Source: an uncultured Erysipelotrichia bacterium (GTDB lineage Bacteria; Bacillota_I; Bacilli_A; CAYWJS01). From it: DNA of 64,000 bases. Position 1 is the stretch's first letter. Each line of letters begins with the position of its first letter. The stretch is taken from the NCBI GenBank assembly GCA_964458855.1, contig CAYWJS010000001.1, positions 170,927 through 234,926 on the forward strand. Direction: 5' to 3'. Below are positions 1-64,000 of this stretch, piece after piece. The position numbers and the translations under genes are program-made. The notes below the pieces were generated by a model that searched no databases, had not been told where the DNA came from, and saw nothing but the letters and a program-made list of their open reading frames with translations.

Positions 1-1163
1 ATCACAATGTAAGAAAAGAAAGTGAAGCTGAATTTGAATTTGTAAAAAAATATTGTGAGGATCGTAATATTCCTTTTGAAGGAATGAAAATTAAAGAGTA
101 TACTCCAGGTAATTTTCAAGATACAGCACGAAAGATTAGATACAAGTTTTTTGAAGATGTAGTAAAAAGATATAAAGCAAAATATCTTGCAACAGCTCAT
201 CATGGTGATGACCTAATTGAAACAATTATGATGAATATTGTAAGAGGGTCAGACTTAAAAGGATATGCTGGATTTAGAAGTGTTGTTGAAAAAGAAGGAT
301 ATAAAATTATTCGTCCTTTAATTTATTTTTCAAAAGAGGAAATTTATTCTTATATAGATAAATATAAAATTCCTTATGTTATTGATGAGAGCAATGCAAA
401 AGATATTTATACAAGAAATAGATATCGAAAGGAACTGTTACCTTTTTTAAAAAAAGAAGAAAAAAATGTACATGAGAAATTTTTACGTTTTAGTGAAACA
501 CTTCTTGAGTATGAAGCATATTTACAAACGAAAGCTTTAGAAGTATTAAAAAGGGTGTATGTTAACGAAAACTTAGATATAAAAGAGTTTTTAAAAGAGG
601 ATGTTGTAATCCAAAAGAAAGTTTTATATATAATTTTAAGTATGAAAAATGAAGAAATAGTAAATAAGATTACTAATAAACATATTGATTCTTTGCTGGA
701 GCTAGCTAGTAGTAAACGTGCAAATGCGTATGTTATGCTACCTTTTGTAACTGTAAGGAAAGTTTATGATAAAATAGTTTTTGATTCTAAAGATAAAGAT
801 GATATTGAATACAATTATGAATTAGGAAATAAAATAAAAATAGTTAATGGTAAAACAATTGAGATGGTTGATGTTGCACCTGACAATAGTAATAATACAT
901 TAACTCTTCTGCGCGAAGAGATTTCCTTTCCTCTATATGTTAGAACAAGAAAAGAAGGGGATCGAATAAAGGTAAAAGGAATGGATGGGACTAAAAAAGT
1001 AAAAGATATTTTTATTGATGAAAAAATTTTGCTAAAAGAAAGAGAGAGTTGGCCAATAGTTGTGGACAGTAGCGGAAATATTCTTTGGATTCCCGGACTT
1101 AAAAAGTCTTGCTTTGATAAAGGTAAAAATGGAAAATATAATGTTGTTTTAATTTATTATTAA
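1..1163 (+). CDS. tilS: tRNA(Ile)-lysidine synthase TilS, 5' end outside window
   Basis: The frame is open from the window edge (codons from nt 3: HNVRKESEAEFEFVKKYCEDRNIPFEG...), so the PP-loop N-terminus is missing. It has the TilS-typical HHGDDLIET motif and a C-terminal GDRI..G..GTKKVKDIFID...ILWIPG tail. Confidence 0.85.
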   Translation, partial: HNVRKESEAEFEFVKKYCEDRNIPFEGMKIKEYTPGNFQDTARKIRYKFFEDVVKRYKAKYLATAHHGDDLIETIMMNIVRGSDLKGYAGFRSVVEKEGYKIIRPLIYFSKEEIYSYIDKYKIPYVIDESNAKDIYTRNRYRKELLPFLKKEEKNVHEKFLRFSETLLEYEAYLQTKALEVLKRVYVNENLDIKEFLKEDVVIQKKVLYIILSMKNEEIVNKITNKHIDSLLELASSKRANAYVMLPFVTVRKVYDKIVFDSKDKDDIEYNYELGNKIKIVNGKTIEMVDVAPDNSNNTLTLLREEISFPLYVRTRKEGDRIKVKGMDGTKKVKDIFIDEKILLKERESWPIVVDSSGNILWIPGLKKSCFDKGKNGKYNVVLIYY

Positions 1164-1204
1164 CGCTATAATAAAAGATGCTGAAATTTGAAGAGGTGAA
1201 AATA

Positions 1205-3154
1205 ATGAAAGAAAAAGTTAAGAAAAGTATGTTTTCATACTTAATTGTATTAATAATACTTTTTGGTGTGTATTATTTTTATCAGCAAAGCACACAAAAA
1301 GTTAATAAATTAAGTTATACAGAACTTATAAATAACCTTCCAAAGGTAGTGGAGGTTCATATAACACCAGATACTGCGGGTCAAATTTATCGAATAACAG
1401 GGAAAATGGAAGGTTATGCTAAAAAAGAGATATTTTTTGTTAAGGCAGCAACAGAAAAAAGTATTGATGATATAGTAGCTGCTTCAGAAGAATATGATTT
1501 TAAAGTTATAATTAATGAAGATCCAACGTCTAATTCAATTCTTAATTTAATTATAAATTTACTGCCAACAGCAATTTTTATGATTTTTGTTATTATGATG
1601 CTTTCAAGACTTACAAAATCATCAGGAGGGGCAGGAAAGATATTAGATTTTGGAAAAAGCAAAGCAATACTACAGGATACAAGAGGAAAAATAACTTATG
1701 ATGATGTTGCAGGTCTTACTGAAGAAAAAGAAGAATTAAAAGAAATTGTTGAGTTTCTAAAAAATCCGAAGAAGTTTCAAGCAATGGGGGCACGAATTCC
1801 AAAAGGATTGCTTTTAGTGGGACCTCCAGGAACAGGTAAAACTCTTCTTGCAAGAGCTGTTGCAGGAGAGGCTAAGGTTCCATTTTATTCAATTAGTGGT
1901 TCTGACTTTGTTGAAATGTATGTAGGTGTTGGGGCTAGTCGTGTTCGTGATATGTTTAGAGAGGCAAAGAAAAACGCACCATGCTTAATTTTTATTGATG
2001 AAATAGATGCAGTTGGTCGTCAACGTGGAACAGGTCTTGGTGGTGGCCATGATGAAAGAGAACAAACTTTGAATCAACTTCTTGTTGAAATGGATGGATT
2101 TAGTCAAAATGAAGGAATTATAATTATTGCAGCAACGAACAGACCTGATGTTTTAGATCCGGCGCTTCTTCGTCCAGGAAGATTTGACCGCCAAGTATAT
2201 GTAAGTCTTCCTGATGTTAAGGGACGCGAAGAGATTCTTCAAGTTCATGCGCGAAACAAAAACCTTGCACCAGAAGTTAATTTAAAAAATGTTGCAAAAA
2301 GAACACCAGGGTTTAGTGGTGCTGATTTAGAGAACTTGCTTAATGAAGCAGCCCTTCTTGCTGTTCGTCAAAATAAAAAAGCAATCGATATGAAAGATAT
2401 TGATGAAGCGGCAGATAGGGTTCTTATGGGGCCTGCTAAAAAGAGCAAAAAATACACAGAAAAAGAAAAACGTTTAGTAGCATATCATGAGGCAGGACAC
2501 GCAGTACTTGGACTTAAACTTTCAGATGCAAATGTTGTGCACAAAGTAACAATTATTCCTCGTGGTATGGCAGGTGGATATTCTATGATGCTACCCAAAG
2601 AGGATAAATATTTTGCAACTAAGAAAGAGCTACTTGATCAAATTACAAGTCTTTTAGGAGGACGTGCAGCAGAAGAAATAGTTTTCAATGAAAGCTCAAC
2701 AGGTGCTCATAATGATTTTGAGCGAGCAACAAAAATTGCTCGGGCAATGGTTACTGAATACGGAATGAGTGATTTAGGACCAATTCAATTAGAGCATCAA
2801 GAATCAAGTGTCTTTTTAGGACGTGATTATCAAAAAAGTAGAAACTTTTCAGATCAGGTGGCATTAGAAATTGATAAAGAAGTAAGAAAAATAATTAATA
2901 ATTGTTATGCTAAGGCAAAGAAAATTATAAATGAAAATAAAAAATTATTAGATTTGATTGCTGAGACTCTTCTTGAACAAGAAACTTTAACAAAAGAAGA
3001 AATTGAACATCTAGCAAAATATGGTTTATTAAACGGAGTTAATGATTTAAATCTAAAAACTGTGAAAGAATTAAAAGATTTAGCCAAAAGTAAAAAGATT
3101 AAAGGTTATTCTAAAATGACAAAAGAAGAGTTAATAGAAGCAATAAAAAAGTAG
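1205..3154 (+). CDS. ftsH: ATP-dependent zinc metalloprotease FtsH
   Basis: It has an N-terminal TM pair, Walker A GPPGTGKT, Walker B LIFIDEID and the zinc motif HEAGH. I moved the start to ATG 1205 behind GAGGTG (track start 1178). It has an extra C-terminal [27 protein letters not shown] tail. Confidence 0.95.
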
Positions 3155-3170
3155 CAACAGCTACTTTTTT
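3146..3170 (+). terminator. Intrinsic terminator after ftsH
   Basis: Hairpin aaaaaGTAGC-aaca-GCTACtttttt overlapping the ftsH stop codon. Confidence 0.7.
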
Positions 3171-3176
3171 CACTAA

Positions 3177-4042
3177 GGAGGAAAAAAGGAAGATAAATTA
3201 ATAAAAGCATTAGCATTTAACAAAGAAGTTAGAATCTATCTTGCAATAACTACAAAGCTTGTGGATAAGGCAATAAAAATTCATGATACTTATCCAGTTG
3301 TAACTGCTGCTTTTGGTCGTAGTATGACTGGTGGTCTTTTGATGGGGTCAATGTTGAAAGAAGAAGAGCGCTTGTCTTTGCAAATTAATGGTAGTGGTGA
3401 GATTGGAAAAATTATTGTTAATGTGGATGCAAAAGGTAATATAAATGGTTATATAATAAATCCTTATGTTGAATTAAAGTTAAAGGATGGGAAGTTAGAT
3501 GTTGGAAAAGATGGTACTTTAAAAGTTATTAAAGATTTAAATTTAAAAGAACCATGGATTGGTGAAGTGCCTCTTCAAACAGGTGAAATTGCTGAGGACT
3601 TAACTTATTATTTTGCTGTTAGTGAGCAAATCCCAACAGCAGTAAGTCTTGGTGTTTTAGTTGAAGAGGATGGTAGTGTTAAAGCTAGTGGTGGTTTTAT
3701 TATTCAACTTCTTCCAAATGCAAGCGAGACTTTAATCTCTAAAGTAGAAAACTTGATAAAAAAATACACCACCAATTTCTTCTTTAATTTTTTAAAAGAA
3801 AAAACAGAAGAAATCTTAAAAGAAATTTTAGGTAAAAATGATTATATGATAATTGAAGAAAAAAATATCAATGTGATTGTTCAAAAGAGCGATACTTAAG
3901 AGGAATATTGAGCTTGGGTAAAGAAAAATTAACAAATATTTTAAAAGAAAGTGATAAAGAAATTGAAATAGTATGTAATTTTTGTAAGGAAAAATATATT
4001 TATACGAAAGATGAAATTGAAAAACTTATAAAGAACCAATAG
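3177..4042 (+). pseudogene. hslO: Hsp33 redox chaperone HslO, disrupted (no canonical start; frameshift separates the Zn-centre domain)
   Basis: The conserved N-terminal strand DKLIKALAFNKEVRIYLAITTKLV is encoded at 3192-3260, upstream of the first start codon (GTG 3261). No ATG/GTG/TTG lies between the AAGGAGG site (3175-3181) and that point. The main frame stops at 3897-3899. The Zn-binding C-terminus (KYQCDCSKERYLRGILSLGKEKL...VCNFCKEKYIYTKDEIEKL) is in the -1 frame, joined at an A7 run (3859-3865). Confidence 0.75.
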
Positions 4043-4051
4043 GTGGTAGAA

Positions 4052-6563
<2,512 letters not shown>

Positions 6564-6572
6564 AATTTTTAT

Positions 6573-6601
6573 TTGACAAAAATGTAAAAAAAGTGTAAAA
6601 T
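6573..6601 (+). promoter_or_regulatory. SigA-type promoter for the 6624-8260 gene pair
   Basis: TTGACA (6573-6578), 17-nt spacer, TAAAAT (6596-6601). Confidence 0.5.
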
Positions 6602-6623
6602 ATATATTATCTGAGGTGATAAT

Positions 6624-7478
6624 ATGCCAAGAAAAGGTGAAGGAAAATATTCATCAAAATTAAATTGTGTTGATGAATATTTAACTGGAACATATGAAGC
6701 TGCTTTAGTGGTATTTCATAAGCCAAGCTACCAATATATAATGTATGCATACAATAACACTCCTAAAGAAATCAAATATATTAATGATTATATTAGGGCA
6801 ATAAAAAATAGTAGTGCTAATAAAGGAATGGAAGTTGTTGGGATAATTAATGAAAAAAGCAAAGTGTTACCAGCACGTTGGCTTTATTTATATTTGTTAG
6901 AAGCTAATTATCGTTTCAGGAAAAAACATGTTAAAAAGTTTTATGAAAGCTACGAAAGATTTTATGCTAAAAAAGAACAGATTGAAAGAAGACTAAAAAA
7001 ATTAAATCAAAAAATAGATGAAATTTATGAAAATCTAAGTGATGATTTAAAAGAAGAATTTTATACTAAAGCATTATATATAAAATGGGAAAAAGAGGAT
7101 TTAATAGATTTTGAATTAACTGGTAAAGAAATAGAAATTATGCCTTGTTTTCTAAAACGAAGTAATGATAAATTTAGAAAAAAAATTAAAGAAGGAATAA
7201 TGCCTTATTTAGGTGATGTTGCAGGGCAAAACTTTACTGATGAAGAATTAGAAAATGAGATTAAGGAACTTACTGAGAAAAATGAAATTTTAGAAACACA
7301 AATTAAAAATTACAAAGCCATTTATAATGTTCAATACAATGTTAAAACAGAAATTTTTTTAAGAGAAAATAGGAACTTGGTAGAAGAAGTATTAAAAGAT
7401 AAAAATAGTTTAGTAAAAGAGTATAAAGATAAAACTTTCAAGAAAGAACAAACCTTAGAAAAACAGTTACAACTTTAA
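6624..7478 (+). CDS. Hypothetical protein, tandem paralog A (globular N-domain plus K/E-rich coiled-coil tail)
   Basis: GAGGTG ribosome-binding site (RBS). The N-terminal ~95 aa align by eye with the next ORF (KLNCVDEYLTGTYEAALVVFHK..YIMYAYNNTPKEI vs KLRAVDENLKGNFDYGLLVFDK..FFMYAYKNNPAEI). Confidence 0.7.
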   Translation: MPRKGEGKYSSKLNCVDEYLTGTYEAALVVFHKPSYQYIMYAYNNTPKEIKYINDYIRAIKNSSANKGMEVVGIINEKSKVLPARWLYLYLLEANYRFRKKHVKKFYESYERFYAKKEQIERRLKKLNQKIDEIYENLSDDLKEEFYTKALYIKWEKEDLIDFELTGKEIEIMPCFLKRSNDKFRKKIKEGIMPYLGDVAGQNFTDEELENEIKELTEKNEILETQIKNYKAIYNVQYNVKTEIFLRENRNLVEEVLKDKNSLVKEYKDKTFKKEQTLEKQLQL

Positions 7479-7489
7479 GAGGTGATATT

Positions 7490-8260
7490 ATGCAAAAGGT
7501 TAAAACACTTGCTCGTAAATTGCGTGCTGTTGATGAAAACTTGAAAGGAAACTTTGATTATGGCCTATTAGTTTTTGATAAAAGAAAACAAGAGTTTTTT
7601 ATGTATGCATATAAAAATAACCCAGCAGAAATTACTAATATAAATAATTACAAATATTTAATCAGAAAAGGAGACCCCAAATGGGGGCTTATTGTCGTTG
7701 GAGAAATTGGTGATGGAAAGAAACCTCTTAATGGGCGTTTAATGTATTTAACATTTACATATAAGAACTATTATTATTTAAAATTTTATCATTTAGATTA
7801 TTATAAAAAATGCAAAGAATATAATTTAAGAAATGAAAAACTTAAGCAAAAAATTGAAGTTTTAAGTAATGAAGAAAAAAAAGAATATTTACTAAAAGAA
7901 AAAGAGCTATATAAGGAATTTACTGAAAATATGAAAATTATAAATATAATTAATGTAGTTGAATATAAAAAATATTTACAAATGAAAAGCTTTGAGAAAG
8001 TTTTAAATAATATGCAAAAAATTTGTGAATATAATCCGCCTGAAGGAAAACAGTTAAATAAAATTATTGCTCAAAAAGAAGAAAAGTTAAAAAAGATAAT
8101 TGAAGAAATAAATAGTTATAAAAATAATATTTCTGAAAAGTATAATGTTTATAATGATTTTATAATTGATCGTAAATTAGAATTATTAGAGAAAAAGGAA
8201 AAATTATTGGAGTATAATAACAAAAAAGAAAAGACATATGAAAAAGGAATAGAACATTAA
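7490..8260 (+). CDS. Hypothetical protein, tandem paralog B
   Basis: GAGGTG RBS. Same architecture as 6624..7478. No recognisable catalytic motif. Confidence 0.7.
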   Translation: MQKVKTLARKLRAVDENLKGNFDYGLLVFDKRKQEFFMYAYKNNPAEITNINNYKYLIRKGDPKWGLIVVGEIGDGKKPLNGRLMYLTFTYKNYYYLKFYHLDYYKKCKEYNLRNEKLKQKIEVLSNEEKKEYLLKEKELYKEFTENMKIINIINVVEYKKYLQMKSFEKVLNNMQKICEYNPPEGKQLNKIIAQKEEKLKKIIEEINSYKNNISEKYNVYNDFIIDRKLELLEKKEKLLEYNNKKEKTYEKGIEH

Positions 8261-8277
8261 GTTCTATTCCTTTTTTT
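8241..8277. terminator. Bidirectional terminator between paralog B and nrdJ
   Basis: GGAATAGAAC-attaa-GTTCTATTCC flanked by an A-run and a T-run. Confidence 0.75.
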
Positions 8278-10792
8278 ATACCTCACATTTTAATTGAGCA
8301 CCACAGTTTGAGCAAGTATTGCATCCGCCTGAATCAACAACTTCTCCTTCGTTACAAATTGGACATAGATCACCAATTTTTGTTCCAATATTTTTTCCGT
8401 GTTTTGTTCGTTCAGGATTTACATTTTCAAGTTGATCATAGTTATGTTCTTCCACCTTAATTTCAAGTTTTAGTTGTTCTTCTTGTTTTTCATCTTTAGT
8501 TAATGTTAAAACTTGAGCATCACGTGATCCATCAACATAAACTGTTCCACCTTTTGCTCCCCCTTTATAAAGACGCTCATATACTCTTGCAACTTCTTCA
8601 ACAGTATATCCTTTAGGGGCATTAACTGTTTTAGAAATTGATGAGTCAACCCACCTTTGGATAATACATTGAATGTCAGCGTGTTCCTCAGGTTTAAGAT
8701 CCATAGCACTTACAAAAATATTTGGAAGTGTTTCTTCTGTATATTCTGGATGGCATTTTAACCACTCATCAACAATTTTAGCATTTACTTCAATAAACTT
8801 ACCCAATCTTCCGCTTCGGTAATATTTAAATGAATAGTATGGTTCAAGTCCAGTTGAAACACCAACCATTGTTCCGGTTGAACCAGTTGGAGCAATAGTT
8901 AGAAGGTGTGAGTTTCTAATACCGTAGTGTAGGATATCATCTTTTATTTCTTCTGGCATATTTTTCATATATCCTGTTTGAATAAATTTATCGCGATCTG
9001 TTAAGAAAGGAAATGCGCCTTTTTCTTTTGCAAGTTGAATACTAGTTTTATAAGCAGTAGTAGCAATTGTTTTCATAATTCTATTTACAAGCTCATTACC
9101 AGATGCAGAACCATACCTTTTTCCTGCCCAAATTAAAAGGTCGTGTAGTCCCATAATTCCCATTCCAATTCGACGTTCTCCAAGGGCTTGAATTTTATTT
9201 TCTTCTAGGAAGTATGGTGTTGCATCAATAACATTATCTTGCATTCTTACTCCAACTTGAACAGTGTATTCAAGTTCAGACCATTTAACTTTTCCATTTT
9301 GTTTATCTATCATATTTGCAAGGTTAATTGCTGCAAGATTACATACTGAGTAAGGTGCAAGTGGTTGCTCTCCACAAGGATTTGTGGCAACTACTTTTTG
9401 GCCATATGCTTTTGCATTCGTCATATCGTTTGCATTGTCGATAAAGAAAATTCCAGGCTCTCCTGAGTAAGTTGCGCAAATATTAATTAATTGCCAAAGC
9501 TCACGAGCCTTAATTGTGTAATAAACTTTTACTGGATATCCTAATGCTTCCCACTCTCGGACATCTCCTATTTCGTGCCAATGTTTATCATAAAATTCTT
9601 TTTCTTCTTTTGTAAGGCGATCTAAATCAGGAAACTTTAAATCAAAATCTAAATCTTTTTCAACAGCTTCCATAAATTCATGTGTTAAATTAACGGAAAT
9701 ATTTGCTCCTGATAAAAACTCAATATTATTAACGGTATATGTTCCACCTTGGGCAAGTTTTTCTTTTGCAATTGCAACCATATGAGGTGGAAATTCAGCA
9801 TTAAGTTCATTCTTTACTATAGTTTCATATAACTCTCTATCACTTTCTGATAGTGGTTCAAATTTTAATTTATTTTTTGCTTCATTAATAATTTTTTCAT
9901 TAGTTGATGTTTCAATTAAAAAATGAAGAATTTTTGGATTTTGCATTTTTGAAATTATAAACTCAATAATATCAGGATGCCAAATAGAAAGCATAATCAT
10001 TTGTGCACCGCGTCGTGATCCACCTTGTTCTACTAAGTGCGTAAGTTGTGATAGATCATGTAACCAACTTACTGCACCACTACTACGCCCTCCTACACTT
10101 TTTGCGCGTGCATGTTTTGGCCTTAGAGTTGAACCATTAGTTCCAACTCCACCACCACGTGACATAATTTCCATAACTTTTTTTCTATGTTCAGCAATAC
10201 CTTCGCGTGAATCTTCAATAAAAGGCATTACAAAGCAATTAAAGTAAGTAACAAGAGAATCACTTCCTGCACCGTATAAAACACGTCCAGCAGGAACAAA
10301 GTTCATTTTTCTTAATTGGTCATAAAATTTTTTAAACCAAATATTTCGTAGTTCTTCGCTTTTTTCGACTCTGCTAAGATTATATGCAACCCTTTTTGCA
10401 ATCTGTTCATAATATAATTCGAGGGGCTTTTCAATTTCATCAAGTTCTCTTTTAATAAGTCCAGTTTTATATTCTTCTGGATCTTCTAAAGCATTTCGGA
10501 ACTCTTTTATAATTTCGATAATTGCTTCTCTTTTTGATTTATTAATTTTTCTTACATAACCTAAACCACGAGTTGGAAACTTTGGATCATATTTTACGAT
10601 TGTAATGACTAAATCTCCCTCTGTTAAAGATACTAAGTCTTTATCTTTTTGGCTGTAACGATCAATCATTACAAGTCTTGATACTCCATCATGTGTTATT
10701 TTCATATCAGATGTAATAGGAAATAAGTGCGGAAAATAATTTTTAATATCCTCATTTAATTTTTTAATATATGCTTTAGTATATGTTGCCAT
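8276..10792 (-). CDS. nrdJ: Adenosylcobalamin-dependent (class II) ribonucleotide reductase
   Basis: Motifs TNPCGEQPL, SISKTVN and long RNR barrel similarity. The C-terminal tail is Cys-rich: CPICNEGEVVDSGGCNTCSNCG. I moved the start to ATG 10792 (MATYTKAY) behind GGGAGGTG (track start 10882). Confidence 0.9.
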   Translation of the reverse strand: MATYTKAYIKKLNEDIKNYFPHLFPITSDMKITHDGVSRLVMIDRYSQKDKDLVSLTEGDLVITIVKYDPKFPTRGLGYVRKINKSKREAIIEIIKEFRNALEDPEEYKTGLIKRELDEIEKPLELYYEQIAKRVAYNLSRVEKSEELRNIWFKKFYDQLRKMNFVPAGRVLYGAGSDSLVTYFNCFVMPFIEDSREGIAEHRKKVMEIMSRGGGVGTNGSTLRPKHARAKSVGGRSSGAVSWLHDLSQLTHLVEQGGSRRGAQMIMLSIWHPDIIEFIISKMQNPKILHFLIETSTNEKIINEAKNKLKFEPLSESDRELYETIVKNELNAEFPPHMVAIAKEKLAQGGTYTVNNIEFLSGANISVNLTHEFMEAVEKDLDFDLKFPDLDRLTKEEKEFYDKHWHEIGDVREWEALGYPVKVYYTIKARELWQLINICATYSGEPGIFFIDNANDMTNAKAYGQKVVATNPCGEQPLAPYSVCNLAAINLANMIDKQNGKVKWSELEYTVQVGVRMQDNVIDATPYFLEENKIQALGERRIGMGIMGLHDLLIWAGKRYGSASGNELVNRIMKTIATTAYKTSIQLAKEKGAFPFLTDRDKFIQTGYMKNMPEEIKDDILHYGIRNSHLLTIAPTGSTGTMVGVSTGLEPYYSFKYYRSGRLGKFIEVNAKIVDEWLKCHPEYTEETLPNIFVSAMDLKPEEHADIQCIIQRWVDSSISKTVNAPKGYTVEEVARVYERLYKGGAKGGTVYVDGSRDAQVLTLTKDEKQEEQLKLEIKVEEHNYDQLENVNPERTKHGKNIGTKIGDLCPICNEGEVVDSGGCNTCSNCGAQLKCEV

Positions 10793-10967
10793 AATAAAAA
10801 CACCTCCCGAATTTTTGATTAAACTATTTTCATTATCTGACATTTTTTTTGAAAATTCAATGAGATTTTTAAATAATGTCAAAATTTATTTTAAATTGAT
10901 TATTAATAACTTTATAAAGATTTGGATATTGGCATAAAATAAGGTATGAAAGGAGGGCTTTTGCAAT

Positions 10968-13307
10968 ATGTTTGGAAACTTTTCCGAGAAAGCACAAAAA
11001 GCCTTAGCACTCTCAAAATTAGAAATGGTGGAATTAAAACATCCTTATATTGGAACCGAGCATTTATTACTTGGAATTTTAAAAGAAGGAAAAAATAAAG
11101 TATCTGATTTGCTTTCTAAATATGGAGTAACTTATGAGAAATTTCGAAAAGAAATAATAAGTAAAGTTGGTGTTGGTAGTGATAAAACAGATCTTTTTAT
11201 TTATACGCCATTATTAAAAAAAATTATAGAAGGCGCGATTTTAGATAGTAAAGATGATGATGGAATAGTTCTTTTAGAACACCTATTTTTAAACCTTTTA
11301 CATCAAGGAGAAGGAGTAAGTTTTAGAATTTTAATGGAAATGGGAGTTGATATAAATCGTTTGTATAAAGAACTTAAAGAAAAAACTAGTATTGGCGAGA
11401 AAAAATTTTTTAAACAAAAAAGTTTACTTTCTGAATTAGTAGAAGATTTTACGGAAAAAGCAAAAAACTCAGAATTTGATCCAGTTATTGGAAGAGAAAA
11501 AGAGCTTCAAAGAATTATTGAAATATTATTAAGAAGAATCAAGAATAATCCTATTTTAATAGGTGAGGCAGGAGTAGGAAAAACAGCAATTGTAGAAGAG
11601 TTAAGCCGAATGATTGTAAAAGGAGAAGTCCCTGAAAATTTACAGGGAAAAAGGGTTCTGAGTTTAAATATGGCAAATATTGTGGCAGGAACAAAATATC
11701 GTGGTGAATTTGAAGAAAAAGTTAGAAAGATTTTAGATGAAATAGAAAATGATCCAGATATTATTTTATTCATTGATGAAATCCATACAATTGTGGGGGC
11801 GGGAGGAGCAGAAGGGGCAATTGATGCTTCAAATATTTTTAAACCCGCACTTTCACGTGGGAAGATAAAATGTATTGGTGCAACAACAATTGATGAGTAC
11901 CGAAAGTTTATTGAAAAAGATGGTGCACTTGATCGTCGTTTTCAAAAAGTATTAATAAAAGAGCCCGATGAAAAAACAACAAAAGAAATAATTTATAAAT
12001 TAAAACCAATTTATGAATCATACCATTCAGTAAAAATTCCTGATGAGGTACTTGAAAATATTGTAAAGTTTAGTAGTCGTTATTTTGGTGACAGAAGGTT
12101 TCCAGATAAAGCAATTGATCTTTTAGATGAGGCGTGTGCAAGAGTGATAGTAAATAAAAATCATAAAATAGAAGAGCTAATTGCTTTAGAAAAGGAATTG
12201 GAATATATTCAAGGTCTAAAAAAACAAGCAGTAATAAATCAAGATTTTTTAAAAGCAACGGAATATCGAAATAAAGAAAAAATAATTTTAAGTAAATATA
12301 ATGAACTTAGTTTTAAGAAAATAAAAAAGAAAAAACCAAAAGTTGTAAGTCGTGATGTTGCAAGTGTGGTATATGAAGCAACTGGGGTTCCTATTTATGA
12401 AATATTAAAATTTCGAAAAACTGATATAAAAAGTTTAGAAAAAAAATTAAAGTCTGATATTATTGGGCAAGATCATGTTATTAATAAATTATTATTACTT
12501 GTAAAACGAATAAAGCTAGGACTTATTCCAGAGGAAAAGCCACCAGTATTAATGTTTTTAGGAAATACTGGTGTTGGAAAAACAGAAACCGCCAAAAAAC
12601 TCTCAGAGCATATGTTTGGAAAAAATAGTTTAATTAGACTTGATATGAGTGAATATAAAGAAAGTTATACAATAAGTAAAATTATTGGTGCTCCTCCTGG
12701 TTATGTCGGTTATGATGATAAAAACTCATTTTTAGAACAAGTTCGTATTAGTCCTTATTCTGTAATTTTGCTTGATGAATTTGAAAAAGCACATCCTGAA
12801 GTTTTAGATATATTTTTAAGAATTTTTTCTGAAGGGAAAATAAAAGATATTAGAGACAAAGAAGTAGATTTTAGAAATACAATAATTATTATTACAGCAA
12901 ATATTAATCCAAAACTCTTAAAAGGAAAAGATTTAGGGTTTATTAATACTACAGATGATAAGAAAATAGATAAATCTTTAAAAGAAATATTTAAACCAGA
13001 ATTAGTTAATCGAATTGATGATATTATTCTTTTTAATAATTTAGAAAGAAGTGACTTAATTAAAATTGCTAAAAAAGAAATTAATAAAATAAAGGAGATG
13101 TTTTTAAAAAGAGGAATAAGTATTAATATTAGTGATGAAGTAATAGAAAAAATAGTTGATGAATCTAATTATAAAGAATATGGTGTTCGGGATTTAAAAC
13201 GTTTAATTCAAAAAGAAATAGAAGATAAAATAATAGATTTAATAATTGAGGATAATAATATAGATAAAATAAATATTAAATACCAAGGAGAATTTCTTTT
13301 TAATTAG
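10968..13307 (+). CDS. clpC: ATP-dependent Clp protease ATP-binding subunit ClpC-like
   Basis: Clp_N repeats, two AAA modules (GEAGVGKT, GNTGVGKT) and a UVR-like middle motif. Confidence 0.9.
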   Translation: MFGNFSEKAQKALALSKLEMVELKHPYIGTEHLLLGILKEGKNKVSDLLSKYGVTYEKFRKEIISKVGVGSDKTDLFIYTPLLKKIIEGAILDSKDDDGIVLLEHLFLNLLHQGEGVSFRILMEMGVDINRLYKELKEKTSIGEKKFFKQKSLLSELVEDFTEKAKNSEFDPVIGREKELQRIIEILLRRIKNNPILIGEAGVGKTAIVEELSRMIVKGEVPENLQGKRVLSLNMANIVAGTKYRGEFEEKVRKILDEIENDPDIILFIDEIHTIVGAGGAEGAIDASNIFKPALSRGKIKCIGATTIDEYRKFIEKDGALDRRFQKVLIKEPDEKTTKEIIYKLKPIYESYHSVKIPDEVLENIVKFSSRYFGDRRFPDKAIDLLDEACARVIVNKNHKIEELIALEKELEYIQGLKKQAVINQDFLKATEYRNKEKIILSKYNELSFKKIKKKKPKVVSRDVASVVYEATGVPIYEILKFRKTDIKSLEKKLKSDIIGQDHVINKLLLLVKRIKLGLIPEEKPPVLMFLGNTGVGKTETAKKLSEHMFGKNSLIRLDMSEYKESYTISKIIGAPPGYVGYDDKNSFLEQVRISPYSVILLDEFEKAHPEVLDIFLRIFSEGKIKDIRDKEVDFRNTIIIITANINPKLLKGKDLGFINTTDDKKIDKSLKEIFKPELVNRIDDIILFNNLERSDLIKIAKKEINKIKEMFLKRGISINISDEVIEKIVDESNYKEYGVRDLKRLIQKEIEDKIIDLIIEDNNIDKINIKYQGEFLFN

Positions 13308-13335
13308 AAGATTGCGTAAGCAATCTTTTTATTTT
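13308..13335 (+). terminator. Intrinsic terminator after clpC
   Basis: AAGATTGC-gtaa-GCAATCTT followed by tttatttt. Confidence 0.75.
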
Positions 13336-13388
13336 ACAATTATTAATATAATTTTACACAGTAAGTAGCAAATTAAGGCGGTGGCTTA

Positions 13389-14186
13389 GTGGAAACTAGA
13401 TTAGATATTGAATTAGTGAATCGCGGTCTTTTGAAAACAAGAGCCAAAGCAAAAGAAGCAATAATTGCGGGGAAAATTATTTGTAATGGTAAAGTTGTTA
13501 CAAAACCAAGTACATTAGTAAAAGATAATGATAAAATTGAAATTTTTGGGAATCTGATGCCATACGTTTCAAAAGGTGGATTAAAACTTGAAAAAGCAAT
13601 TAATTATTTTAAGGTAGAACTTGAAAACAAGATAATGTTAGATATCGGTTCTTCAACAGGAGGTTTTACTGACTGTGCTCTCCAATATGGTATTAAACAT
13701 GTTATAGCAGTTGATGTAGGAACCAATCAAATGGATCCAAATTTAAGAAAAAATGAAAAGATTACTTTATTTGAACAAACAGATTTTCGAAAGATGAACA
13801 ATGATTTACTTGTTGGTGTTGATATTATTACCATTGATGTCTCTTTTATTTCAGTTAAATTATTGCTTCCCAAAATAAGTAAGTTAAAAGCTGTTGAAGA
13901 AATAATTTGTTTAGTTAAACCACAATTTGAATGTGGAAAAGAATTAGCACGAAAATACAAAGGAATCATTTTGGATAAGAATATTCATTATAATGTTATT
14001 GAAGATGTGATTTGTAGTTTTAAAAAAATTAATTACTATTGTCATGGCTTAACATATTCACCAATTCAAGGTGGCGATGGTAATATTGAATATTTATCTT
14101 ATTTTAAAAATATGGTTGGTAGTCCAATTAATATAAAAAGTGTAGTGGATGAAGCTTTTTATGAGTTGTTAGAAAAGCAAAAATAA
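13389..14186 (+). CDS. tlyA: TlyA-family rRNA 2'-O-methyltransferase (S4 plus FtsJ domains)
   Basis: GTG start after AAGGCGGTGG. S4-like N-terminus (RLDIELVNRGL..R.KA), SAM motif DIGSSTGGFTD and QGGDGNIEYL. Confidence 0.85.
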   Translation: METRLDIELVNRGLLKTRAKAKEAIIAGKIICNGKVVTKPSTLVKDNDKIEIFGNLMPYVSKGGLKLEKAINYFKVELENKIMLDIGSSTGGFTDCALQYGIKHVIAVDVGTNQMDPNLRKNEKITLFEQTDFRKMNNDLLVGVDIITIDVSFISVKLLLPKISKLKAVEEIICLVKPQFECGKELARKYKGIILDKNIHYNVIEDVICSFKKINYYCHGLTYSPIQGGDGNIEYLSYFKNMVGSPINIKSVVDEAFYELLEKQK

Positions 14187-14215
14187 AAGTTAGTTAAAAA
14201 CTTATACAAACATTA

Positions 14216-14246
14216 AAATATGCTTATTTAATAAGTATATTTTTAT
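14216..14246 (+). terminator. Probable terminator after tlyA
   Basis: AT-rich hairpin atatgcttatt/aataagtatat (one G-U pair) followed by ttttatt. Confidence 0.45.
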
Positions 14247-14332
14247 TATGATAAAATCTTCTAATAAAAGATTGTTTGCTGTTGTTTGTTATTTATAATA
14301 AAATAAGTGTGAGATAAAGGTGGTGTATTTTT

Positions 14333-16201
14333 TTGGATGTAACAAAAATAAAAGATCCCAAATTTTTAAAGGATATGGATGAAAAGGAATTAACTAAATT
14401 TAGTAATGAAATAAGAAATTTTTTAATAGAAAGTCTTTCAAAAACAGGAGGACATATTAGTTCAAATTTAGGAATAGTGGAATTAACTATTGCATTACAT
14501 AAAGTTTTCGATAGTCCTAATGATAAATTTATTTTTGATGTTGGTCATCAGACTTATGTTCATAAAATTTTAACAGGACGCGCAAAAGATTTTCATACAC
14601 TTCGGCAATATAAAGGGTTGTGTGGTTTTCCTAAAAAAAGTGAAAGTAAACATGATGTTTGGGAAACGGGACATAGTTCTACCTCACTTTCAGCAGCAAT
14701 AGGAATGGCGGTTGCACGTGACTTGAGGGGAACAAATGAATTTATTATTCCAATTATTGGTGACGGTGCCTTAACTGGTGGAATGGCTTATGAAGCCTTA
14801 AACCATATTGGTAATGAAGGCCGTAATATAATTGTGATTTTAAATGATAATGAAATGTCGATTGCTCCTAATGTTGGTGCAATTCATGGGGTTTTAACGA
14901 AACTTAGGACAGCAGAAAGATATAACAAGTTAAAAGAAGAATTAGAAAGTTTTCTGCGTTCAATACCAAAAATTGGAGATTCGCTTGCTGCACGAATTGA
15001 ACGTTTTAAAGATAGTATTAAATACTTATTTGTTGCAGGTATGTTTTTTGAAGATATGGGATTTACTTATCTTGGTCCAGTTGATGGGCATTCATTTCAT
15101 GATTTAATTGAAACTTTAAATTATGCAAAAAAGATAAAAGGACCGGTTATTGTTCATGTTTTAACAAAAAAGGGAAAAGGTTATATTCCGGCAGAAAATG
15201 ATAAGGTTGGGCACTGGCATGGTGCTGGGCCTTATAAAATTGAAACAGGGGATATGACAAAAACAGGAAAAGATTTTATTAGCTGGAGTGAAGTTGTAAG
15301 TAACGAAGTATTAAGGGAAGCAGGGAAAAATAAAAAAATAGTTGCTATTACTCCAGCAATGAAATTAGGTTCAAAACTTGAAAAATTTGCTGAAGAGTTT
15401 CCAGATCGTTTCTTTGATGTTGGAATTGCGGAAGAACACGCAATAACTTTTGCAGGTGGTCTTGCTGAAAGTGGATTTCATCCTTTTGTAGCAATTTATT
15501 CAACGTTTTTGCAACGTGCATACGATCAAATATTACATGATATTTGTAGACAAAACCTACCTGTTCTTATTGGAATTGATAGAAGCGGGCTTGTAGGGGC
15601 CGATGGAGAAACGCATCACGGGGTGTTTGATATAGCATTTCTTCGTCATATTCCAAATATTATAATTATGATGCCAAAAGATATACGAGAATGTAATAAT
15701 ATGATTTATACAGCTTTTCGCACAAACTCTCCAGTTGCCATTCGTTTTCCGCGTGGTAGTGTAAAAAGAGAAAAAGAAATTAAAACAAGAAAGAAGATTC
15801 CAATTGGTAAATGGGAAGTTTTATGTGAAGGAGAAGATATTGTAATTTTAGCATTTGGTCCAATGCTGGAACTTGCTTTCAAAGCAAAGAAACATTTAGC
15901 AAAAGAGAATATTTCAGTTTGTGTAATTAATGCTCGTTTCATAAAACCACTAGATGAAGAACTACTTTTCAATCTTGGAAAAAAAGAAGTGCCTATTTTA
16001 ACTATTGAAGAAAGTATTTTACATGGTGGTTTTGGAAGTGCTGTTTTAGAATTTTTAAGTGATAATAATTTTTCTAATAAAGTAGGAAGAATTGGAATTC
16101 CGGATTGTTTTGTTGCTCATGGTGATAATAAAAGTCTTTTAAAAGAACTTGGTATTACAAAAGAAAAAATAATAAAGAAGATTAAAGAACTTTTAAAATA
16201 G
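14333..16201 (+). CDS. dxs: 1-deoxy-D-xylulose-5-phosphate synthase
   Basis: TTG start after AAGGTGGTG. TPP motifs [10 protein letters not shown] and [15 protein letters not shown], plus transketolase-like middle and C-terminal domains. Confidence 0.9.
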
Positions 16202-16245
16202 TAGAATTACTTTTTATTATTTATTTTTTGTTGTAAAATATAAAT

Positions 16246-17484
16246 ATGAGAAATTTTTATGAAAAGAGGGATAAAGTGGCTAGTGATGAATTTGGAAAAA
16301 TAAAAGATCATATTACAAAAATTAGATTAGAAAAAAAGTATACATTAATTGCTTTTTATGTATTAATGACATTATTTCTTGGTTATATTGGTTACTTAAT
16401 TGTAGAAAATATTATTATTGATTATTTATTTGTTGGTTTAGTAAATACTTTTGGGAAAATAATAAAGGCATTTCAACCATTATTAATTGGAATAATAATT
16501 GCGTATATTTTATATCCACTAATGAATTTTTATGAGAAAAAATTAAAAGAATTAGAACATAATTTTTGGAAGAAAAATGCGAGATTAATTGCCACTTTAG
16601 GTGCGGTTTTTACATTAGTTTTTATTATTCTTGCATTTATCTATGGTGCATATTTGATGATTGGAGGCAGTGTTGGTCAATTTGATCTTTCTAATATTGA
16701 TGAAATTATAAAAAACATTTCAAAATCTTTATCAGATACTTTTGGTGAATTTAGTCGTATTTTTGGGATGCAAGTTGGAGTTGAAAATGCCTTTTCTGGA
16801 GTTAATGATTTTATTAATGGTATTTTTGCCGGATTTCTTAAATTTATAAATTCACTTGTAACTCTTATAATATCAATAGTATTTGCAGTCTTTATTCTTC
16901 TTGATCATGAATATTTGCGAGCATTGCTTATAAATTTAAGAAGATTAATTTTTGGCCGCGAAAAATTTACTGACCGTGGACTTCTTGCTGAAATTGATTT
17001 GGTTTTAAGAAGATATATAAGAGTAATATTTTATGATTTAACAATTCTAGCGATTATAACTTCTTTTGGGCTTGCAATAATTGGTCTTCCATATTCAATT
17101 ATTCTTGGTATTTTTGCAAGTTATACTAACATCATTCCTTATATAGGTTCAATTATTGGGGCAATTCCAGCATTTATTATTGGTCTTGCTTATGGGGATT
17201 TAGGTTATGCAATTTTTGTATTTATTTATCTTTTAGCTGTTCAACAAGTTCATATTTCCTTTATTTCACCAAAAATTCAAGCTGATGGAAATCATGTTAA
17301 CCCAGTGTTTATTCTTCTTGGTCTTTCAGTTTTTGGTGCTCTTTGGGGAATTTGGGGATTGATTGTGGCAATACCTTTAACAGCAGTTATTCAGGCAATG
17401 ATAATTAGGCTTGTAAATTATATAGTTCAAAAAAGAAAAGTAAAATTAATTGATTTAGAAGAAGTAAGGAAAAACAAAGCATGA
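16246..17484 (+). CDS. AI-2E family transporter (UPF0118/PerM-like permease)
   Basis: Polytopic membrane protein with the family-typical C-terminal half (IPYIGSIIGAIPA...). Confidence 0.8.
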   Translation: MRNFYEKRDKVASDEFGKIKDHITKIRLEKKYTLIAFYVLMTLFLGYIGYLIVENIIIDYLFVGLVNTFGKIIKAFQPLLIGIIIAYILYPLMNFYEKKLKELEHNFWKKNARLIATLGAVFTLVFIILAFIYGAYLMIGGSVGQFDLSNIDEIIKNISKSLSDTFGEFSRIFGMQVGVENAFSGVNDFINGIFAGFLKFINSLVTLIISIVFAVFILLDHEYLRALLINLRRLIFGREKFTDRGLLAEIDLVLRRYIRVIFYDLTILAIITSFGLAIIGLPYSIILGIFASYTNIIPYIGSIIGAIPAFIIGLAYGDLGYAIFVFIYLLAVQQVHISFISPKIQADGNHVNPVFILLGLSVFGALWGIWGLIVAIPLTAVIQAMIIRLVNYIVQKRKVKLIDLEEVRKNKA

Positions 17485-17507
17485 TTTTTTAAAAAAATCA
17501 TGCTTTT
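17476..17507 (+). terminator. Intrinsic terminator after the AI-2E transporter gene
   Basis: aaaGCATGATTTTT-taa-AAAAATCATGCttt spanning the stop codon. Confidence 0.7.
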
Positions 17508-17558
17508 AGTTTATTCTTTTTATAACTTTTAATATGATATAATAAAAGTGGTGATAAT

Positions 17559-18965
17559 ATGAAAATTTATAATACGCTAACAAAAGAAGTAGAAGAGTTT
17601 ATTCCCCGTGATAAAAAGGAAGTAAAAATGTATACTTGTGGTCCAACTGTTTATAATTATGCACACATTGGAAACCTAAGAACATACATTTTTGAAGATG
17701 TTTTAGAAAAAACTTTAACTTATTTAGGTTATAAAGTAAAACGAGTTATGAATATTACTGATGTTGGGCATATGACTAGTGATGCTGATGAAGGCGAAGA
17801 TAAAATGATTTTAACTGCAAAAAAAGAAAAGAAAACAATAGAAGAAATTGCTGCATATTATACAGAAGCATTTTTTCGTGATTTAGAAAAATTAAATATT
17901 AAAAAACCAGAGATAATAGTTAAGGCATCAGATGAAATACCTTTTTATATTGAAATAATTGAAGAGTTACTAAAAAAAGGTTATGCATATGAAGCAGGCG
18001 GAAATGTTTATTTTGATGTAAGTAAAATTCCCGATTATTATGTTTTATCAGGAAAAAACAAAGAAGATTTATTGATTGGAGCAAGAGAAGATGTAACAAT
18101 GGATCCAAACAAGAGAAATCCTCATGATTTTGGATTGTGGTTTACACATTCAAAATATGAAAAGCATCTTCTAGAGTGGGACTCACCATGGGGAAAAGGA
18201 TATCCTGGTTGGCATATTGAATGTTCAGGGATTGGAATAAAATATTTAGGGGATAAAATAGATGTTCATTGTGGTGGTGTTGACAATATTTTTCCACATC
18301 ATTCAAATGAAATTGCTCAATCAAATGCTTATTTAGATTATAAGTGGTGTAATTATTGGGTGCACGGAGAACACTTAAATGACAAAACAGGAAAAATGAG
18401 TAAATCTAAGGGTGAGTTTTTAACGCTTTCTCTACTTGAAGAAAAAGGATATGATCCACTTATTTATCGTTTTTTCTGTTTAAATTCACATTATAGAAAG
18501 CAACTTGTATTTACATATGAATCACTTGATCAAGCAAGTAATGCTTATAAAAAGTTAAAAAATAGAATTAAAAATATTGAAGGTGATGATTCGCCGCTTT
18601 TAGAAGAAAAAATCAAATTTTATCAAAATAAATTTAAAGAAGAAATTAGTGATGATTTAAGTACTGCAAATGCTTTAACTTTAGTTTTTGAAGTGTTAAA
18701 AGATGAAGAATTAAATAATAACACAAAGAGATATTTAATAAATGATTTTGATCAAGTTTTATCACTTGATTTATTAACAGGTGAAGAAGATTTAAGCCCA
18801 GAATTTATTGAAGAAATAGAAGCTTTAATTTCTGAAAGAAATGAAGCAAAGAAAAATAAAAATTATGAAAAAGCAGATAAAATTCGTGATGAACTTTTGA
18901 AAAAAGGAATTCAAATTAAAGACTATCGTGATTATACTGCTTGGGAAGTAATTAAAAAGGTATGA
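17559..18965 (+). CDS. cysS: Cysteine--tRNA ligase
   Basis: Class I HIGN and KMSKS motifs, and WHIECS. Confidence 0.95.
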   Translation: MKIYNTLTKEVEEFIPRDKKEVKMYTCGPTVYNYAHIGNLRTYIFEDVLEKTLTYLGYKVKRVMNITDVGHMTSDADEGEDKMILTAKKEKKTIEEIAAYYTEAFFRDLEKLNIKKPEIIVKASDEIPFYIEIIEELLKKGYAYEAGGNVYFDVSKIPDYYVLSGKNKEDLLIGAREDVTMDPNKRNPHDFGLWFTHSKYEKHLLEWDSPWGKGYPGWHIECSGIGIKYLGDKIDVHCGGVDNIFPHHSNEIAQSNAYLDYKWCNYWVHGEHLNDKTGKMSKSKGEFLTLSLLEEKGYDPLIYRFFCLNSHYRKQLVFTYESLDQASNAYKKLKNRIKNIEGDDSPLLEEKIKFYQNKFKEEISDDLSTANALTLVFEVLKDEELNNNTKRYLINDFDQVLSLDLLTGEEDLSPEFIEEIEALISERNEAKKNKNYEKADKIRDELLKKGIQIKDYRDYTAWEVIKKV

Positions 18966-18970
18966 TTAAA

Positions 18971-19342
18971 ATGGGGGAAAATATAACAGCTTTAGCATTT
19001 CTTGGTGATGCGGTTTATGAGTTGTGTATTCGTGAAAAATTAATTCAAAAAGGAATTTTTAAACCAAATACTTTAAAGAAAGAATCAATAAAATATGTAA
19101 GTGCTGAAGCACAAAACAAAATTTTCTTAAATCTAAATTCAAATAATTTTTTTACAGAAGAAGAAATGGAAATTACCAAAAGAGGAAGAAATGCTAAAGT
19201 AAAACATAGAATAAAAGGTGATGTTATAGCATATCACAATGCAACAGGGTTTGAAGCCTTATTTGGATACTTATATTTAAAAGGAGATAAAAAACGAATT
19301 GAAGAAATTATTGATATAATAATAGGAGGTAGCAATGATTAA
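18971..19342 (+). CDS. mrnC: Mini-ribonuclease 3
   Basis: LAFLGDAVYEL motif and conserved position after cysS. ATG 18971 is preferred, but 18962 is possible. Confidence 0.8.
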   Translation: MGENITALAFLGDAVYELCIREKLIQKGIFKPNTLKKESIKYVSAEAQNKIFLNLNSNNFFTEEEMEITKRGRNAKVKHRIKGDVIAYHNATGFEALFGYLYLKGDKKRIEEIIDIIIGGSND

Positions 19343-20162
19343 AGAAATTAAAAAAGAAGCAAAAGAAATAGTTCATAAAAATATAGTGAATTTTATTGAA
19401 CTCGAAGCATTTGCGCTAATATTTTTAATTGTTTTTTCTATCCTTACTTTTTTTACTGGAACCTTATTTTTAATCGGTCCCTTTTTAGTTGGGATATCGT
19501 ATGTTTATATGAAAGTTGTGCGTGATAATGAATTTGATTTAAGGAATTTCTTTTATGGTTTTGAAAATAAAAATGCAGTAAGTAATGTATTTACAGAATT
19601 TTGGAAAAATATTTTCATTCTTGCTTGGTCATTATTACTTATTGTTCCAGGAATTATTAAATCTTTATCATATGCAATGACTCCTTACGTTTTAGCGGAT
19701 GATAATAAAATAAAAACAAGATCAGCACTCAGAAAAAGTAAATTAATGATGACCGGTTATAAAATGGAATTATTTAAATTAAACCTATCTTTTATTGGTT
19801 GGTGGTTTTTAGTATTTCTTACTCTAGGATTAGCACTTTTTTATGTGTCAGCTTATTATCGAGTAGCAACTTTTCTCTTTTATGAAAAAATAAAAGGAAA
19901 TTTCGAAGAAGAAGAGAATAAAGAAGAAGAGGCTGAAGTACAACTGCAAGATAAAAAGGAAGTGCGACAAGAAAAGAAGAATAAAAAGAAAAAAGAACAA
20001 AAAGGTAAAAAAGAAAAAGTAAAAGAGAAAAAGGTTAAAGAAAAGAAGACAAAAGTGAAACCACCGAAAGAGAGAAAACGAAAAGAGAAAAAAACGAAAG
20101 ATAAAAAGAAAAGGAAAGAGAAAAAAACAAAAAGAGGTGTGAAGGATGCTGAAAGTAGATAA
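19335..20162 (+). CDS. DUF975-family membrane protein with a ~80-aa Lys-rich tail
   Basis: DUF975-like TM core (WSLLLIVPGIIKSLSYAMTPYVL). The tail consists of KKEKK-type repeats from about nt 19895. Confidence 0.7.
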   Translation: MIKEIKKEAKEIVHKNIVNFIELEAFALIFLIVFSILTFFTGTLFLIGPFLVGISYVYMKVVRDNEFDLRNFFYGFENKNAVSNVFTEFWKNIFILAWSLLLIVPGIIKSLSYAMTPYVLADDNKIKTRSALRKSKLMMTGYKMELFKLNLSFIGWWFLVFLTLGLALFYVSAYYRVATFLFYEKIKGNFEEEENKEEEAEVQLQDKKEVRQEKKNKKKKEQKGKKEKVKEKKVKEKKTKVKPPKERKRKEKKTKDKKKRKEKKTKRGVKDAESR

Positions 20163-21045
20163 TGTTGTTAAATATTACGGTGATTTCCTAGCAGTTGATG
20201 GAGTTTCATTTGAAGTAAAAGAAGGAGAAATATTTGGATTGCTAGGTGTTAACGGGGCGGGAAAAACAACAATTTTTCGAATGATTATGGGACTTTTAGA
20301 ACCAACAAGTGGTAATATTACATATCGAGGAAAACCAATCGATTATACTGTTACTGATGAAATTGGTTTTTTAACTGAAGAACGTAGCCTTTTAACAAAA
20401 CTTACTGTTAAAGAGCAAGCTCTTTTCTACGGAAATTTAAAAGGAATGAATGATCAAGAAATTTTAGAAAGGCTTGACTACTTGCTTCAAAGATTTATGA
20501 TTAGTGAATACAAAGAACGTAAGATAAAAGAATTATCAAAGGGAAATCAACAAAAAATTCAGTTTATTATGTCAATTTTAAATAAACCAAAGCTTTTAAT
20601 TTTAGACGAACCTTTTGCCGGACTAGATCCAATGAATGTAGAACTTTTTAAAGAAGTTATTAAGGAACTTCAAAGTGAAGGTTCAATTATAATTTTTTCA
20701 AGCCACCGTATGGAGCATGTAGAACTTTTTTGTGAAAAACTAACAATTTTAGTAAAAGGAAAAGCAGTTATTCAAGGTTATTTAACTGATATAAAACGGG
20801 ACTTTAGACAAAAGAATATTTTTATTCAAGGTGACGTAAAGAAGACAGAATTAGAAAAAATTGAAGGTGTAAAAAAAGTTATTAAAAATGTTAATGAATT
20901 TGAAGTAAGGGTTAGTGATGAAACAAAGATTAATAATGTTTTTGATTATGTAAAGACTTGTTCAAATATTACTAAGTTTGAAGTTAGAGAACCGTCTTTA
21001 AATGAAATCTTTATTGCTAAAGTAGGTGTTAAATATGAAAAATAA
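20146..21045 (+). CDS. ABC transporter ATP-binding protein (ABC-2/NatA-like)
   Basis: Walker A GVNGAGKTT, signature LSKGNQQK and Walker B LLILDEP. Confidence 0.85.
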   Translation: MLKVDNVVKYYGDFLAVDGVSFEVKEGEIFGLLGVNGAGKTTIFRMIMGLLEPTSGNITYRGKPIDYTVTDEIGFLTEERSLLTKLTVKEQALFYGNLKGMNDQEILERLDYLLQRFMISEYKERKIKELSKGNQQKIQFIMSILNKPKLLILDEPFAGLDPMNVELFKEVIKELQSEGSIIIFSSHRMEHVELFCEKLTILVKGKAVIQGYLTDIKRDFRQKNIFIQGDVKKTELEKIEGVKKVIKNVNEFEVRVSDETKINNVFDYVKTCSNITKFEVREPSLNEIFIAKVGVKYEK

Positions 21046-22351
21046 ACTAATGTATTTAGTAAAGGTGAGTTTAAGAAAAAAAATTAAAACAAAAGCATTT
21101 TTATTTTCAAATATCGTAATAGCAATTTTAGTAATTGGATTAATTAATTTTGATAACATTGTAAGTTTTTTTGGGGGAGAATTTGATAAGCCTACAACAA
21201 TATATGTTATAGATAATACGGAACGCTCATTTGAGCTTTTTGAAAATAATCTTAAAACAATTAATGAAACGACAGGTGAATTGAAAAAGCTTGAAATTAA
21301 GGCATATTCAAATACTTTGGAAGAAGCAATAGAAGATGTCAAGGAAAAAAATGCAATATTAGTGCTTATAAATCCGGATCCAGAGCTTTATATTACAGTC
21401 GAAGTTATATCAAATGAATATATTGATACAATTTTGTATCAAATTTTAGTTGGAGCAATTAATAATATAAAAATGACAATCGCAATGTTTGAAAACGATA
21501 TAGATGAGGAAACATACAAAAAAATTTATTCACCAGTAGACATTAAGCGAACAATATTAGATGAAGAAAAGGCAGCTGAAGATGAAAACTTAGAAGCAAT
21601 GATGGCAGGGGTACTTCCAATACTTATTCTTCCGGCGTTTACGCTGCTTGTAACTATGGTACAAACTCTTGGTATGGAAATTGCTGATGAAAAATCATCA
21701 CGAGGAATGGAAATTATTATTTCCAGTGTTTCACCACAAACGCATTTCTTTTCAAAAATTATTTCAGGTAATTTGTTTATTGTAACACAAGGATTGTTAC
21801 TTATTCTTTATGGAGGAGTAGGAATTTTGTCTAGAAAAATCTTTGGTAGCGTCGAAGGATTGATTCCGCCAGAAATTATTAATGAAATAACAAAGTTAAT
21901 CCCTCAATTATTTACTACCGAGTTTATTATTATAATTATTTTTGCGATAATTTTAATCTTACTTGCTTTCTTACTTTATTCTTTAATTGCAGCCATTGCT
22001 GCGGCAATGACAGTTAATGTAGAAGACTCTCAACAACTTCAAACGCCAATTACGATTCTTCTTTTGATGGGATTCTACAGTGCAATGTTTTCATGGATGT
22101 TTAAAGGTTCCCTTTTTATTAAAATTCTTTCTTATATTCCTTTTATCTCTCCGTTTTTAGTTCCCGTTTTAGCAATAATGAATCAAATTACCATTGTTGA
22201 TATTTTAATTTCACTTGGTGTGTTAGTTGGAACGATTGCTTTAATAATGTATTTTGGTATGGGAATATATAAAACAGCAATTCTTAATTATTCAAATACT
22301 AAGATTTGGGATCGAGCAATTAGTATTATAAAAAATCGAAAAAATGCATAA
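21035..22351 (+). CDS. ABC-2 family permease (NatB-like)
   Basis: N-terminal TM, a large extracytoplasmic loop, then 5 C-terminal TMs. ATG 21035 follows AGGTG and overlaps the ATPase gene end. Confidence 0.75.
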   Translation: MKNKLMYLVKVSLRKKIKTKAFLFSNIVIAILVIGLINFDNIVSFFGGEFDKPTTIYVIDNTERSFELFENNLKTINETTGELKKLEIKAYSNTLEEAIEDVKEKNAILVLINPDPELYITVEVISNEYIDTILYQILVGAINNIKMTIAMFENDIDEETYKKIYSPVDIKRTILDEEKAAEDENLEAMMAGVLPILILPAFTLLVTMVQTLGMEIADEKSSRGMEIIISSVSPQTHFFSKIISGNLFIVTQGLLLILYGGVGILSRKIFGSVEGLIPPEIINEITKLIPQLFTTEFIIIIIFAIILILLAFLLYSLIAAIAAAMTVNVEDSQQLQTPITILLLMGFYSAMFSWMFKGSLFIKILSYIPFISPFLVPVLAIMNQITIVDILISLGVLVGTIALIMYFGMGIYKTAILNYSNTKIWDRAISIIKNRKNA

Positions 22352-22355
22352 TAAG

Positions 22356-22376
22356 AAAAAGGATTAAATCCTTTTT
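22356..22376 (+). terminator. Weak terminator after the ABC permease gene
   Basis: aaaaaGGA-ttaaa-TCCttttt. Confidence 0.45.
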
Positions 22377-22396
22377 CACTTTTATTGGAGGTAACT

Positions 22397-23140
22397 ATGG
22401 AATATATATATGGGAAAAATAGCGTTCTCGAACTTTTAAATACAGATTGGCAAATATATGAAATAATGGTCAGTCGCACTTTGGAAGATAAAAAACTTAT
22501 AGATTTTCTTAAAAGCAAGAAAGTAAAACTAACTTTTTGTGATAAAAAAGAATTAGATGATTTAGTTTCTGGAAATCATCAAGGGATTGTTGCAAAAGTT
22601 GAAGATTTTAAATATGTAAGTTTAGAGGAAATTTTAGAAAATAAAAAAGGGATTTATAATTTTATTGTAATTTTAGATCATATTGAAGATCCTCATAATT
22701 TGGGGGCAATATTAAGAACTGTTGAAGCTGTGGGAGCTGATGGAGTAATTATTCCGAAAGATCGGAGTGTAAAAGTTAATCCAACTGTTTTAAAGACAAG
22801 TGTTGGTGCTGCCTTACATGTTCCGATTTGTATTGTTAGTAATTTAAATGATACTATTCATAAATTAAAAAAAGTTGGAATTTGGATTGTTGGAACAAGT
22901 GCTAAAGAAACTAGCGTTCATTACCAAAGTATTGATTATAAAATGAATTTAGCAGTAGTAATTGGTAATGAAGGAAAGGGATTGAGTGATTTAGTTAGAA
23001 AAAAATGTGATTTTTTAATAAAAATACCAATGAAAGGAAAAATTAATAGTTTAAATGCTTCGGTTGCAACAGGGGTTATTCTTTATGAAGTATTAAGACA
23101 AAGGGAAACACAAGGTGGTGGTAATAATCAAAAGCTATGA
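22397..23140 (+). CDS. rlmB: 23S rRNA (guanosine-2'-O)-methyltransferase RlmB (SpoU/TrmH family)
   Basis: Motifs DPHNLGAILRT, GNEGKGLS and SLNASVA. ATG 22397 follows GGAGGT. Confidence 0.85.
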   Translation: MEYIYGKNSVLELLNTDWQIYEIMVSRTLEDKKLIDFLKSKKVKLTFCDKKELDDLVSGNHQGIVAKVEDFKYVSLEEILENKKGIYNFIVILDHIEDPHNLGAILRTVEAVGADGVIIPKDRSVKVNPTVLKTSVGAALHVPICIVSNLNDTIHKLKKVGIWIVGTSAKETSVHYQSIDYKMNLAVVIGNEGKGLSDLVRKKCDFLIKIPMKGKINSLNASVATGVILYEVLRQRETQGGGNNQKL

Positions 23141-23744
23141 AAGTTTAAATGATTATGAACTGCTAGATTTAATTCAAGAAAAAAACGAAGATGCCGAACG
23201 TATTCTTTATGAAAAATATCGAAAAGTAATTGAATTAAAAGTAAAAAAAAATTTAAAGTTATTAAATCCACCAGGATTAGAATTTAATGATTTGGTACAA
23301 GAAGGAATGATTGGTTTAAGTCAGGCAATAAACGATTATAAAGACCACAAAAATGTTAGGTTTTCAACTTTTGCTAATCTTTGTATTGAGCGTGAAATCC
23401 TTACGGCAATAACTAGCTTAAACCGAAAAAAACATAAAATTCTTAATGAGTCATTATCACTTGATAGTAATTTTGCAGATGGTGATAATTCTTATTTGGA
23501 ATTAATTGCTGATAAAAAAAGTAAAAATCCTGAAAAGTTAATTCTTGATGAGGAAAGAATGACGGAATTTAAGAAAAATGCAAGAAAAATTTTAACAAGG
23601 ACAGAATATATGGTTTTTTGCTTAAAGATTGAAGGATTTGATTATAAAAAGATTGCTAAAATACTTGGAAAAACTCCTAAGTCAGTTGATAATACATTGC
23701 AAAGAATTAAAAGAAAGCTAAAAAATATTAAGATTACTAGTTAA
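23115..23744 (+). CDS. sigH: Sigma-70 family factor, SigH-like
   Basis: VQEGMIGLSQAINDYK....FSTFANLCIEREILTAI resembles Bacillus SigH region 2. The position between rlmB and secE matches. The exact start is uncertain. Confidence 0.75.
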   Translation: MVVIIKSYESLNDYELLDLIQEKNEDAERILYEKYRKVIELKVKKNLKLLNPPGLEFNDLVQEGMIGLSQAINDYKDHKNVRFSTFANLCIEREILTAITSLNRKKHKILNESLSLDSNFADGDNSYLELIADKKSKNPEKLILDEERMTEFKKNARKILTRTEYMVFCLKIEGFDYKKIAKILGKTPKSVDNTLQRIKRKLKNIKITS

Positions 23745-23941
23745 TTGACTTTAAAAATCATTTGTGGTAGTATTTTAGTAGTTTTTTGGGTTGAAAATTA
23801 TGAAAAAGAAAAGTAATAATTTTGGCTTAATATTAATATTTTTATTGTATTTAGTTTATGAATTTTTCCGGGGGCTTTATAAATTAAGTGAATATTATTC
23901 AAAAAAATAACATATTTAATTTAACCTAAGAAGGTGAAAAG

Positions 23942-24121
23942 ATGAAAAAATTAAAAGATTTTTTTGCTGGTGTTGCCTCAGAAATGAAAAAGGTGCGCTG
24001 GCTTAAAGGAAAAGAAATAATAGATTATACAAGGATAACACTAATATTTTTACTTTTCTTTGGAACATTTTTTTATTTGTCAAATATAGTGTTTGCTTTT
24101 GTTCAATCTTTATTTAAGTAA
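23942..24121 (+). CDS. secE: Preprotein translocase subunit SecE (59 aa, below the ORF-track cutoff)
   Basis: MKKLKDFFAGVASEMKKVRWLKGKEIIDYT plus one TM. AAGGTG RBS. It lies directly upstream of nusG. Confidence 0.8.
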   Translation: MKKLKDFFAGVASEMKKVRWLKGKEIIDYTRITLIFLLFFGTFFYLSNIVFAFVQSLFK

Positions 24122-24138
24122 TACCGGGGGGCATTGTA

Positions 24139-24678
24139 ATGGAAAAAAAGTGGTATGTAGTAAATACTTATTCTGGTCATGAAAATAAGGTAAAACAAAA
24201 TATTGAAATGCGAATTGAATCAATGGAAATGCAAGATTATATTTTTCGAGTAGTTGTGCCTGAGCATGTGGAAAAAGAAATTAAAGATGGACAAATGAAA
24301 GAAAAAGTTAAGAAGACTTTCCCTGGTTATGTTTTGGTGGAAATGATTATGACAGATGAAGCTTGGTTTGTTGTTCGTAATACTCCGGGTGTAACAGGAT
24401 TTATTGGTTCAAGTGGAAAGGGAGCTAAACCAATACCTTTACAACCACAAGAAGTAGATGCGATCTTAGGCAAAATGGGAATGCAGCGAATTGAAGTTGA
24501 TTTGGATCTTGCTGTTGATGATCAAGTTCGCATTATTTCTGGGCCATTTGAAGGTATGTTTGGAAAAGTACAAGAAATTAATAAAGAAAAACAAACTTTA
24601 ACTTTATTAATAGATTTATTTGGACAGGAAACACCTGTTGATGTAGGCTTTAACGAAATAGAAAAGGTGGTTGCTTAA
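24139..24678 (+). CDS. nusG: Transcription termination/antitermination factor NusG
   Basis: KWYVVNTYSGHENKV NGN domain plus a KOW motif. Confidence 0.95.
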   Translation: MEKKWYVVNTYSGHENKVKQNIEMRIESMEMQDYIFRVVVPEHVEKEIKDGQMKEKVKKTFPGYVLVEMIMTDEAWFVVRNTPGVTGFIGSSGKGAKPIPLQPQEVDAILGKMGMQRIEVDLDLAVDDQVRIISGPFEGMFGKVQEINKEKQTLTLLIDLFGQETPVDVGFNEIEKVVA

Positions 24679-24705
24679 CCTTTTTTATTTTTTACAATAA
24701 ACAAC

Positions 24706-24734
24706 TTGATTTTAATATTTAAAAGTGATATTAT
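24706..24734 (+). promoter_or_regulatory. Extended -10 promoter of the rplK-rplA operon
   Basis: TTGATT, 17-nt spacer ending in TGa, then TATTAT. Confidence 0.45.
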
Positions 24735-24763
24735 CTAAAAGCGACTATAATTGATTATGCAAG

Positions 24764-24795
24764 CGTGGGAGACTACAAGTCACAAACCACACACG
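24764..24795 (+). promoter_or_regulatory. Possible L1-binding leader element upstream of rplK
   Basis: CGTGGGAGAC-tacaa-GTC...CCACACACG: a helix-closed GGGAG motif with an inner GAC/GTC hairpin. Confidence 0.3.
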
Positions 24796-24819
24796 TAAGC
24801 AAATAAGGAGGTGTCTTTC

Positions 24820-25347
24820 GTGGCAAATGTATTGAAGAAAGTAAAAATAGAGATTGAGGCTGGTAAAGCAACACCTGCACCACCAGTGGGGACAATTTTA
24901 GGACCGCTTGGGATTAATATGCAGGAATTTTGTACTAAATATAATGATGCAACTAGAGACAAAATGGGTGATATATTACCTGTTGAAATAACAGTTTATG
25001 AAGATCGTAGTTTTTCTTTTGTAATAAAAACACCACCAGCAACTTTCTTGATTAAAAAGTATGCTAAAATTTCTAAAGCATCAGCAAAAGGTCGTCATGA
25101 GACAGTAGCAACCTTAACTAAAGATCAAGTAAGAGAAATTGCAGAAATAAAAATGCCTGATTTGAATGCTAATGATATTGAAGCAGCAATGAGAATTATT
25201 GCTGGAACTGCATATAATATGGGTGTTAAGGTTGAAGGAATGCATGATGTTGAAGAAATGGTAAAAGAGGTTAAAGAAGAGCCTGAAATAGAGGCACAAG
25301 AAGAATTAAAAGTTGAAGAAAAACAACCAGAAACAGAAGAAAACTAA
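24820..25347 (+). CDS. rplK: 50S ribosomal protein L11 with an acidic C-terminal extension
   Basis: GTG 24820 follows AAGGAGG and gives [24 protein letters not shown]. About 35 extra acidic residues follow the L11 core. Confidence 0.9.
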
Positions 25348-25358
25348 TATAAAGGTTT

Positions 25359-25390
25359 CCGTGTGGGAGGAAAAACCGAATATACCACAT
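25359..25390 (+). promoter_or_regulatory. Second GGGAG-containing helix upstream of rplA (possible L1 autoregulatory site)
   Basis: GTGTGGGAGG...CCACAT lies immediately before the rplA RBS. Confidence 0.3.
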
Positions 25391-25403
25391 AAGGAGGAAA
25401 AAA

Positions 25404-26096
25404 ATGAGAAAACGTGGAAAAAAATATATTGAAGCAAAAAATAAAGTTGAAAAAGGCAAATTATATTCAATAGAAGAAGCTGTAAAGTTAGCAAAAGATT
25501 TATCACAAGCAAAGTTTGATGAAACAGTTGAAGTTGTATTCCGCTTAGGTTTAGATACAACACAATCAGACCAACAACTAAGAGGAGCTGTAGTTTTACC
25601 AAATGGAACAGGAAAAACACAAAAAGTATTAGTAATTGCTGCGGGTGATGCAGCAAAAGCTGCAGAGGCAGCCGGTGCTGATTATGTAGGTGTAGATGAA
25701 TATCTTGAAAAAATAGAAAAAGAAAATTGGTTTGATTTTGATGTGGTTGTAACTACGCCTGATTTAATGGCAAAGGTAGGAAAATTAGGTAAAATACTTG
25801 GGCCAAAAGGATTGATGCCAAACCCAAAAACAGGAACTGTAACTACAGATATGAAAAAGGCTGTTAGTGATATTAAAGCTGGTAAGATTCAATACCGAAC
25901 AGATAAAGATGGTAATGTTCATGTTCCTGTTGGAAAAGTATCATTTACTGAAGAGGCATTAATCGAAAACATAAGAACAATTTATGAGACATTGTTACGT
26001 GCTAAACCGGCTTCTGCAAAAGGAATTTATATGAAAAATATGAGTATTTCCACAACAATGGGTCCTGGTATTAAAGTAGATATTGCATTACTTTAA
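25404..26096 (+). CDS. rplA: 50S ribosomal protein L1
   Basis: Full-length L1 similarity. Confidence 0.95.
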
Positions 26097-26104
26097 AATA
26101 GGAC

Positions 26105-26132
26105 TTGCATAAATTTTTAAAAACATTATAAT
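26105..26132 (+). promoter_or_regulatory. Promoter of the rplJ-rplL operon
   Basis: TTGCAT, 16-nt spacer, TATAAT. Confidence 0.5.
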
Positions 26133-26139
26133 AATATGT

Positions 26140-26270
26140 GTTAATACCGTAGACAGTAGGGGCGAAATGCTTAATAATCCTACCGAGGTGTAAGTAATAT
26201 GAAAGCTTTAACTCCTTGCATGTCTATGTGTAAGGAGTTTTTTGTTAGTCGTGCGGTATATATTTAAATC
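26140..26270 (+). promoter_or_regulatory. Ribosomal protein L10 leader (autoregulatory attenuator)
   Basis: Long structured 5' UTR with ATACCG...CGGTAT and GTAGG...CCTAC pairings plus an internal terminator. This is the typical Firmicute rplJ leader layout. Confidence 0.6.
26210..26243 (+). terminator. Attenuator terminator inside the L10 leader
   Basis: AACTCCTT-14 nt-AAGGAGTT followed by tttt. Confidence 0.6.
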
Positions 26271-26286
26271 TAAGGAGGTGTGTTGT

Positions 26287-26817
26287 TTGGCTAGCCCAAA
26301 AATTTTAGAAGAAAAGAAAAAGAAAGTAAAAGAAATAGCAGAATCACTAAAAGATGCTAAATCATTAATTTTTGTAGATTATCGCGGTTTAACTGTTAGC
26401 GAAGTTACAGAACTTAGGGCGAAACTTACAGAAGCTGGAGTTAATTATAAAGTCTATAAAAATACACTTACTAAATTAGCATTAAAAGAGTGTGGCTATG
26501 AAATGCTAGAAGAATATCTTGTGGGACCAAATGCGATTGCAATTAGTGATGATAGCATAATACCAGCAAAAATATTATATCAATTCGCTAAAGAACATGA
26601 GGCTTTAAAAATTAAAGTAGGTCTTATTGATGGTGAACTTTATGATGTAGCAAAGATTAAATCACTTGCAGAACTTCCAACTAAAGATGAGTTGTTAATA
26701 ATGCTGGCACAAGGTATGTTACAAGTAGTTAGAAATTTAGGATTAGCGTTAAACATGTTAGCTGAGAAAAAAGAAGAAGGAGCTACTGAACAAAAAATAG
26801 AAGGGGGAAATGAATAA
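26287..26817 (+). CDS. rplJ: 50S ribosomal protein L10
   Basis: TTG 26287 lies 8 nt after AAGGAGG (track start 26242 lies inside the leader). L10 similarity throughout. Confidence 0.85.
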
Positions 26818-27191
26818 TGGCAAAGTTAACAAAAGAAGAATTTATTAATGCGTTAAAAGAAATGACAGTTTTTGAAGTAAAAGAATTAGTTGATGCAATG
26901 CAAGAAGAATTTGGATTTGACTTAACGCAAGTTGCAGTAGCAGCTCCACAAGCGCAAGGAGTAGGAGCTTCAGCAGAAGAAAGTGGAATAGTTAATGTTG
27001 CTTTAAAAGAAGTAGGACAAAACAAAATTGCAGTTATTAAAGTTGTTCGCGAAGCAACAGGATTAGGTCTAAAAGAAGCAAAAGATATTGTTGATGCGTG
27101 TGGAGTTGTAAAAGAAAAAGTAGATCGCGCTGCTGCTGAAGAGTTAAAAGCAAAACTTGAAGAAGCTGGCGCAACTGTAGAACTTCAATAA
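26817..27191 (+). CDS. rplL: 50S ribosomal protein L7/L12
   Basis: Typical Ala-rich hinge and C-terminal domain. Confidence 0.95.
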
Positions 27192-27194
27192 TTT

Positions 27195-27231
27195 AAAACT
27201 TCATATCATCTATACGATATGAAGTTTTTTT
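27195..27231 (+). terminator. Intrinsic terminator after rplL
   Basis: AAAACTTCATATC-8 nt-GATATGAAGTTTT followed by ttt. Confidence 0.8.
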
Positions 27232-27348
27232 CATATTTCTTTCATTGACTTATTCATGAAATTTTGTTATTATTATAGAATGTTGGAGTATCTTTTCTAA
27301 AAAGTTGTGCTAAAATTAAATATAAATTTCTTTTTAGGGGTGAAAAAT

Positions 27349-30300
27349 GTGTCGAAAAGGGTAACAAAGTATGGAGCTTATGCTGAACGAATTGATTTTT
27401 CACGGATTAAATCAAGTTTTGAATTACCAGATTTAACCGAGGTTCAGACAAGCTCCTTTAAATGGTTTATTACAGAAGGAATAAAGGAAGTTTTTGAAGA
27501 TATTTCACCAATTGAAAACTTTACTGGAACTTTATCTTTAGAGTTTGGAGATTTTAGTTTTGGTGAACCAAATTATCCAGTTCAAGAATGTAAAGATCGA
27601 GAAGTAACTTATATTCGGCCATTAAAAGTATGGGTGCGCTTGTTTAATAATGAAACAGGTGAAGTAAAAGAGCAAGAAGTATTTATGGGAGATATTCCAT
27701 GGATGACAGAACATGGATCTTTTATCATTAATGGGGCAGAAAGAGTCGTTGTTTCACAACTTGTTAGATCACCAAGTGTTTATTTAGGGTTAGAAGTTGA
27801 TAAAAATGGAAGAAAGGTTATTACTTCAAGCGTAATTCCTAATCGTGGAACATGGTTAGAATTTGAGATAGATGCAAAAGATATTATTTATGTTCGAATT
27901 GACAGAAATAGGAAAATTCCTGCTACAGTTTTATTGCGTGCGCTTGGTCTTTCAAATAATGAGGATATTTTGGAACTTTTTGGTGATCATGAAAACCTAA
28001 AATTAACTTTAGAAAAAGATCCAATTACTAATTCAGATGAAGCATTAGTTGAAATTTATGAAAAGTTGCGTCCTGGAGAACCTGCTACTATTGAAAGTTC
28101 AAAAAACTTAATGGTAACAAGATTTTTTGATGAAATAAGATATGATTTATCACATGTTGGACGTTATAAATTTAATAAAAAATTAAATGTTTTAGAGCGA
28201 GTTTTAAACCATACTTTAGCAAGCGATATTAAGTTAGAGAAAAAGACTCTAGCTGTAAAAGGTGATACAGTTACAAAAAGTTTAATAGAAAAACTTACAC
28301 CTTATATTGACCGCAAAGTTTTAGCAACTGATCTTGAAATAAAAGGAAAACTTATTGCACCAAAAGAATCTATTCTTACAAAAGAGATTGTTAATAAATT
28401 AAAATCTTCAGTAGATAAAGAATTTACAAAAGATTTTATATTTAAAGAAGAAGTTTTAGTTAAGAAAAACACAGTTATGACAAATGAAATAATTGAAAGT
28501 TTACCTAGTTATTTTGCTAGTGATTTTGGTGTGGATGCAAAATATAATGAGGATTTAGATACTTATAACCGAGTTCAAATAATAGATATTTACTCACCAA
28601 CGGATAAAAAGAAAGTTATTAGAGTAATTGGGAATGATCAAACTTTAGATATTAGAAGAATAACTATTTCAGATATTTATGCAACTTTTAGTTATTATTT
28701 AAATATTTTAGAAGGAATTGGAATTATTGATGAAATTGATCATCTTGGAAATCGTAGAGTTAGACAAGTTGGGGAATTAATTCAAAATCAATTTAGAATA
28801 GGTCTTTCAAGAGTGGCACGAGCAATTAAAGATAAAATGTCAACACAAGATATTGAAAGTGTAACACCAAAAACTTTAATTAATGTTCGGCCAATCATTG
28901 GAATAATGAATGAATTTTTTGGAAGTAGCCAATTATCACAATTTATGGATCAAACTAACCCTTTATCGGCACTTACAAATAAACGTAGGCTTTCAGCTTT
29001 AGGTCCTGGGGGGCTTACAAGAGATCGAGCTGGTTTTGAAGTTCGTGACGTTCATTATTCACACTATGGTAGAATTTGTCCAATTGAAACTCCTGAAGGA
29101 CCAAACATTGGATTAATTACATCACTTGCAACTTATGCTAAAGTAAGTGAATATGGATTTATTAAAACTCCATATAAAAAGGTTGTAAAAGGTAAAATTA
29201 TTGATGAAGTAGAATATTTAACGGCTGATACAGAAGAAAATTTTGTTATTGCGGAAGCAAATGTTAATTCAGATGAAGAAGGTAAAATTTTAGATAAAAC
29301 TGTTTCTGCCAGATATCGCGGAGAAACTATTTTGGTAAAACCAAAAGAAGTAGATTATATTGATGTTTCACCAAAGCAAATTGTATCTGTTGCAACAAGT
29401 TGTATTCCGTTTTTGGAACATGATGATGCAAACCGAGCATTAATGGGAGCAAACATGCAACGACAAGCATTACCACTAATTCGTCCGCATTCTCCAATTG
29501 TTGGAACTGGTATGGAATATATGGCAGCTCGTTATAGTGGAAGTGCTGTTATTGCTGAAGAAGATGGTGTTGTTGAGTATGTTGATGCTAGAAAAATAGT
29601 TGTTAATACAAAGAAAGGAAAACAAACATATAATCTTATCAATTTTGCGCGTAGTAATCAAGCAACATACATCACACAAAGACCACTTGTTAAAGTTGGA
29701 GAGAAAATTAAAAAAGGTAATATAATTGCTGATGGACCAGCGATGGAAAAGGGAGAGCTTGCTCTTGGTCAAAATGTGTTAGTAGCATTTACAACTTGGC
29801 ATGGATATAATTTTGAGGATGCTATTGTTATTAATGAAAAATTAGTAATGGATGATGTTTATACATCAATTCATATTGAAAAATATGAAATTTCAGCTCG
29901 TGATACAAAACTTGGACCTGAGGAAATTACAAGAGATATTCCAAATGTTGGTGATGAAGCACGGAAAAACTTAGATTCAACAGGAATTATTCGTATTGGT
30001 TCAGAGGTAAGATCTGGTGATATCTTAGTTGGTAAAGTAACCCCAAAAGGAGTTACAGAACTTTCAAGTGAAGAAAAATTACTGCACGCAATTTTTGGAG
30101 AAAAAACACGTGAAGTTCGTGACACATCACTTTGTGTTCCGCATGGTGGAGATGGTATTGTTCATGATGTAAAAGTATATTCGCGGAAAAATGGGGATGA
30201 ACTACCAGCTGGTGTGAACATGCAAGTTCAAGTATTTATTGCTCAAAAACGAAAAATTGGTGTAGGAGATAAGATGGCAGGGCGTCACGGGAATAAAGGT

Positions 30301-31071
30301 GTTATTTCAGTTGTTTTACCAGAAGAAGATATGCCATTTTTAGCAGATGGTACACCAGTTGATATTTGTTTAAACCCTCAAGGAGTTCCAAGCCGGATGA
30401 ATATAGGGCAAGTATTAGAGTTGCACCTAGGTATGGCTGGCCGAAAATTAGGTGTTAAGTTTGCAAGCCCTGTATTTGATGGCGCAGAACCAAAAGAAGT
30501 TTTTGAACTTTTAGAAAAAGCAGGAATTGATAAAGATGGTAAAACTGTTCTTTATGATGGACTAACTGGAAAACCATTTGAAAACAGAATTGCTGTTGGT
30601 GTTATGTATATGCTGAAACTTGTTCACATGGTTGATGATAAGATTCATGCTCGTTCAACGGGAAATTATGCCCTAGTTACACAACAACCTCTTGGTGGTA
30701 AAGCTCAATTTGGTGGACAACGTTTTGGTGAGATGGAAGTTTGGGCTCTTGAGGCCTATGGTGTAGCACATACATTGCAAGAATTATTAACATTAAAATC
30801 TGATGATGTTATTGGTCGTGTTAAGTTATTTGAGGCATTAGTTCGTGGTAAAGAACTAAATCGTCCAGGTGTTCCTGAATCATTTAGAGTGTTAATCAAA
30901 GAACTTCAAGCATTAGCACTTGATGTAAATCTATATACTGAAGATGGAAAAGTAGATTTCAAAAAGGTTGAAGAAATGGAGCATGCTGAAGAAGACAATT
31001 TTGAAACAGAAGATATAGATATTGTAAACATTGATGAGTTACAAGATGTAGAAGAAAATGAAGAAAATTAA
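27349..31071 (+). CDS. rpoB: DNA-directed RNA polymerase beta subunit
   Basis: GTG 27349 follows AGGGGTG (track start 27307). Conserved beta motifs throughout. It carries a lineage-specific repeat insertion (about nt 28160-28640) and an acidic tail. Confidence 0.95.
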
Positions 31072-31086
31072 AAAGGGGGTTACTTA

Positions 31087-34000
31087 ATGATGGAAGTAAA
31101 TAAATTTAAAGCGTTAAGTATTGGGCTTGCATCACCCGAAAAAATCCGCTCATGGTCTTATGGGGAAGTAAAAAAACCTGAAACAATAAATTATCGAACT
31201 TTAAAACCGGAAAAAGATGGATTATTTTGTGAAAGAATATTTGGTCCATCAAAAGACCTAGAATGTAGTTGCGGAAAATATAAAAGAGTAGCCCGTTATA
31301 AAGGAATTGTTTGTGATAGATGTGGAGTGGAAGTTACTTATTCTCGTGTTAGACGAGAAAGAATGGGACATATTGAACTGGCTGCCCCTGTTGCTCACAT
31401 TTGGTTTTTTAAAGGTATCCCAACAAAAATGGGGCTTCTTTTAGATATGTCAACAAGAGCCTTAGAAGAAGTAATTTACTTTGTTTCTTATGTTGTAATA
31501 GACCCTGGAATGACACCACTTGAGAAAAAACAATTATTATCTGAAAAAGAATATCGAATGTATTACGAAAAATATGGCAACAGCTTTAAAGTTGGTATGG
31601 GTGCAGAAGCGATTCGTGAATTACTTAAAGATATAGATTTAGAAAGAGAAGTAAATAATATTAGAGAAGAGTTAAAGGATGCAAAGGAACAAAAACGTTC
31701 GCGTCTTTTAAAGAGACTTGAAGTAGTTACAGCTTTTTTAGAATCAGGAAATAAACCTGAATGGATGGTTTTAGATGTTTTACCAGTAATACCACCAGCA
31801 CTTCGTCCAATGATTCAACTTGATGGTGGTCGTTTTGCAACAAGTGATTTAAATGATTTATATAGAAGAGTAATAAATCGAAATAATCGACTTAAGAAAC
31901 TATTAGATCTTGGAGCACCAACAATTATTGTCCAAAATGAAAAGAGAATGCTTCAAGAGGCAGTAGATGCTTTATTTGATAATGGCCGAAGAGGACGTCC
32001 AATTACTGGTGCAGGAAAGCGTCCTTTAAAGTCACTATCACATATGTTAAAAGGAAAACAAGGACGTTTCCGCTTAAATCTTTTAGGAAAACGTGTGGAT
32101 TATTCAGGTCGTTCAGTAATTGTTGTGGGACCAAATTTAAAAATGTATGAATGTGGTCTACCAAAAGAAATGGCAATAGAGCTTTTTAAACCTCATGTTA
32201 TTCAAGAATTAGTAAAGCGTGAAATTGCACATAATATTAAAAGTGCTAAAAAAATGATAGAAGCATATGATGAAAGAGTATGGCCGGTTGTTGAAGATAT
32301 AATTAGTGAAAATCTAGTTTTATTAAATAGGGCACCAACTTTACATAGATTAGGAATTCAAGCCTTTTCTCCAAGATTAATTGATGATCGCGCAATTCAA
32401 TTACATCCACTTGTTTGTACGGCATTTAATGCTGACTTTGATGGTGACCAAATGGCTGTGCATGTGCCACTTTCACAAGAGGCACAAGCAGAGGCAAGAT
32501 TATTAATGCTTGCATCTAATAATATTTTAAACCCTAAGGATGGAAAACCAGTTGTTACACCATCACAAGATATGGTTTTAGGAAACTATTATTTAACTCG
32601 TGAAATTAAAGGGGGAAAAGGGGAAGGCTCAATTTTTAAAGATTTTAATGAAGCAATGCTTGCATATGAAAATGGTTATATAACTTTATACGCAAAAATT
32701 GCTGTTAAATCTAGTGGTTTAAATAATAAAACATTTACAGAAGAACAAAAAAATTCTTATTTAATTACAACTTTAGGAAAATTAATTTTTAATAGTGTGT
32801 TACCAGAAGATTTTCAATATATTAATGAACCAACTATTGAAAATATTCAAGGAACAACACCAGATAAATATTTTGTTCCAATGGGGGCAAATATTAAAGA
32901 ACATATTGAAAAAAGCGAAATCATAAAACCATTTGCAAAGAAACATTTATCACTAATTATTTCTGAAATTTTTAAGAGATATAAAACTCAGAAAACATCA
33001 GAAATGCTAGATAAGTTAAAAGATTTAGGTTTTTATTATGCAACAGTTGGAGGATTTACAATATCTTTAAGCGATATTGAGGTTTCAAAAGAAAAACCAA
33101 AAATTATTGAAGAATCAGAAAAACAAGTTGCAGAAGTAAAAAGATTGTTCCAAGAAGGACTGATTACAGAAGAAGAGAGATATAAGAAAGTTATAAAGAT
33201 TTGGGAACAAGCAAAAAGTTTAGTTCAAAAAGATTTAGAGACTAATTTTGATCCTGAAAACCCTATTTACATGATGAGAGATTCAAGTGCACGTGGTAAT
33301 ATTTCAAACTTTACGCAGCTTGCTGGAATGCGTGGTTTGATGTCAAAACCAACAGGTGAACCAATTGAGGTTCCAATTAAATCATCATTCAGTGAAGGGC
33401 TAACTGTTTCTGAATTCTTTATTTCAACACACGGAGCACGGAAAGGATCTTCTGATACGGCACTTAAAACTGCTGACTCAGGATACCTAACGAGACGACT
33501 TGTTGATGTTGCCCAAGATGTTATTGTGCGCGCAAAAGATTGTGAAACAGATCGTGGAGTAGTAGTTTGTGCTTTAATTGATGAACGCGATGGAACTTTA
33601 ATCGAAAACTTATATGATCGTATTATTGGACGTTTTGCTAATAAAGATGTTATTGATCCAAAAACTGGTGAAATTATTATTAAAAAAGGCGAGATAATTT
33701 CACAAGAAATTGCAACAAAGATTACTAACAGTGAAATTGAAGAAGTTGAAATAAGATCAATTCTTACTTGTGATACACCACATGGTGTTTGTGCTAAGTG
33801 TTATGGTACAAACCTTGCAACTGGTGAAGTAGTTCAAGTTGGTGAAACTGTTGGAATTATGGCAGCACAATCAATTGGTGAACCTGGAACTCAGCTTACA
33901 ATGAGAACATTCCATACAGGTGGTGTTTCAGGAGATGACATTACTCAAGGTTTACCAAGAGTGCAAGAATTGTTTGAAGCAAGAACTCCAAAAGTAAAAG

Positions 34001-34707
34001 CAGTAATTAGTGAAATAGAAGGTATAATAACTAATATTAGTAGCAAAAAAGGACGTTATGAAATTGAGGTTTCTAATGACCTAGAAAAAATTTCATATAT
34101 TTCACCTTATGATGCAAAATTAGCAGTTAAAAAAGGTGATAAGGTAGTACCTGGACAAAAATTAACAGAAGGCTCAATTAGTCCAAAAGAATTACTGGCT
34201 GCCACAAGTGTGTTAAAAGTTCAAGAATATATTATTAAAGAAATTCAAAAAGTATATCGTAGTCAAGGTGTTGATATTCTTGATAAACACATTGAAATTA
34301 TGGTTCGAAGAATGCTTTCAAGAATAAGGGTTATAGATGCCGGTTCAACAAATATGTTGCCAGGTTCTTTAGTGAGCGTTTATGAATTTACAGAACGAAA
34401 TAAGGAAACCCTAGAAAAAGGAGGGCAACCTGCAATTGGACGACCAGTTATTCTAGGTATTACTAAAGCATCACTTGAAACAGATTCATTCTTATCAGCT
34501 GCTTCATTCCAAGAAACAACAAGAGTATTAACAGATGCAGCAGTTAAAGGTAAGATTGATAATTTAATTGGATTAAAAGAAAACGTTATTTTAGGTAAAA
34601 TTATACCAGCGGGTACTGGCTCTGAATTATATCAAAATGTAGGATATAGGCTAGTAAATCCACAAGGTCAAACTGAAAGTGAAAACATAAAAGAAATTGT
34701 TGACTAA
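31087..34707 (+). CDS. rpoC: DNA-directed RNA polymerase beta' subunit
   Basis: Zn-finger CxCGKYK..C.RCG and the NADFDGD catalytic motif. Confidence 0.95.
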
Positions 34708-34744
34708 CAAAGCATATAATGGTATCATATCAAGTGTTTTAAAT

Positions 34745-34782
34745 AAATATAAGTTTTGTGAATTTTCACAAAACTTATATTT
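34745..34782. repeat. Perfect 18-bp-arm inverted repeat between rpoC and rpsL
   Basis: AAATATAAGTTTTGTGAA-tt-TTCACAAAACTTATATTT. No clean T-run follows, so it may be a terminator, a processing hairpin or an operator. Confidence 0.6.
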
Positions 34783-34835
34783 CAGATTAGATATGAGACA
34801 CCAGGGTATGTGTAAACGGGAAGGGAGGAATAACA

Positions 34836-35249
34836 ATGCCTACAATCAATCAATTGGTGCGTAAAAGTCGTAAAAGTAAAGTTACAAAAAGTAAATCACC
34901 TGCATTAAAAGTTGGTTTCAATACTTTAAAGAAAAGACCTACTACAGTTAATTCGCCACAAAAACGTGGTGTTTGTACACGTGTTGGTACAATGACACCA
35001 AAAAAACCAAACTCAGCTTTACGCAAATTTGCTCGTGTTCGTTTAACTAACGGAATGGAAGTTACAACATACATTCCAGGAATAGGACACAATTTACAAG
35101 AACACAATGTGGTTTTAATTCGTGGAGGTCGTGTTAAGGACTTACCAGGTGTTCGTTATCATATTATTCGTGGTACATTAGATACAGCAGGTGTTGAAAA
35201 TCGCAAACAAGGTCGCTCCAAGTATGGAGCAAAAAAACCAAAAGAATAA
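34836..35249 (+). CDS. rpsL: 30S ribosomal protein S12
   Basis: [10 protein letters not shown]... full-length S12. Confidence 0.97.
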
Positions 35250-35276
35250 AAAAGTAGTTGAAGGGAGGAAAGAAAC

Positions 35277-35747
35277 ATGCCTCGTAAAGGATATGTTGCT
35301 AAACGAGATGTATTGCCTGATCCAATATATAATTCAAAAGTTGTAACAAAATTAATTAATACAATTATGAAAGATGGTAAAAAAGGACTTGCGCAAAAAA
35401 TTCTTTATCGCGCTTTTGAGATAATAAAAGAAAAAGAAAAAAGAGATCCGCTTGAGGTGTTTTATCAAGCAATTGAAAATGTAAAGCCACAGATGGAGGT
35501 AAGAACTCGTCGTGTGGGTGGTGCTAACTTACAAGTTCCAGTTGAAGTTAGACCAGAACGACAACAAACATTAGCACTTCGTTGGCTTGTAAATTATGCA
35601 CGACTTCGAAGTGAGCATTCAATGGAGGAAAAGCTTGCTAATGAAATAATTGATGCTGCTAACGGTATTGGAAATAGTGTTAAAAAACGAGAAGACACGC
35701 ATAAAATGGCAGAAGCAAACAGAGCGTTTGCTGGCTATCGCTGGTAG
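35277..35747 (+). CDS. rpsG: 30S ribosomal protein S7
   Basis: Full-length S7. Confidence 0.97.
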
Positions 35748-35768
35748 TTAAAGGAGGAGTAGAAGGTT

Positions 35769-37847
35769 ATGGCTCGTGAGATTTCTCTAGAAAAAACAAG
35801 AAATATAGGTATAATGGCACATATTGATGCAGGGAAAACAACTTGTACAGAGCGTATTTTATACCATACTGGAAAAATCCATAAACTAGGTGAAACCCAC
35901 GATGGAGAAGCCCAAATGGATTGGATGGCTCAAGAAAAAGAACGTGGTATTACAATTACTTCGGCAGCTACAACTGCTTTTTGGAAAGAACATCGTATAA
36001 ATATTATTGATACTCCTGGTCACGTCGACTTTACAGTTGAAGTTACGCGCTCTTTAAGAGTATTAGATGGTGCAATTGCACTAATAGATGCTCAAGCAGG
36101 TGTAGAACCACAAACTGAAACAGTATGGCGTCAAGCAACTGAATATAAAGTACCAAGAATTATTTTTGCAAATAAAATGGATAAGATTGGTGCAGATTTT
36201 GAATATAGTTTAACAACTATTGAAAAACGATTAGGTGTTTTAGCAAAACCTATTCAGTGGCCAATTGGAGCAGAAGATAATTTTAAGGGAATTATTGATA
36301 TTGTTACAATGAAAGCATATGAATATGCTGGAGATAAAAACGAAACAACAACAGAAATTGAAATACCTGCAGAGTTAAAAGCAAAAGTAGAAGAAAAAAG
36401 AAATGAATTAATTGAAGCAGTTGCGGAATTTGATGATGAATTAATGGAAGCTTATCTTGAGAGACATGAAATTACTGTCGAAGCACTAAAAAGAGCTATT
36501 CGCAAAGGAACTTTAGCTGTTCAATTTTTCCCTGTTTTATGTGGTAGTGCATTTCGTAATAAGGGTGTGAAATTGCTACTTGATGCTGCAATTGATTATC
36601 TACCTTCACCAATAGATGTAGAATCAATTAAGGGAGTAGACATAAAAGGTAATGAAGTTAGTCGTCATCCGAATGATTCAGATCCATTTAGTGCTTTAGC
36701 ATTTAAAATTATGACTGACCCATTTGTTGGAAAATTAACATTTATTCGTGTATATTCAGGGACATTAAAATCTGGATCATATATTTTAAATGCGACTAAA
36801 AAGGAAAAAGAAAGAATTGGAAGAATTCTTTTAATGCATGCTAATCATAGAGAAGAAATAGATTCAGTTCATGCTGGTGATATTGCAGCCGTAATTGGAC
36901 TTAAAAATACTACTACTGGAGACACACTTTGTGATGAAAAAAATCCAGTAATATTAGAATCAATGATTATTCCAAAACCAGTTATTTCGGTAGCAGTTGA
37001 ACCAAAAACAAAAGCAGATCAAGATCGCATGGCTATAGCACTACAAAAGTTAGTAGAAGAAGACCCAACATTTATGGCTCATACTGATCCTGAATCTGGG
37101 CAAACAATAATTGAAGGAATGGGTGAATTACACTTAGAAATTATTGTTGATCGAATGAAGCGCGAATTTAATGTTGAGGCAACAGTAGGACGTCCACAAG
37201 TAGCATACCGCGAAACAATTAAAGCAACAGCAGAATGCGAAGGGAAGTTTATTCGTCAATCTGGTGGTCGTGGACAATACGGACACGTATGGATTCGCTT
37301 AGAACCAAACCCAGATAAAGGATATGAATTTGTAGATGCTATTGTAGGTGGTGTAGTTCCTCGCGAATATATACCAGTTGTTGATAAAGGATTACAAGAA
37401 GCAATGCAAACAGGAATTTTAGCAGGTTACCCAATGATTGATGTTAAAGCAACTTTATATGATGGAAGTTATCACGAAGTTGACTCAAGTGAAATGGCAT
37501 TTAAGATAGCTGCTTCACTTGCATTAAAAGAAGCAAGAAATAAATGTAATCCAGTTCTTCTAGAACCAATAATGAAAGTTGAAATTGTGGTTCCTGAAGA
37601 ATATCTTGGTAATGTAATGGGGGATATTACATCACGAAGAGGTAGACCAGAAGGTCAAGAAGCAAGAGGAAATGCAATTGCAGTAAAAGCAATGGTTCCA
37701 CTTGCAGAAATGTTTGGTTATGCAACTAGTCTTCGTTCAAATACACAAGGTCGTGGGACATTTATAATGCAATTTGATCACTATGCAGAAGTTCCAAAAA
37801 ATATTAGTGATGAGATAATTAAAAAGAACGCTAATACTAATGAATAA
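35769..37847 (+). CDS. fusA: Elongation factor G
   Basis: G-domain [18 protein letters not shown]. Confidence 0.97.
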
Positions 37848-37926
37848 AAAACTGTTATCTACTTGAATTAATTTCAAGGGTAAGATAAAATAAATATATG
37901 AATTAAATTATAAAGGAGGAATAAAA

Positions 37927-39111
37927 ATGGCAAAAGCAAAATTCGAACGTACAAAACCCCATGTTAATATTGGGACAATTGGACACGTTGACCATGGAAA
38001 AACAACTTTAACTGCTGCAATTACTAAAGTTTTAGCAAAACAAGGATTTGCAGAAGTTAAAGAATATGAGCAAATTGATAGTGCCCCTGAAGAAAAAGAA
38101 CGTGGAATTACAATTAGTACTTCTCACGTAGAATACGAAACAGAAAATCGCCATTATGCTCACGTAGACTGCCCAGGACACGCAGACTATGTAAAAAATA
38201 TGATTACAGGGGCAGCACAAATGGACGGAGCAATTTTGGTAGTATCAGCAGCTGATGGGCCAATGCCACAAACACGCGAACATATTCTACTTGCACGTCA
38301 AGTTGGTGTGCCATATCTAGTAGTATTTTTAAATAAATGTGATATGGTTGATGACGAAGAACTAATTGATTTAGTTGAAATGGAAGTTCGCGAAATTTTA
38401 AATGAATATGGATTCCCAGGAGATGAAGTTCCAATTATTCGTGGATCTGCTTTAAAAGCTCTTGAAGGAGATTCAACTTGGGAAGAAAAGATTTTAGAAC
38501 TAATGAAAGCAGTTGATGAATACATTCCAGAACCAGTTCGTGAAGTTGATAAACCATTCTTAATGCCAGTTGAAGACGTATTTACAATTACAGGCCGTGG
38601 AACAGTTGCAACAGGACGTGTTGAACGCGGACAATTAAAACTTAATGAAGAAGTTGAAATTGTAGGTTTAAGAGAAACACAAAAAGCTGTTGTTACTGGA
38701 ATTGAAATGTTCCGTAAAATGTTAGATTTTGCTCAAGCAGGGGACAACGTGGGAGTATTATTACGTGGAATTGACCGTGAAGACATTGAACGTGGTCAAG
38801 TACTTGCAAAACCTGGTACAGTTACTCCACATACTACATTTAAAGCACAAGTATATATCTTATCTAAAGAAGAAGGAGGACGTCATACACCATTTTTCTC
38901 AAATTATCGTCCACAATTCTACTTTAGAACAACTGACGTAACAGGTATTGTTAAATTACCAGAAGGTGTAGAAATGGTTATGCCAGGTGATAATGTAGAA
39001 ATGACAGTTGAACTAATTGCTCCAATCGCGATTGAAAAAGGAACAAAATTATCAATTCGCGAAGGTGGTCGCACAGTTGGGGCTGGATCAGTAGTTGAAA
39101 TTATAAAATAA
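37927..39111 (+). CDS. tuf: Elongation factor Tu
   Basis: [18 protein letters not shown]. Confidence 0.97.
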
Positions 39112-39113
39112 AT

Positions 39114-39144
39114 AAAAAAAGGTAATTTTTAATTACCTTTTTTT
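39114..39144 (+). terminator. Intrinsic terminator after tuf
   Basis: aaaaaaaGGTAATT-ttt-AATTACCttttttt. Confidence 0.8.
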
Positions 39145-39212
39145 ATTATTGAAAAAAAAAATAAAAAGGATATAATTAATAATGAAATAGTATAAAAATA
39201 AAGGAGGTTATT

Positions 39213-39578
39213 ATGAAAAGGTTATTGGTATTAATGCTTTTTGTTGTGGCTCTTACAGGATGCTTTGGAAGTAATGCAAAATATAAAGAAATTGAAGAAC
39301 AATTAAAAGAAATAGCAGTTCAAGTTATTAAAAGTAATTTATACACAGAAGATAGCCTTCCAACTGAAAAAGATGCTGCAATTCAAGTTTCTCTAAATCA
39401 ATTGGTTAATCTTAGTTATATGGAAGAAATCAAAGATCCTCTTGATGAAACAAAACTATGCGATCATGACCAATCATATATTAAAATAAGAAGAGTAACA
39501 GATACTGATACAATGACAGTTGATGATTATGAATATGATGTTTATTTAGCATGCGGAAAGTATAAAACAAAAAAATAA
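39213..39578 (+). CDS. Small lipoprotein, unknown function
   Basis: Signal peptide with lipobox LTGC. AAGGAGG RBS. Confidence 0.75.
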   Translation: MKRLLVLMLFVVALTGCFGSNAKYKEIEEQLKEIAVQVIKSNLYTEDSLPTEKDAAIQVSLNQLVNLSYMEEIKDPLDETKLCDHDQSYIKIRRVTDTDTMTVDDYEYDVYLACGKYKTKK

Positions 39579-39583
39579 TTAAT

Positions 39584-39617
39584 AAAATGTAGATAGAAAT
39601 CTACATTTTATTTATTT
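39584..39617 (+). terminator. Intrinsic terminator after the lipoprotein gene
   Basis: AAAATGTAGAT-agaa-ATCTACATTTT followed by atttattt. Confidence 0.7.
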
Positions 39618-39618
39618 A

Positions 39619-39647
39619 TTGCTCTTCATTAATATTTTTGATATAAT
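39619..39647 (+). promoter_or_regulatory. Extended -10 promoter for tRNA-Cys
   Basis: TTGCTC, 17-nt spacer ending in TGa, then TATAAT. Confidence 0.55.
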
Positions 39648-39658
39648 ACTTATGCAAT

Positions 39659-39732
39659 GGGACCGTAGCCAAGTGGTAAGGCAAGGGACTGCAACTCCCT
39701 GATCATCGGTTCGAATCCGTTCGGTCCCTCCA
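39659..39732 (+). tRNA. tRNA-Cys (GCA), CCA encoded
   Basis: Acceptor GGGACCG/CGGTCCC, anticodon loop CTGCAAC, T-loop GGTTCGAATCC and 3' TCCA. Confidence 0.85.
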
Positions 39733-39740
39733 AATAATAA

Positions 39741-39768
39741 AAAAACTTGTGAAAAATCACAAGTTTTT
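39741..39768. terminator. Bidirectional terminator (tRNA-Cys and the minus-strand gene)
   Basis: AAAAACTTGTGA-aaaa-TCACAAGTTTTT. Confidence 0.8.
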
Positions 39769-40351
39769 ATTTATCTTTTGTTAAAGTTAATGTTTTTTCG
39801 GTTACCTTTGCATTTTCATTTAAAAATTCAAATATATTTTTTGTTGTATCATAATTATTTTCTTTCAAATCTTTTAACATTGCTTCTTTAATTTGTTCAT
39901 TTGTTGCATCTTTACCTAATATGGAAATAGCATTCTTATACATTATTTCTCCTAAATATGAAGGAATAACTCTTTTAGTTAATAATTTTTTTCCTAATGT
40001 TTCAGATGAAAATGTTTTATTAAATAATTTTAATACTTTATTATTACCAAATGCATGTCTGTTTGTTAAGTTGCATTTTACGCATTCATATACTTCATGA
40101 TTTCTTCCCTCATAATAATCATTTTCTACATGAGAAACTATCATTATGTGATCACAATGTTCCATAATAAGTAAATCTAATTCTTCTTTTTCCTGTTTTA
40201 TTTTAGCTGTAAGATAATCCTTTTTTTCAGTCAATTCATTATATAACTTGATTAATTCATTTTCATTAAGTTTTTTAAGTTTTCTAGAAATTTCTTCAAG
40301 TTCTTTTTGATTTTGCAAAATCTCGTGTTTAATGCTGGTGATTTTTTCCAT
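39767..40351 (-). CDS. Hypothetical protein (coiled-coil N-terminus, Cys/His cluster HCDH...CVKC)
   Basis: GGGAGGG RBS before the ATG and good terminator context. No family recognised. Confidence 0.65.
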   Translation of the reverse strand: MEKITSIKHEILQNQKELEEISRKLKKLNENELIKLYNELTEKKDYLTAKIKQEKEELDLLIMEHCDHIMIVSHVENDYYEGRNHEVYECVKCNLTNRHAFGNNKVLKLFNKTFSSETLGKKLLTKRVIPSYLGEIMYKNAISILGKDATNEQIKEAMLKDLKENNYDTTKNIFEFLNENAKVTEKTLTLTKDK

Positions 40352-40583
40352 ATTTCCCTCCCAAAAATATTATACCATATAATAATCATTACTTAAATAT
40401 TTCAAAAATTACAAAATTCTAGTATTATATAATGTGTTAGAAGGCAATTTTATAAATTATGATGAATATTATGACCTTCTTCTTAAGATACAAAAATATG
40501 GACAAGCTCATATGTTTGTTTGTGATTTAAAAAACGGTTTATAAAGATGGAAAAAAGAAGGACCTAAAAGACAATCTAATTTA

Positions 40584-41060
40584 ATGCTTTTAATTTATAA
40601 TACTTATCAACGTTTGAAGGCTTTGGAAAAAGAACATAAAACAAAAATTTTATACAAAAGTAAGTATTTAAAATACCCCAAATTATATATGCAAAAATAC
40701 AATGATGAAGTATATTACTATATGTTAGCAAAACCCGATAAATTAAGTGATATTCCTTATGGCACGATTTGGTATGAACCTTTCTTAATTTCTGGAGATG
40801 CAATAGGTTTTACGGTAATAAAAGGAACTATTACAGAAGAAGTAGATAAAATTTTTGAAGAAGAAAAAAGAAAGTTAAATATTCCTTACGAGTTTCATAA
40901 AGCAAATGCTTATTATGAAACAGATGATTATAGAATGGGAAAAGAGTTATACTATCGTGGTTATTGTGTGCAAGCTTTAGAAGCTATGCACAAAAATTAT
41001 AAATATAGTAAACAAGTTAAAAAATGTTTGGACCTAAAAAAAATAAGACACAAAGTTTAA
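40584..41060 (+). CDS. Hypothetical protein
   Basis: Open frame of 158 aa. The start is uncertain: the same frame is open upstream apart from a single TAA at 40542. Confidence 0.5.
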   Translation: MLLIYNTYQRLKALEKEHKTKILYKSKYLKYPKLYMQKYNDEVYYYMLAKPDKLSDIPYGTIWYEPFLISGDAIGFTVIKGTITEEVDKIFEEEKRKLNIPYEFHKANAYYETDDYRMGKELYYRGYCVQALEAMHKNYKYSKQVKKCLDLKKIRHKV

Positions 41061-41078
41061 ATTTGTGTCTTATTTTTT
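41041..41078. terminator. Bidirectional terminator
   Basis: AAATAAGACACAAA-gtttaa-ATTTGTGTCTTATTtttt. Confidence 0.75.
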
Positions 41079-41276
41079 CTAAGTATTAAAGGCAAAAATT
41101 GCAACAATAATCGCATTTGCAAGAATCCCTAAACCAAGCCCAATAATTAAAATTTGAATAAGTATTTCTGGAATAATTAAACCAACTCCTAATGCAATAA
41201 TGAAGAATGCTAGATAGAAAAGTAAAATTGAAATCCAAATTAGGAAAATGTTTTTACGTCTTTTTTCTTCGATCAT
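41079..41276 (-). CDS. Small two-TM membrane protein
   Basis: 65 aa, two hydrophobic helices, GGGGG/GAAGG region before the ATG. Confidence 0.5.
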   Translation of the reverse strand: MIEEKRRKNIFLIWISILLFYLAFFIIALGVGLIIPEILIQILIIGLGLGILANAIIVAIFAFNT

Positions 41277-41389
41277 TATTATCCCCCCTTCATTATTATT
41301 ATAAGAAAGACTTAAAAAAAGACTAACTTAATATATCTACATAATGAACATTTTTATTTTTTTGTTATAATAAAATTGAGGTGTTTTGG

Positions 41390-41890
41390 ATGAATAAAAA
41401 AATAATAATTGCAATAATAATTTTATTGGGAATTAGTTTTTTACCCTTTTTATATAAAAACATTATAAATGAAGAACTTTCCCCATATGAAGAAGTACAA
41501 GTAATAGATATAAGCGAAAATAGTATTTTGGAGGTTGAAGGAGAAGAGGTTTATAAGGCTAAATTAATAGGTGTTGATAATGTTAAAAAAGGTGAACTTT
41601 ATTATGCAGTTGCCCATGAATTTTTAGTTGATAATTTAAAAGGAAAAACAGTTTATATAGAAAAAGACATATTAGAAAAAGACAATTATGGTTATTTTTT
41701 AGTATATGTTTGGTTTAAAAAGCCTAGTAATATAAGTAATGAATTTGTTTCTCGGAAACTTTTTAATTATATGATTATTAAGGAAGGACTTGCTAAGGTT
41801 TCAGCAACGCCCCCGAATTTAAAATATATAAATTATTTACTTGAAGCTGAAAGAATTGCTAAAGAGCAAGAACGAAGAATTTGGCGATAA
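41390..41890 (+). CDS. Thermonuclease (SNase-like) family protein, membrane anchored
   Basis: KLIGVD...YYAVAHEFL...GKTVYIEKD...DNYGYFLVYVW...IIKEGLAKV...AKEQERRIW follows the SNase fold pattern. ATG 41390 follows GAGGTG. Confidence 0.7.
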   Translation: MNKKIIIAIIILLGISFLPFLYKNIINEELSPYEEVQVIDISENSILEVEGEEVYKAKLIGVDNVKKGELYYAVAHEFLVDNLKGKTVYIEKDILEKDNYGYFLVYVWFKKPSNISNEFVSRKLFNYMIIKEGLAKVSATPPNLKYINYLLEAERIAKEQERRIWR

Positions 41891-41960
41891 TCCTCTCTGG
41901 TTTTCACAAAAATATATATTTGTCATAAAATAGGGTGAAAACATAAAGGGAGGTATTTTT

Positions 41961-42518
41961 ATGTATTATCATGGTGAACTAAGAAGACCACCAATGATAC
42001 CAGTACCAGAAATTGGTGTAGTTGATGTGCTAGATGGAATTGATGAGTTAAAAAAGACGGCAGAAATTAAGTATCGTGTTACAACGTTTGATACAATTTA
42101 TGAAATTGCAAGAAGATTTAATATAACACCAGAAGAGATAATAAGATATAATAATTTACAAGCAGGGTTTATATTTCCTAATATGGAAATAAAAATTCCT
42201 GTTCAAGCACCAAGAGGGTATTTGTTTTATACTGTAAAACGGGGCGATAATTTATATACAATTGGTCAAAAATATGATCTTTCAGCAGAGGAATTAATGC
42301 GGATTAATAGACTAAAAGAGACAACCATTTTCCCTGATCAGCTTTTGCTAATTCCAGAAGATGTTTTAATGACGACAGAAGGTATAATGTATACAGTAGT
42401 TGAAGGCGATAATTTATTTTCAATTTCTGAAAAATTTAATATTAATCTTGAAGATTTAATAATGGCGAATCCTAATTTAATAAGACCAGGAATGGTAATA
42501 AATATACCACAAATATAA
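41961..42518 (+). CDS. LysM-repeat protein (3 LysM domains, no obvious signal peptide)
   Basis: Three Y.V..GD.L..I...(F/Y)......L...N.L repeats. Confidence 0.75.
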   Translation: MYYHGELRRPPMIPVPEIGVVDVLDGIDELKKTAEIKYRVTTFDTIYEIARRFNITPEEIIRYNNLQAGFIFPNMEIKIPVQAPRGYLFYTVKRGDNLYTIGQKYDLSAEELMRINRLKETTIFPDQLLLIPEDVLMTTEGIMYTVVEGDNLFSISEKFNINLEDLIMANPNLIRPGMVINIPQI

Positions 42519-42528
42519 TATAAAAATA

Positions 42529-42556
42529 AAAAACTCGTTAAATACGAGTTTTTATT
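42529..42556 (+). terminator. Intrinsic terminator after the LysM protein gene
   Basis: AAAAACTCGT-taaat-ACGAGTTTTT. Confidence 0.75.
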
Positions 42557-42615
42557 ATTTTTTGCTATGCTTGAAGGGAAAAAATAAAACATGTTATAAT
42601 AGTGACGGTGGTACA

Positions 42616-43569
42616 ATGAGGAAAAAAAGTTTCAAAAATTTAGATGAACAGATTAGGATTTTAAAAAGTAAAGGAATGATAATTACTGATGAAGAATATA
42701 CTAAGGATGTACTTTTAAGGGAAAATTATTTCTTTTTAAATGGATATCGACATGTTTTTTATGTTTCAGATAAGGAAAGACGTTATATAAAGGGAACCAC
42801 ATTTGAAGAGTTATATTCTTTATTTTTATTTGATAGAAAACTTAGAAATATTTTGTTTCGTTATTTATTGGTGGCTGAAAATAATTTTAAATCAGTTCTT
42901 AGTTATTTATTCTCGAGAAAATATGGATATGATCAAAATGAGTATTTAAAACCGTCTAATTTTACAAGTAATCCTGAAGAAAAAGGACATGTTGCAGATG
43001 TAATAAGAAAAATGAAAAGACAAATTATTTTTAACGGAAAAAAACATACTGCTACAGAGCACTATATTAAAAATTATGGTTATATTCCACTTTGGGTTTT
43101 AGTAAAAGTTTTATCATTTGGTCTTACAGCAGATATGTTTAGTGTTTTAAAAGAAGAAGATAGGAAAGAAATAAGCACTTATTACAGAGTTTCCCCAAAT
43201 AACTTGGATAACTATTTTGTAGTTTTATCAATATATCGTAATCTTTGCGCTCATGAGGATATTGTATTTGACTATAAAACACAAAGATGTATTAATGATA
43301 CTATTTATCATGACTTATTAAAAATTAAAAAAGATAAAGATGGTTATGTTAAGGGGAAAAATGATATATTAGCAGTTTTAATTGTTTTAAAACAAATACT
43401 AGTAGAAGAAGATTTTCTTGAAATGATGGATAATTTGAGTAAAATAATTAATGACTTAAAATCAAAAATTAAAATAATTTCTTTTCAGAAAATTATTGAT
43501 AGGATGGGGCTTCCCGAAAATTGGGAAAAATTAAAAGATATGAAAGTGGTGGTGGCTAATGAAAAATAA
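42616..43569 (+). CDS. Abi_2 (AbiD/AbiF-like) abortive-infection family protein
   Basis: Motifs LLRENYFFLNGYRH, LFLFDRKLRNILF, GYIPLWVLVKVLSFG and IYRNLCAHED are typical of the family. ATG 42616 is preferred over track start 42562. Confidence 0.75.
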   Translation: MRKKSFKNLDEQIRILKSKGMIITDEEYTKDVLLRENYFFLNGYRHVFYVSDKERRYIKGTTFEELYSLFLFDRKLRNILFRYLLVAENNFKSVLSYLFSRKYGYDQNEYLKPSNFTSNPEEKGHVADVIRKMKRQIIFNGKKHTATEHYIKNYGYIPLWVLVKVLSFGLTADMFSVLKEEDRKEISTYYRVSPNNLDNYFVVLSIYRNLCAHEDIVFDYKTQRCINDTIYHDLLKIKKDKDGYVKGKNDILAVLIVLKQILVEEDFLEMMDNLSKIINDLKSKIKIISFQKIIDRMGLPENWEKLKDMKVVVANEK

Positions 43570-44632
43570 TAATTTTAAGCAATTATTATTGGGAATTGTT
43601 ATAGGAATAAGCATTGCGTTTTTAACAATGGATATTTATGTAAGAATAAATCCAACCGCGCCTGCTCCTAGTAATAATAATTTAATTCATAAAAATGTGA
43701 CAATTGTTGAAAATAGTATTTCGGAAGCAATTGAAGAAATTTATGATGCGGTTGTATTTATTAATAATTATTCAGGAAATTCAATTGTTTCAACAGGAAC
43801 AGGTTTTGTTTATAAAGCTGATAATAAATATGCATATTTACTAACTAATCATCACGTTGTTGAAAATAGTACAAGAATCGAAATAATTAACTCTGATCGT
43901 GAAAAAGCAGATGCCTATCTTTTAGGATCAGATAAATATGCAGATATTGCAGTTTTAAGAGTTTCTAAAAATGCTGTAAAAAAAGTTGCTAAGCTTGGAA
44001 ATTTAGAAAATAACAATATTGGTGATACTGTATTTACTGTTGGATCCCCAATGGGAATTGAATTTTTTGGAACAATTACCAAAGGTGTAATTTCAGGAAA
44101 GGAACGTTTTGTTGATACAGATGAAATTACGATGCGAGTTATCCAAACAGATGCTGCGATCAATCCTGGAAACAGTGGCGGACCACTTGTAAATATAATG
44201 GGAGAAGTTATTGGTGTAAATACGTTGAAATTTGTTAAGGCAGAAGTAGAGGGAATGGGGTTTGCAATTCCTATAGACGATGCAATGAAGTATGCTGAAA
44301 AACTTGAAAAGGGAGAAAAAATTGTTCGTCCTCTTCTTGGGGTAACATTAGTAAATATTGAAAATTTATTTTATTTCCCACAACTTAAAATTGATAAAAA
44401 CATTAAAAGTGGTGCTGTTATAAATGAAGTATATGATAATACACCAGCAAGTCGTGCAGGACTTAAAACAAACGATATTATTATTAAAGTAAATGAAATA
44501 GAAGTTCCAAATATTGCATATCTTCGGTATACGCTTTATCAATATAATATTGGTGATACAATCACTTTAACAATTATTCGTGATGGAAAAGAAATACAAA
44601 AACAAGTAAAACTAGATATGGCCTTAGATTAA
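43559..44632 (+). CDS. htrA: HtrA/DegP-family serine protease with PDZ domain
   Basis: TM anchor, catalytic triad contexts NHHVV, DIAVL and GNSGGPL, and a C-terminal PDZ domain. Confidence 0.9.
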   Translation: MKNNNFKQLLLGIVIGISIAFLTMDIYVRINPTAPAPSNNNLIHKNVTIVENSISEAIEEIYDAVVFINNYSGNSIVSTGTGFVYKADNKYAYLLTNHHVVENSTRIEIINSDREKADAYLLGSDKYADIAVLRVSKNAVKKVAKLGNLENNNIGDTVFTVGSPMGIEFFGTITKGVISGKERFVDTDEITMRVIQTDAAINPGNSGGPLVNIMGEVIGVNTLKFVKAEVEGMGFAIPIDDAMKYAEKLEKGEKIVRPLLGVTLVNIENLFYFPQLKIDKNIKSGAVINEVYDNTPASRAGLKTNDIIIKVNEIEVPNIAYLRYTLYQYNIGDTITLTIIRDGKEIQKQVKLDMALD

Positions 44633-44658
44633 CATCTCTTAAAAAGAGATGTTTTTTT
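44631..44658 (+). terminator. Intrinsic terminator after htrA
   Basis: AACATCTCTT-aaa-AAGAGATGTT followed by ttttt. Confidence 0.8.
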
Positions 44659-44706
44659 CACTCCCAAAACTTTGATGAATATATATAGTATAGAGATGGG
44701 AGTGAT

Positions 44707-46155
44707 ATGATGGTAGTCATAGATGCAGGTCATGGTGGGAGTGATCCGGGTGCTGTTGCAAATAACATTATTGAAAAAAATTATAATTTATTAATTAGTA
44801 ATTATATATATGAAAGACTTTCTGAACTTGGTATTCCAGTGGCAAGAACAAGGGATTCGGATATTACTTTAACTCCTACTGAACGTGTAAATATAATTAG
44901 AACATATGCCAACAGTCCTAGTGATATAGTTATATCGAATCATTTAAATGCAGGTGGCGGAGATGGAGCAGAGGTGATTTATGCACTAAGAAATAGTAGT
45001 GAGTTTGCTAATGTGATTTTAGAAGAATTAAGAGCTGCGGGTCAAAATATAAGAAAAGCATATCAAAGAAGACTTCCTGAAAATACAGAACTTGATTATT
45101 ATTTTATTATCCGTGATACCGCACCAATGCAAACAGTACTTATTGAGTATGGTTTTGTTGATAGTCCTTATGATGATCTAGTTTTAATTAAAAGTAGGTG
45201 GGCGGATTTAGCAGAAGCAGCAGTAAGAGCAGTTGCACGGTACCTAAATTATCCATATAGTCCACCAATAGCAGAAGAAGTATATATTGTGCAACCAGGA
45301 GATACCTTATATTCAATTGCAAGAAGATTTGGCTTAACAGTTGCAGATTTAAAAAGAATTAATAATTTAGTTTCTGATACATTACAAATTGGTCAGATTT
45401 TAGCTCTTAAAGAAACTGAAGTATTACCACCACCAACTTTAGAGCCGGAAGAAGGTTTTATTATTCATACTGTTACAAAAGGGGATACTTTATATAGTTT
45501 GGCAAGAATTTATAGTACTACAGTAGAGGAAATTAAAGCAATTAATAATTTAACGAGTAACATTTTACAAATTGGTCAAGAATTAAAAATTCCAGTTATA
45601 ACAACAGTTCCGGAAGAACCAGTCATTCCAGAGGAACCTATTCCTCCGGAAATACCAACCATACCGCCAATAGGTGAATATGATCAATATGTAGTTCGAG
45701 CAGGGGATACCTTATATTCAATTGCAAGAAGATATAATACTGATGTTCAAACAATTATGATGCTTAATAATCTTACAAGCGATCTTTTAAGTATCGGCAC
45801 AATTTTAATTGTTCCTCGCCCAAGCGATTTTACTACAGAACCTCCTCCGCCGACTGAAAGTTTTATTCAATATGTTGTAAAAAGTGGTGATAATTTATAT
45901 TCGATTGCTAATAGATTTAATACTACAGTGGATGCAATAAAAAGAAAAAACAACTTAATAACAAATTTGTTGTCAATTGGTCAAATATTAGAAATTCCAA
46001 TAAGCGGGGAAATGATTACTTACATTGTTGAATCAGGCGATAATCTTTGGGATATTGCAAGGGCTTATAATACAACTGTTGAAGAAATAAAAAGAATAAA
46101 TAATTTAAAAAGTAATGCTTTGCAAATTGGTCAAACTTTATTAATACCAAGATAA
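44707..46155 (+). CDS. N-acetylmuramoyl-L-alanine amidase (Amidase_3) with five LysM repeats and Pro-rich linkers
   Basis: VVIDAGHGGSDPGAV, SNHLNAGGG and five YxVxxGDxLYSIA LysM units. Confidence 0.9.
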   Translation: MMVVIDAGHGGSDPGAVANNIIEKNYNLLISNYIYERLSELGIPVARTRDSDITLTPTERVNIIRTYANSPSDIVISNHLNAGGGDGAEVIYALRNSSEFANVILEELRAAGQNIRKAYQRRLPENTELDYYFIIRDTAPMQTVLIEYGFVDSPYDDLVLIKSRWADLAEAAVRAVARYLNYPYSPPIAEEVYIVQPGDTLYSIARRFGLTVADLKRINNLVSDTLQIGQILALKETEVLPPPTLEPEEGFIIHTVTKGDTLYSLARIYSTTVEEIKAINNLTSNILQIGQELKIPVITTVPEEPVIPEEPIPPEIPTIPPIGEYDQYVVRAGDTLYSIARRYNTDVQTIMMLNNLTSDLLSIGTILIVPRPSDFTTEPPPPTESFIQYVVKSGDNLYSIANRFNTTVDAIKRKNNLITNLLSIGQILEIPISGEMITYIVESGDNLWDIARAYNTTVEEIKRINNLKSNALQIGQTLLIPR

Positions 46156-46156
46156 C

Positions 46157-46186
46157 AAAAAAACCCAGTTTTAAACTGGGTTTTTT
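46157..46186. terminator. Bidirectional terminator
   Basis: aaaaaaaCCCAGTT-tta-AACTGGGtttttt. Confidence 0.8.
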
Positions 46187-46194
46187 AATGTAAA

Positions 46195-47127
46195 TTATGG
46201 CTTATTTTCATATGCATACGGATCATATTTGGGCTCAAAATAAGCTTTCTTTACATTGTAAGAATTTTTTTGAATTAAGATTTCTAAAGATAGAGGATCA
46301 ACATTAAAATGGTTATTATTTTTTAATAAAATTGCAAACTTATTGATATTTTTATCTAATTGTTTTTTTAGAGAGTTATAACTTACTGTGTTACGTTTAG
46401 TTTGAATAATATTTTTTTGTTTTGCAAAAAAGTAATTAATTAATTCATTTTTAACAGTACTTTTAGCATTTTCGTTTTTATATTTTTTATACTTATCTGC
46501 ATTACCAACAAGCTTAAAGAAAAAAAAGTCAGAATTTATTAGTGCTGAAAGCTCGGCACGAACACCATCTAAATTTGCGTCAAAATAGTATGATATTAGT
46601 TTTTTGGGTTCAATAATTTGACTTAAGGCTTCTATTGTAAATGTTTCAAAAGAGTTGCTATCATTAAGATTTTTCCCTTTCAATTTTTTTGTTAAAAACT
46701 TAATCATTCCCTCATTAAGTGCTATTCCAATGTCTTTAATAATACTTTCTTTATTTTTTGATTCACAATAAAATCCAGAAAACAAAATATCTTTTTCTTT
46801 ATTATAGACAGTGCTTGCCACGCGAATCATTTCTTGAGTTAATTTTTGTTCAAATAATTTTTTGTTATTTTCTTTTATATTTTTATTATAAATAATTGTA
46901 TTATCATAATGTAGGTATTTTACTATTAAAATTCTTTTTTGTTTCCTTTCTAGAAGTATTTCTTCCTTTGTTGCTTCTTTAATTTTTAAATTAGAAAGGT
47001 TATCTTTTAAAAACTTAAAGTTTTGGTCTGGTTGCAACTTTAAAATCATTTTTGAAATGTTTGTTATTAGTGGTTTAAAGTCGCCACTAATATTATCATT
47101 TCTTTCAATGGTTTTTTTGATATTCAT
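46195..47127 (-). CDS. Hypothetical protein (310 aa)
   Basis: AAGGAGAAG RBS before the ATG. No family recognised (contains IALNEGMIKFLTKKL). Confidence 0.65.
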   Translation of the reverse strand: MNIKKTIERNDNISGDFKPLITNISKMILKLQPDQNFKFLKDNLSNLKIKEATKEEILLERKQKRILIVKYLHYDNTIIYNKNIKENNKKLFEQKLTQEMIRVASTVYNKEKDILFSGFYCESKNKESIIKDIGIALNEGMIKFLTKKLKGKNLNDSNSFETFTIEALSQIIEPKKLISYYFDANLDGVRAELSALINSDFFFFKLVGNADKYKKYKNENAKSTVKNELINYFFAKQKNIIQTKRNTVSYNSLKKQLDKNINKFAILLKNNNHFNVDPLSLEILIQKNSYNVKKAYFEPKYDPYAYENKP

Positions 47128-47269
47128 TTTTCTTCTCCTTTATATTTTTAGCGCGTTTAAAACAAAACGGAAAATTCGTCTTATTAAACGCAGCGAAATA
47201 TTTTTTTATTTGATATACTTTTTGCTGCAAGAAAATATTTTGCAGTTTGTTGTATATCTAACGACATTT

Positions 47270-47400
47270 CAGCCGTAGCAGCATCCGCCGATAACTCGAT
47301 CACTGCTATCCTCGTCAATCGTTTCCGATCCAGGCGCTGATTAATAAACTACCCTGACTACCCTCCTTGGTAATTTATTAACTACCGCTATTATATTATA
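47270..47400 (-). promoter_or_regulatory. GC-rich structured element in the 5' leader of 46195..47127 (candidate riboswitch or ncRNA, class unknown)
   Basis: On the minus strand there is a 13-bp helix TTAATAAATTACC/GGTAGTTTATTAA with an AAGGAGGG-containing loop. There is also an ATCG-GAAA-CGAT tetraloop hairpin, nested GCAG/CTGC and TCAGC/GCTGA pairings. GC content is visibly above that of the flanks. Confidence 0.3.
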
Positions 47401-47440
47401 ACTTGTGTAAAAGTTTGTGGAATTTTGTCGAACATATTAA

Positions 47441-47470
47441 TGTAAAAAAATCCTCATTTGAAGATTTTTT
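47441..47470 (-). terminator. Probable terminator of the CwlJ/SleB-like gene
   Basis: Minus strand: aaaaaATCTTC-aaat-GAGGATttttttt (one mismatch). Confidence 0.45.
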
Positions 47471-47897
47471 AGTATAATTCAGGACAAACTCCTGGTGCGG
47501 GTCGATAAAAACAATGCGATTTATATCGTCCTGCAAGACTTTGCCCAAACCAAGTTGGATCACATGGTACATTTATTCCGGGTGCACGAAACCATAGGGC
47601 ATGAGTTGCAGGATAATAATATTCTCCTTTTAATACTCGTTCAGCTAGTTCTCTTTCTTTTGTTGTTGCTGAACCAAAAAATAAACTGCTTTTACTTCCC
47701 GAAAAACCTCCTGGGGTTTGAAAAACCGCTTGGTAAATATTAGTTATTGGATGAAAAGTGTAACAACTTACTAAAACTCTATTTACAACAACATTTCCTA
47801 CCATAAGCATTCCTAAATCTCCTTCTCCAACTGCTTCTGCTCTCATTAATCGTCCAAGGAGATCAATATCTTTTGTTGTGTATGCGATAACTGCCAT
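47469..47897 (-). CDS. Cell wall hydrolase, CwlJ/SleB-like (Hydrolase_2 family)
   Basis: LLGRLMRAEAVGEG..GMLMVGNVVVNRV and later motifs match germination-type cortex lytic enzymes. Confidence 0.85.
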   Translation of the reverse strand: MAVIAYTTKDIDLLGRLMRAEAVGEGDLGMLMVGNVVVNRVLVSCYTFHPITNIYQAVFQTPGGFSGSKSSLFFGSATTKERELAERVLKGEYYYPATHALWFRAPGINVPCDPTWFGQSLAGRYKSHCFYRPAPGVCPELY

Positions 47898-47939
47898 TAA
47901 ATCACCACCATTTTAGTTTTAATGCTCTAATATATGTTA

Positions 47940-47968
47940 TTGTCAAAAAAAATAAATTATGCTATAAT
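47940..47968 (+). promoter_or_regulatory. Extended -10 promoter for tRNA-Trp
   Basis: TTGTCA, 17-nt spacer ending in TGc, then TATAAT. Confidence 0.55.
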
Positions 47969-47981
47969 ATCACATGCTTAT

Positions 47982-48055
47982 AGGGGCATAGTTAAATGGT
48001 ATAACAGCGGTCTCCAAAACCGCCGTTGTGGGTTCGATTCCTACTGCCCCTGCCA
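47982..48055 (+). tRNA. tRNA-Trp (CCA), CCA end encoded
   Basis: Acceptor AGGGGCA/TGCCCCT, anticodon stem GCGGT/ACCGC with loop CTCCAAA, and T-loop GGTTCGATTCC. Confidence 0.9.
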
Positions 48056-48066
48056 TAAATAAAAAT

Positions 48067-48091
48067 AAAAAAGTTCCTTTTGGAACTTTTT
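48067..48091 (+). terminator. Terminator after tRNA-Trp
   Basis: aaaaaaGTTCC-tttt-GGAACttttt. Confidence 0.8.
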
Positions 48092-48139
48092 CTGTTGTTA
48101 AACTTATAAATTTGTTATAATAATATTAGAGGTGATATA

Positions 48140-48343
48140 ATGACTCTTATTGGTCAAGAAATGAAAAAGTGTATAAAATGTGGAAAAGAAAGCCAACAAA
48201 TGGTCGTTTATAGTGTAAATTTTTTAGTTGGAACAGAAGAAGAAAATAGAAACCTTTTATCTCGTAAACAAGTATGCCCACATTGCAATTACACTGCTTT
48301 TGATATTTCAAAAGAAGAAAACTCTTTAGGAATGGAAAAATAA
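48140..48343 (+). CDS. Small zinc-ribbon protein (CxxC...CxxC)
   Basis: GAGGTG RBS. CIKCGK...CPHCNY. Confidence 0.55.
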   Translation: MTLIGQEMKKCIKCGKESQQMVVYSVNFLVGTEEENRNLLSRKQVCPHCNYTAFDISKEENSLGMEK

Positions 48344-48474
48344 TTAGTAATTTTAAAATTATTATAAAAAAGACTTTCGAAAGTTGTAATAAGTATTTTT
48401 AAATTTAAAACAATAAGAAGGTCTTTATTTTTGTCTTTTTCTAGCACTTCCCCCCCTTTAACTGCTAAAAAATA

Positions 48475-48503
48475 TTGACAAAACAAAAAATATAATAAAA
48501 TAT
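48475..48503 (+). promoter_or_regulatory. Putative groES promoter
   Basis: TTGACA at 48475-48480. The -10 element is ambiguous (TAAAAT or AAATAT) in the A/T-rich spacer. Confidence 0.35.
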
Positions 48504-48505
48504 TT

Positions 48506-48532
48506 TTAGCAGTCATATAATAAGAGTGCTAA
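48506..48532 (+). promoter_or_regulatory. CIRCE operator (HrcA binding site)
   Basis: TTAGCAGTC-N9-GAGTGCTAA, one mismatch to the consensus TTAGCACTC-N9-GAGTGCTAA, directly upstream of the groES RBS. Confidence 0.8.
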
Positions 48533-48551
48533 AGGGAGGGAGAGATAACTT

Positions 48552-49292
<741 letters not shown>

Positions 49293-49311
49293 TCTTTTGA
49301 TTTGGCGAAAA

Positions 49312-49339
49312 TTGACAAATTGTCGTTTTGTGCTACGAT
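49312..49339 (+). promoter_or_regulatory. L1 promoter (diverged copy of the locus promoter cassette)
   Basis: TTGACA-aattgtcgttttgtgc-TACGAT. It shares the TTGTCG..TT.GTGCTA core with the cassettes at 50912 and 53407. Confidence 0.5.
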
Positions 49340-49374
49340 ATTATAAGGTAATGATTATAGGAAGGGGTAGAAGT

Positions 49375-50850
49375 GTGGAATACATAGAAAAAGGACGAAT
49401 AGCACGAATTAGAAGTTTAATTGCTATGAGTGCTATAACAGCAATAATTTTGATTATTTCAACTTATGCGTGGTTTGTTGGTATGCAATCAGTTTATGTT
49501 TCCAATTTTGAAATTGATGTACAAGTGGCAGAAGGACTTTCACTTTCATTGGATGGGGAAAATTGGGATTCAAGGTTGACTTTTTCAGTGGATGATATAG
49601 AAAGATTAGGTTATGCTGGAAGTACTAATAGCAAAGGTGGTGCTGGTTTAATTCCAGTATCAACGGTAGGTGCAATGGATACTCGTGCTTCAAGAATGAT
49701 ATTGTTTGAAAAATCAAGTTTTGCTCCAACACCTGGTGGTTATCGAATAATGGCCAGCCGGGTTAAAAATTATTATGATGAAGAAGAAATTTTAGCCCCA
49801 GAACAAGATGGTTATGTAGTTTTTGATTTGTTTATTAGAAACTTATCAGGTACTGAGTACTATGTAAATAATGATCCAAGAAATGAAGAAGCAATTTATT
49901 TAACAACTGATTCAAAAGTGGTTGTTGAAACATCTGGTGGTATTCCTGATACTGGTATTGAAAACTCAGTGAGAATAGCATTTGCACAAATTGGACGTGT
50001 TAAAGCTGACACGGTCCCTTCAATAGTCGCAGGTATTACTTGTAATCCTGATCCTGCTACAGGTGAACCAACTGTTGTAGGTGCTGTAACAGGAATTTGT
50101 CGAAAAGCTCAAATTTGGGAACCAAATGATACAGAGCATAACGCAAATGCAATTAGTTATTATAAAACTTCTTGTCGAAGAAGAATTGCTGGTGGATTTG
50201 GTGCTTCGTCGTATTCAAGTGCTGAGTGTTCAGATATTGTTGGAACCGTTCCTACATTTGCAATTCACAGAGAACTTTCATTTACTGATGAAGTAGATCT
50301 TTATGATGGATATACTGATCCAGAAGATTCAGATAACTTTATATATAATGGTTTTAGCAATGGGGTTTTAGAACCATTTGATTACTTTACTGATTCAGAA
50401 AAAATATTAAAAGGAGTTGAGCGTCCAGCATTTATGACGCTTGCACCTAATAGTATTACTAAAGTAAGAGTTTATATTTATATTGAAGGTCAAGATATTG
50501 ATAATTATAACTTTGCTCAAATCGGAAAAAGAATTGCTGTTAATTTTGGATTCACGAAAGAAAGACTTACTCAAGATGATATTGAGTATGAAGGTCCTGA
50601 TTTAGCCCCGGTTATTAACTTACTCGGCGACAATCCTTTAACAGTTATAGCAGGAGAAAAATATGAGGAGCCAGGTTATAGAGCACTTGATGATTTTGAT
50701 GGGGATATAACACATTTGGTTGAAATAGATTATGGTGAGTTTAATCCAGAATCACCAAGCTTAGGTAATTACACAATAACATATACTGTTCAGGATAAAT
50801 CCGAAAATGTAACTTTGGTAACAAGACAAATATATGTAGTTTCTAATTAA
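49375..50850 (+). CDS. L1: secreted paralog, SipW-type signal anchor (..ISTYA|WF) plus conserved core plus C-terminal DUF5011 Ig-like domain
   Basis: GTG 49375 lies 7-8 nt after AGGAAGGGG. Track start 49297 would lie inside the promoter. The N-terminus aligns with L3 and L4. The C-terminus PVINLLGDNPLTV..GEKYEEPGYRALDDFDGDIT....GNYTITYTVQDKSENV is DUF5011-like. Confidence 0.8.
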   Translation: MEYIEKGRIARIRSLIAMSAITAIILIISTYAWFVGMQSVYVSNFEIDVQVAEGLSLSLDGENWDSRLTFSVDDIERLGYAGSTNSKGGAGLIPVSTVGAMDTRASRMILFEKSSFAPTPGGYRIMASRVKNYYDEEEILAPEQDGYVVFDLFIRNLSGTEYYVNNDPRNEEAIYLTTDSKVVVETSGGIPDTGIENSVRIAFAQIGRVKADTVPSIVAGITCNPDPATGEPTVVGAVTGICRKAQIWEPNDTEHNANAISYYKTSCRRRIAGGFGASSYSSAECSDIVGTVPTFAIHRELSFTDEVDLYDGYTDPEDSDNFIYNGFSNGVLEPFDYFTDSEKILKGVERPAFMTLAPNSITKVRVYIYIEGQDIDNYNFAQIGKRIAVNFGFTKERLTQDDIEYEGPDLAPVINLLGDNPLTVIAGEKYEEPGYRALDDFDGDITHLVEIDYGEFNPESPSLGNYTITYTVQDKSENVTLVTRQIYVVSN

Positions 50851-50879
50851 GAGTAATCAATAGATTACTCTTTTTTTAT
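50851..50879 (+). terminator. Terminator after L1
   Basis: AGAGTAATC-aata-GATTACTCT followed by ttttttatttt. Confidence 0.75.
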
Positions 50880-50911
50880 TTTTCGCATTTTATTGTTTAA
50901 AAATTAAATTA

Positions 50912-50956
50912 TATTGACCATTTTGTCGATTCGTGCTAATATATAAGTGTATAATT
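50912..50956 (+). repeat. 45-nt promoter cassette, copy 1 (repeated at 53407..53451 with 1 mismatch)
   Basis: tATTGACCATTTTGTCGATTCGTGCTAATATATA(a/g)GTGTATAATT read in both places. Confidence 0.85.
50914..50942 (+). promoter_or_regulatory. L2-L3 promoter (extended -10)
   Basis: TTGACC, 17-nt spacer ending in TGc, then TAATAT. Confidence 0.6.
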
Positions 50957-50975
50957 AAAGAGGTAGAGATAAGAA

Positions 50976-51674
50976 ATGAGTGACAAAATTTTTTTAAAAG
51001 CTAGCAGAGTAAAACAACGAAAAAAAATAATGAAAATTGCCAGGTTAATAGCGCTTATTCTTGCTTTGCTCTTGCTTATCTCTTACATAGTTATTCGTAT
51101 TATTTATGGAAGTGGAACTTTTACGATTCGGTTGGATCGAAAGTTATATTATGATAGAGGTCTTATAATTTACGATGATCCAAACTATATGGTTTTTAGA
51201 TCCGAATTACATGCAGAACCAGTTGATTTTTTAGATAATATTTCTTATAAATGGTTACCAACCGATCTTCATGAACATGAAGGTGGTTCACATAATGGGG
51301 ATAATTATATAGCATATACTTTTTATTTAACCAATACGGGAGAATATCCAGCAAATTATTGGTCAGAAATTACTATTGATTATGTGATGAAAGAAGTTGA
51401 TGAGGCAGTAAGGGTAAGGGTCTATAAGAATGGAGAATATAAAACTTATGCGAAAATTGGAAAAAACGGAAGACCTGAACCAGAAACTGTTCCTTTTGTA
51501 TCAGATAGAATAATTACAACAGAGTTTGTTGAAAGGTTTCAACCGGAGGAAACAAATAAATACACTATAGTTATATGGTTAGAGGGAACTGACCCAGAAT
51601 GTACAGATAACATTTTGGGTGGAGAAATAAAACTGTCAATGAGTTTTAATGCAGAAATATTAGATGAAAATTAA
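50976..51674 (+). CDS. L2: membrane-anchored mini-paralog of the L1/L3/L4 core (no YAWF site, no DUF5011)
   Basis: AGAGGTAGAG RBS and one TM. It shares YIAYTFYLTNTGEY and TIVIWLEGTDPECTDNILGGEIKLSMSF with the FDLFIKNxSGxEYY and VYIWIEGQDIDNY...VxFGF motifs of the larger paralogs. Confidence 0.75.
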   Translation: MSDKIFLKASRVKQRKKIMKIARLIALILALLLLISYIVIRIIYGSGTFTIRLDRKLYYDRGLIIYDDPNYMVFRSELHAEPVDFLDNISYKWLPTDLHEHEGGSHNGDNYIAYTFYLTNTGEYPANYWSEITIDYVMKEVDEAVRVRVYKNGEYKTYAKIGKNGRPEPETVPFVSDRIITTEFVERFQPEETNKYTIVIWLEGTDPECTDNILGGEIKLSMSFNAEILDEN

Positions 51675-51683
51675 AGGAGAGAT

Positions 51684-53324
51684 ATGGTTATGTCAAAATT
51701 GAAAAACAGGCGACTAAGTCAAATTAGAAATTTAATTGCAATGAGTGCTTTAAGTGCTTTAGTTTTAATTGTTTCAGCTTATGCATGGTTTATTGGTATG
51801 CAATCTGTTCATGTAACAAACTTTGAAATTGAAATTGCAGTTGCAGAAGAATTATTTCTTTCATTAGATGGTGAAAATTGGACAACGAATTTAAGTATTA
51901 GTAGAGAAGATGTTGAAGGAACAGAACAAGGGAAACCTTACCCAAATCATACAAATAGTTGGGGAGGTGCTGGTCTTATCCCAATGTCATCAGTTGGGGA
52001 AATAGATTTACAAGCATCGCGATTAAAGTTGTATGAAAAGGCAAGTTTTACAGCAAGTCCAGGTGGTTGGAGAATACTAACAAGTCGTGTTCAAAATTAT
52101 TATGATGAAGAAGAAGTTTTAGCCTCAGAACAAGATGGATATGTTGCATTTGATCTATTTATTAAAAACATGTCAGGTAGTGAATACTATACAGAAAGCG
52201 ATGTAAGAAATGAAGAGGCAATTTATTTAACAATTGATTCAGAAGTAACAGTTGCTTCAGCTGGAGTTGCTGGAGCAGGTATTGAAAATTCAGTGAGAGT
52301 AGCATTTGCGCAAATTGGACGTGTTAAAGCTGATTCAACTGATTATGCAACAATTCAAGGTATAACTTGCAATCTTGATGAAGAAGGAAACCCTTCTTAT
52401 TCAGAAAGTAATAAAGTAACAGGAATTTGCCGTAAGGCTGTAATTTGGGAACCAAACGATACTAGTCATACAGCGGAAGCGATAAGTTGGTATAATTTAA
52501 CATGTCGCCCAAGAATAGGCTTTGATGTAACTCTTGATACCTCTTTTAATAAAGAAGGAAAATGTAATCCAGTAGTTGATGGCTTAGCGTATCCAACATA
52601 TGTTGTAAGAGATGTAATTAATGTAGAAGATAATGCTGATGCTTATGATGGGGAAGCTTATAATACTTGGGATGTTGCTAAAACAACTGTACAAGTACCA
52701 GATCCAGAAAACCCTGGAGAGACTATAACTAAAAATATAACACCAAAATTAGAAGAGACTAAATATTTCACGGATACAGATAAGTTAAAACGCGGAACTG
52801 AGCGTCCAGCATTTATGACGCTTGCACCAAATAGTATTACAAAGGTGAGAGTATATATTTGGATTGAAGGTCAAGATATTGATAACTATGACTTTGCATC
52901 AATTGGAAAAAGAATTTCTGTTAAATTTGGATTTACAAAACAACAACTTACTGAAGGAGACATTGGTTATGAAGGACCAAATCCAAATGAAGGATATGGA
53001 CCAGGTGCAGAAGATAAGACTCCACCAATTATTGTTTTAAATCCTGGCTCAGAAGGTAATGATGATATGATGATTCCACTTGGTAGTGAATTTAATGATC
53101 CTGGTGTAAAAGAAGCATATGATGTTACAGGTCATGATGCGGAAGGAAATCCTATTAAACTAAACTATAATGTAGAAGGCGATGACAGCGACGTTAAAAT
53201 ATCAGGAGTTGTAAATACTAACTATCCAGGAACATACCGAATTACTTATGAAGTAAGGGATGCAAAAGGAAACTTAGCTAGAATCATGAGAAGAGTAACA
53301 GTATATGACCCAAATCAAGAGTAA
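51684..53324 (+). CDS. L3: secreted paralog (..VSAYA|WF), core plus DUF5011
   Basis: AAGGAGAG RBS. Strong similarity to L1 and L4 at both ends, with a variable Cys-bounded middle region. Confidence 0.85.
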   Translation: MVMSKLKNRRLSQIRNLIAMSALSALVLIVSAYAWFIGMQSVHVTNFEIEIAVAEELFLSLDGENWTTNLSISREDVEGTEQGKPYPNHTNSWGGAGLIPMSSVGEIDLQASRLKLYEKASFTASPGGWRILTSRVQNYYDEEEVLASEQDGYVAFDLFIKNMSGSEYYTESDVRNEEAIYLTIDSEVTVASAGVAGAGIENSVRVAFAQIGRVKADSTDYATIQGITCNLDEEGNPSYSESNKVTGICRKAVIWEPNDTSHTAEAISWYNLTCRPRIGFDVTLDTSFNKEGKCNPVVDGLAYPTYVVRDVINVEDNADAYDGEAYNTWDVAKTTVQVPDPENPGETITKNITPKLEETKYFTDTDKLKRGTERPAFMTLAPNSITKVRVYIWIEGQDIDNYDFASIGKRISVKFGFTKQQLTEGDIGYEGPNPNEGYGPGAEDKTPPIIVLNPGSEGNDDMMIPLGSEFNDPGVKEAYDVTGHDAEGNPIKLNYNVEGDDSDVKISGVVNTNYPGTYRITYEVRDAKGNLARIMRRVTVYDPNQE

Positions 53325-53334
53325 TAAATTTTAA

Positions 53335-53368
53335 AAGGAGCAATTAGTTGATTGCTCCTTTTTTATTT
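53335..53368 (+). terminator. Terminator after L3
   Basis: AAGGAGCAAT-tagttg-ATTGCTCCTT followed by ttttatttt. Confidence 0.8.
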
Positions 53369-53406
53369 TATAAAAATCAACAATATTAGATTAAACAATA
53401 AAATTT

Positions 53407-53451
53407 TATTGACCATTTTGTCGATTCGTGCTAATATATAGGTGTATAATT
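53407..53451 (+). repeat. 45-nt promoter cassette, copy 2
   Basis: Identical to 50912..50956 except for one base (g at 53441 vs a at 50946). Confidence 0.85.
53409..53437 (+). promoter_or_regulatory. L4 promoter (extended -10)
   Basis: TTGACC, 17-nt spacer ending in TGc, then TAATAT. Confidence 0.6.
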
Positions 53452-53515
53452 GTTATGCTATTTATACATTTAAAATTAGTTAAAATTGTAAGAAGGGTAA
53501 TAAAGGAGAGTGCAT

Positions 53516-55063
53516 ATGCAAGGTAGAAAAAAAAGACTAGATAGTCGAGTTAGAAATTTAATTGGGATTTGTGCTTTAAGTGTTATTGTTTTAATTGTTT
53601 CATCTTATGCGTGGTTTATTGGTATGCAATCTGTTCATGTATCAAGTTTTGAAATTGAAATTGCTGCCACAAAAGCACTAGAATTGTCCTTAGATGGGAA
53701 AACATGGTCAAATACTGTAACGATTAATGAAGCAAAATTACCAGAGATTGATGCTCAGTATCCAGATAATACCAATAGTTGGGGTGGATCTGGATTAAAA
53801 CCAATCTCAACAGTTGGAAAGATAGATTTGGATGCTTCTCGTCTAATATTATATGAAAAAGCAAGTTTTTCACCAGTACCTGGTGGATTTAAAATTCTAG
53901 CGAGTCGAGTTAATAATCATTATAATGAAGAAGAAACAACTTTATCTCCAGAACAAAATGGTTATGTAGTGTTTGATTTATTTATTAAGAATCATTCAGG
54001 AAATGAATATTACAAAGAAGTAGATTATAGAAATGAAGAAGATATTTATTTAACAATTGATTCAACTGTAGAAGTAGCAACTGCAGGAGGAATTGCTGAT
54101 ACAGGTATTGAAAACTCAATAAGAGTAGCGTTTGCGCAAATTGGACGTGTTATTGGGACAACAAAAGCAGAGGATGCTGCTGACATAATTCAAGGAATTA
54201 CTTGCGCAAATACTAATGAAGTTTCAGGAATTTGCCATACTCGTGATGCTGTAATTTGGGAACCAAATGATAAGGCACATAATAGAAACGCAGTTAATTT
54301 TTATGAAACGACTTGTTTGTTAAGAGATAATCAAGGTACAGAACCAAATGATGTTTCTTCACCAGATTCTTATACTACATCTTGCCCAGAATTAGTATAC
54401 GAAGCAGAAGATCCAGATAATATACCTTATTACCCAACATATTCAATTGCTGATGTAATTGGTGCAGAAGATAATGTTAATGCTTATGATGGGGAAGAGT
54501 ATAATGGATATACAAAATCTGTTATTAGTGAAAGTAATCCAAATGGAAAATTGATGAAATTTGATTACTTTACTGACACAGAAAAAAATTATACAGGAAC
54601 TGATCGCCCATCATTTATGAGACTAGCACCAAATAGTATTACTAAAGTTAGAATTTATGTTTATATAGAAGGCCAAGATATTGATTGCTATAGTTGGTCA
54701 CAAATTGGAAAGAGAATTTCTGTTCGCTTTGGGTTCACAAAAGAAAGACTTACTGAAGAAGATATTGAATATGAAGGACCAAATACAGATGAACATGATA
54801 ATACACCACCAGTTATTACTTTAAATGGTTCTAACCTAATTGAGCTTCCATTAGGAACGCCATATGTTGAATACGGAGCAACTGCACAAGATGATTATAC
54901 TCAATATATAGATCCAAATGATATTGAAATAGAATACCCAGACGGTTTTGATCCAGAAAATCTATCTGTTGGTGAATATGAAATAACTTATAAAGCTAGA
55001 GATAGAAAAGGAAATGTAGGCGAAGCAACAAGAATTGTTAGGGTATATGACCCAGAGGAATAA
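53516..55063 (+). CDS. L4: secreted paralog (..VSSYA|WF), core plus DUF5011
   Basis: ATG 53516 lies 7 nt after AAGGAG (track start GTG 53510). The C-terminus PPVITLNGSNLIELPLGTPYVEYGATAQDDYT....GEYEITYKARDRKGNV is DUF5011-like. Confidence 0.85.
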   Translation: MQGRKKRLDSRVRNLIGICALSVIVLIVSSYAWFIGMQSVHVSSFEIEIAATKALELSLDGKTWSNTVTINEAKLPEIDAQYPDNTNSWGGSGLKPISTVGKIDLDASRLILYEKASFSPVPGGFKILASRVNNHYNEEETTLSPEQNGYVVFDLFIKNHSGNEYYKEVDYRNEEDIYLTIDSTVEVATAGGIADTGIENSIRVAFAQIGRVIGTTKAEDAADIIQGITCANTNEVSGICHTRDAVIWEPNDKAHNRNAVNFYETTCLLRDNQGTEPNDVSSPDSYTTSCPELVYEAEDPDNIPYYPTYSIADVIGAEDNVNAYDGEEYNGYTKSVISESNPNGKLMKFDYFTDTEKNYTGTDRPSFMRLAPNSITKVRIYVYIEGQDIDCYSWSQIGKRISVRFGFTKERLTEEDIEYEGPNTDEHDNTPPVITLNGSNLIELPLGTPYVEYGATAQDDYTQYIDPNDIEIEYPDGFDPENLSVGEYEITYKARDRKGNVGEATRIVRVYDPEE

Positions 55064-55130
55064 GAATAAAATAAGAAGTTTAAATAATACTGACTAGAGG
55101 TTATGTTAGTTATTATTTAAGTTTAATATA

Positions 55131-55164
55131 AAGAGTAATCAACAGTTGGTTACTCTTTATTTTT
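55131..55164 (+). terminator. Terminator/attenuator hairpin between L4 and L5
   Basis: AAGAGTAATC-aacagtt-GGTTACTCTT followed by tatttt. It resembles the L1 terminator and ends only about 6 nt before the L5 RBS. Confidence 0.6.
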
Positions 55165-55179
55165 AAAAGAGGTGACTTG

Positions 55180-56283
55180 ATGCCTAAAAAAAATAAAATA
55201 AAAATAAATAAAACTATTAAAGATAAAAAAGCAATAAAGAAAAAAAATAAAAAAGGAAAGAGACTTGCTTTAATGTTAATAGTTACCTTTTTTGTCGGAA
55301 TATTATTAATAATTTCTACATATGCATGGTTTTCGGTATCGCTAAATGTTAAAGTTAAGAGGTTTGATGTTGTTGTATCTAGTGATAGTGGTTTGTTTAT
55401 TTCATTAGATGGTATTAATTTTTCTGATTCAATAGAATTATCAGTAAATAGTGTTATAACAAATTTAAAAAATAGATACCCAACTCATACAAATCAGTGG
55501 GCTTTAGCAGGGCTTTGGCCTGTATCTTCTAATGGAATAAACCATAGTAACCAAGATAAATTTCAAGTTTTTGCTGCATCCTTCGCTCGTAAATCAGCAC
55601 ACACAAAAGAAAGATATATGTTTACAAGACTTCTTAGTGAAAATCAATCTGGTGCAGCAAGCCCTTTTATAGCATTTGACATATTCTTAAAAAATGTTAC
55701 TGGCTCACCATTTAGTGATAATTTATATTTAGATGAAGGAACTTCCGTTACTTTTTCAGATGATACAGAACCTGAGATTATCGAAACTATGGAAGATGTA
55801 TTAAATTCAATTAGATTTGGCTTTTTAAAAATTGGTAGTGTTCCTTTAAATTCAGATATTAAAACAATTCAGGGAATAAAGTGTAATAATCAATGTGAAT
55901 TTGTTATTTATGAACCAAATAGTGCAAAACACTCAAATGAAACAATTGAACGGATAAAAGAGCGATATGATTATGATTTAGTAGATGGTGAGTATTTACC
56001 AACTTACGGTGTTATAAAAGCTGGTTCGAGATTAGAATTTTCAAGGATTATTCCAACAGAAGATGGTTATAAAATTGATTATGATCCTGAGTATTTTGCT
56101 CTTCAAAGAACAATTACAAGCTTTGAAAATAGTATTTTTAAAATTCCTAATGCAATTACAAAAATGAGAATATATGTTTGGATTGAAGGACAAGATTTTG
56201 ACAGTTTGGAAACTAATTCAGATGGTGCATCTGTAAATTTAGTAATTAATTTTGTAAAAGATTTAGCTAGTTATGAACAATAG
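55180..56283 (+). CDS. L5: shorter secreted paralog (..ISTYA|WF), core only, no DUF5011
   Basis: Shares YAWF, LFISLDGINF, FIAFDIFLKNVTGS, SIRFGFLKIG, GIKCNNQCEFVIYEPN and ITKMRIYVWIEGQDFDS with L1, L3 and L4. Confidence 0.8.
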   Translation: MPKKNKIKINKTIKDKKAIKKKNKKGKRLALMLIVTFFVGILLIISTYAWFSVSLNVKVKRFDVVVSSDSGLFISLDGINFSDSIELSVNSVITNLKNRYPTHTNQWALAGLWPVSSNGINHSNQDKFQVFAASFARKSAHTKERYMFTRLLSENQSGAASPFIAFDIFLKNVTGSPFSDNLYLDEGTSVTFSDDTEPEIIETMEDVLNSIRFGFLKIGSVPLNSDIKTIQGIKCNNQCEFVIYEPNSAKHSNETIERIKERYDYDLVDGEYLPTYGVIKAGSRLEFSRIIPTEDGYKIDYDPEYFALQRTITSFENSIFKIPNAITKMRIYVWIEGQDFDSLETNSDGASVNLVINFVKDLASYEQ

Positions 56284-56294
56284 AAGGTGGTAGA

Positions 56295-56447
56295 ATGAAA
56301 AAAGAAGAAAGTAAAATAACTTTTGATTTGGCAAAACTTAGTCTTAATGAACTTATTAAAGTTTATGAAGATATTAATAGTTTTTTACAATATTTAAATG
56401 AAGTAAAAATTCTTCCAAAAGAAGAGGAGGAAAAGAAAAATGAGTAA
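56295..56447 (+). CDS. L6: 50-aa cytoplasmic protein (not in the ORF track)
   Basis: ATG lies 5 nt after AAGGTGG. It translates to MKKEESKITFDLAKLSLNELIKVYEDINSFLQYLNEVKILPKEEEEKKNE. Its stop overlaps the L7 start. Confidence 0.4.
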   Translation: MKKEESKITFDLAKLSLNELIKVYEDINSFLQYLNEVKILPKEEEEKKNE

Positions 56448-58062
56448 GTTTATTGATTTTATCAATGAAGATATAAAAGCAAAAAGAATTCTTTTTTCCA
56501 CTCTTCCAACAAAAACAAAGCGTGATATTAAAAATTTTAATGAAAAAAATGAGGAAACAAAAGAAAAGTACCTTGAATATAAAAGTAAACTAGTTAAATA
56601 TATTATTGCAAAAGCAAAAACTTTTGAGATTAAAGCACCTTCTAAAAATTTAGAAAAAATTCAAAATAAAATTAACACTTTAGAACACCTAAAATTTATT
56701 TTGAATCCCCTTAATACTTATTATGAAAAACTTGGTTTTGATAAATTGATTTATGAAATGAGTAATTATTATGAAGCTGATTTTAAATCAGTAAATAAAG
56801 TTATTGATGAATTTTTAAGTAAGTTTGAATTAGCAGGAATAAAACTTACTGCAAATGACTTTGATTATACTTGTTATGTTAAAGAATATATGACAATATT
56901 TTTAGAGGTTAGAGCAAACAACTTTGTTGATACAAAAAAACTTTCTGAAGTATTTGAAAATATTTATTGGACTAATCCAGAAATTATTCAACATATTGAA
57001 TTGAATTTTCGAAAATTGATTAGGGACAACAAAAAGAAATTAATAAATTATATAAAAAGAGTAAAAAAAGAAGTTATGCTTGAAAATAATATAAAAGATT
57101 ATAAGGATTGTTTAGAAAAATTAAAAAAAGCTTATGAGGAATTTAATGAAGTTAATCGCGAAGGTATTGCTGATATAATTGAATTTGCTAAAATTGGAAT
57201 TATTGATATTAATCATTATTTTAAAGATAGTAAAGTTCGAAATTCAACTTACAGTAGTTTAGCAATTGATTCTTTAAATTTAAGTGATTCAAAAACGATG
57301 ACAAGATTTTATGAAAATCTTAAAAAGTTAAAGCATAATGTTCAAGAATATAGTAATTATTTAAAATTTTTACCACTATTTACAGATTTTAAAAAGGAAT
57401 ATGAAAAGCAAATTCCAAGTGATAACAAAGTAGATAATAAAAAGTTAAAAGATTTAGAAGCAGAAATTATAAGAAAAGAAACAAAATTAAAAAGGATTAA
57501 CAAGAAAATATTTAAGGGTGATAATGTATTTTGGGATAAACAAAGTGCAAAAAAGATTAAAAAATTAAAAATTGAATCAGTAAAGCAAGCAAAAGAATTA
57601 TATGATTTGTACAAACAACATGATGAAGAATTTTTCCATACAAGAGTACTTTCAATTTTAGTTCCTTCCCTTACAATATCTGAATTATTGCATTTATACT
57701 ATAGTTTTGATTTCTTTAAGAAGAAAGCTATAAAGAAAGCTTTTGACTTAGTAGAAAATGAAGAAATTGAAAGATATAGTAATGAATTTGATCTATTTGC
57801 AAGAAATCCTTTAAATATAGTTACAAAAGATGTTTTAGTTTTTGAAGAGGCTAATATTGCGAGAGTAATTATGAATAAGTATCGCTTGTATAATATCAAT
57901 TTAACAGAAGAAGATTTAGAAGCTGAAAATTTAAAAGGATTATTAGATCGTATAGATCTATTGCTAAGAATTAATGAAATAGAAAAAAATCCGAGAACAG
58001 TCGAAGAAATTTGGTTTATGGTACAAGCTGAAAAAATTAAAGCATTAGAAAACTTAAAATAA
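56440..58062 (+). CDS. L7: 540-aa K/E-rich all-helical cytoplasmic protein, unknown function
   Basis: GAGGAGG RBS. No TM or signal sequence. No family recognised. Confidence 0.7.
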   Translation: MSKFIDFINEDIKAKRILFSTLPTKTKRDIKNFNEKNEETKEKYLEYKSKLVKYIIAKAKTFEIKAPSKNLEKIQNKINTLEHLKFILNPLNTYYEKLGFDKLIYEMSNYYEADFKSVNKVIDEFLSKFELAGIKLTANDFDYTCYVKEYMTIFLEVRANNFVDTKKLSEVFENIYWTNPEIIQHIELNFRKLIRDNKKKLINYIKRVKKEVMLENNIKDYKDCLEKLKKAYEEFNEVNREGIADIIEFAKIGIIDINHYFKDSKVRNSTYSSLAIDSLNLSDSKTMTRFYENLKKLKHNVQEYSNYLKFLPLFTDFKKEYEKQIPSDNKVDNKKLKDLEAEIIRKETKLKRINKKIFKGDNVFWDKQSAKKIKKLKIESVKQAKELYDLYKQHDEEFFHTRVLSILVPSLTISELLHLYYSFDFFKKKAIKKAFDLVENEEIERYSNEFDLFARNPLNIVTKDVLVFEEANIARVIMNKYRLYNINLTEEDLEAENLKGLLDRIDLLLRINEIEKNPRTVEEIWFMVQAEKIKALENLK

Positions 58063-58087
58063 AACTTCTCTTTTGAGAAGTTTTTTG
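58061..58087 (+). terminator. Terminator after L7
   Basis: AAAACTTCTC-tttt-GAGAAGTTTT followed by ttg. Confidence 0.75.
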
Positions 58088-58090
58088 TTT

Positions 58091-58120
58091 TTGTAGTTTT
58101 AATAGTAATTATGTTATAAT
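58091..58120 (+). promoter_or_regulatory. Putative L8-L11 promoter
   Basis: TTGTAG, 18-nt spacer ending in TGt, then TATAAT. Confidence 0.35.
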
Positions 58121-58155
58121 AAAATTATGAAATTTCAGGGCAAAGAGGGATAATT

Positions 58156-60033
58156 ATGTTAAAAAACAATAAATTATCACTATTAAAAATTATTAGTTTA
58201 ATTATAATATTAGGCTTTATTTTAGTAGTGCCCTTAGTTTCAAAAGAATATAGTAATTTAAAAGAGACAGGATTTAAAAATGATACTTTAAAAGTATTAA
58301 ATTTAACAAATTCAATAGTTACTATTAGTATTGATGATAAAACTTATACAACTTTTAAAGAAGAATTGGATTATGTATATATTGATCGTCCAAGAGAAAT
58401 TAGTATTCAAACAAGTGACGAAATTATAATTAAATATTATGTATCAAAAGAAGTTTTAACAATTGAAGAGTTAGATTTATTAGATGAAGAAGAGTGGGTG
58501 CCGTATGTATCTGAGTTTCTAATTGATGAAATAGGAACTTACATTTTTTATGTTAAAGCAATAAATAGTGAAGAAGAGGTAAGTTATTATAACACGGATT
58601 ATATTGTTTATGATGGATATATAAATCAAAGTTTAAAAATTGGAAGAGGTTCTAATTACGAAGGTTTTTTACCATATATTACTGGTAAGTCTACAGTAAC
58701 TTTAAACTTTAAGTATTTAAGTACTAATGCTGAGATAAGCGGAAATCATAATCTTATGAGCAATATTTTATTTCCGAAAGGAACAAAAATAACATTAATT
58801 GATAATGTTAAACAAAAAGTTTATACATATGAAATAACTACTGATGAAGATGTTTACAATTACCATGAAAGTTGTGCTTCGAGTGATTTAGGGTGCGAAA
58901 AAATTGCAACTTATTCATTTTCATTATTTAACGAAGTGGGTGCAATAGATAAGTCATTTGTGGAAAGTTCATATTTTGAAAATGGTGAAGTTTATGAAAA
59001 TTTTACTATTGTTTTAGATTTTGCGAAAACAAATATAACAAGTAATTTTTTAGATGTTAAGGTCTTTTTAGAATTAAAAGATTTATCCGGAAATAGTGTT
59101 CGTCCAACTTTATATGAGACAATTAATAAATTTCAAATATATGCGCGCGTTAATGATAAAGATACTGGTGCAAATTTAGACTTAACTACTGATTATTCAG
59201 GTACACCAATTAAATATAATACAGATTCAACAACTGAAATTACTTTAACTAGCAAAATAAATTATAAATTTTTGGGTGAAATTCCAATAATTGATACAAC
59301 ATATGAAAATAAAAATATTGGTTTTGCAATTAAATTGGTAGATGATAGTGGAAAGATTGTAAATAGAAATAATTTAAAAAATATTTCGTTTTTAGTAGAT
59401 GGCAAAGCTTATTATCCAGAAGAAGATCATATTGTAAGAATTAATTTGGAAAAAGGAATTGCTGATATAAGTAAAAAACTTACAATTATTACACACAAAA
59501 CTCAAAGTTATTTAGAACCTGGAACCTATTATTTAAAAATTAATGCTTATGTATCTAAAGGAAAATATTTTTCTAGTTTAAGCAGTAGTGAAATTAGTAT
59601 TCCTGTTAATGTTGTTCAAGATAAAACAAAAATACCATATGCTTTTAATGTTGTTATTAATAATGAGGATTATGTAATTGCGAAAAGCGAAGAAGAAAGA
59701 GAAATAATGTTTAATATTTTACAAACTAGTTCTTTTGAAAACCCTAATATTCGTATTGCTTTATATGAAAGGCAAGAAAAAGAAGAAGGACCAAGTTATG
59801 AAATTGTTGATTTAAATAATTTTATAACTGATGAACTAGAAGAAGCAGAAGAAAATGTTTATTATGCAGTGGAAAAAGCAGTTAATTATATAAGTCCGGA
59901 TTATTTATATAATGAATTTAAGCTTAATTTAATACCTGCAAACTTTAATTATACTAGTTATAAATATGTATTTATGTTGTATGATGGTGAAGAAAAAATC
60001 GCTACAATTGAAAAATATTTTCTAGTTAAGTAG
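58156..60033 (+). CDS. L8: 625-aa N-terminally anchored, beta-rich extracellular protein
   Basis: AGAGGG RBS. Signal anchor LLKIISLIIILGFILVVPLV, with the remainder predicted outside the cell. No family recognised. Confidence 0.75.
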   Translation: MLKNNKLSLLKIISLIIILGFILVVPLVSKEYSNLKETGFKNDTLKVLNLTNSIVTISIDDKTYTTFKEELDYVYIDRPREISIQTSDEIIIKYYVSKEVLTIEELDLLDEEEWVPYVSEFLIDEIGTYIFYVKAINSEEEVSYYNTDYIVYDGYINQSLKIGRGSNYEGFLPYITGKSTVTLNFKYLSTNAEISGNHNLMSNILFPKGTKITLIDNVKQKVYTYEITTDEDVYNYHESCASSDLGCEKIATYSFSLFNEVGAIDKSFVESSYFENGEVYENFTIVLDFAKTNITSNFLDVKVFLELKDLSGNSVRPTLYETINKFQIYARVNDKDTGANLDLTTDYSGTPIKYNTDSTTEITLTSKINYKFLGEIPIIDTTYENKNIGFAIKLVDDSGKIVNRNNLKNISFLVDGKAYYPEEDHIVRINLEKGIADISKKLTIITHKTQSYLEPGTYYLKINAYVSKGKYFSSLSSSEISIPVNVVQDKTKIPYAFNVVINNEDYVIAKSEEEREIMFNILQTSSFENPNIRIALYERQEKEEGPSYEIVDLNNFITDELEEAEENVYYAVEKAVNYISPDYLYNEFKLNLIPANFNYTSYKYVFMLYDGEEKIATIEKYFLVK

Positions 60034-60041
60034 GTGTTAAA

Positions 60042-60602
60042 ATGATAAATAAAATAAATAAAAAAGTTTTAATTATTGCTGGTTTAGTAATTATACTTGG
60101 ACTTTTTTCTGGCGTAACATATTCAATTTTTCATTCACGAGTAAAGATGAAATCTCATGATCAAAAAATTGCAAAATTTATATTTAATGTAGAGCATTTA
60201 GATGATTTAGAAATTCCTTTAGTGGATATCATACCAGGTGAGGAACAAGAATATTTGTTTTCAGTTACTAATAATTCAGAGGAAAAAATTAGTGATGTTA
60301 CACTAGAGTATCAAATAACAATAAAAACATATCATTTTCTTCCTTTAATAATTGAACTTTTTAAGATAATTGAAGAAGAAACAGAAGAATTAATCTTAAC
60401 ATGTGATGATAGTTTTGAACGTTCTACACAAAATGAATTAGTATGTGAAGTTCCTCTTCAAGAAATGGTTCATTCAGAGGAAGTGGTTGATAATTATAAA
60501 TTGAGAATAGAGTTTCCAGAAGATAAAAATGAAGAAGTTTACGCTAGTTTAGTTGATTTTATTAATTTAGAAATAAGAAGCTGGCAAAAAATTAGTAAAT
60601 AA
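60042..60602 (+). CDS. L9: small secreted protein with SipW-type site (..GVTYS|IF), TasA/camelysin-like strand motif
   Basis: AGGTG RBS. IIPGEEQEYLFSVTNNSEEKISDVTLEYQITI resembles the PGD...F.V.N.G strand of the TasA family. Confidence 0.7.
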   Translation: MINKINKKVLIIAGLVIILGLFSGVTYSIFHSRVKMKSHDQKIAKFIFNVEHLDDLEIPLVDIIPGEEQEYLFSVTNNSEEKISDVTLEYQITIKTYHFLPLIIELFKIIEEETEELILTCDDSFERSTQNELVCEVPLQEMVHSEEVVDNYKLRIEFPEDKNEEVYASLVDFINLEIRSWQKISK

Positions 60603-60616
60603 CAGAGGTGTTATAA

Positions 60617-61510
60617 ATGAAAAAGAGGAGTTTAATTTTAATAATATTACTAATAATGAGTTCATTGCTACTTATTTATGGGATATCTTCAGCAAGGTAT
60701 ATTTCTACTTCCGTATGGGATTATTATTTAAGGGCGAAGGAATTTTATTTTACAAGTGATTTTTTAGATGTAACACCTGTTAAAACGGTTAATACATTAT
60801 GGGATGGTAAAAAAGTAACCTTTAACATTAAAAATAATTTAAATGTAATTGCAATAACTGATTATGATATTGAATATATAGTAACTTGTACAATAAAAGG
60901 AGATATGGCATCACATGCTCAGTGTAAATTAAATGGGACAACTGAAAACACTTTTGAAAGTATTTTAGAAAATTCAAAACATTGTGTAAACAGAAAAGAA
61001 ACAGGTGTTGATGTAAGTGAATTTACTGAAATAGAATGTATTGAAGCAGGTTATGATTGGGAAAATAAAATCTCTATGGAAGAGCTGTATTTTGAAATTA
61101 TTCCAAATAATCCAAACGATGAACTGAATAAAATAGAGGTAAATATTACAGTTGAAAGTACTAAACCTTATAAGAAAACTTTAACAGGGGATTTTGTATT
61201 AGAAAAACCCAACTTAAAAGAAGAAGTTAAAATGGTTCTTAAAAGTTATGATGATTACGAGGAGTTAATTGTAACAAATTCATATAATCAAAGAAAGTGC
61301 ATAAAAATATCTTGGGATTCTAGCAAATTAAGGCTTGATGCGAGTCCAAATAATTTTAGTTCTTATCTCGCGGATACAAATGGTTTTATCAAAGAAATTA
61401 AATTCAATATAAATGCAAAGAGTAACTTAAACTTAATGTTTTACCGTGTGTATTTTAATTTAGAAGTTGGTATTGATGATTTTATACTAACTGAAAGTAG
61501 CGGTTGTTAA
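60617..61510 (+). CDS. L10: secreted protein with a signal peptide ending ..YGISSA|RY
   Basis: GAGGTG RBS and one N-terminal hydrophobic helix. Contains the KKVTFNIKNNLN strand motif. Confidence 0.7.
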   Translation: MKKRSLILIILLIMSSLLLIYGISSARYISTSVWDYYLRAKEFYFTSDFLDVTPVKTVNTLWDGKKVTFNIKNNLNVIAITDYDIEYIVTCTIKGDMASHAQCKLNGTTENTFESILENSKHCVNRKETGVDVSEFTEIECIEAGYDWENKISMEELYFEIIPNNPNDELNKIEVNITVESTKPYKKTLTGDFVLEKPNLKEEVKMVLKSYDDYEELIVTNSYNQRKCIKISWDSSKLRLDASPNNFSSYLADTNGFIKEIKFNINAKSNLNLMFYRVYFNLEVGIDDFILTESSGC

Positions 61511-61581
61511 CATTATTCCTTTATTAAGAAATCTTATTGCTATGTCAAATTTTGTATGTTATTATGTAAGTAGGTGGTAAA

Positions 61582-62133
61582 ATGAAAGTATTGGGGATTA
61601 TTAAGAAAGTTGTAAAGGTTATTATTTTAACTGTTTTTTTTGTTTATGCTATATTTATGAGTATATTATTGTTAAATATAAATAAATATGGTGTTACACA
61701 AATTGATAATATTTCCTTTGTTATTTTAAGAGAAGAGCTATCCTCAGATAAGTATAAAAAAGGCGATTTATTATTAATTGAATCAAAGAAAATTAATAGA
61801 ATTAACGAAGGCGATGAAATATTTGTTTATGTTGTAGATAGCACAGGAATCCCAAGTATTGATTTAGGTATTATAGCGGGGAAAAATATAGAGAAAAATT
61901 ATATTACTTTTAAAAATGGTTCTGCTTATGATATGCAGTTTGTAATTGGAGAGACAGTAAAAGTTTATAATGGTATCGGATTGTATCTTTCATTTTTACA
62001 ATCAACGTGGGGATTTTTATTTACTGTTTTAATTCCTGTTTTTCTAATCTTTATTTACCAAGTTTATGCTCTAATTATAGAAATTAAATTTGGTGATGAA
62101 GAAGAAATGAAAGAAAAGATAGAAGAAATATAA
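61582..62133 (+). CDS. L11: SipW-like (S26B-like) two-TM protein lacking any histidine; probable pseudo-peptidase
   Basis: Same N-TM / beta core / C-TM layout as L12, with aligned blocks KKGDLLLIES~NPGDLVIVKL and ITFKNGSAYD~YVTKGDANNAYD. GSM is replaced and there is no His in 183 aa. Confidence 0.6.
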   Translation: MKVLGIIKKVVKVIILTVFFVYAIFMSILLLNINKYGVTQIDNISFVILREELSSDKYKKGDLLLIESKKINRINEGDEIFVYVVDSTGIPSIDLGIIAGKNIEKNYITFKNGSAYDMQFVIGETVKVYNGIGLYLSFLQSTWGFLFTVLIPVFLIFIYQVYALIIEIKFGDEEEMKEKIEEI

Positions 62134-62157
62134 AATAAGGTAAAATTAAGATAAAAA

Positions 62158-62192
62158 AGCCACATAATTTAGTTAATTATGTGCTTTTTTTA
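62158..62192 (+). terminator. Terminator after L11
   Basis: CACATAATT-tagtt-AATTATGTG then c and ttttttt. Confidence 0.65.
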
Positions 62193-62216
62193 TTTTGTAA
62201 TAAATACTTTGATAAC

Positions 62217-62245
62217 ATTGTAAAATGCCATTAGGTATGGTAATA
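62217..62245 (+). promoter_or_regulatory. Putative L12 promoter
   Basis: TTGTAA, 17-nt spacer ending in TGg, then TAATAT. Confidence 0.35.
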
Positions 62246-62287
62246 TTTTATATAGATTAACCCTTTTTGCGAAGTAGGAATGATAGT

Positions 62288-64000
62288 ATGAAGTCACAGA
62301 TAAGTTTGTTAGAAAGATTTGTTAATTTTGTTTTAAATATATTAATTTTTATTTTTGGCGTAATTATTCTAATTTTGGTTTATGCCAATTTTCAAACAAA
62401 AATTCTTGGTAATAATTATAATGACTTTTTTGGTTATTCTTTCTTTGAAGTACAAACAGGAAGTATGGCGGATACTATCAATCCAGGAGACTTAGTAATA
62501 GTAAAACTTACTGATAATATAAAGTTAAATGATGTTGTAACTTTTAGACTTGGAAGCGACTATATTACTCATCGGGTTATGCAAATACTTCCAGATGGAA
62601 GTTATGTAACTAAAGGGGATGCAAATAATGCTTATGATGAACCAGTAAATAAAAACCAAATTATTGGTAAAGTAGTAAAAATTATTCCTGGTGTTGGAAT
62701 CATAAGAAAAACAATTCTTGAACCAAGCGTTATAATTACGATTTTAATTACAATTTGGTTATTTACTTTAGCGCTTAAAGATGAAAAAGAAGGAAAAGCA
62801 TCAGAAATTAAAAAAGAAAGAAAATATGTTTCATGGGATACAATTTGGGAAAAAACAAGTGCCTTTTTTGTCTATTTAGGAAATGGTATAGTATTTCTTA
62901 CTAAAAGAATTCTTGCTTTCCTTATAAAAGTAAAAGAGATTATTATAAAATTTATTGTAAAGATTAGGGAAGTAATTAAATTCTTATACTTAAAATTAAA
63001 AGAAGCATTGAGACTTCTTGGAGAAAAAATAGTTATTCTTTATTCGAAAATTAAAGATGAACTAATTCAGTTATTTAAGAAACTTTCAAAATTATTTATT
63101 AAACTAAAAGAATTTATAAAGAAAAAAGCAAAATTATTATGGCAAATTTTAAAAGTGTGGACAGATAAATTTATTAAGAAAATTTCTGCTTTCTTAGTTA
63201 TAGCAAAAGAAACATTAAAAAAGGTATTTAAGACTTTAATTTTAAAACTAAAAGTAGGATTTAAAGTATTTTTTGAATTCTTAAAAAAGATTTTTAAGAA
63301 GGTAAGTGATGCGATGGTTTTAGTTTTTAATAATGTTCGCAAAAAAGTAAAAAAAATAGTTGAAGATTTAAAAAATAAATTTAAAAAAGAAGAAGTGATT
63401 ACTACTAGTGATGAAAAAAAAGAAGAGGTAATAGGTGAAACTTTAGACGAAGAACTAACAGAAAGCATAAAACCTGAAGAAACCATTGAGTTAGATACGA
63501 AGATAACAATTGATTCGATTGAGATTGAAAAAACATACTTAGAAATTGCTGAAAATGAGTTAAAGAAGAGTCAAAAAGAGAAAGAAAAAGAAAAAAAGAA
63601 AAAGGTAGTTAAACCTAAACCAAAGAAAAAAGAACAAAAACCAAAAAGTGAGGATTTAACTGAACTAGAATTAAAAATTTTAAAGAAAAATAAGAAAGCA
63701 AGTGTTATAGAAGCTTTTGAATTAATAAAAGAAGAAGAATTAACAAAAATAATGAAAATAATACTTAGAAGAGACAAAACTTTTATTAAGATGTCAACGG
63801 TGGAAAAGAAGTTTTTAAAGACATATATTGATGCAAGATATTATAATTTTCATGTTTTTGAAGCAGTTTATAGTAGTAATAATTATATTACCAAAATAAA
63901 AAGAACATTAAAAAAACTTGCTTCTAAACTAGTTGAAGATTATAAAGGAAGTAATCCAAAATATGGTGATATTGTAAATAAATATTTAAAACTTTTTGTC
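62288..64000 (+). CDS. sipW: L12: archaeal/ER-type signal peptidase I (SipW-like, S26B) fused to a >400-aa Lys-rich amphipathic extension; 3' end outside window
   Basis: This ORF is not in the track because it has no stop within the window; I read it codon by codon from ATG 62288. It has an N-terminal TM, VQTGSMADTINPGDLVIV (Ser codon 62462-62464), ITHRV (His codon 62570-62572), TKGDANNAYDEP and a second TM. The frame then stays open to nt 64000. Confidence 0.8.
   Translation, partial: MKSQISLLERFVNFVLNILIFIFGVIILILVYANFQTKILGNNYNDFFGYSFFEVQTGSMADTINPGDLVIVKLTDNIKLNDVVTFRLGSDYITHRVMQILPDGSYVTKGDANNAYDEPVNKNQIIGKVVKIIPGVGIIRKTILEPSVIITILITIWLFTLALKDEKEGKASEIKKERKYVSWDTIWEKTSAFFVYLGNGIVFLTKRILAFLIKVKEIIIKFIVKIREVIKFLYLKLKEALRLLGEKIVILYSKIKDELIQLFKKLSKLFIKLKEFIKKKAKLLWQILKVWTDKFIKKISAFLVIAKETLKKVFKTLILKLKVGFKVFFEFLKKIFKKVSDAMVLVFNNVRKKVKKIVEDLKNKFKKEEVITTSDEKKEEVIGETLDEELTESIKPEETIELDTKITIDSIEIEKTYLEIAENELKKSQKEKEKEKKKKVVKPKPKKKEQKPKSEDLTELELKILKKNKKASVIEAFELIKEEELTKIMKIILRRDKTFIKMSTVEKKFLKTYIDARYYNFHVFEAVYSSNNYITKIKRTLKKLASKLVEDYKGSNPKYGDIVNKYLKLFV

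Follow-up and report, generated by a model that had tools for sequence, protein, structure and literature searches.

What is encoded by the twelve co-oriented genes (L1-L12) that run on the + strand from 49375 to the end of the window (the whole analysed stretch of 64,000 nucleotides, from an uncultured small-genome Bacilli/Mycoplasmatota bacterium), and is it, as the initial annotation proposed, an undescribed TasA/SipW-like system? On balance, and with modest confidence, the locus is read here as encoding a surface fibre or matrix of several subunits, which would be processed by SipW-type peptidases and linked to a McrBC-like GTPase. The window ends inside L12; the remainder, read from a nearly identical contig and from seven loci related to this one, adds L13, L14, L15, L16, and L17. 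The twelve genes originally counted are all present, but they constitute the first, structural two-thirds of a CoCoPALM-type cluster of ~17 genes (~21 kb), including L13, L14, and L15. Likewise, the reported absence of an ATPase is true of the window because the window ends inside L12; a McrB-type AAA+ GTPase, L13, lies just beyond.

Upstream, the groESL operon described as decayed has indeed lost most of groEL, but its groES is intact (Table 1). The start of L1 was reset from the ORF's TTG 49297 to GTG 49375; the hairpin ending at 49296, the promoter-like site, and the RBS all lie before the new start. Terminator-like hairpins (12 observed vs. 3.4 expected) follow the groEL remnant, L1, L3, and L7, which fits four to five transcription units and agrees with the earlier estimate of about five. 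L1 is monocistronic, with its own hairpin; together with the hairpin after L3, this offers a hint of subunit stoichiometry.

Table 1. Positions of the locus features in the window. Arrows mark putative cleavage sites.
Feature	Position	Strand	Description
groES	48552-48809		intact
groEL remnant	48949-49260		103-aa C-terminal piece
Terminator-like hairpin	49274-49296	+	ends groES/groEL-remnant unit; 5' boundary of locus
Promoter-like site	49312-49339	+	TG-extended TTGACA-16-TACGAT; consensus match only
RBS	49360-49367	+	GGAAGGGG, before L1; consensus match only
L1	49375-50850	+	491 aa; STYA↓WF, undescribed beta-rich core, C-terminal DUF5011 Ig (PF16403 E 2.4e-16); candidate major subunit
Terminator-like hairpin	50849-50872		after L1
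L2	50976-51674	+	232 aa; one N-terminal hydrophobic segment, short body
L3	51684-53324	+	546 aa; SAYA↓WF, core ~35-432, DUF5011 Ig 449-541
Terminator-like hairpin	53333-53362		after L3
L4	53510-55063	+	517 aa; SSYA↓WF, core, DUF5011 Ig (PF16403 E 6.4e-11); paralogue of L1, L3
L5	55177-56283	+	368 aa; STYA↓WF, diverged core paralogue without Ig domain
L6	56295-56447	+	50 aa; no hydrophobic segment; overlaps L7 start
L7	56440-58062	+	540 aa; Lys/Glu-rich, helical
Terminator-like hairpin	58061-58084		after L7
L8	58156-60033	+	625 aa; N-terminal hydrophobic segment, conserved C-terminal ~480 aa
L9	60042-60602	+	186 aa; VTYS↓IF, PGE...F.V.N motif, C-terminal I.I.S.Q strand
L10	60617-61510	+	297 aa; ISSA↓RY; N-terminal half of L9-like family
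L11	61582-62133	+	183 aa; two-TM paralogue of SipW-type peptidase
L12	62288-64000, open at window end	+	571 aa in window; 827 aa in contig L007

A co-occurrence survey found orthologues of every gene, in the same order, in at least seven independent loci (26-77% identity). The region is low in G+C (23-33%) and contains spurious antisense ORFs (e.g., 63067-63486), features that could suggest a chance assemblage or annotation artefact made of unrelated, low-complexity, AT-rich look-alike ORFs. This explanation is already refuted by the synteny and the number of homologues: L3 has 2020, those of L9 fall into 962 clusters, and for L13 every one of the 8000 scored candidates was significant. The AlphaFold models, moreover, are confident.

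The six signal endings quoted in the initial annotation (L1, L3, L4, L5, L9, and L10) are found exactly as such in the translations, each preceded by a basic stretch and a single hydrophobic segment. All 68 window ORFs of at least 80 aa were scanned for a hydrophobic stretch followed by [ST]-x-[ASG]↓x-aromatic. Five locus genes matched (L3, with Ala at -3, was missed), and the sole other match was a borderline antisense ORF. The substrates each have an acidic mature part and a single N-terminal hydrophobic segment, and small↓x-aromatic sites are conserved in L1-L5, L9, L10, L16, L17, and their orthologues. The cleavage position is ambiguous, as both VS↓TYAWF and TYA↓WF follow the rule. L2, previously described as membrane-anchored, does carry a hydrophobic segment, but its orthologues keep G-x-G↓x-F(T/S)(I/V)xLD, and it may be cleaved instead. 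As noted earlier, no product contains an LPXTG motif.

L1, L3, L4, and L5 are paralogues: L3 shares 55-56% identity with L1 and L4 and 31% with L5, and hhalign of L1-4 vs. L5 gives 100% probability. The motifs first attributed to all of L1-L5, FDLFIKN.SG and IWIEGQD, are found in L1, L3, and L4 but are diverged in L5, and only the C-terminal one is recognizable in L2. This protein shares the strands IWLEGTD...IKLSMSF with L1-L5 (E 7.9e-4), with hhalign probabilities of 48% vs. the L1-4 profile and 24.5% vs. the L9 superfamily. Among relatives, L5 is present in one copy per locus (51-54% identity), and the number of paralogues ranges from 2 to 5 between genomes. Profile searches confirmed PF16403 (DUF5011) in L1 and L4. 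The core itself is outside all described families, as had been supposed, with 0 of 53 members touching any non-Ig Pfam family. The AlphaFold model of L3 has a pLDDT of 85.9 (pTM of 0.87 for the core alone), and Foldseek gave no match for the core model in the PDB (best E 0.075, probability 0.02) or, among viral folds, in BFVD. By hhalign, Pfam, and Foldseek, the L1-L5 core is not detectably related to TasA (hhalign probability 0.1%; TasA 8aur/5of1 absent from the Foldseek PDB matches of the L3 core model) or to any other protein that polymerizes.

The segment following the cleavage site, WF.GM..V.V..F(D/E)(I/V), is near-invariant in the 53 homologues. Its WF.GM part reaches at least 90% conservation but a pLDDT below 50 in the L3 monomer model, and L16, elsewhere unrelated to L1-L5, starts its mature part with a WF.GM..V.V-type pattern. 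TasA polymerizes via donor-strand exchange (PMC9674648), and so does BsaA, whose operon includes sipW (PMC11580942). The released proteins are proposed to polymerize, possibly by donating the conserved N-terminal WF.GM..V.V..F.(I/V) segment. Alternatively, the exported proteins may not polymerize but act individually as adhesins or envelope proteins, on the surface or after release, with Ig-like DUF5011 domains as binding modules; SipW-type cleavage would simply free them, or uncleaved signal-anchors would retain them. Domains of the DUF5011/Ig type are characteristic of adhesins and of surface proteins that bind glycans (PDB matches), and a paralogue number varying in this way between genomes is common in adhesin families. 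The N-terminal extension of L8 is variable and resembles an adhesin, and the fold of the core matches neither a pilin nor TasA. Nevertheless, this alternative is considered unlikely: independent adhesins would hardly be expected to share a near-invariant segment that lacks structure in the monomer model and recurs in L16, TasA/TapA-like proteins are encoded in the same locus, and the fixed order with single-copy minor components (L2, L5, L9, L10, and L16) is pilus-operon-like.

These TasA/TapA-like proteins, L9, L10, and two further substrates past the window end, L16 and L17, form one family, remotely related to TasA/TapA. In the L9 family, 18 of 41 members weakly match PF12389 (best E 9.3e-5). 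The link between L9 and TasA scores 15-19 bits, under the curated cut-off of 22.5. L9 vs. verified TasA gives 55-65% probability with hhalign (E 6e-5 to 1e-4), and TIGR04087 TapA is matched by 4 of 75 distant relatives. L10 joins the L9 family (95.5%, E 1.4e-8), and the probabilities that place L10, L16, and L17 in the L9 superfamily are 94-96%. The proposed kinship with TasA/SipW modules holds for the dedicated peptidase and, remotely, for L9 and L10, but is not detectable for the L1-L5 core. As for the other products, the C-terminus of L10 is ...GC in 4/5 orthologues, and L8 orthologues range from 491 to 1232 aa, the long ones having an additional N-terminal domain along with PTFA↓RF or PSFA↓RY sites. 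L6 is a conserved small gene (44-60 aa among relatives), and L7 is a conserved single-copy gene (45-57% identity) whose product lacks a TM segment and has no relative in Pfam or the PDB.

Two SipW-type peptidases exceed the TIGR02228 cut-off (51.85 bits): L12, with 70.6 bits, and L15, with 77.3 bits, located next to L16 past the window end. The S26B signatures reported for L12 (GSM, THR, and KGDAN) were confirmed, and they are conserved in four orthologues. Residues 1-~170 of L12 constitute a SipW-type signal peptidase I with intact Ser/His/Asp, followed by a TM segment. The tail after it, cytoplasmic and ~650 aa long, has a Lys-rich amphipathic region and ends in a conserved domain of ~330 aa that belongs to no known family. 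In both enzymes the catalytic Ser and His are conserved, as is at least one Asp; the GDAN-box Asp is kept in L12 and lost in L15 (KG[I/L]AN), whose second Asp stays. L11 is related to L15 (95.4%, E 2e-8) and is predicted to be a catalytically dead pseudo-peptidase, its catalytic His being replaced by Ile/Val and its GDAN box gone in 5/5 orthologues.

L13 is, by homology, a membrane-anchored McrB-like AAA+ GTPase: a TM anchor was found, and its sole PDB match, E. coli McrB, aligns at the Walker A, Walker B, and N..D motifs. FtsB homology was not detected at its N-terminus. Within the cluster, no gene is better conserved than L13 (66-77% identity). L14 is a McrC-N protein (DUF2357 match, E 1.6e-11), in which no nuclease domain was found. 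Both are placed between L12 and L15 in every locus examined, and the order L12-L13-L14-L15-L16, with overlaps or few-base gaps, is repeated in loci L006-L012. Most relatives of McrB are proteins of defence, so L13/L14 might conceivably act in defence. One could consider the locus as an expanded but ordinary, chaperone-free TasA/SipW matrix operon, the McrB-like and DUF2357 genes being an unrelated defence neighbour and the cytoplasmic proteins uninvolved. L13 does match the PADLOC phage-defence-candidate model PDC-M26A (E 3.8e-39), the CoCoNuTs, to which it is related, are predicted to be restriction-like, and known operons of this kind work without an NTPase. This appears quite improbable, given the constant position of L13/L14, the top conservation and membrane anchor of L13, the lack of a nuclease domain in L14, and the constancy of this block, whereas the genes flanking the cluster differ between genomes. 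An envelope-linked conflict system, in which the McrBC-derived GTPase would sense infection or stress and control the release of receptor-masking, walling-off, or anti-competitor proteins, is similarly doubtful. Predicted defence systems dominate the McrB NxD clade, the PADLOC match also applies here, and one relative has a recombinase and an IS element adjoining or within the locus. Profile searches of the locus products (including PADLOC), however, found no nuclease, toxin, or immunity-like gene, the chromosomal setting varies among relatives without consistent mobile-element flanks, and the high uniformity of L13, with 68-77% identity across at least 120 clusters, points to a role closer to housekeeping than to an arms race.

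In the preferred reading of a GTPase-coupled fibre or matrix, Sec would export about ten proteins (L1-L5, L9, L10, L16, L17, and, in some genomes, L8), each held in the membrane by its N-terminal signal peptide until cut by L12 and L15 after the small residue preceding x-aromatic, with inactive L11 as a probable non-catalytic partner. The released proteins would build the cell-surface structure, with abundant L1/L3/L4 (new beta-rich core, most with DUF5011 Ig) as bulk subunits, L5, L2, L9, L10, L16, and L17 as minor, initiating, or anchoring subunits, and L8 as a variable adhesin-like component. On the cytoplasmic side, a module comprising L13 and L14, the L12 tail, and L6/L7 would be linked to assembly through the membrane.

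The system, a candidate undescribed one in the initial annotation, corresponds to a class that already has a name. The combination of SipW-type peptidases, TasA-style substrates, and a McrB-like GTPase in one cluster fits the CoCoPALM class, defined by Bell et al. 2024 through exactly this gene association; the class is named in one literature sentence, without description or test. In the GTINNDDS motif of L13, the CoCoPALM NxD is indistinguishable from NxxD. The locus substrates share with TasA an aromatic P2' residue (small(-1)↓x-aromatic(+2)): TasA, with Phe at P2', is cut by SipW and poorly by E. coli LepB (PMC10269814). Unlike B. subtilis tapA-sipW-tasA and C. perfringens sipW-bsaABC, which need no NTPase, this locus encodes the GTPase L13.

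The twelve co-oriented genes reported by the initial annotation at the end of the window (L1-L12) are all present on the plus strand, and the locus continues beyond the window end with five further genes (L13-L17). The mechanical ORF call placed the start of L1 at 49297. This was replaced by the GTG at 49375, on account of a terminator-like hairpin ending at 49296, a promoter-like site at 49312-49339, and a ribosome-binding site (GGAAGGGG) lying 7 nt 5' of this codon; the revised N-terminus agrees with those of homologues. Terminator-like hairpins are found 3' of the groEL remnant, L1, L3, and L7 (12 observed vs. 3.4 expected). Control by a riboswitch or another RNA element was rejected, as no Rfam family was found within 47.4-64 kb; elsewhere in the window, Rfam models match a glmS ribozyme, an element of the L10 leader family, and two tRNAs. 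Genetic code 4 (UGA read as Trp) was also rejected, the long housekeeping ORFs being intact under table 11.

Directly upstream of the locus lie an intact groES (Cpn10, E 3e-21) and what is left of groEL, a C-terminal fragment of 103 aa that covers positions 394-482 of the 490 of the Cpn60 profile; this is consistent with a reduced genome. Further upstream, the minus strand carries a full-length glmS ribozyme (RF00234, 72.8 bits; 47202-47349). The next gene on that strand is not glmS, which appears to have been lost or replaced, but an Asn/Lys-rich ORF of 310 aa (46195-47127) with no Pfam match.

Genes of the locus and its upstream flank (window positions; L13-L17 from the near-identical contig L007)
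Feature	Position	Strand	Remarks
groES/groEL region	48552-49260	+	directly upstream of the locus
L1	49375-50850	+	ORF call, start revised
L2	50976-51674	+	ORF call
L3	51684-53324	+	ORF call
L4	53510-55063	+	ORF call
L5	55177-56283	+	ORF call
L6	56295-56447	+	ORF call
L7	56440-58062	+	ORF call
L8	58156-60033	+	ORF call
L9	60042-60602	+	ORF call
L10	60617-61510	+	ORF call
L11	61582-62133	+	ORF call
L12	62288 to window end	+	open; 571 aa within window, full length 827 aa in L007
L13	beyond window		507 aa; strong TM 62-80, then heptad-like Leu/Glu-rich stretch (~90-125), then AAA+ domain
L14	beyond window		380 aa; DUF2357 match
L15	beyond window		193 aa; second TIGR02228 peptidase
L16	beyond window		410 aa; signal LTLA↓WF
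L17	beyond window	opposite	258 aa; signal TTYS↓RY

The continuation was read from L007, a Logan contig that extends downstream and shows 16 differences from the window over an overlap of 10,491 bases (three-digit labels denote related loci from other assemblies). One change in L007 removes the first stop codon of L4, adding 2 residues to its product (window 55061-55069; L007 1651-1659). A scan of a genome collection with the L7 alignment gave 3 loci only, and synteny was then widened via contigs encoding homologues. The order from L5 through to L16 is kept, gene by gene, across the MAG loci L001, L004, L006, and L008-L012, with L17 coming next in some of them, and one locus with this conserved order sits in a closed 1.49-Mb genome. 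As the genes beyond L16/L17 vary among genomes, the 3' boundary was placed there; with the L007 continuation and the recurring order, the full system thus amounts to about 20.8 kb and about 17 genes. A chance assemblage of ORFs or an annotation artefact is refuted by this synteny and by the sizes of the families, and its probability is negligible.

Conservation is highest for L13, which occurs in L007 and in 6 further loci; its identity is 66-70% in related loci and 68-77% among the 120 best clusters, and it has at least 8000 homologues, all 8000 scored candidates being significant. For most of the remaining genes, identity is 42-57%, and L8, L10, and L12 fall to 26-36% in some loci. Depending on the genome, there are 2 to 5 L1-like paralogues. 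In one assembly, an IS-like element lies between such paralogues, and a related Bacilli MAG carries a serine recombinase directly upstream of the locus (L001 7124-8539; L002 11829-15567). In another relative, a HerA-like ATPase (DUF87/HerA_C; L008 18699-20210, minus strand) lies directly 3' of L16; since the other loci have none, it is probably unrelated to the system.

In databases, no locus protein has a label other than "hypothetical", "DUF5011", or "DUF2357", and the 90%-cluster mates of the window proteins are assigned to Tenericutes or Mycoplasmatota bacterium MAGs. The system is frequent in uncultured small-genome Bacilli/Mycoplasmatota of digesters and guts, with source samples that include the GX690 MAG series and SRR31933951 from anaerobic digesters. 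Its clade is very large and uniform, and the copy in the window is an unexceptional one. As the locus occupies about 1.4% of the genome of the 1.49-Mb relative, it is likely central to attachment or aggregation in such bacteria.

Checked against the sequence, all six signal endings that the initial annotation gave for L1, L3, L4, L5, L9, and L10 are exact. When 68 window ORFs of at least 80 aa were scanned for a hydrophobic stretch followed by (S/T)-x-(A/S/G)↓x-aromatic, five locus genes were retrieved; L3 was missed for the sole reason that it has Ala at -3, and the only other match was a borderline antisense ORF. The SipW-cognate pattern, a small residue with an aromatic one at P2', occurs in these six products, in L16 and L17, and in their orthologues, and cleavage after the small residue is predicted. 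In TasA, a Phe at P2' is reported to hamper cleavage by LepB, the peptidase that does cleave it being SipW (PMC10269814). As first noted from the sequence, sortase and LPXTG are lacking: the motif is absent from all 17 products, and profile models gave no sortase family match among them. Sortase-dependent Gram-positive pili were therefore rejected. Type IV pili and Com pseudopili were rejected as well, since the conserved site follows the hydrophobic segment, the peptidases are of the S26B and not the A24 type, and the only NTPase is McrB-like. The exported L10 protein also has a conserved C-terminal Cys, ending in ...GC in 4/5 orthologues (SSGC, DDGC, TSGC, EIGC), as seen in the window and in L004, L006, and L008.

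Two candidate peptidases for such processing are encoded. L12, in which the GSM, THR, and KGDAN signatures had already been recognized, scores 70.6 bits against TIGR02228, and L15 scores 77.3 bits (cut-off 51.85). In 4 orthologues, L12 retains its full catalytic set of Ser (GSM), His (THR), and Asp (GDAN..D); in L15, the Ser, the His, and the second Asp remain, so that both are assigned to the S26B archaeal-type signal peptidases and are predicted to be active. Their scores against the SipW equivalog NF046067 (52 and 58 bits, respectively) are far under its cut-off of 190, which indicates the same enzyme type rather than SipW orthologues. L11, which was left unremarked in the initial annotation, is homologous to L15 (95.4%, E 2e-8). 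In 5/5 orthologues, its catalytic His is replaced by Ile or Val, the Ser position is variable, and the GDAN box is deleted; by these residues, L11 is a pseudo-peptidase, a homologue and not an active member of the family. This dead copy is kept in every related locus.

After its second TM segment, L12 carries a tail made of a Lys-rich amphipathic region and a conserved domain of about 330 aa, for which no Pfam or PDB relative was found. An EAL-like c-di-GMP domain had been suspected from GYKFAL...IYIADYIFV, but a 4-orthologue profile gave no relevant PDB or Pfam match, and the idea was rejected. The Lys-rich region (residues ~190-370; window 62850-63400) is long and repeat-like, and the minus-strand ORFs at 63067-63486 and 63571-63777 are antisense artefacts of it.

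Among the putative substrates, L1, L3, L4, and L5 form one family. L3 shares 55-56% identity with L1 and L4 and 31% with L5, and the L1-4 and L5 families were aligned at 100% probability (hhalign). The L3 family counts 2020 matches, the best 120 of which are mostly full-length at 45-57% identity, one near-identical sequence (98%) excepted; a homologue of L3 is also present in a MAG labelled Thomasclavelia. An AlphaFold2 model of L3, built on a 53-sequence alignment (pLDDT 85.9, pTM 0.83), comprises an N-terminal helix (2-40), a mostly-beta core (47-418), and an Ig domain (449-541). As Foldseek reported only the C-terminal Ig domain for the full-length model, the core was re-modelled alone (residues 35-432; pLDDT 85.4, pTM 0.87). 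It gave no match in the PDB (best E 0.075, probability 0.02), the TasA entries 8aur and 5of1 being absent and the weak top entries being generic beta-jelly-rolls, nor in BFVD (best E 0.031). The family's sequence profile likewise found only the Ig domain in the PDB, and 0/53 members matched a non-Ig Pfam family, even at E 0.1.

The view that this core belongs to no described family therefore stands. The accompanying idea of a TasA-like core is not supported: in addition to the Foldseek result, 0/53 members match PF12389 (camelysin/TasA) at E <= 0.1, and hhalign gives 0.1% probability against TasA, the sequence of which was verified residue by residue against 8aur_A. Because the family is large and its core, confidently modelled, lacks both a Pfam family and a solved relative, this core constitutes a clear structural target. 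In the L1-L4 alignment (A1), it contains four (near-)invariant cysteines (C229, C249, C274, and C294 in L3 numbering) and invariant acidic/Asn clusters (EPND..H, EGQD.D), which could be disulfides or metal sites.

The mature part opens with a WF.GM..V.V..F.(I/V) segment that is at least 90% conserved and has a pLDDT below 50 in the monomer model. The same WF.GM pattern opens the mature part of L16, otherwise unrelated to L1-L5. Such conservation, low pLDDT, and presence in L16 would be expected of a shared donor strand, or else of a shared recognition element for the peptidase or for assembly. The segment bears on the possibility that the exported proteins are independent adhesins that form no polymer. 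A core lacking any fold link suits such adhesins, but they would not be expected to share a conserved N-terminal segment, nor to come with a fixed, pilus-operon-like set of minor components, and we regard this explanation as rather unlikely.

The initial annotation also described TasA-like substrates, and this holds in part for L9 and L10. L9 has 123 close relatives, none Pfam-annotated. Weak PF12389 matches were obtained for 18/41 scanned members (best E 9.3e-5), at 15.3 bits for L9 itself and 18.9 for the L006 orthologue, both under the cut-off of 22.5. A profile search of 1.84 billion representatives retrieved 962 clusters at E <= 1e-3. In an alignment of 75 distant members (A7), 3 match PF12389 and 4 match TapA (TIGR04087). 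The L9 family aligns with TasA at 55-65% probability by hhalign (A7: 64.6%, E 6.3e-5), and greedy extension places its terminal I.I.I.S.Q strand onto FSFEATQ of TasA, the N- and C-terminal motifs being collinear. Against A7, L10 reaches 95.5% (E 1.4e-8), L17 96.3% (E 1.5e-9), and L16 92-94% over 162-165 columns, and so the four proteins are taken as one family, whose remote relationship to TasA/TapA, as judged from profiles, is suggested but not conclusively established. The L16 profile had no match in the PDB. The L1-L5 core scores only 5-28% against this superfamily, covering the signal and first strand, and L2 is weakly tied to both groups (48% against the L1-4 profile, in the C-terminal strands, and 24.5% against A7).

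The statement that the locus lacks an ATPase is correct inside the window, but past its end L13 is a McrB-like AAA+ GTPase. Its sole PDB match is E. coli McrB (6hz4_A, E 0.0053), with alignment of Walker A, Walker B (DEMNIARVEYYFAEM vs. DEINRANLSKVFGEV), and the N..D motif. The motif GTINNDDS does not vary among 4 L13 orthologues and allows two readings, NxxD or NxD with a further D behind it, the latter being the arrangement described by Bell et al. (PMC11090510); the ungapped phmmer alignment is compatible with either. No FtsB/DivIC match was found for its N-terminus in Pfam or in the PDB, where only noise was returned. L14 matches PF09823 (DUF2357; E 1.6e-11, 44.4 bits, cut-off 23.3); it has no nuclease family match, and a 3-orthologue alignment contains no PD-(D/E)xK motif. 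In L006-L012, L12 lies directly upstream and L15 directly downstream of this pair.

Among PADLOC models, PDC-M26A, a candidate model, matches the AAA+ core of L13 (E 3.8e-39), and L3, L7, L8, L12, L14, and L16 gave no match. An envelope-linked conflict system would be in line with neither the absence of nuclease, toxin, and immunity genes nor the great uniformity of L13, and is improbable. An equally small probability is given to a plain expanded TasA/SipW operon with an unrelated defence pair next to it, because L13/L14 are invariably between two peptidase genes and L13 combines the top conservation of the locus with a membrane anchor.

L6 and L7 have no hydrophobic segment and no known relative was found for them, the search of the PDB with the L7 profile being empty. 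L8 has a conserved C-terminal part of about 480 aa and a variable N-terminus. Its orthologues reach 1232 aa (L006 11790-15488, L008 6809-9967, L009 6454-9987), with an extra N-terminal domain and SipW-like sites (PTFA↓RF, PSFA↓RY); the window's 625-aa L8 has neither.

The locus therefore carries dedicated S26B peptidases together with about ten co-encoded exported proteins predicted to bear a SipW-type site; part of this exported set appears remotely TasA/TapA-like, and the McrB-type GTPase and its McrC-N partner are fixed within the gene order. A mechanism can be proposed from this gene content. The substrates would be exported by Sec, then cleaved after ...YA, ...YS, or ...SA by L12 and L15, with L15 and L16 as an apparent cognate pair, and the cleaved proteins may build a fibre or matrix on the cell surface. 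Its bulk would consist of L1, L3, and L4; L1 is monocistronic, and terminators follow both L1 and L3. The single-copy L2, L5, L9, L10, L16, and L17 could be minor, initiator, or anchor subunits, and a cytoplasmic module (an L13 hexamer with L14, the L12 tail, and L6/L7) may gate or power assembly.

A SipW-processed surface fibre or matrix with GTPase-coupled assembly is the reading towards which we lean, by a modest degree. A more specific version is tentative and appreciably less probable: a new Gram-positive fibre route, in which the McrB-type GTPase, the McrC-N activator, the L12 tail, and L6/L7 drive or gate a donor-strand polymer of L1-L5, primed or anchored by the TasA/TapA-like proteins. 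If true, a restriction-enzyme motor would have been co-opted for constructing part of the cell surface. A role of the GTPase in fibre assembly would add a fourth Gram-positive pilus/matrix pathway to the three formed by sortase pili, type IV pili, and chaperone-free TasA, and would be the first non-nucleic-acid job of a McrBC-type motor.

Several known systems offer points of comparison. Like the B. subtilis tapA-sipW-tasA operon, the locus has a dedicated SipW-type (archaeal/ER-type) signal peptidase, lacks sortase and LPXTG, and has comparable putative cleavage sites (TYA↓WF, TYS↓IF, and SSA↓RY vs. GTWA↓AF in TasA; a small residue at -1 and an aromatic one at +2). L9, L10, L16, and L17 carry the L..L.PG....F.V.N and terminal h.h.h.(S/A).Q motifs of TasA/TapA, a remote and tentative likeness. 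Nevertheless, the B. subtilis operon comprises three genes, compared with about 17 here, including two predicted-active peptidases and a dead one; L12 is not orthologous to SipW (52 bits vs. the equivalog cut-off of 190); the presumed bulk subunits L1-L5, with their core of about 400 aa, are not detectably TasA-like; and the locus adds a large cytoplasmic module that includes an AAA+ GTPase.

TasA fibres assemble through donor-strand exchange (PMC9674648). In C. perfringens, sipW-bsaA-bsaB-bsaC similarly combines sipW, several TasA-superfamily proteins, and a large accessory protein (PMC11580942, citing Obana et al. 2020). Its membrane-associated BsaA oligomers form via strand exchange and isopeptide locking and, in the proposed model, arise at the membrane before signal-peptide cleavage (PMC11580942), which might by analogy be a template for L1-L5 assembly. 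The N-E-K isopeptide triad of BsaA was rejected for L1-L5, as their N-terminal strand has no conserved Asn. Secretion of BsaC relies on type IV pilus genes rather than on a McrB-like GTPase; the mention of McrB in the BsaA paper (PMC11580942) is merely an E. coli strain genotype.

L1-L5 can also be likened to the archaeal bundling pili AbpA (PMC9245690) and cannulae (bioRxiv 10.1101/2024.12.30.630787). Such structures are TasA-like donor-strand filaments of Sec-exported beta-rich subunits, chaperone-free and in some cases calcium-dependent, and the abstracts report no McrBC-like module with them. In L1-L5, metal might be bound at the invariant acidic motifs EGQD.D and EPND. No sequence or fold link between these filaments and L1-L5 was found.

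With E. coli McrB, L13 shares an AAA+ core alignable at Walker A, Walker B (DEMNIAR...FAEM vs. DEINRAN...FGEV), and the N..D motif, and L14 shares with McrC the N-terminal DUF2357 domain, which activates McrB (PMC11090510). In L13, however, a membrane anchor replaces the DNA-binding domain, L14 is devoid of the PD-(D/E)xK nuclease, and the two are accompanied in the genome by genes for secretion and processing instead of restriction-modification.

The closest precedent is a large clade named CoCoPALM in 2023-24, to which the McrBC survey of Bell et al. (eLife 2024, PMC11090510) gave one sentence, deferring it to a later paper. It is defined by an McrB-like GTPase with an NxD motif and a fused FtsB-like TM and coiled-coil domain, a McrC homologue (DUF2357) commonly without an active nuclease, and signal-peptidase-family genes nearby; substrates are unmentioned in that sentence (PMC11090510). 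Apart from the NxD motif, for which GTINNDDS allows two readings, and the FtsB likeness, for which the PDB and Pfam gave no match, L12-L15 fit this definition: L13 has the N-terminal TM and coiled-coil-type extension, L14 retains of McrC just the N-terminal DUF2357 domain, and the signal-peptidase-family genes L12, L15, and L11 are tightly associated, in Bacillota-type genomes. No mention of CoCoPALM was found in the searchable supplement text of Bell et al., and neither the term in other papers nor the promised follow-up was found in the searchable literature. A McrBC-type motor in a SipW/TasA-like putative fibre locus would surprise specialists, yet it has already been flagged. The class name is known; the searchable literature contains no earlier account of the L1-L5 family, of the L9-like proteins with their suggested TasA/TapA link, of L11 as a dead peptidase, of the tail of L12, or of L6/L7, and the locus gives CoCoPALM a concrete parts list, with substrates, a dead peptidase, and a tail domain.

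Follow-up and report, generated by a model that had tools for sequence, protein, structure and literature searches.

A SipW-like signal peptidase fused to a cytoplasmic module in a conserved gene cluster of uncultured Bacilli

Type I signal peptidases are usually minimal membrane enzymes, and the sole hint of a second, cytoplasm-facing function known to us is the short C-terminal tail of Bacillus subtilis SipW. We analyzed a 64,000-nucleotide stretch of DNA from an uncultured Erysipelotrichia bacterium (the window), near the end of which a SipW-type peptidase had been predicted to run on, in the same frame, into an extension of at least 400 residues that was still open where the window ends. 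We thus asked whether such a fusion is real, what the extension consists of and which genes accompany it. The fusion proved to be a real and widespread variant of the SipW-type peptidase, for which we infer a mechanism below. In many gut bacteria, a whole folded cytoplasmic module is joined to a SipW-like peptidase that is predicted to be active. No paper describing such a fusion was found, in agreement with the original prediction, whose author knew of no described signal peptidase of this kind.

Integrity of the fusion and its peptidase domain

Upon translation, the part of the gene that lies in the window is a single open frame of 571 codons. The complete open reading frame encodes 827 amino acids (P0001), which bears out the predicted extension, and the whole coding sequence is present in locus L002 (8830-11313) as well as in L003 and L004. 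Comparison with independent assemblies revealed no frameshift or stop, since five assemblies of separate samples had zero gaps relative to the window over alignments spanning 586-2484 nt. The gaps in a contig of approximately 1x coverage (L001) are an artifact of indel errors, because 77 gap openings in 2484 nt were accompanied by 9 mismatches only. An artifact in which a frameshift, misassembly or chimeric contig joined a peptidase of about 190 aa to an unrelated downstream gene is thus ruled out: the same-species assembly L001 has no single gene called across the region, but the five other assemblies and the window agree without gaps and hundreds of diverged homologues share the fused architecture.

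Our search for the same fusion in related genomes yielded 347 homologues, nearly all of 650-830 aa and with the same architecture. A full-length fused match was present in 78 of the 80 GTDB-species loci kept, and overall the fusion was seen in no fewer than 80 genomes, counted at the species level, of uncultured low-GC Bacilli. The view of the fusion as an oddity of one genome did not hold.

Residues 15-157 matched TIGR02228 in a profile search (70.6 bits versus a cutoff of 51.85; E = 1.3e-19). The peptidase region also matched Peptidase_S24, and SEC11C/SEC11A were its top PDB sequence matches. Four catalytic residues, S59 (GSM), H95 (THR), and D111 and D117 (both in GDANNAYD), were invariant among 53 homologues. 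This set is of the Ser/His (plus Asp) kind and not a Ser/Lys dyad and, with all of its members intact, the peptidase is predicted to be active. The SipW equivalog NF046067, a model of 189 positions that agrees with the length of about 190 aa given for stand-alone SipW-type peptidases, gave 52.2 bits, below its cutoff of 190 bits. The assignment as a SipW-type peptidase therefore stood as regards the ER type (SipW/Sec11-like) and the Ser/His/Asp set but failed as regards orthology; judging from these matches, the fusion protein is a SipW-like ER/archaeal-type signal peptidase I and not a SipW orthologue.

The predicted N-in topology with two transmembrane (TM) helices is plausible in view of the TM helices listed in Table 1 and of the strongly Lys-rich loop after TM helix 2, a helix followed by KDEKEGKASEIKKERK. 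The extension would therefore be cytoplasmic, as had been expected.

Table 1. Positions of the features in the window
Feature	Position	Strand	Basis or remark
Upstream half of the cluster	49297..58062	+	In 40-50 of 80 loci
625-aa conserved secreted protein, N-terminal signal anchor	58156-60033	+	Flanks TasA-like gene
186-aa secreted protein, TasA/camelysin-like N terminus (…SGVTYS↓IFHS…)	60042..60602	+	Candidate fiber subunit and peptidase substrate
297-aa conserved secreted protein, N-terminal signal anchor	60617-61510	+	Flanks TasA-like gene
Pseudo-peptidase, 183-aa signal-peptidase paralogue without Ser, His, Asp	61582..62133	+	Alignment
Fusion gene, 5' part (aa 1-571 of 827)	62288..64000	+	1713 nt; remainder past window end
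TM helix 1, peptidase signal anchor (~aa 12-34)	62321..62389	+	Hydropathy window 4-41, mean KD <=3.05; AF2 helix 6-39
ER/archaeal-type signal peptidase I domain, predicted extracytoplasmic	62417..62707	+	TIGR02228, Peptidase_S24, SEC11A/C
Catalytic codons	Ser59 62462-62464; His95 62570-62572; Asp111 62618-62620; Asp117 62636-62638	+	Alignment
TM helix 2 (~aa 146-166), chain back to cytoplasm	62723..62785	+	Hydropathy window 141-166; AF2 helix 146-166
Lys-rich amphipathic helical region (aa 184-369)	62837..63394	+	Periodicity, charge count, AF2
Acidic disordered segment (aa 370-409)	63395..63514	+	pLDDT <50
Conserved 'LEIAENE' helix (aa 410-435)	63515..63592	+	AF2 helix 410-435; conservation
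Acidic/Lys-rich (Lys/Pro-rich) linker KEKEKEKKKKVVKPKPKKKEQKPK (aa 430-453)	63575..63646	+	pLDDT <50
Start of conserved cytoplasmic module (first ~110 residues; module aa ~459-827)	63662..64000	+	Profile search, AF2, Foldseek

The fusion protein resembles SipW in being a bacterial ER/archaeal-type signal peptidase I with Ser/His chemistry, N- and C-terminal TM helices and a cytoplasmic C-terminal tail, and in the position of its gene among those for secreted proteins bearing TasA-type signal peptides. Bifunctionality has been reported for SipW, with adhesion defects when the final 20 residues are missing (Terra et al. 2012, as reported in PMC13566338; PMC4551309). However, SipW has about 190 aa, of which a few dozen form the tail, whereas the tail of the fusion protein measures about 660 residues and includes a folded module of about 370 aa; moreover, the operon described here adds an McrB-like/McrC-like pair and two further peptidase paralogues.

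The C-terminal module and the juxtamembrane helix

The original prediction had taken the Lys-rich helix for the defining fusion partner and had placed an acidic/Lys-rich linker and a further domain behind it. The linker and the domain were found, but the helix turned out to be specific to the lineage. Judging by conservation among the homologues, it is the C-terminal module of about 370 aa, barely reached by the window end, that constitutes the conserved partner. Upstream of it, the acidic disordered segment holds one degenerate copy of an 'ELDKTSxYRVIPVD' motif (one to four copies in relatives), and V408, D409, E412, T416 and E424 are nearly invariant. The module comprises a helical bundle (residues ~473-634) and then an EAL-like beta/alpha domain (residues ~638-825); AF2 modeled it alone with a pLDDT of 84 and a pTM of 0.84.

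The module had no match in Pfam, NCBIfam or PDB sequence searches. In both Foldseek searches, the sole neighbors of the beta/alpha domain at a probability of 1.0 were EAL domains (E values from 1e-4 to 4e-2), with target-normalized TM scores of only about 0.45-0.54 and an rmsd of 6-9 Å. None of the 16 members searched matched the Pfam EAL family (PF00563) at E<=10. In hhalign, the module reached a probability of 0.2% against Escherichia coli PdeH and of 0.75% (P = 0.075) against an alignment of PdeH, PdeL, PdeC and PdeK, neither being significant, though the latter alignment was co-linear. The catalytic and metal residues of EAL domains (the Glu of EALxR, Asn, ExxE, DD and Lys) were not recognizable in the fused family, which in the co-linear alignment has ELIHN, Y/P, L.T, V-L/F and F at those positions. 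The domain of the module, if related to EAL at all, would thus be a degenerate EAL.

FimX is a catalytically dead EAL receptor for c-di-GMP that, together with PilZ and PilB, takes part in the biogenesis of type IV pili. It is among the best structural neighbors of the beta/alpha domain (4ag0, TM score 0.51; also 4f48 and 4fou), and it offers a conceptual parallel in that a dead EAL domain connects the motor NTPase of a pilus with a signal from the cytoplasm. However, it has no detectable sequence homology to the domain of the module, which is shorter than EAL, follows a helical bundle of another kind and is attached to a signal peptidase. The fusion protein could be a second-messenger-gated peptidase, with the EAL-like domain acting, in the manner of FimX/LapD, as a degenerate receptor for nucleotides and with binding of c-di-GMP or another nucleotide turning processing or fiber assembly on and off, whether or not the McrB-like motor encoded downstream takes part. 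We consider this unlikely, although it is partly compatible with the explanation that we prefer. The presence among the probability-1.0 neighbors of a degenerate receptor that controls pilus biogenesis argues for it, as does the most conserved block (aa 659-685), which falls at the EALxR/FIPxAE substrate-binding position in the co-linear hhalign alignment; moreover, some stand-alone relatives keep 'GYKFAIILDD' and 'VNFP', resembling the DDFG and N motifs of EAL domains. At the sequence level, however, the comparisons above lend it no support (EAL absent throughout, hhalign probabilities below 1%), the metal and catalytic residues are unrecognizable, and the TM scores are only about 0.5.

We then considered the Lys-rich region. 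Its amphipathic residues number 134, whereas the family has a median of 24, with 49 at the 95th percentile. In 74% of the family members, an amphipathic helix of 18 aa or more was present about 15 residues past TM helix 2 and, by comparison of the family sequences, the long helix is a lineage-specific expansion of this short juxtamembrane amphipathic helix common to most members. As a structure of its own, the predicted K/L/I/F-rich amphipathic helix (aa ~203-367) was borne out, with a period of 3.64 and a net charge of +36. Fourier analysis of the hydrophobicity of aa 190-367 gave one dominant peak at a period of 3.64-3.65, with a power of 288 compared to a shuffle 95th percentile of about 96, and 0 of 1,000 shuffles matched it. 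The half-maximum range of the peak was 3.62-3.67, and the power was 204 at 3.667, 73 at 3.60 and about 1.5 at 3.50. The periodicity is thus 11/3, sustained over more than 150 residues, in line with the hendecad-like pattern that had been proposed; it is not heptad, and the power of only about 1.5 at a period of 3.50 rules out a heptad coiled coil.

The recurrence of aromatic residues at a spacing of about 11 residues held in part. W291, F302, F314, F325, F336 and F347 stand where they had been placed, and the chain of six at 11/12 spacing had a P of ~0.008 by shuffling in a post hoc test, but the aromatic-only Fourier spectrum had no significant peak near 11. The search for repeats detected modest self-similarity of the protein (local score of 98 versus 66 ± 11 for shuffles keeping the hydrophobic/polar pattern; z of 4.2 at offset 11, with comparable z at other multiples of about 3.65) but, with TRF, no DNA tandem repeat beneath the helix.

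The helix contains 48 K+R versus 12 D+E residues, for a net charge of about +36 over about 170 aa, and approximately 55% of its residues are hydrophobic, with an apolar face rich in I, L, F and V. Lys and Arg residues lie at the polar/apolar interface (none at the center of the apolar face, 0-45 degrees; 21 of 45 in the 90-135 degree sector), and Asp and Glu at the center of the polar face (9 of 12 in 135-180 degrees). This charge arrangement is class-A-like. Apolipoproteins, alpha-synuclein and perilipins have class-A amphipathic helices built of 11-mer repeats, with which the helix shares the 11/3 periodicity over more than 150 residues, the boundary Lys and the acidic center of the polar face. 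It differs from them in showing no clear 11-mer repeat in its sequence and none in the DNA, in the much higher hydrophobicity of its apolar face and in its covalent anchoring beside a TM helix of a bacterial membrane enzyme. As an 11/3 helix of the class-A type, it would most likely rest on the inner leaflet, which is anionic.

AF2 splits the region into three helices (184-277, 282-320 and 325-369) at a moderate pLDDT of 55-74, and the region could alternatively form a bundle of helices or a coiled coil of the non-heptad kind. As such a coiled coil, or as a hairpin of helices, it would be a protein-protein element and not a binder of membrane surfaces, and it would oligomerize the peptidase or pair with coiled coils of the McrB-like/McrC-like proteins. 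Coiled coils characterize the components of CoCoPALM systems (see below) and can also show hendecad periodicity, and the breaks at aa 278-281 and 321-324 in the AF2 model could let the helices fold back together. We nevertheless regard this alternative as improbable, since a largely hydrophobic helix of such charge, with Lys beside the apolar face and Asp/Glu opposite, has the classic arrangement for a lipid surface; helices carrying so many like charges would be expected to repel one another, a period of 3.5 has no power, and the helix begins about 20-40 residues past a TM helix.

A conserved cluster that resembles CoCoPALM systems

The fusion gene is part of a cluster of about 17 kb with a conserved order, in which genes for the 625-, 186- and 297-aa proteins are followed by those for the pseudo-peptidase, the fusion protein, an McrB-like protein, a DUF2357 protein and a signal peptidase. 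The McrB-like gene was present in 78 of the 80 loci, the DUF2357 gene in 74, and the pseudo-peptidase gene, directly upstream of the fusion gene, in 54. Conservation of the genes flanking the cluster was uninformative, because the 10-kb flanks stop short of the cluster borders. In the 154-nt gap between the pseudo-peptidase and fusion genes, we found no terminator, and promoter-like sites were not above chance. The cluster encodes three proteins of the signal peptidase family, namely, the pseudo-peptidase, the fusion protein and a TIGR02228 peptidase of 197-210 aa after the McrC-like gene.

In the family of the 186-aa protein, Peptidase_M73 was the top Pfam family for 6 of 12 members, with sub-threshold matches (best E = 7e-4), and no match in the PDB was obtained, TasA included. 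The upstream half of the cluster encodes four paralogues (517, 546, 517 and 368 aa) with signal-peptide ends of the form S-x-Y-A↓W-F, some of which bear C-terminal Ig-like domains, together with a 232-aa relative, a 50-aa open reading frame and a 540-aa cytoplasmic helical protein. Searches of these four 'YAWF' paralogues against Pfam, NCBIfam and the PDB matched no known fiber protein; in the PDB, the C-terminal Ig-like domain alone gave matches, and TasA was not among them. Signal peptides of the cluster end with (S/T/A)-x-(A/S), with an aromatic residue next. Their shape and the sub-threshold Peptidase_M73 matches suggest that the secreted proteins may be substrates of the peptidase.

The McrB-like gene begins about 6-40 nt past the fusion gene. 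With hhalign, the family of the encoded AAA+ protein (50 homologues) matched E. coli McrB at 96.8% (E = 2.6e-10, 188 columns), with the Walker A, Walker B and MNxxDR regions aligned. The McrB signature motif reads GTINNDDS, which fits NxD and NxxD alike and which hhalign pairs with MNTADRS. The N terminus holds a TM helix (~aa 55-80) and a heptad-like/coiled-coil-like stretch with a '…SQLGLRPEE' ending; it had no DivIC/FtsB match in Pfam at E<=1. The McrC-like protein contains DUF2357 (PF09823; 44-47 bits versus a cutoff of 23.3), and its membership rests on this Pfam match, because hhalign of the family against E. coli McrC gave no match.

The association of McrB-like and McrC-like genes in such a cluster has already been named: Bell et al. 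2024 (PMC11090510) introduce CoCoPALM systems in a single paragraph and defer their analysis. There, CoCoPALM stands for an McrB-type AAA+ GTPase fused to an FtsB-like N terminus with TM helix and coiled coil, with an NxD-variant McrB motif, a DUF2357 McrC homologue and an association with the signal peptidase family; the 'pilus assembly' label is in itself a prediction (PMC11090510). The neighborhood described here has corresponding components, namely, an McrB-type AAA+ protein with a TM helix and a coiled-coil-like stretch, a DUF2357 McrC homologue and adjoining proteins of the signal peptidase family, and by these features the cluster appears to match CoCoPALM. In contrast, the available part of that paper has no peptidase-module fusion, no EAL-like module, no stand-alone or pseudo-peptidase-fused forms and no TasA-like genes. 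The part of the supplementary text of the CoCoNuT paper that we could consult likewise gives no CoCoPALM details, and no follow-up paper on CoCoPALM was found.

A proposed role of the fusion protein

The module also occurs outside the fusion. In some loci (L088-L090), it is a stand-alone protein of about 330 aa encoded directly upstream of the McrB-like gene, and other lineages have it joined to the inactive paralogue of the peptidase (P0218). In each context examined, the genes for the McrB-like AAA+ and DUF2357 proteins were directly downstream of the module. This Rosetta-stone evidence argues for a coupling of module and motor, and adjacency and alternative fusions together suggest that the module may dock to the McrB-like protein.

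We thus read the gene, at a probability of roughly 55%, as encoding the active signal-peptidase subunit in a cluster of the CoCoPALM type; in this clade, that subunit would have been joined to the cytoplasmic adaptor module that belongs to the cluster itself. The cluster would then combine a surface-fiber operon of the SipW/TasA-like kind with an McrB-like AAA+ GTPase anchored in the membrane and with an McrC-like (DUF2357) partner of this GTPase. Outside the membrane, the Ser59/His95/Asp domain would cut TasA-like signal peptides off the secreted proteins encoded upstream. Inside, the helical bundle and the degenerate EAL-like barrel would be held beneath the membrane, where the module would most likely dock onto, or be regulated by, the TM/coiled-coil-anchored McrB-like motor encoded just downstream. 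Through such docking, NTP hydrolysis or a signal from the cytoplasm would be linked to subunit processing and fiber assembly. The fusion suggests that signal-peptide cleavage and fiber assembly can be coupled to cytoplasmic events, and it offers a wiring diagram for CoCoPALM that leads from the peptidase or pseudo-peptidase via the adaptor to the McrB/McrC-like motor. Experimental handles are also provided by the EAL-like domain, as a candidate degenerate receptor, and by the 11/3 amphipathic helix, which is unusually long.

The McrB-like nature of the AAA+ protein would also fit an envelope-linked immune (anti-phage) system derived from McrBC, with the peptidase fusion as a membrane sensor or effector and not as a housekeeping enzyme of fiber assembly. 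Indeed, the AAA+ core matched the defense-candidate model PDC-M26A of PADLOC (E = 4e-39), and the CoCoPALM branch adjoins the CoCoNuTs in Bell et al. (PMC11090510); CoCoNuT relatives are predicted to be anti-phage systems. Such a system is, however, quite improbable: the McrC-like protein showed no nuclease domain, PADLOC gave no match among the other components scanned, and about 17 kb of mostly secreted, structural-looking proteins with TasA-like signal peptides, in an order conserved across at least 80 species, fit a surface organelle better than a defense island of patchy distribution.

An inactive signal-peptidase homologue is also known from pilus biogenesis. Streptococcus pyogenes SipA/LepA (PDB 4n31), which is also a structural neighbor of the peptidase fold, is essential for pilus polymerization, and it is paralleled here by the conserved paralogue without catalytic residues, which bears the module in some lineages. 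SipA differs in acting with sortase-assembled LPXTG pilins; no LPXTG-type C terminus was seen on the 625-aa protein, the one protein end read.

Carried further, our preferred reading would make the fusion the hinge of an undescribed envelope machine, in which the membrane-anchored AAA+ GTPase of the McrB type and the McrC-like protein control the assembly or retraction of TasA-like subunits processed by signal peptidase I, and in which the peptidase and its dead paralogue are coupled to the motor via the degenerate EAL-like adaptor. We put this forward tentatively, as a rather doubtful possibility. If true, it would amount to a new NTP-coupled route of pilus or fiber biogenesis in Gram-positive bacteria and to a non-restriction role for McrBC-type motors.

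The carriers are abundant uncultured Bacilli of the gut and of anaerobic digesters, in which a conserved surface-structure locus of this size would be of ecological interest. The window also encodes an Amidase_3 protein with five LysM domains and a SleB-like hydrolase, by which a wall-less (mollicute) host is ruled out.

Reading frame and peptidase domain

The original prediction placed a SipW-type signal peptidase and a long C-terminal extension in a single reading frame, which in the window runs uninterrupted for 571 codons and is still open at its end. Contigs encoding the neighboring 183-aa protein were looked up, which retrieved six independent assemblies from the species of the window. 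The ORF reaches a stop in three of these (L002, L003, and L004), giving a protein of 827 aa, P0001. Alignment of the window with contigs L002 to L006 showed zero gaps over 586 to 2484 nt of coding sequence, depending on the coverage of each source. The ENA contig L001, with ~1x coverage, was discordant and had 77 gap openings against merely 9 mismatches in the 2.5-kb gene; its broken frame was thus rejected as an indel-error artifact. The same gap openings led gene callers to split the fusion gene and the adjacent McrB-like gene into fragments (L001, 10707-13083). Since L002 to L006 are gap free and the discordance of L001 reflects indel errors, the frame is real.

TIGR02228 (archaeal/ER-type signal peptidase I) matched residues 15-157 with 70.6 bits (curated cutoff, 51.85), whereas the match to the Bacillus SipW equivalog was weak (52 bits versus 190); the best PDB sequence matches were human SEC11A/C. 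Across 53 aligned homologues, Ser59, His95, Asp111, and Asp117 did not vary. Hydropathy and an AF2 model placed transmembrane (TM) helices at residues ~6-39 and ~146-166. Because the loop after TM2 is Lys rich, the N-in/C-in topology proposed originally, with a cytoplasmic extension, is reasonable. The closest characterized enzyme is B. subtilis SipW, a dedicated peptidase of TasA and TapA (PMC4551309) whose C-terminal tail reportedly makes it bifunctional (Terra et al. 2012, as cited in PMC13566338).

The fusion is a real, undescribed, and widespread variant of the SipW-type signal peptidase, a finding more general than could be seen from the window. A word-indexed search yielded 347 homologues, nearly all of 650-830 aa among the matches listed (120 of 347). 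Relatives were encoded in 128 stretches from GTDB species-representative genomes; 80 loci were kept, 78 of them with a full-length fused match and the remaining 2 cut by contig ends. All sources were MAGs, labeled Bacilli, Mollicutes, Tenericutes, or Bacillota, together with some evidently mislabeled bins. The window itself is chromosomal, with a GC content of ~25%, and also carries an L10 leader, a glmS ribozyme, and tRNAs. Its host is a walled, low-GC firmicute, given that the window encodes a SleB-like hydrolase and an Amidase_3/LysM protein.

The conserved C-terminal module

A conserved cytoplasmic module (aa ~459-827) is joined covalently to an intact ER-type peptidase on the other side of the membrane. 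Modeled alone, these ~370 C-terminal residues folded confidently (pLDDT, 84; pTM, 0.84), in agreement with the further domain suspected past the linker. In the predicted fold, a six-helix bundle (~473-634) precedes a beta/alpha domain (~638-825). Pfam, NCBIfam, and PDB sequence searches with the module returned no match. In both Foldseek searches of the PDB, the sole probability-1.0 matches were EAL domains (Bd1971, FimX, MucR, MorA, BifA, and YahA; E, 1e-4 to 4e-2; target-normalized TM score, ~0.45-0.54), and other TIM-type barrels matched more weakly. When profiles were compared, the module aligned with E. coli EAL domains co-linearly but without significance, and the EAL metal and catalytic residues were not recognizable in the module. 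For these reasons we call the predicted beta/alpha domain EAL-like in fold alone; it would be degenerate if homologous at all. The most conserved block of the module, HN.xFSKVYSDYIIDKTYxEGI(I/V)AEDK (aa 659-685), falls where model confidence is lowest, a pattern that would be consistent with a loop binding a ligand or a partner. That the EAL-like domain acts as a nucleotide-gated receptor, as the fold matches might suggest, is unlikely given the unrecognizable EAL residues; such a receptor would be compatible with the membrane complex proposed below.

When a profile of only the module was searched exhaustively, 376 clusters at 50% identity were obtained, of three architectures. The module is interchangeable in evolution, being fused to an active peptidase as in the window protein, free as stand-alone proteins of ~320-360 aa, or fused to an inactive peptidase paralogue. 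In other lineages, it is the inactive paralogue and not the active peptidase that carries the module (P0213, P0218, and P0245). The N terminus of P0218 aligned with the 183-aa paralogue of the window (34% identity; E, 3e-28) and its C terminus with residues 479-817 of P0001 (31% identity; E, 7e-27).

Amphipathic helix and linker

Residues 184-369 were modeled by AF2 as three long helices, and the Lys-rich amphipathic helix expected here was recovered: the hydrophobicity spectrum was dominated by a single peak at period 3.64 (power, 288; shuffle 95th percentile, 96), with powers of 204 at 3.667, 73 at 3.60, and 1.5 at 3.50. Phase was coherent across 159 residues at period 3.65 and lost at 3.60. 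K/R occupied the polar/apolar boundary and D/E the center of the polar face, with a net charge of ~+36. As to the predicted spacing of aromatic residues at ~11, the six positions were correct and shuffled sequences seldom gave such a chain (P~0.008, post hoc test), but an aromatic-only Fourier spectrum had no significant ~11 peak. No DNA repeat was found under the helix region. In 74% of fused members, an amphipathic helix measuring 18 aa or more lies ~15 residues past TM2; amphipathic residues number 134 in the window protein versus a family median of 24 and a 95th percentile of 49. The long Lys-rich helix does not characterize the family. A protein-protein role for the helix of the window protein seems doubtful to us; we favor a placement of the expanded 11/3 helix on the anionic inner leaflet, where it may concentrate or orient the complex.

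The 873-aa homologue P0125, from one other lineage and outside the window, has an independent ~110-aa Lys-rich helix (residues 256-364; period, 3.64; net charge, +19), inserted between two DLDKTS repeats and not directly behind TM2. In the window protein, a disordered, acidic stretch follows the helix and leads into the conserved 'LEIAENE' helix and then into a Lys/Pro linker (aa 430-453). In place of the long helix, the middle region of most relatives contains 1-4 acidic 'DELDKTSFYRVIPVD' repeats. An acidic linear motif, '(D/E)ELDKTS(F/L)YR(V/I)IPVD…', occurs between TM2 and the module in 1-4 copies in P0002, P0006, P0012, P0022, and P0061, and it may be a partner-binding short motif.

The surrounding gene cluster

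The conserved core begins with genes for a 625-aa secreted protein and then for proteins of 186 and 297 aa; the 183-aa pseudo-peptidase and the fusion come next, followed by a 507-aa protein, one of 380 aa, and finally a ~200-aa peptidase. Core genes upstream of the fusion were present in 40-54 of the 80 loci, many with truncated upstream flanks; the 507-aa protein was encoded in 78 and the 380-aa protein in 74. A distance of ~6-40 nt separates the last aligned residue of the fusion from the start of the 507-aa gene; no terminator-like site was found ahead of the fusion gene. In the 507-aa protein, an AAA+ core is accompanied by a TM helix and a coiled-coil-like stretch. The family of this protein aligned with E. 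coli McrB (96.8% probability; E, 2.6e-10), the Walker A and Walker B motifs and the signature region all being in register. Downstream of the window (L002, 11317-12840), the AAA+ core matched the PADLOC defence candidate PDC-M26A (E, 3.9e-39; profile positions 299-436 of 724).

The 380-aa protein contains DUF2357 (McrC N-terminal domain). In the contexts examined, the module gene always adjoins this McrB-like/McrC-like pair; where it is a separate gene (L088-L090), it lies directly upstream of the McrB-like gene, with the active peptidase 2-3 genes further up. The last, ~200-aa peptidase passes TIGR02228 and keeps Ser and His. Behind the McrC-like gene in L014 (15090-15695), L001 (15768-16361), and L090 (10858-11490), this third peptidase has the first Asp of GDAN replaced by Leu or Ile (3/3 loci). 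The 183-aa inactive paralogue is reminiscent of S. pyogenes SipA/LepA. N-terminal anchors of the upstream proteins end in …(S/T/A)-Y-A|W-F or …T-Y-S|I-F, resembling the cleavage region of TasA, and Peptidase_M73 (camelysin/TasA) was the top Pfam family, below threshold, in 6/12 members of the 186-aa family.

Bell et al. (eLife 2024, PMC11090510) report a large clade of McrB-like GTPases in systems named CoCoPALM and defer their analysis to a later paper, which we did not find in the literature. The cluster fits their description feature by feature; the peptidase-module fusion, the module, and the alternative fusions are not described in the text examined. The fusion is the first architectural clue to possible CoCoPALM wiring, and what follows on the function of the system is a proposal. 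One membrane complex would unite the active peptidase with the dead paralogue, the module, and the McrB-like motor anchored in the membrane. Outside the cell, the peptidase would process the TasA-like and 'YAWF' proteins; the module would relay cytoplasmic input (NTP hydrolysis by the motor or binding of a nucleotide) to processing or assembly, or work in the opposite direction. A McrBC-derived defence function, to which the McrB-like/McrC-like pair might point, is quite improbable, no nuclease domain having been detected in the 380-aa protein.

Features of the window around the fusion gene
Feature	Position	Strand
Two long ORFs, rpoB/rpoC by size alone	27307-34707	
310-aa ORF behind the glmS ribozyme, same strand	46195-47127	-
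glmS ribozyme, full-length match (72.8 bits; gathering score, 37)	47202-47349	-
groES, intact (85 aa), then a 103-aa ORF after 140 nt	48552-49260	+
Four paralogous large secreted proteins (517, 546, 517, and 368 aa) and a 232-aa relative	49297-56283	+
183-aa signal-peptidase paralogue without catalytic Ser, His, and Asp	61582-62133	+
Fusion gene (frame open at window end)	62288-64000	+
Sole, degenerate copy of the acidic motif in the window protein (…ELDTKITIDSIEIEKTY…)	63473-63538	+

The 310-aa ORF, clearly not GlmS, had no match in Pfam. The four large secreted paralogues and their 232-aa relative share a conserved 'S-x-Y-A-W-F' signal-anchor end and motifs such as IWEPN and W(I/L)EG(Q/T)D; they matched no known fibre or pilin family, and three of them have a C-terminal Ig-like domain. 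The 103-aa ORF behind groES matched positions 394-482 of 490 of the Cpn60 profile and is a C-terminal groEL remnant directly upstream of the cluster.
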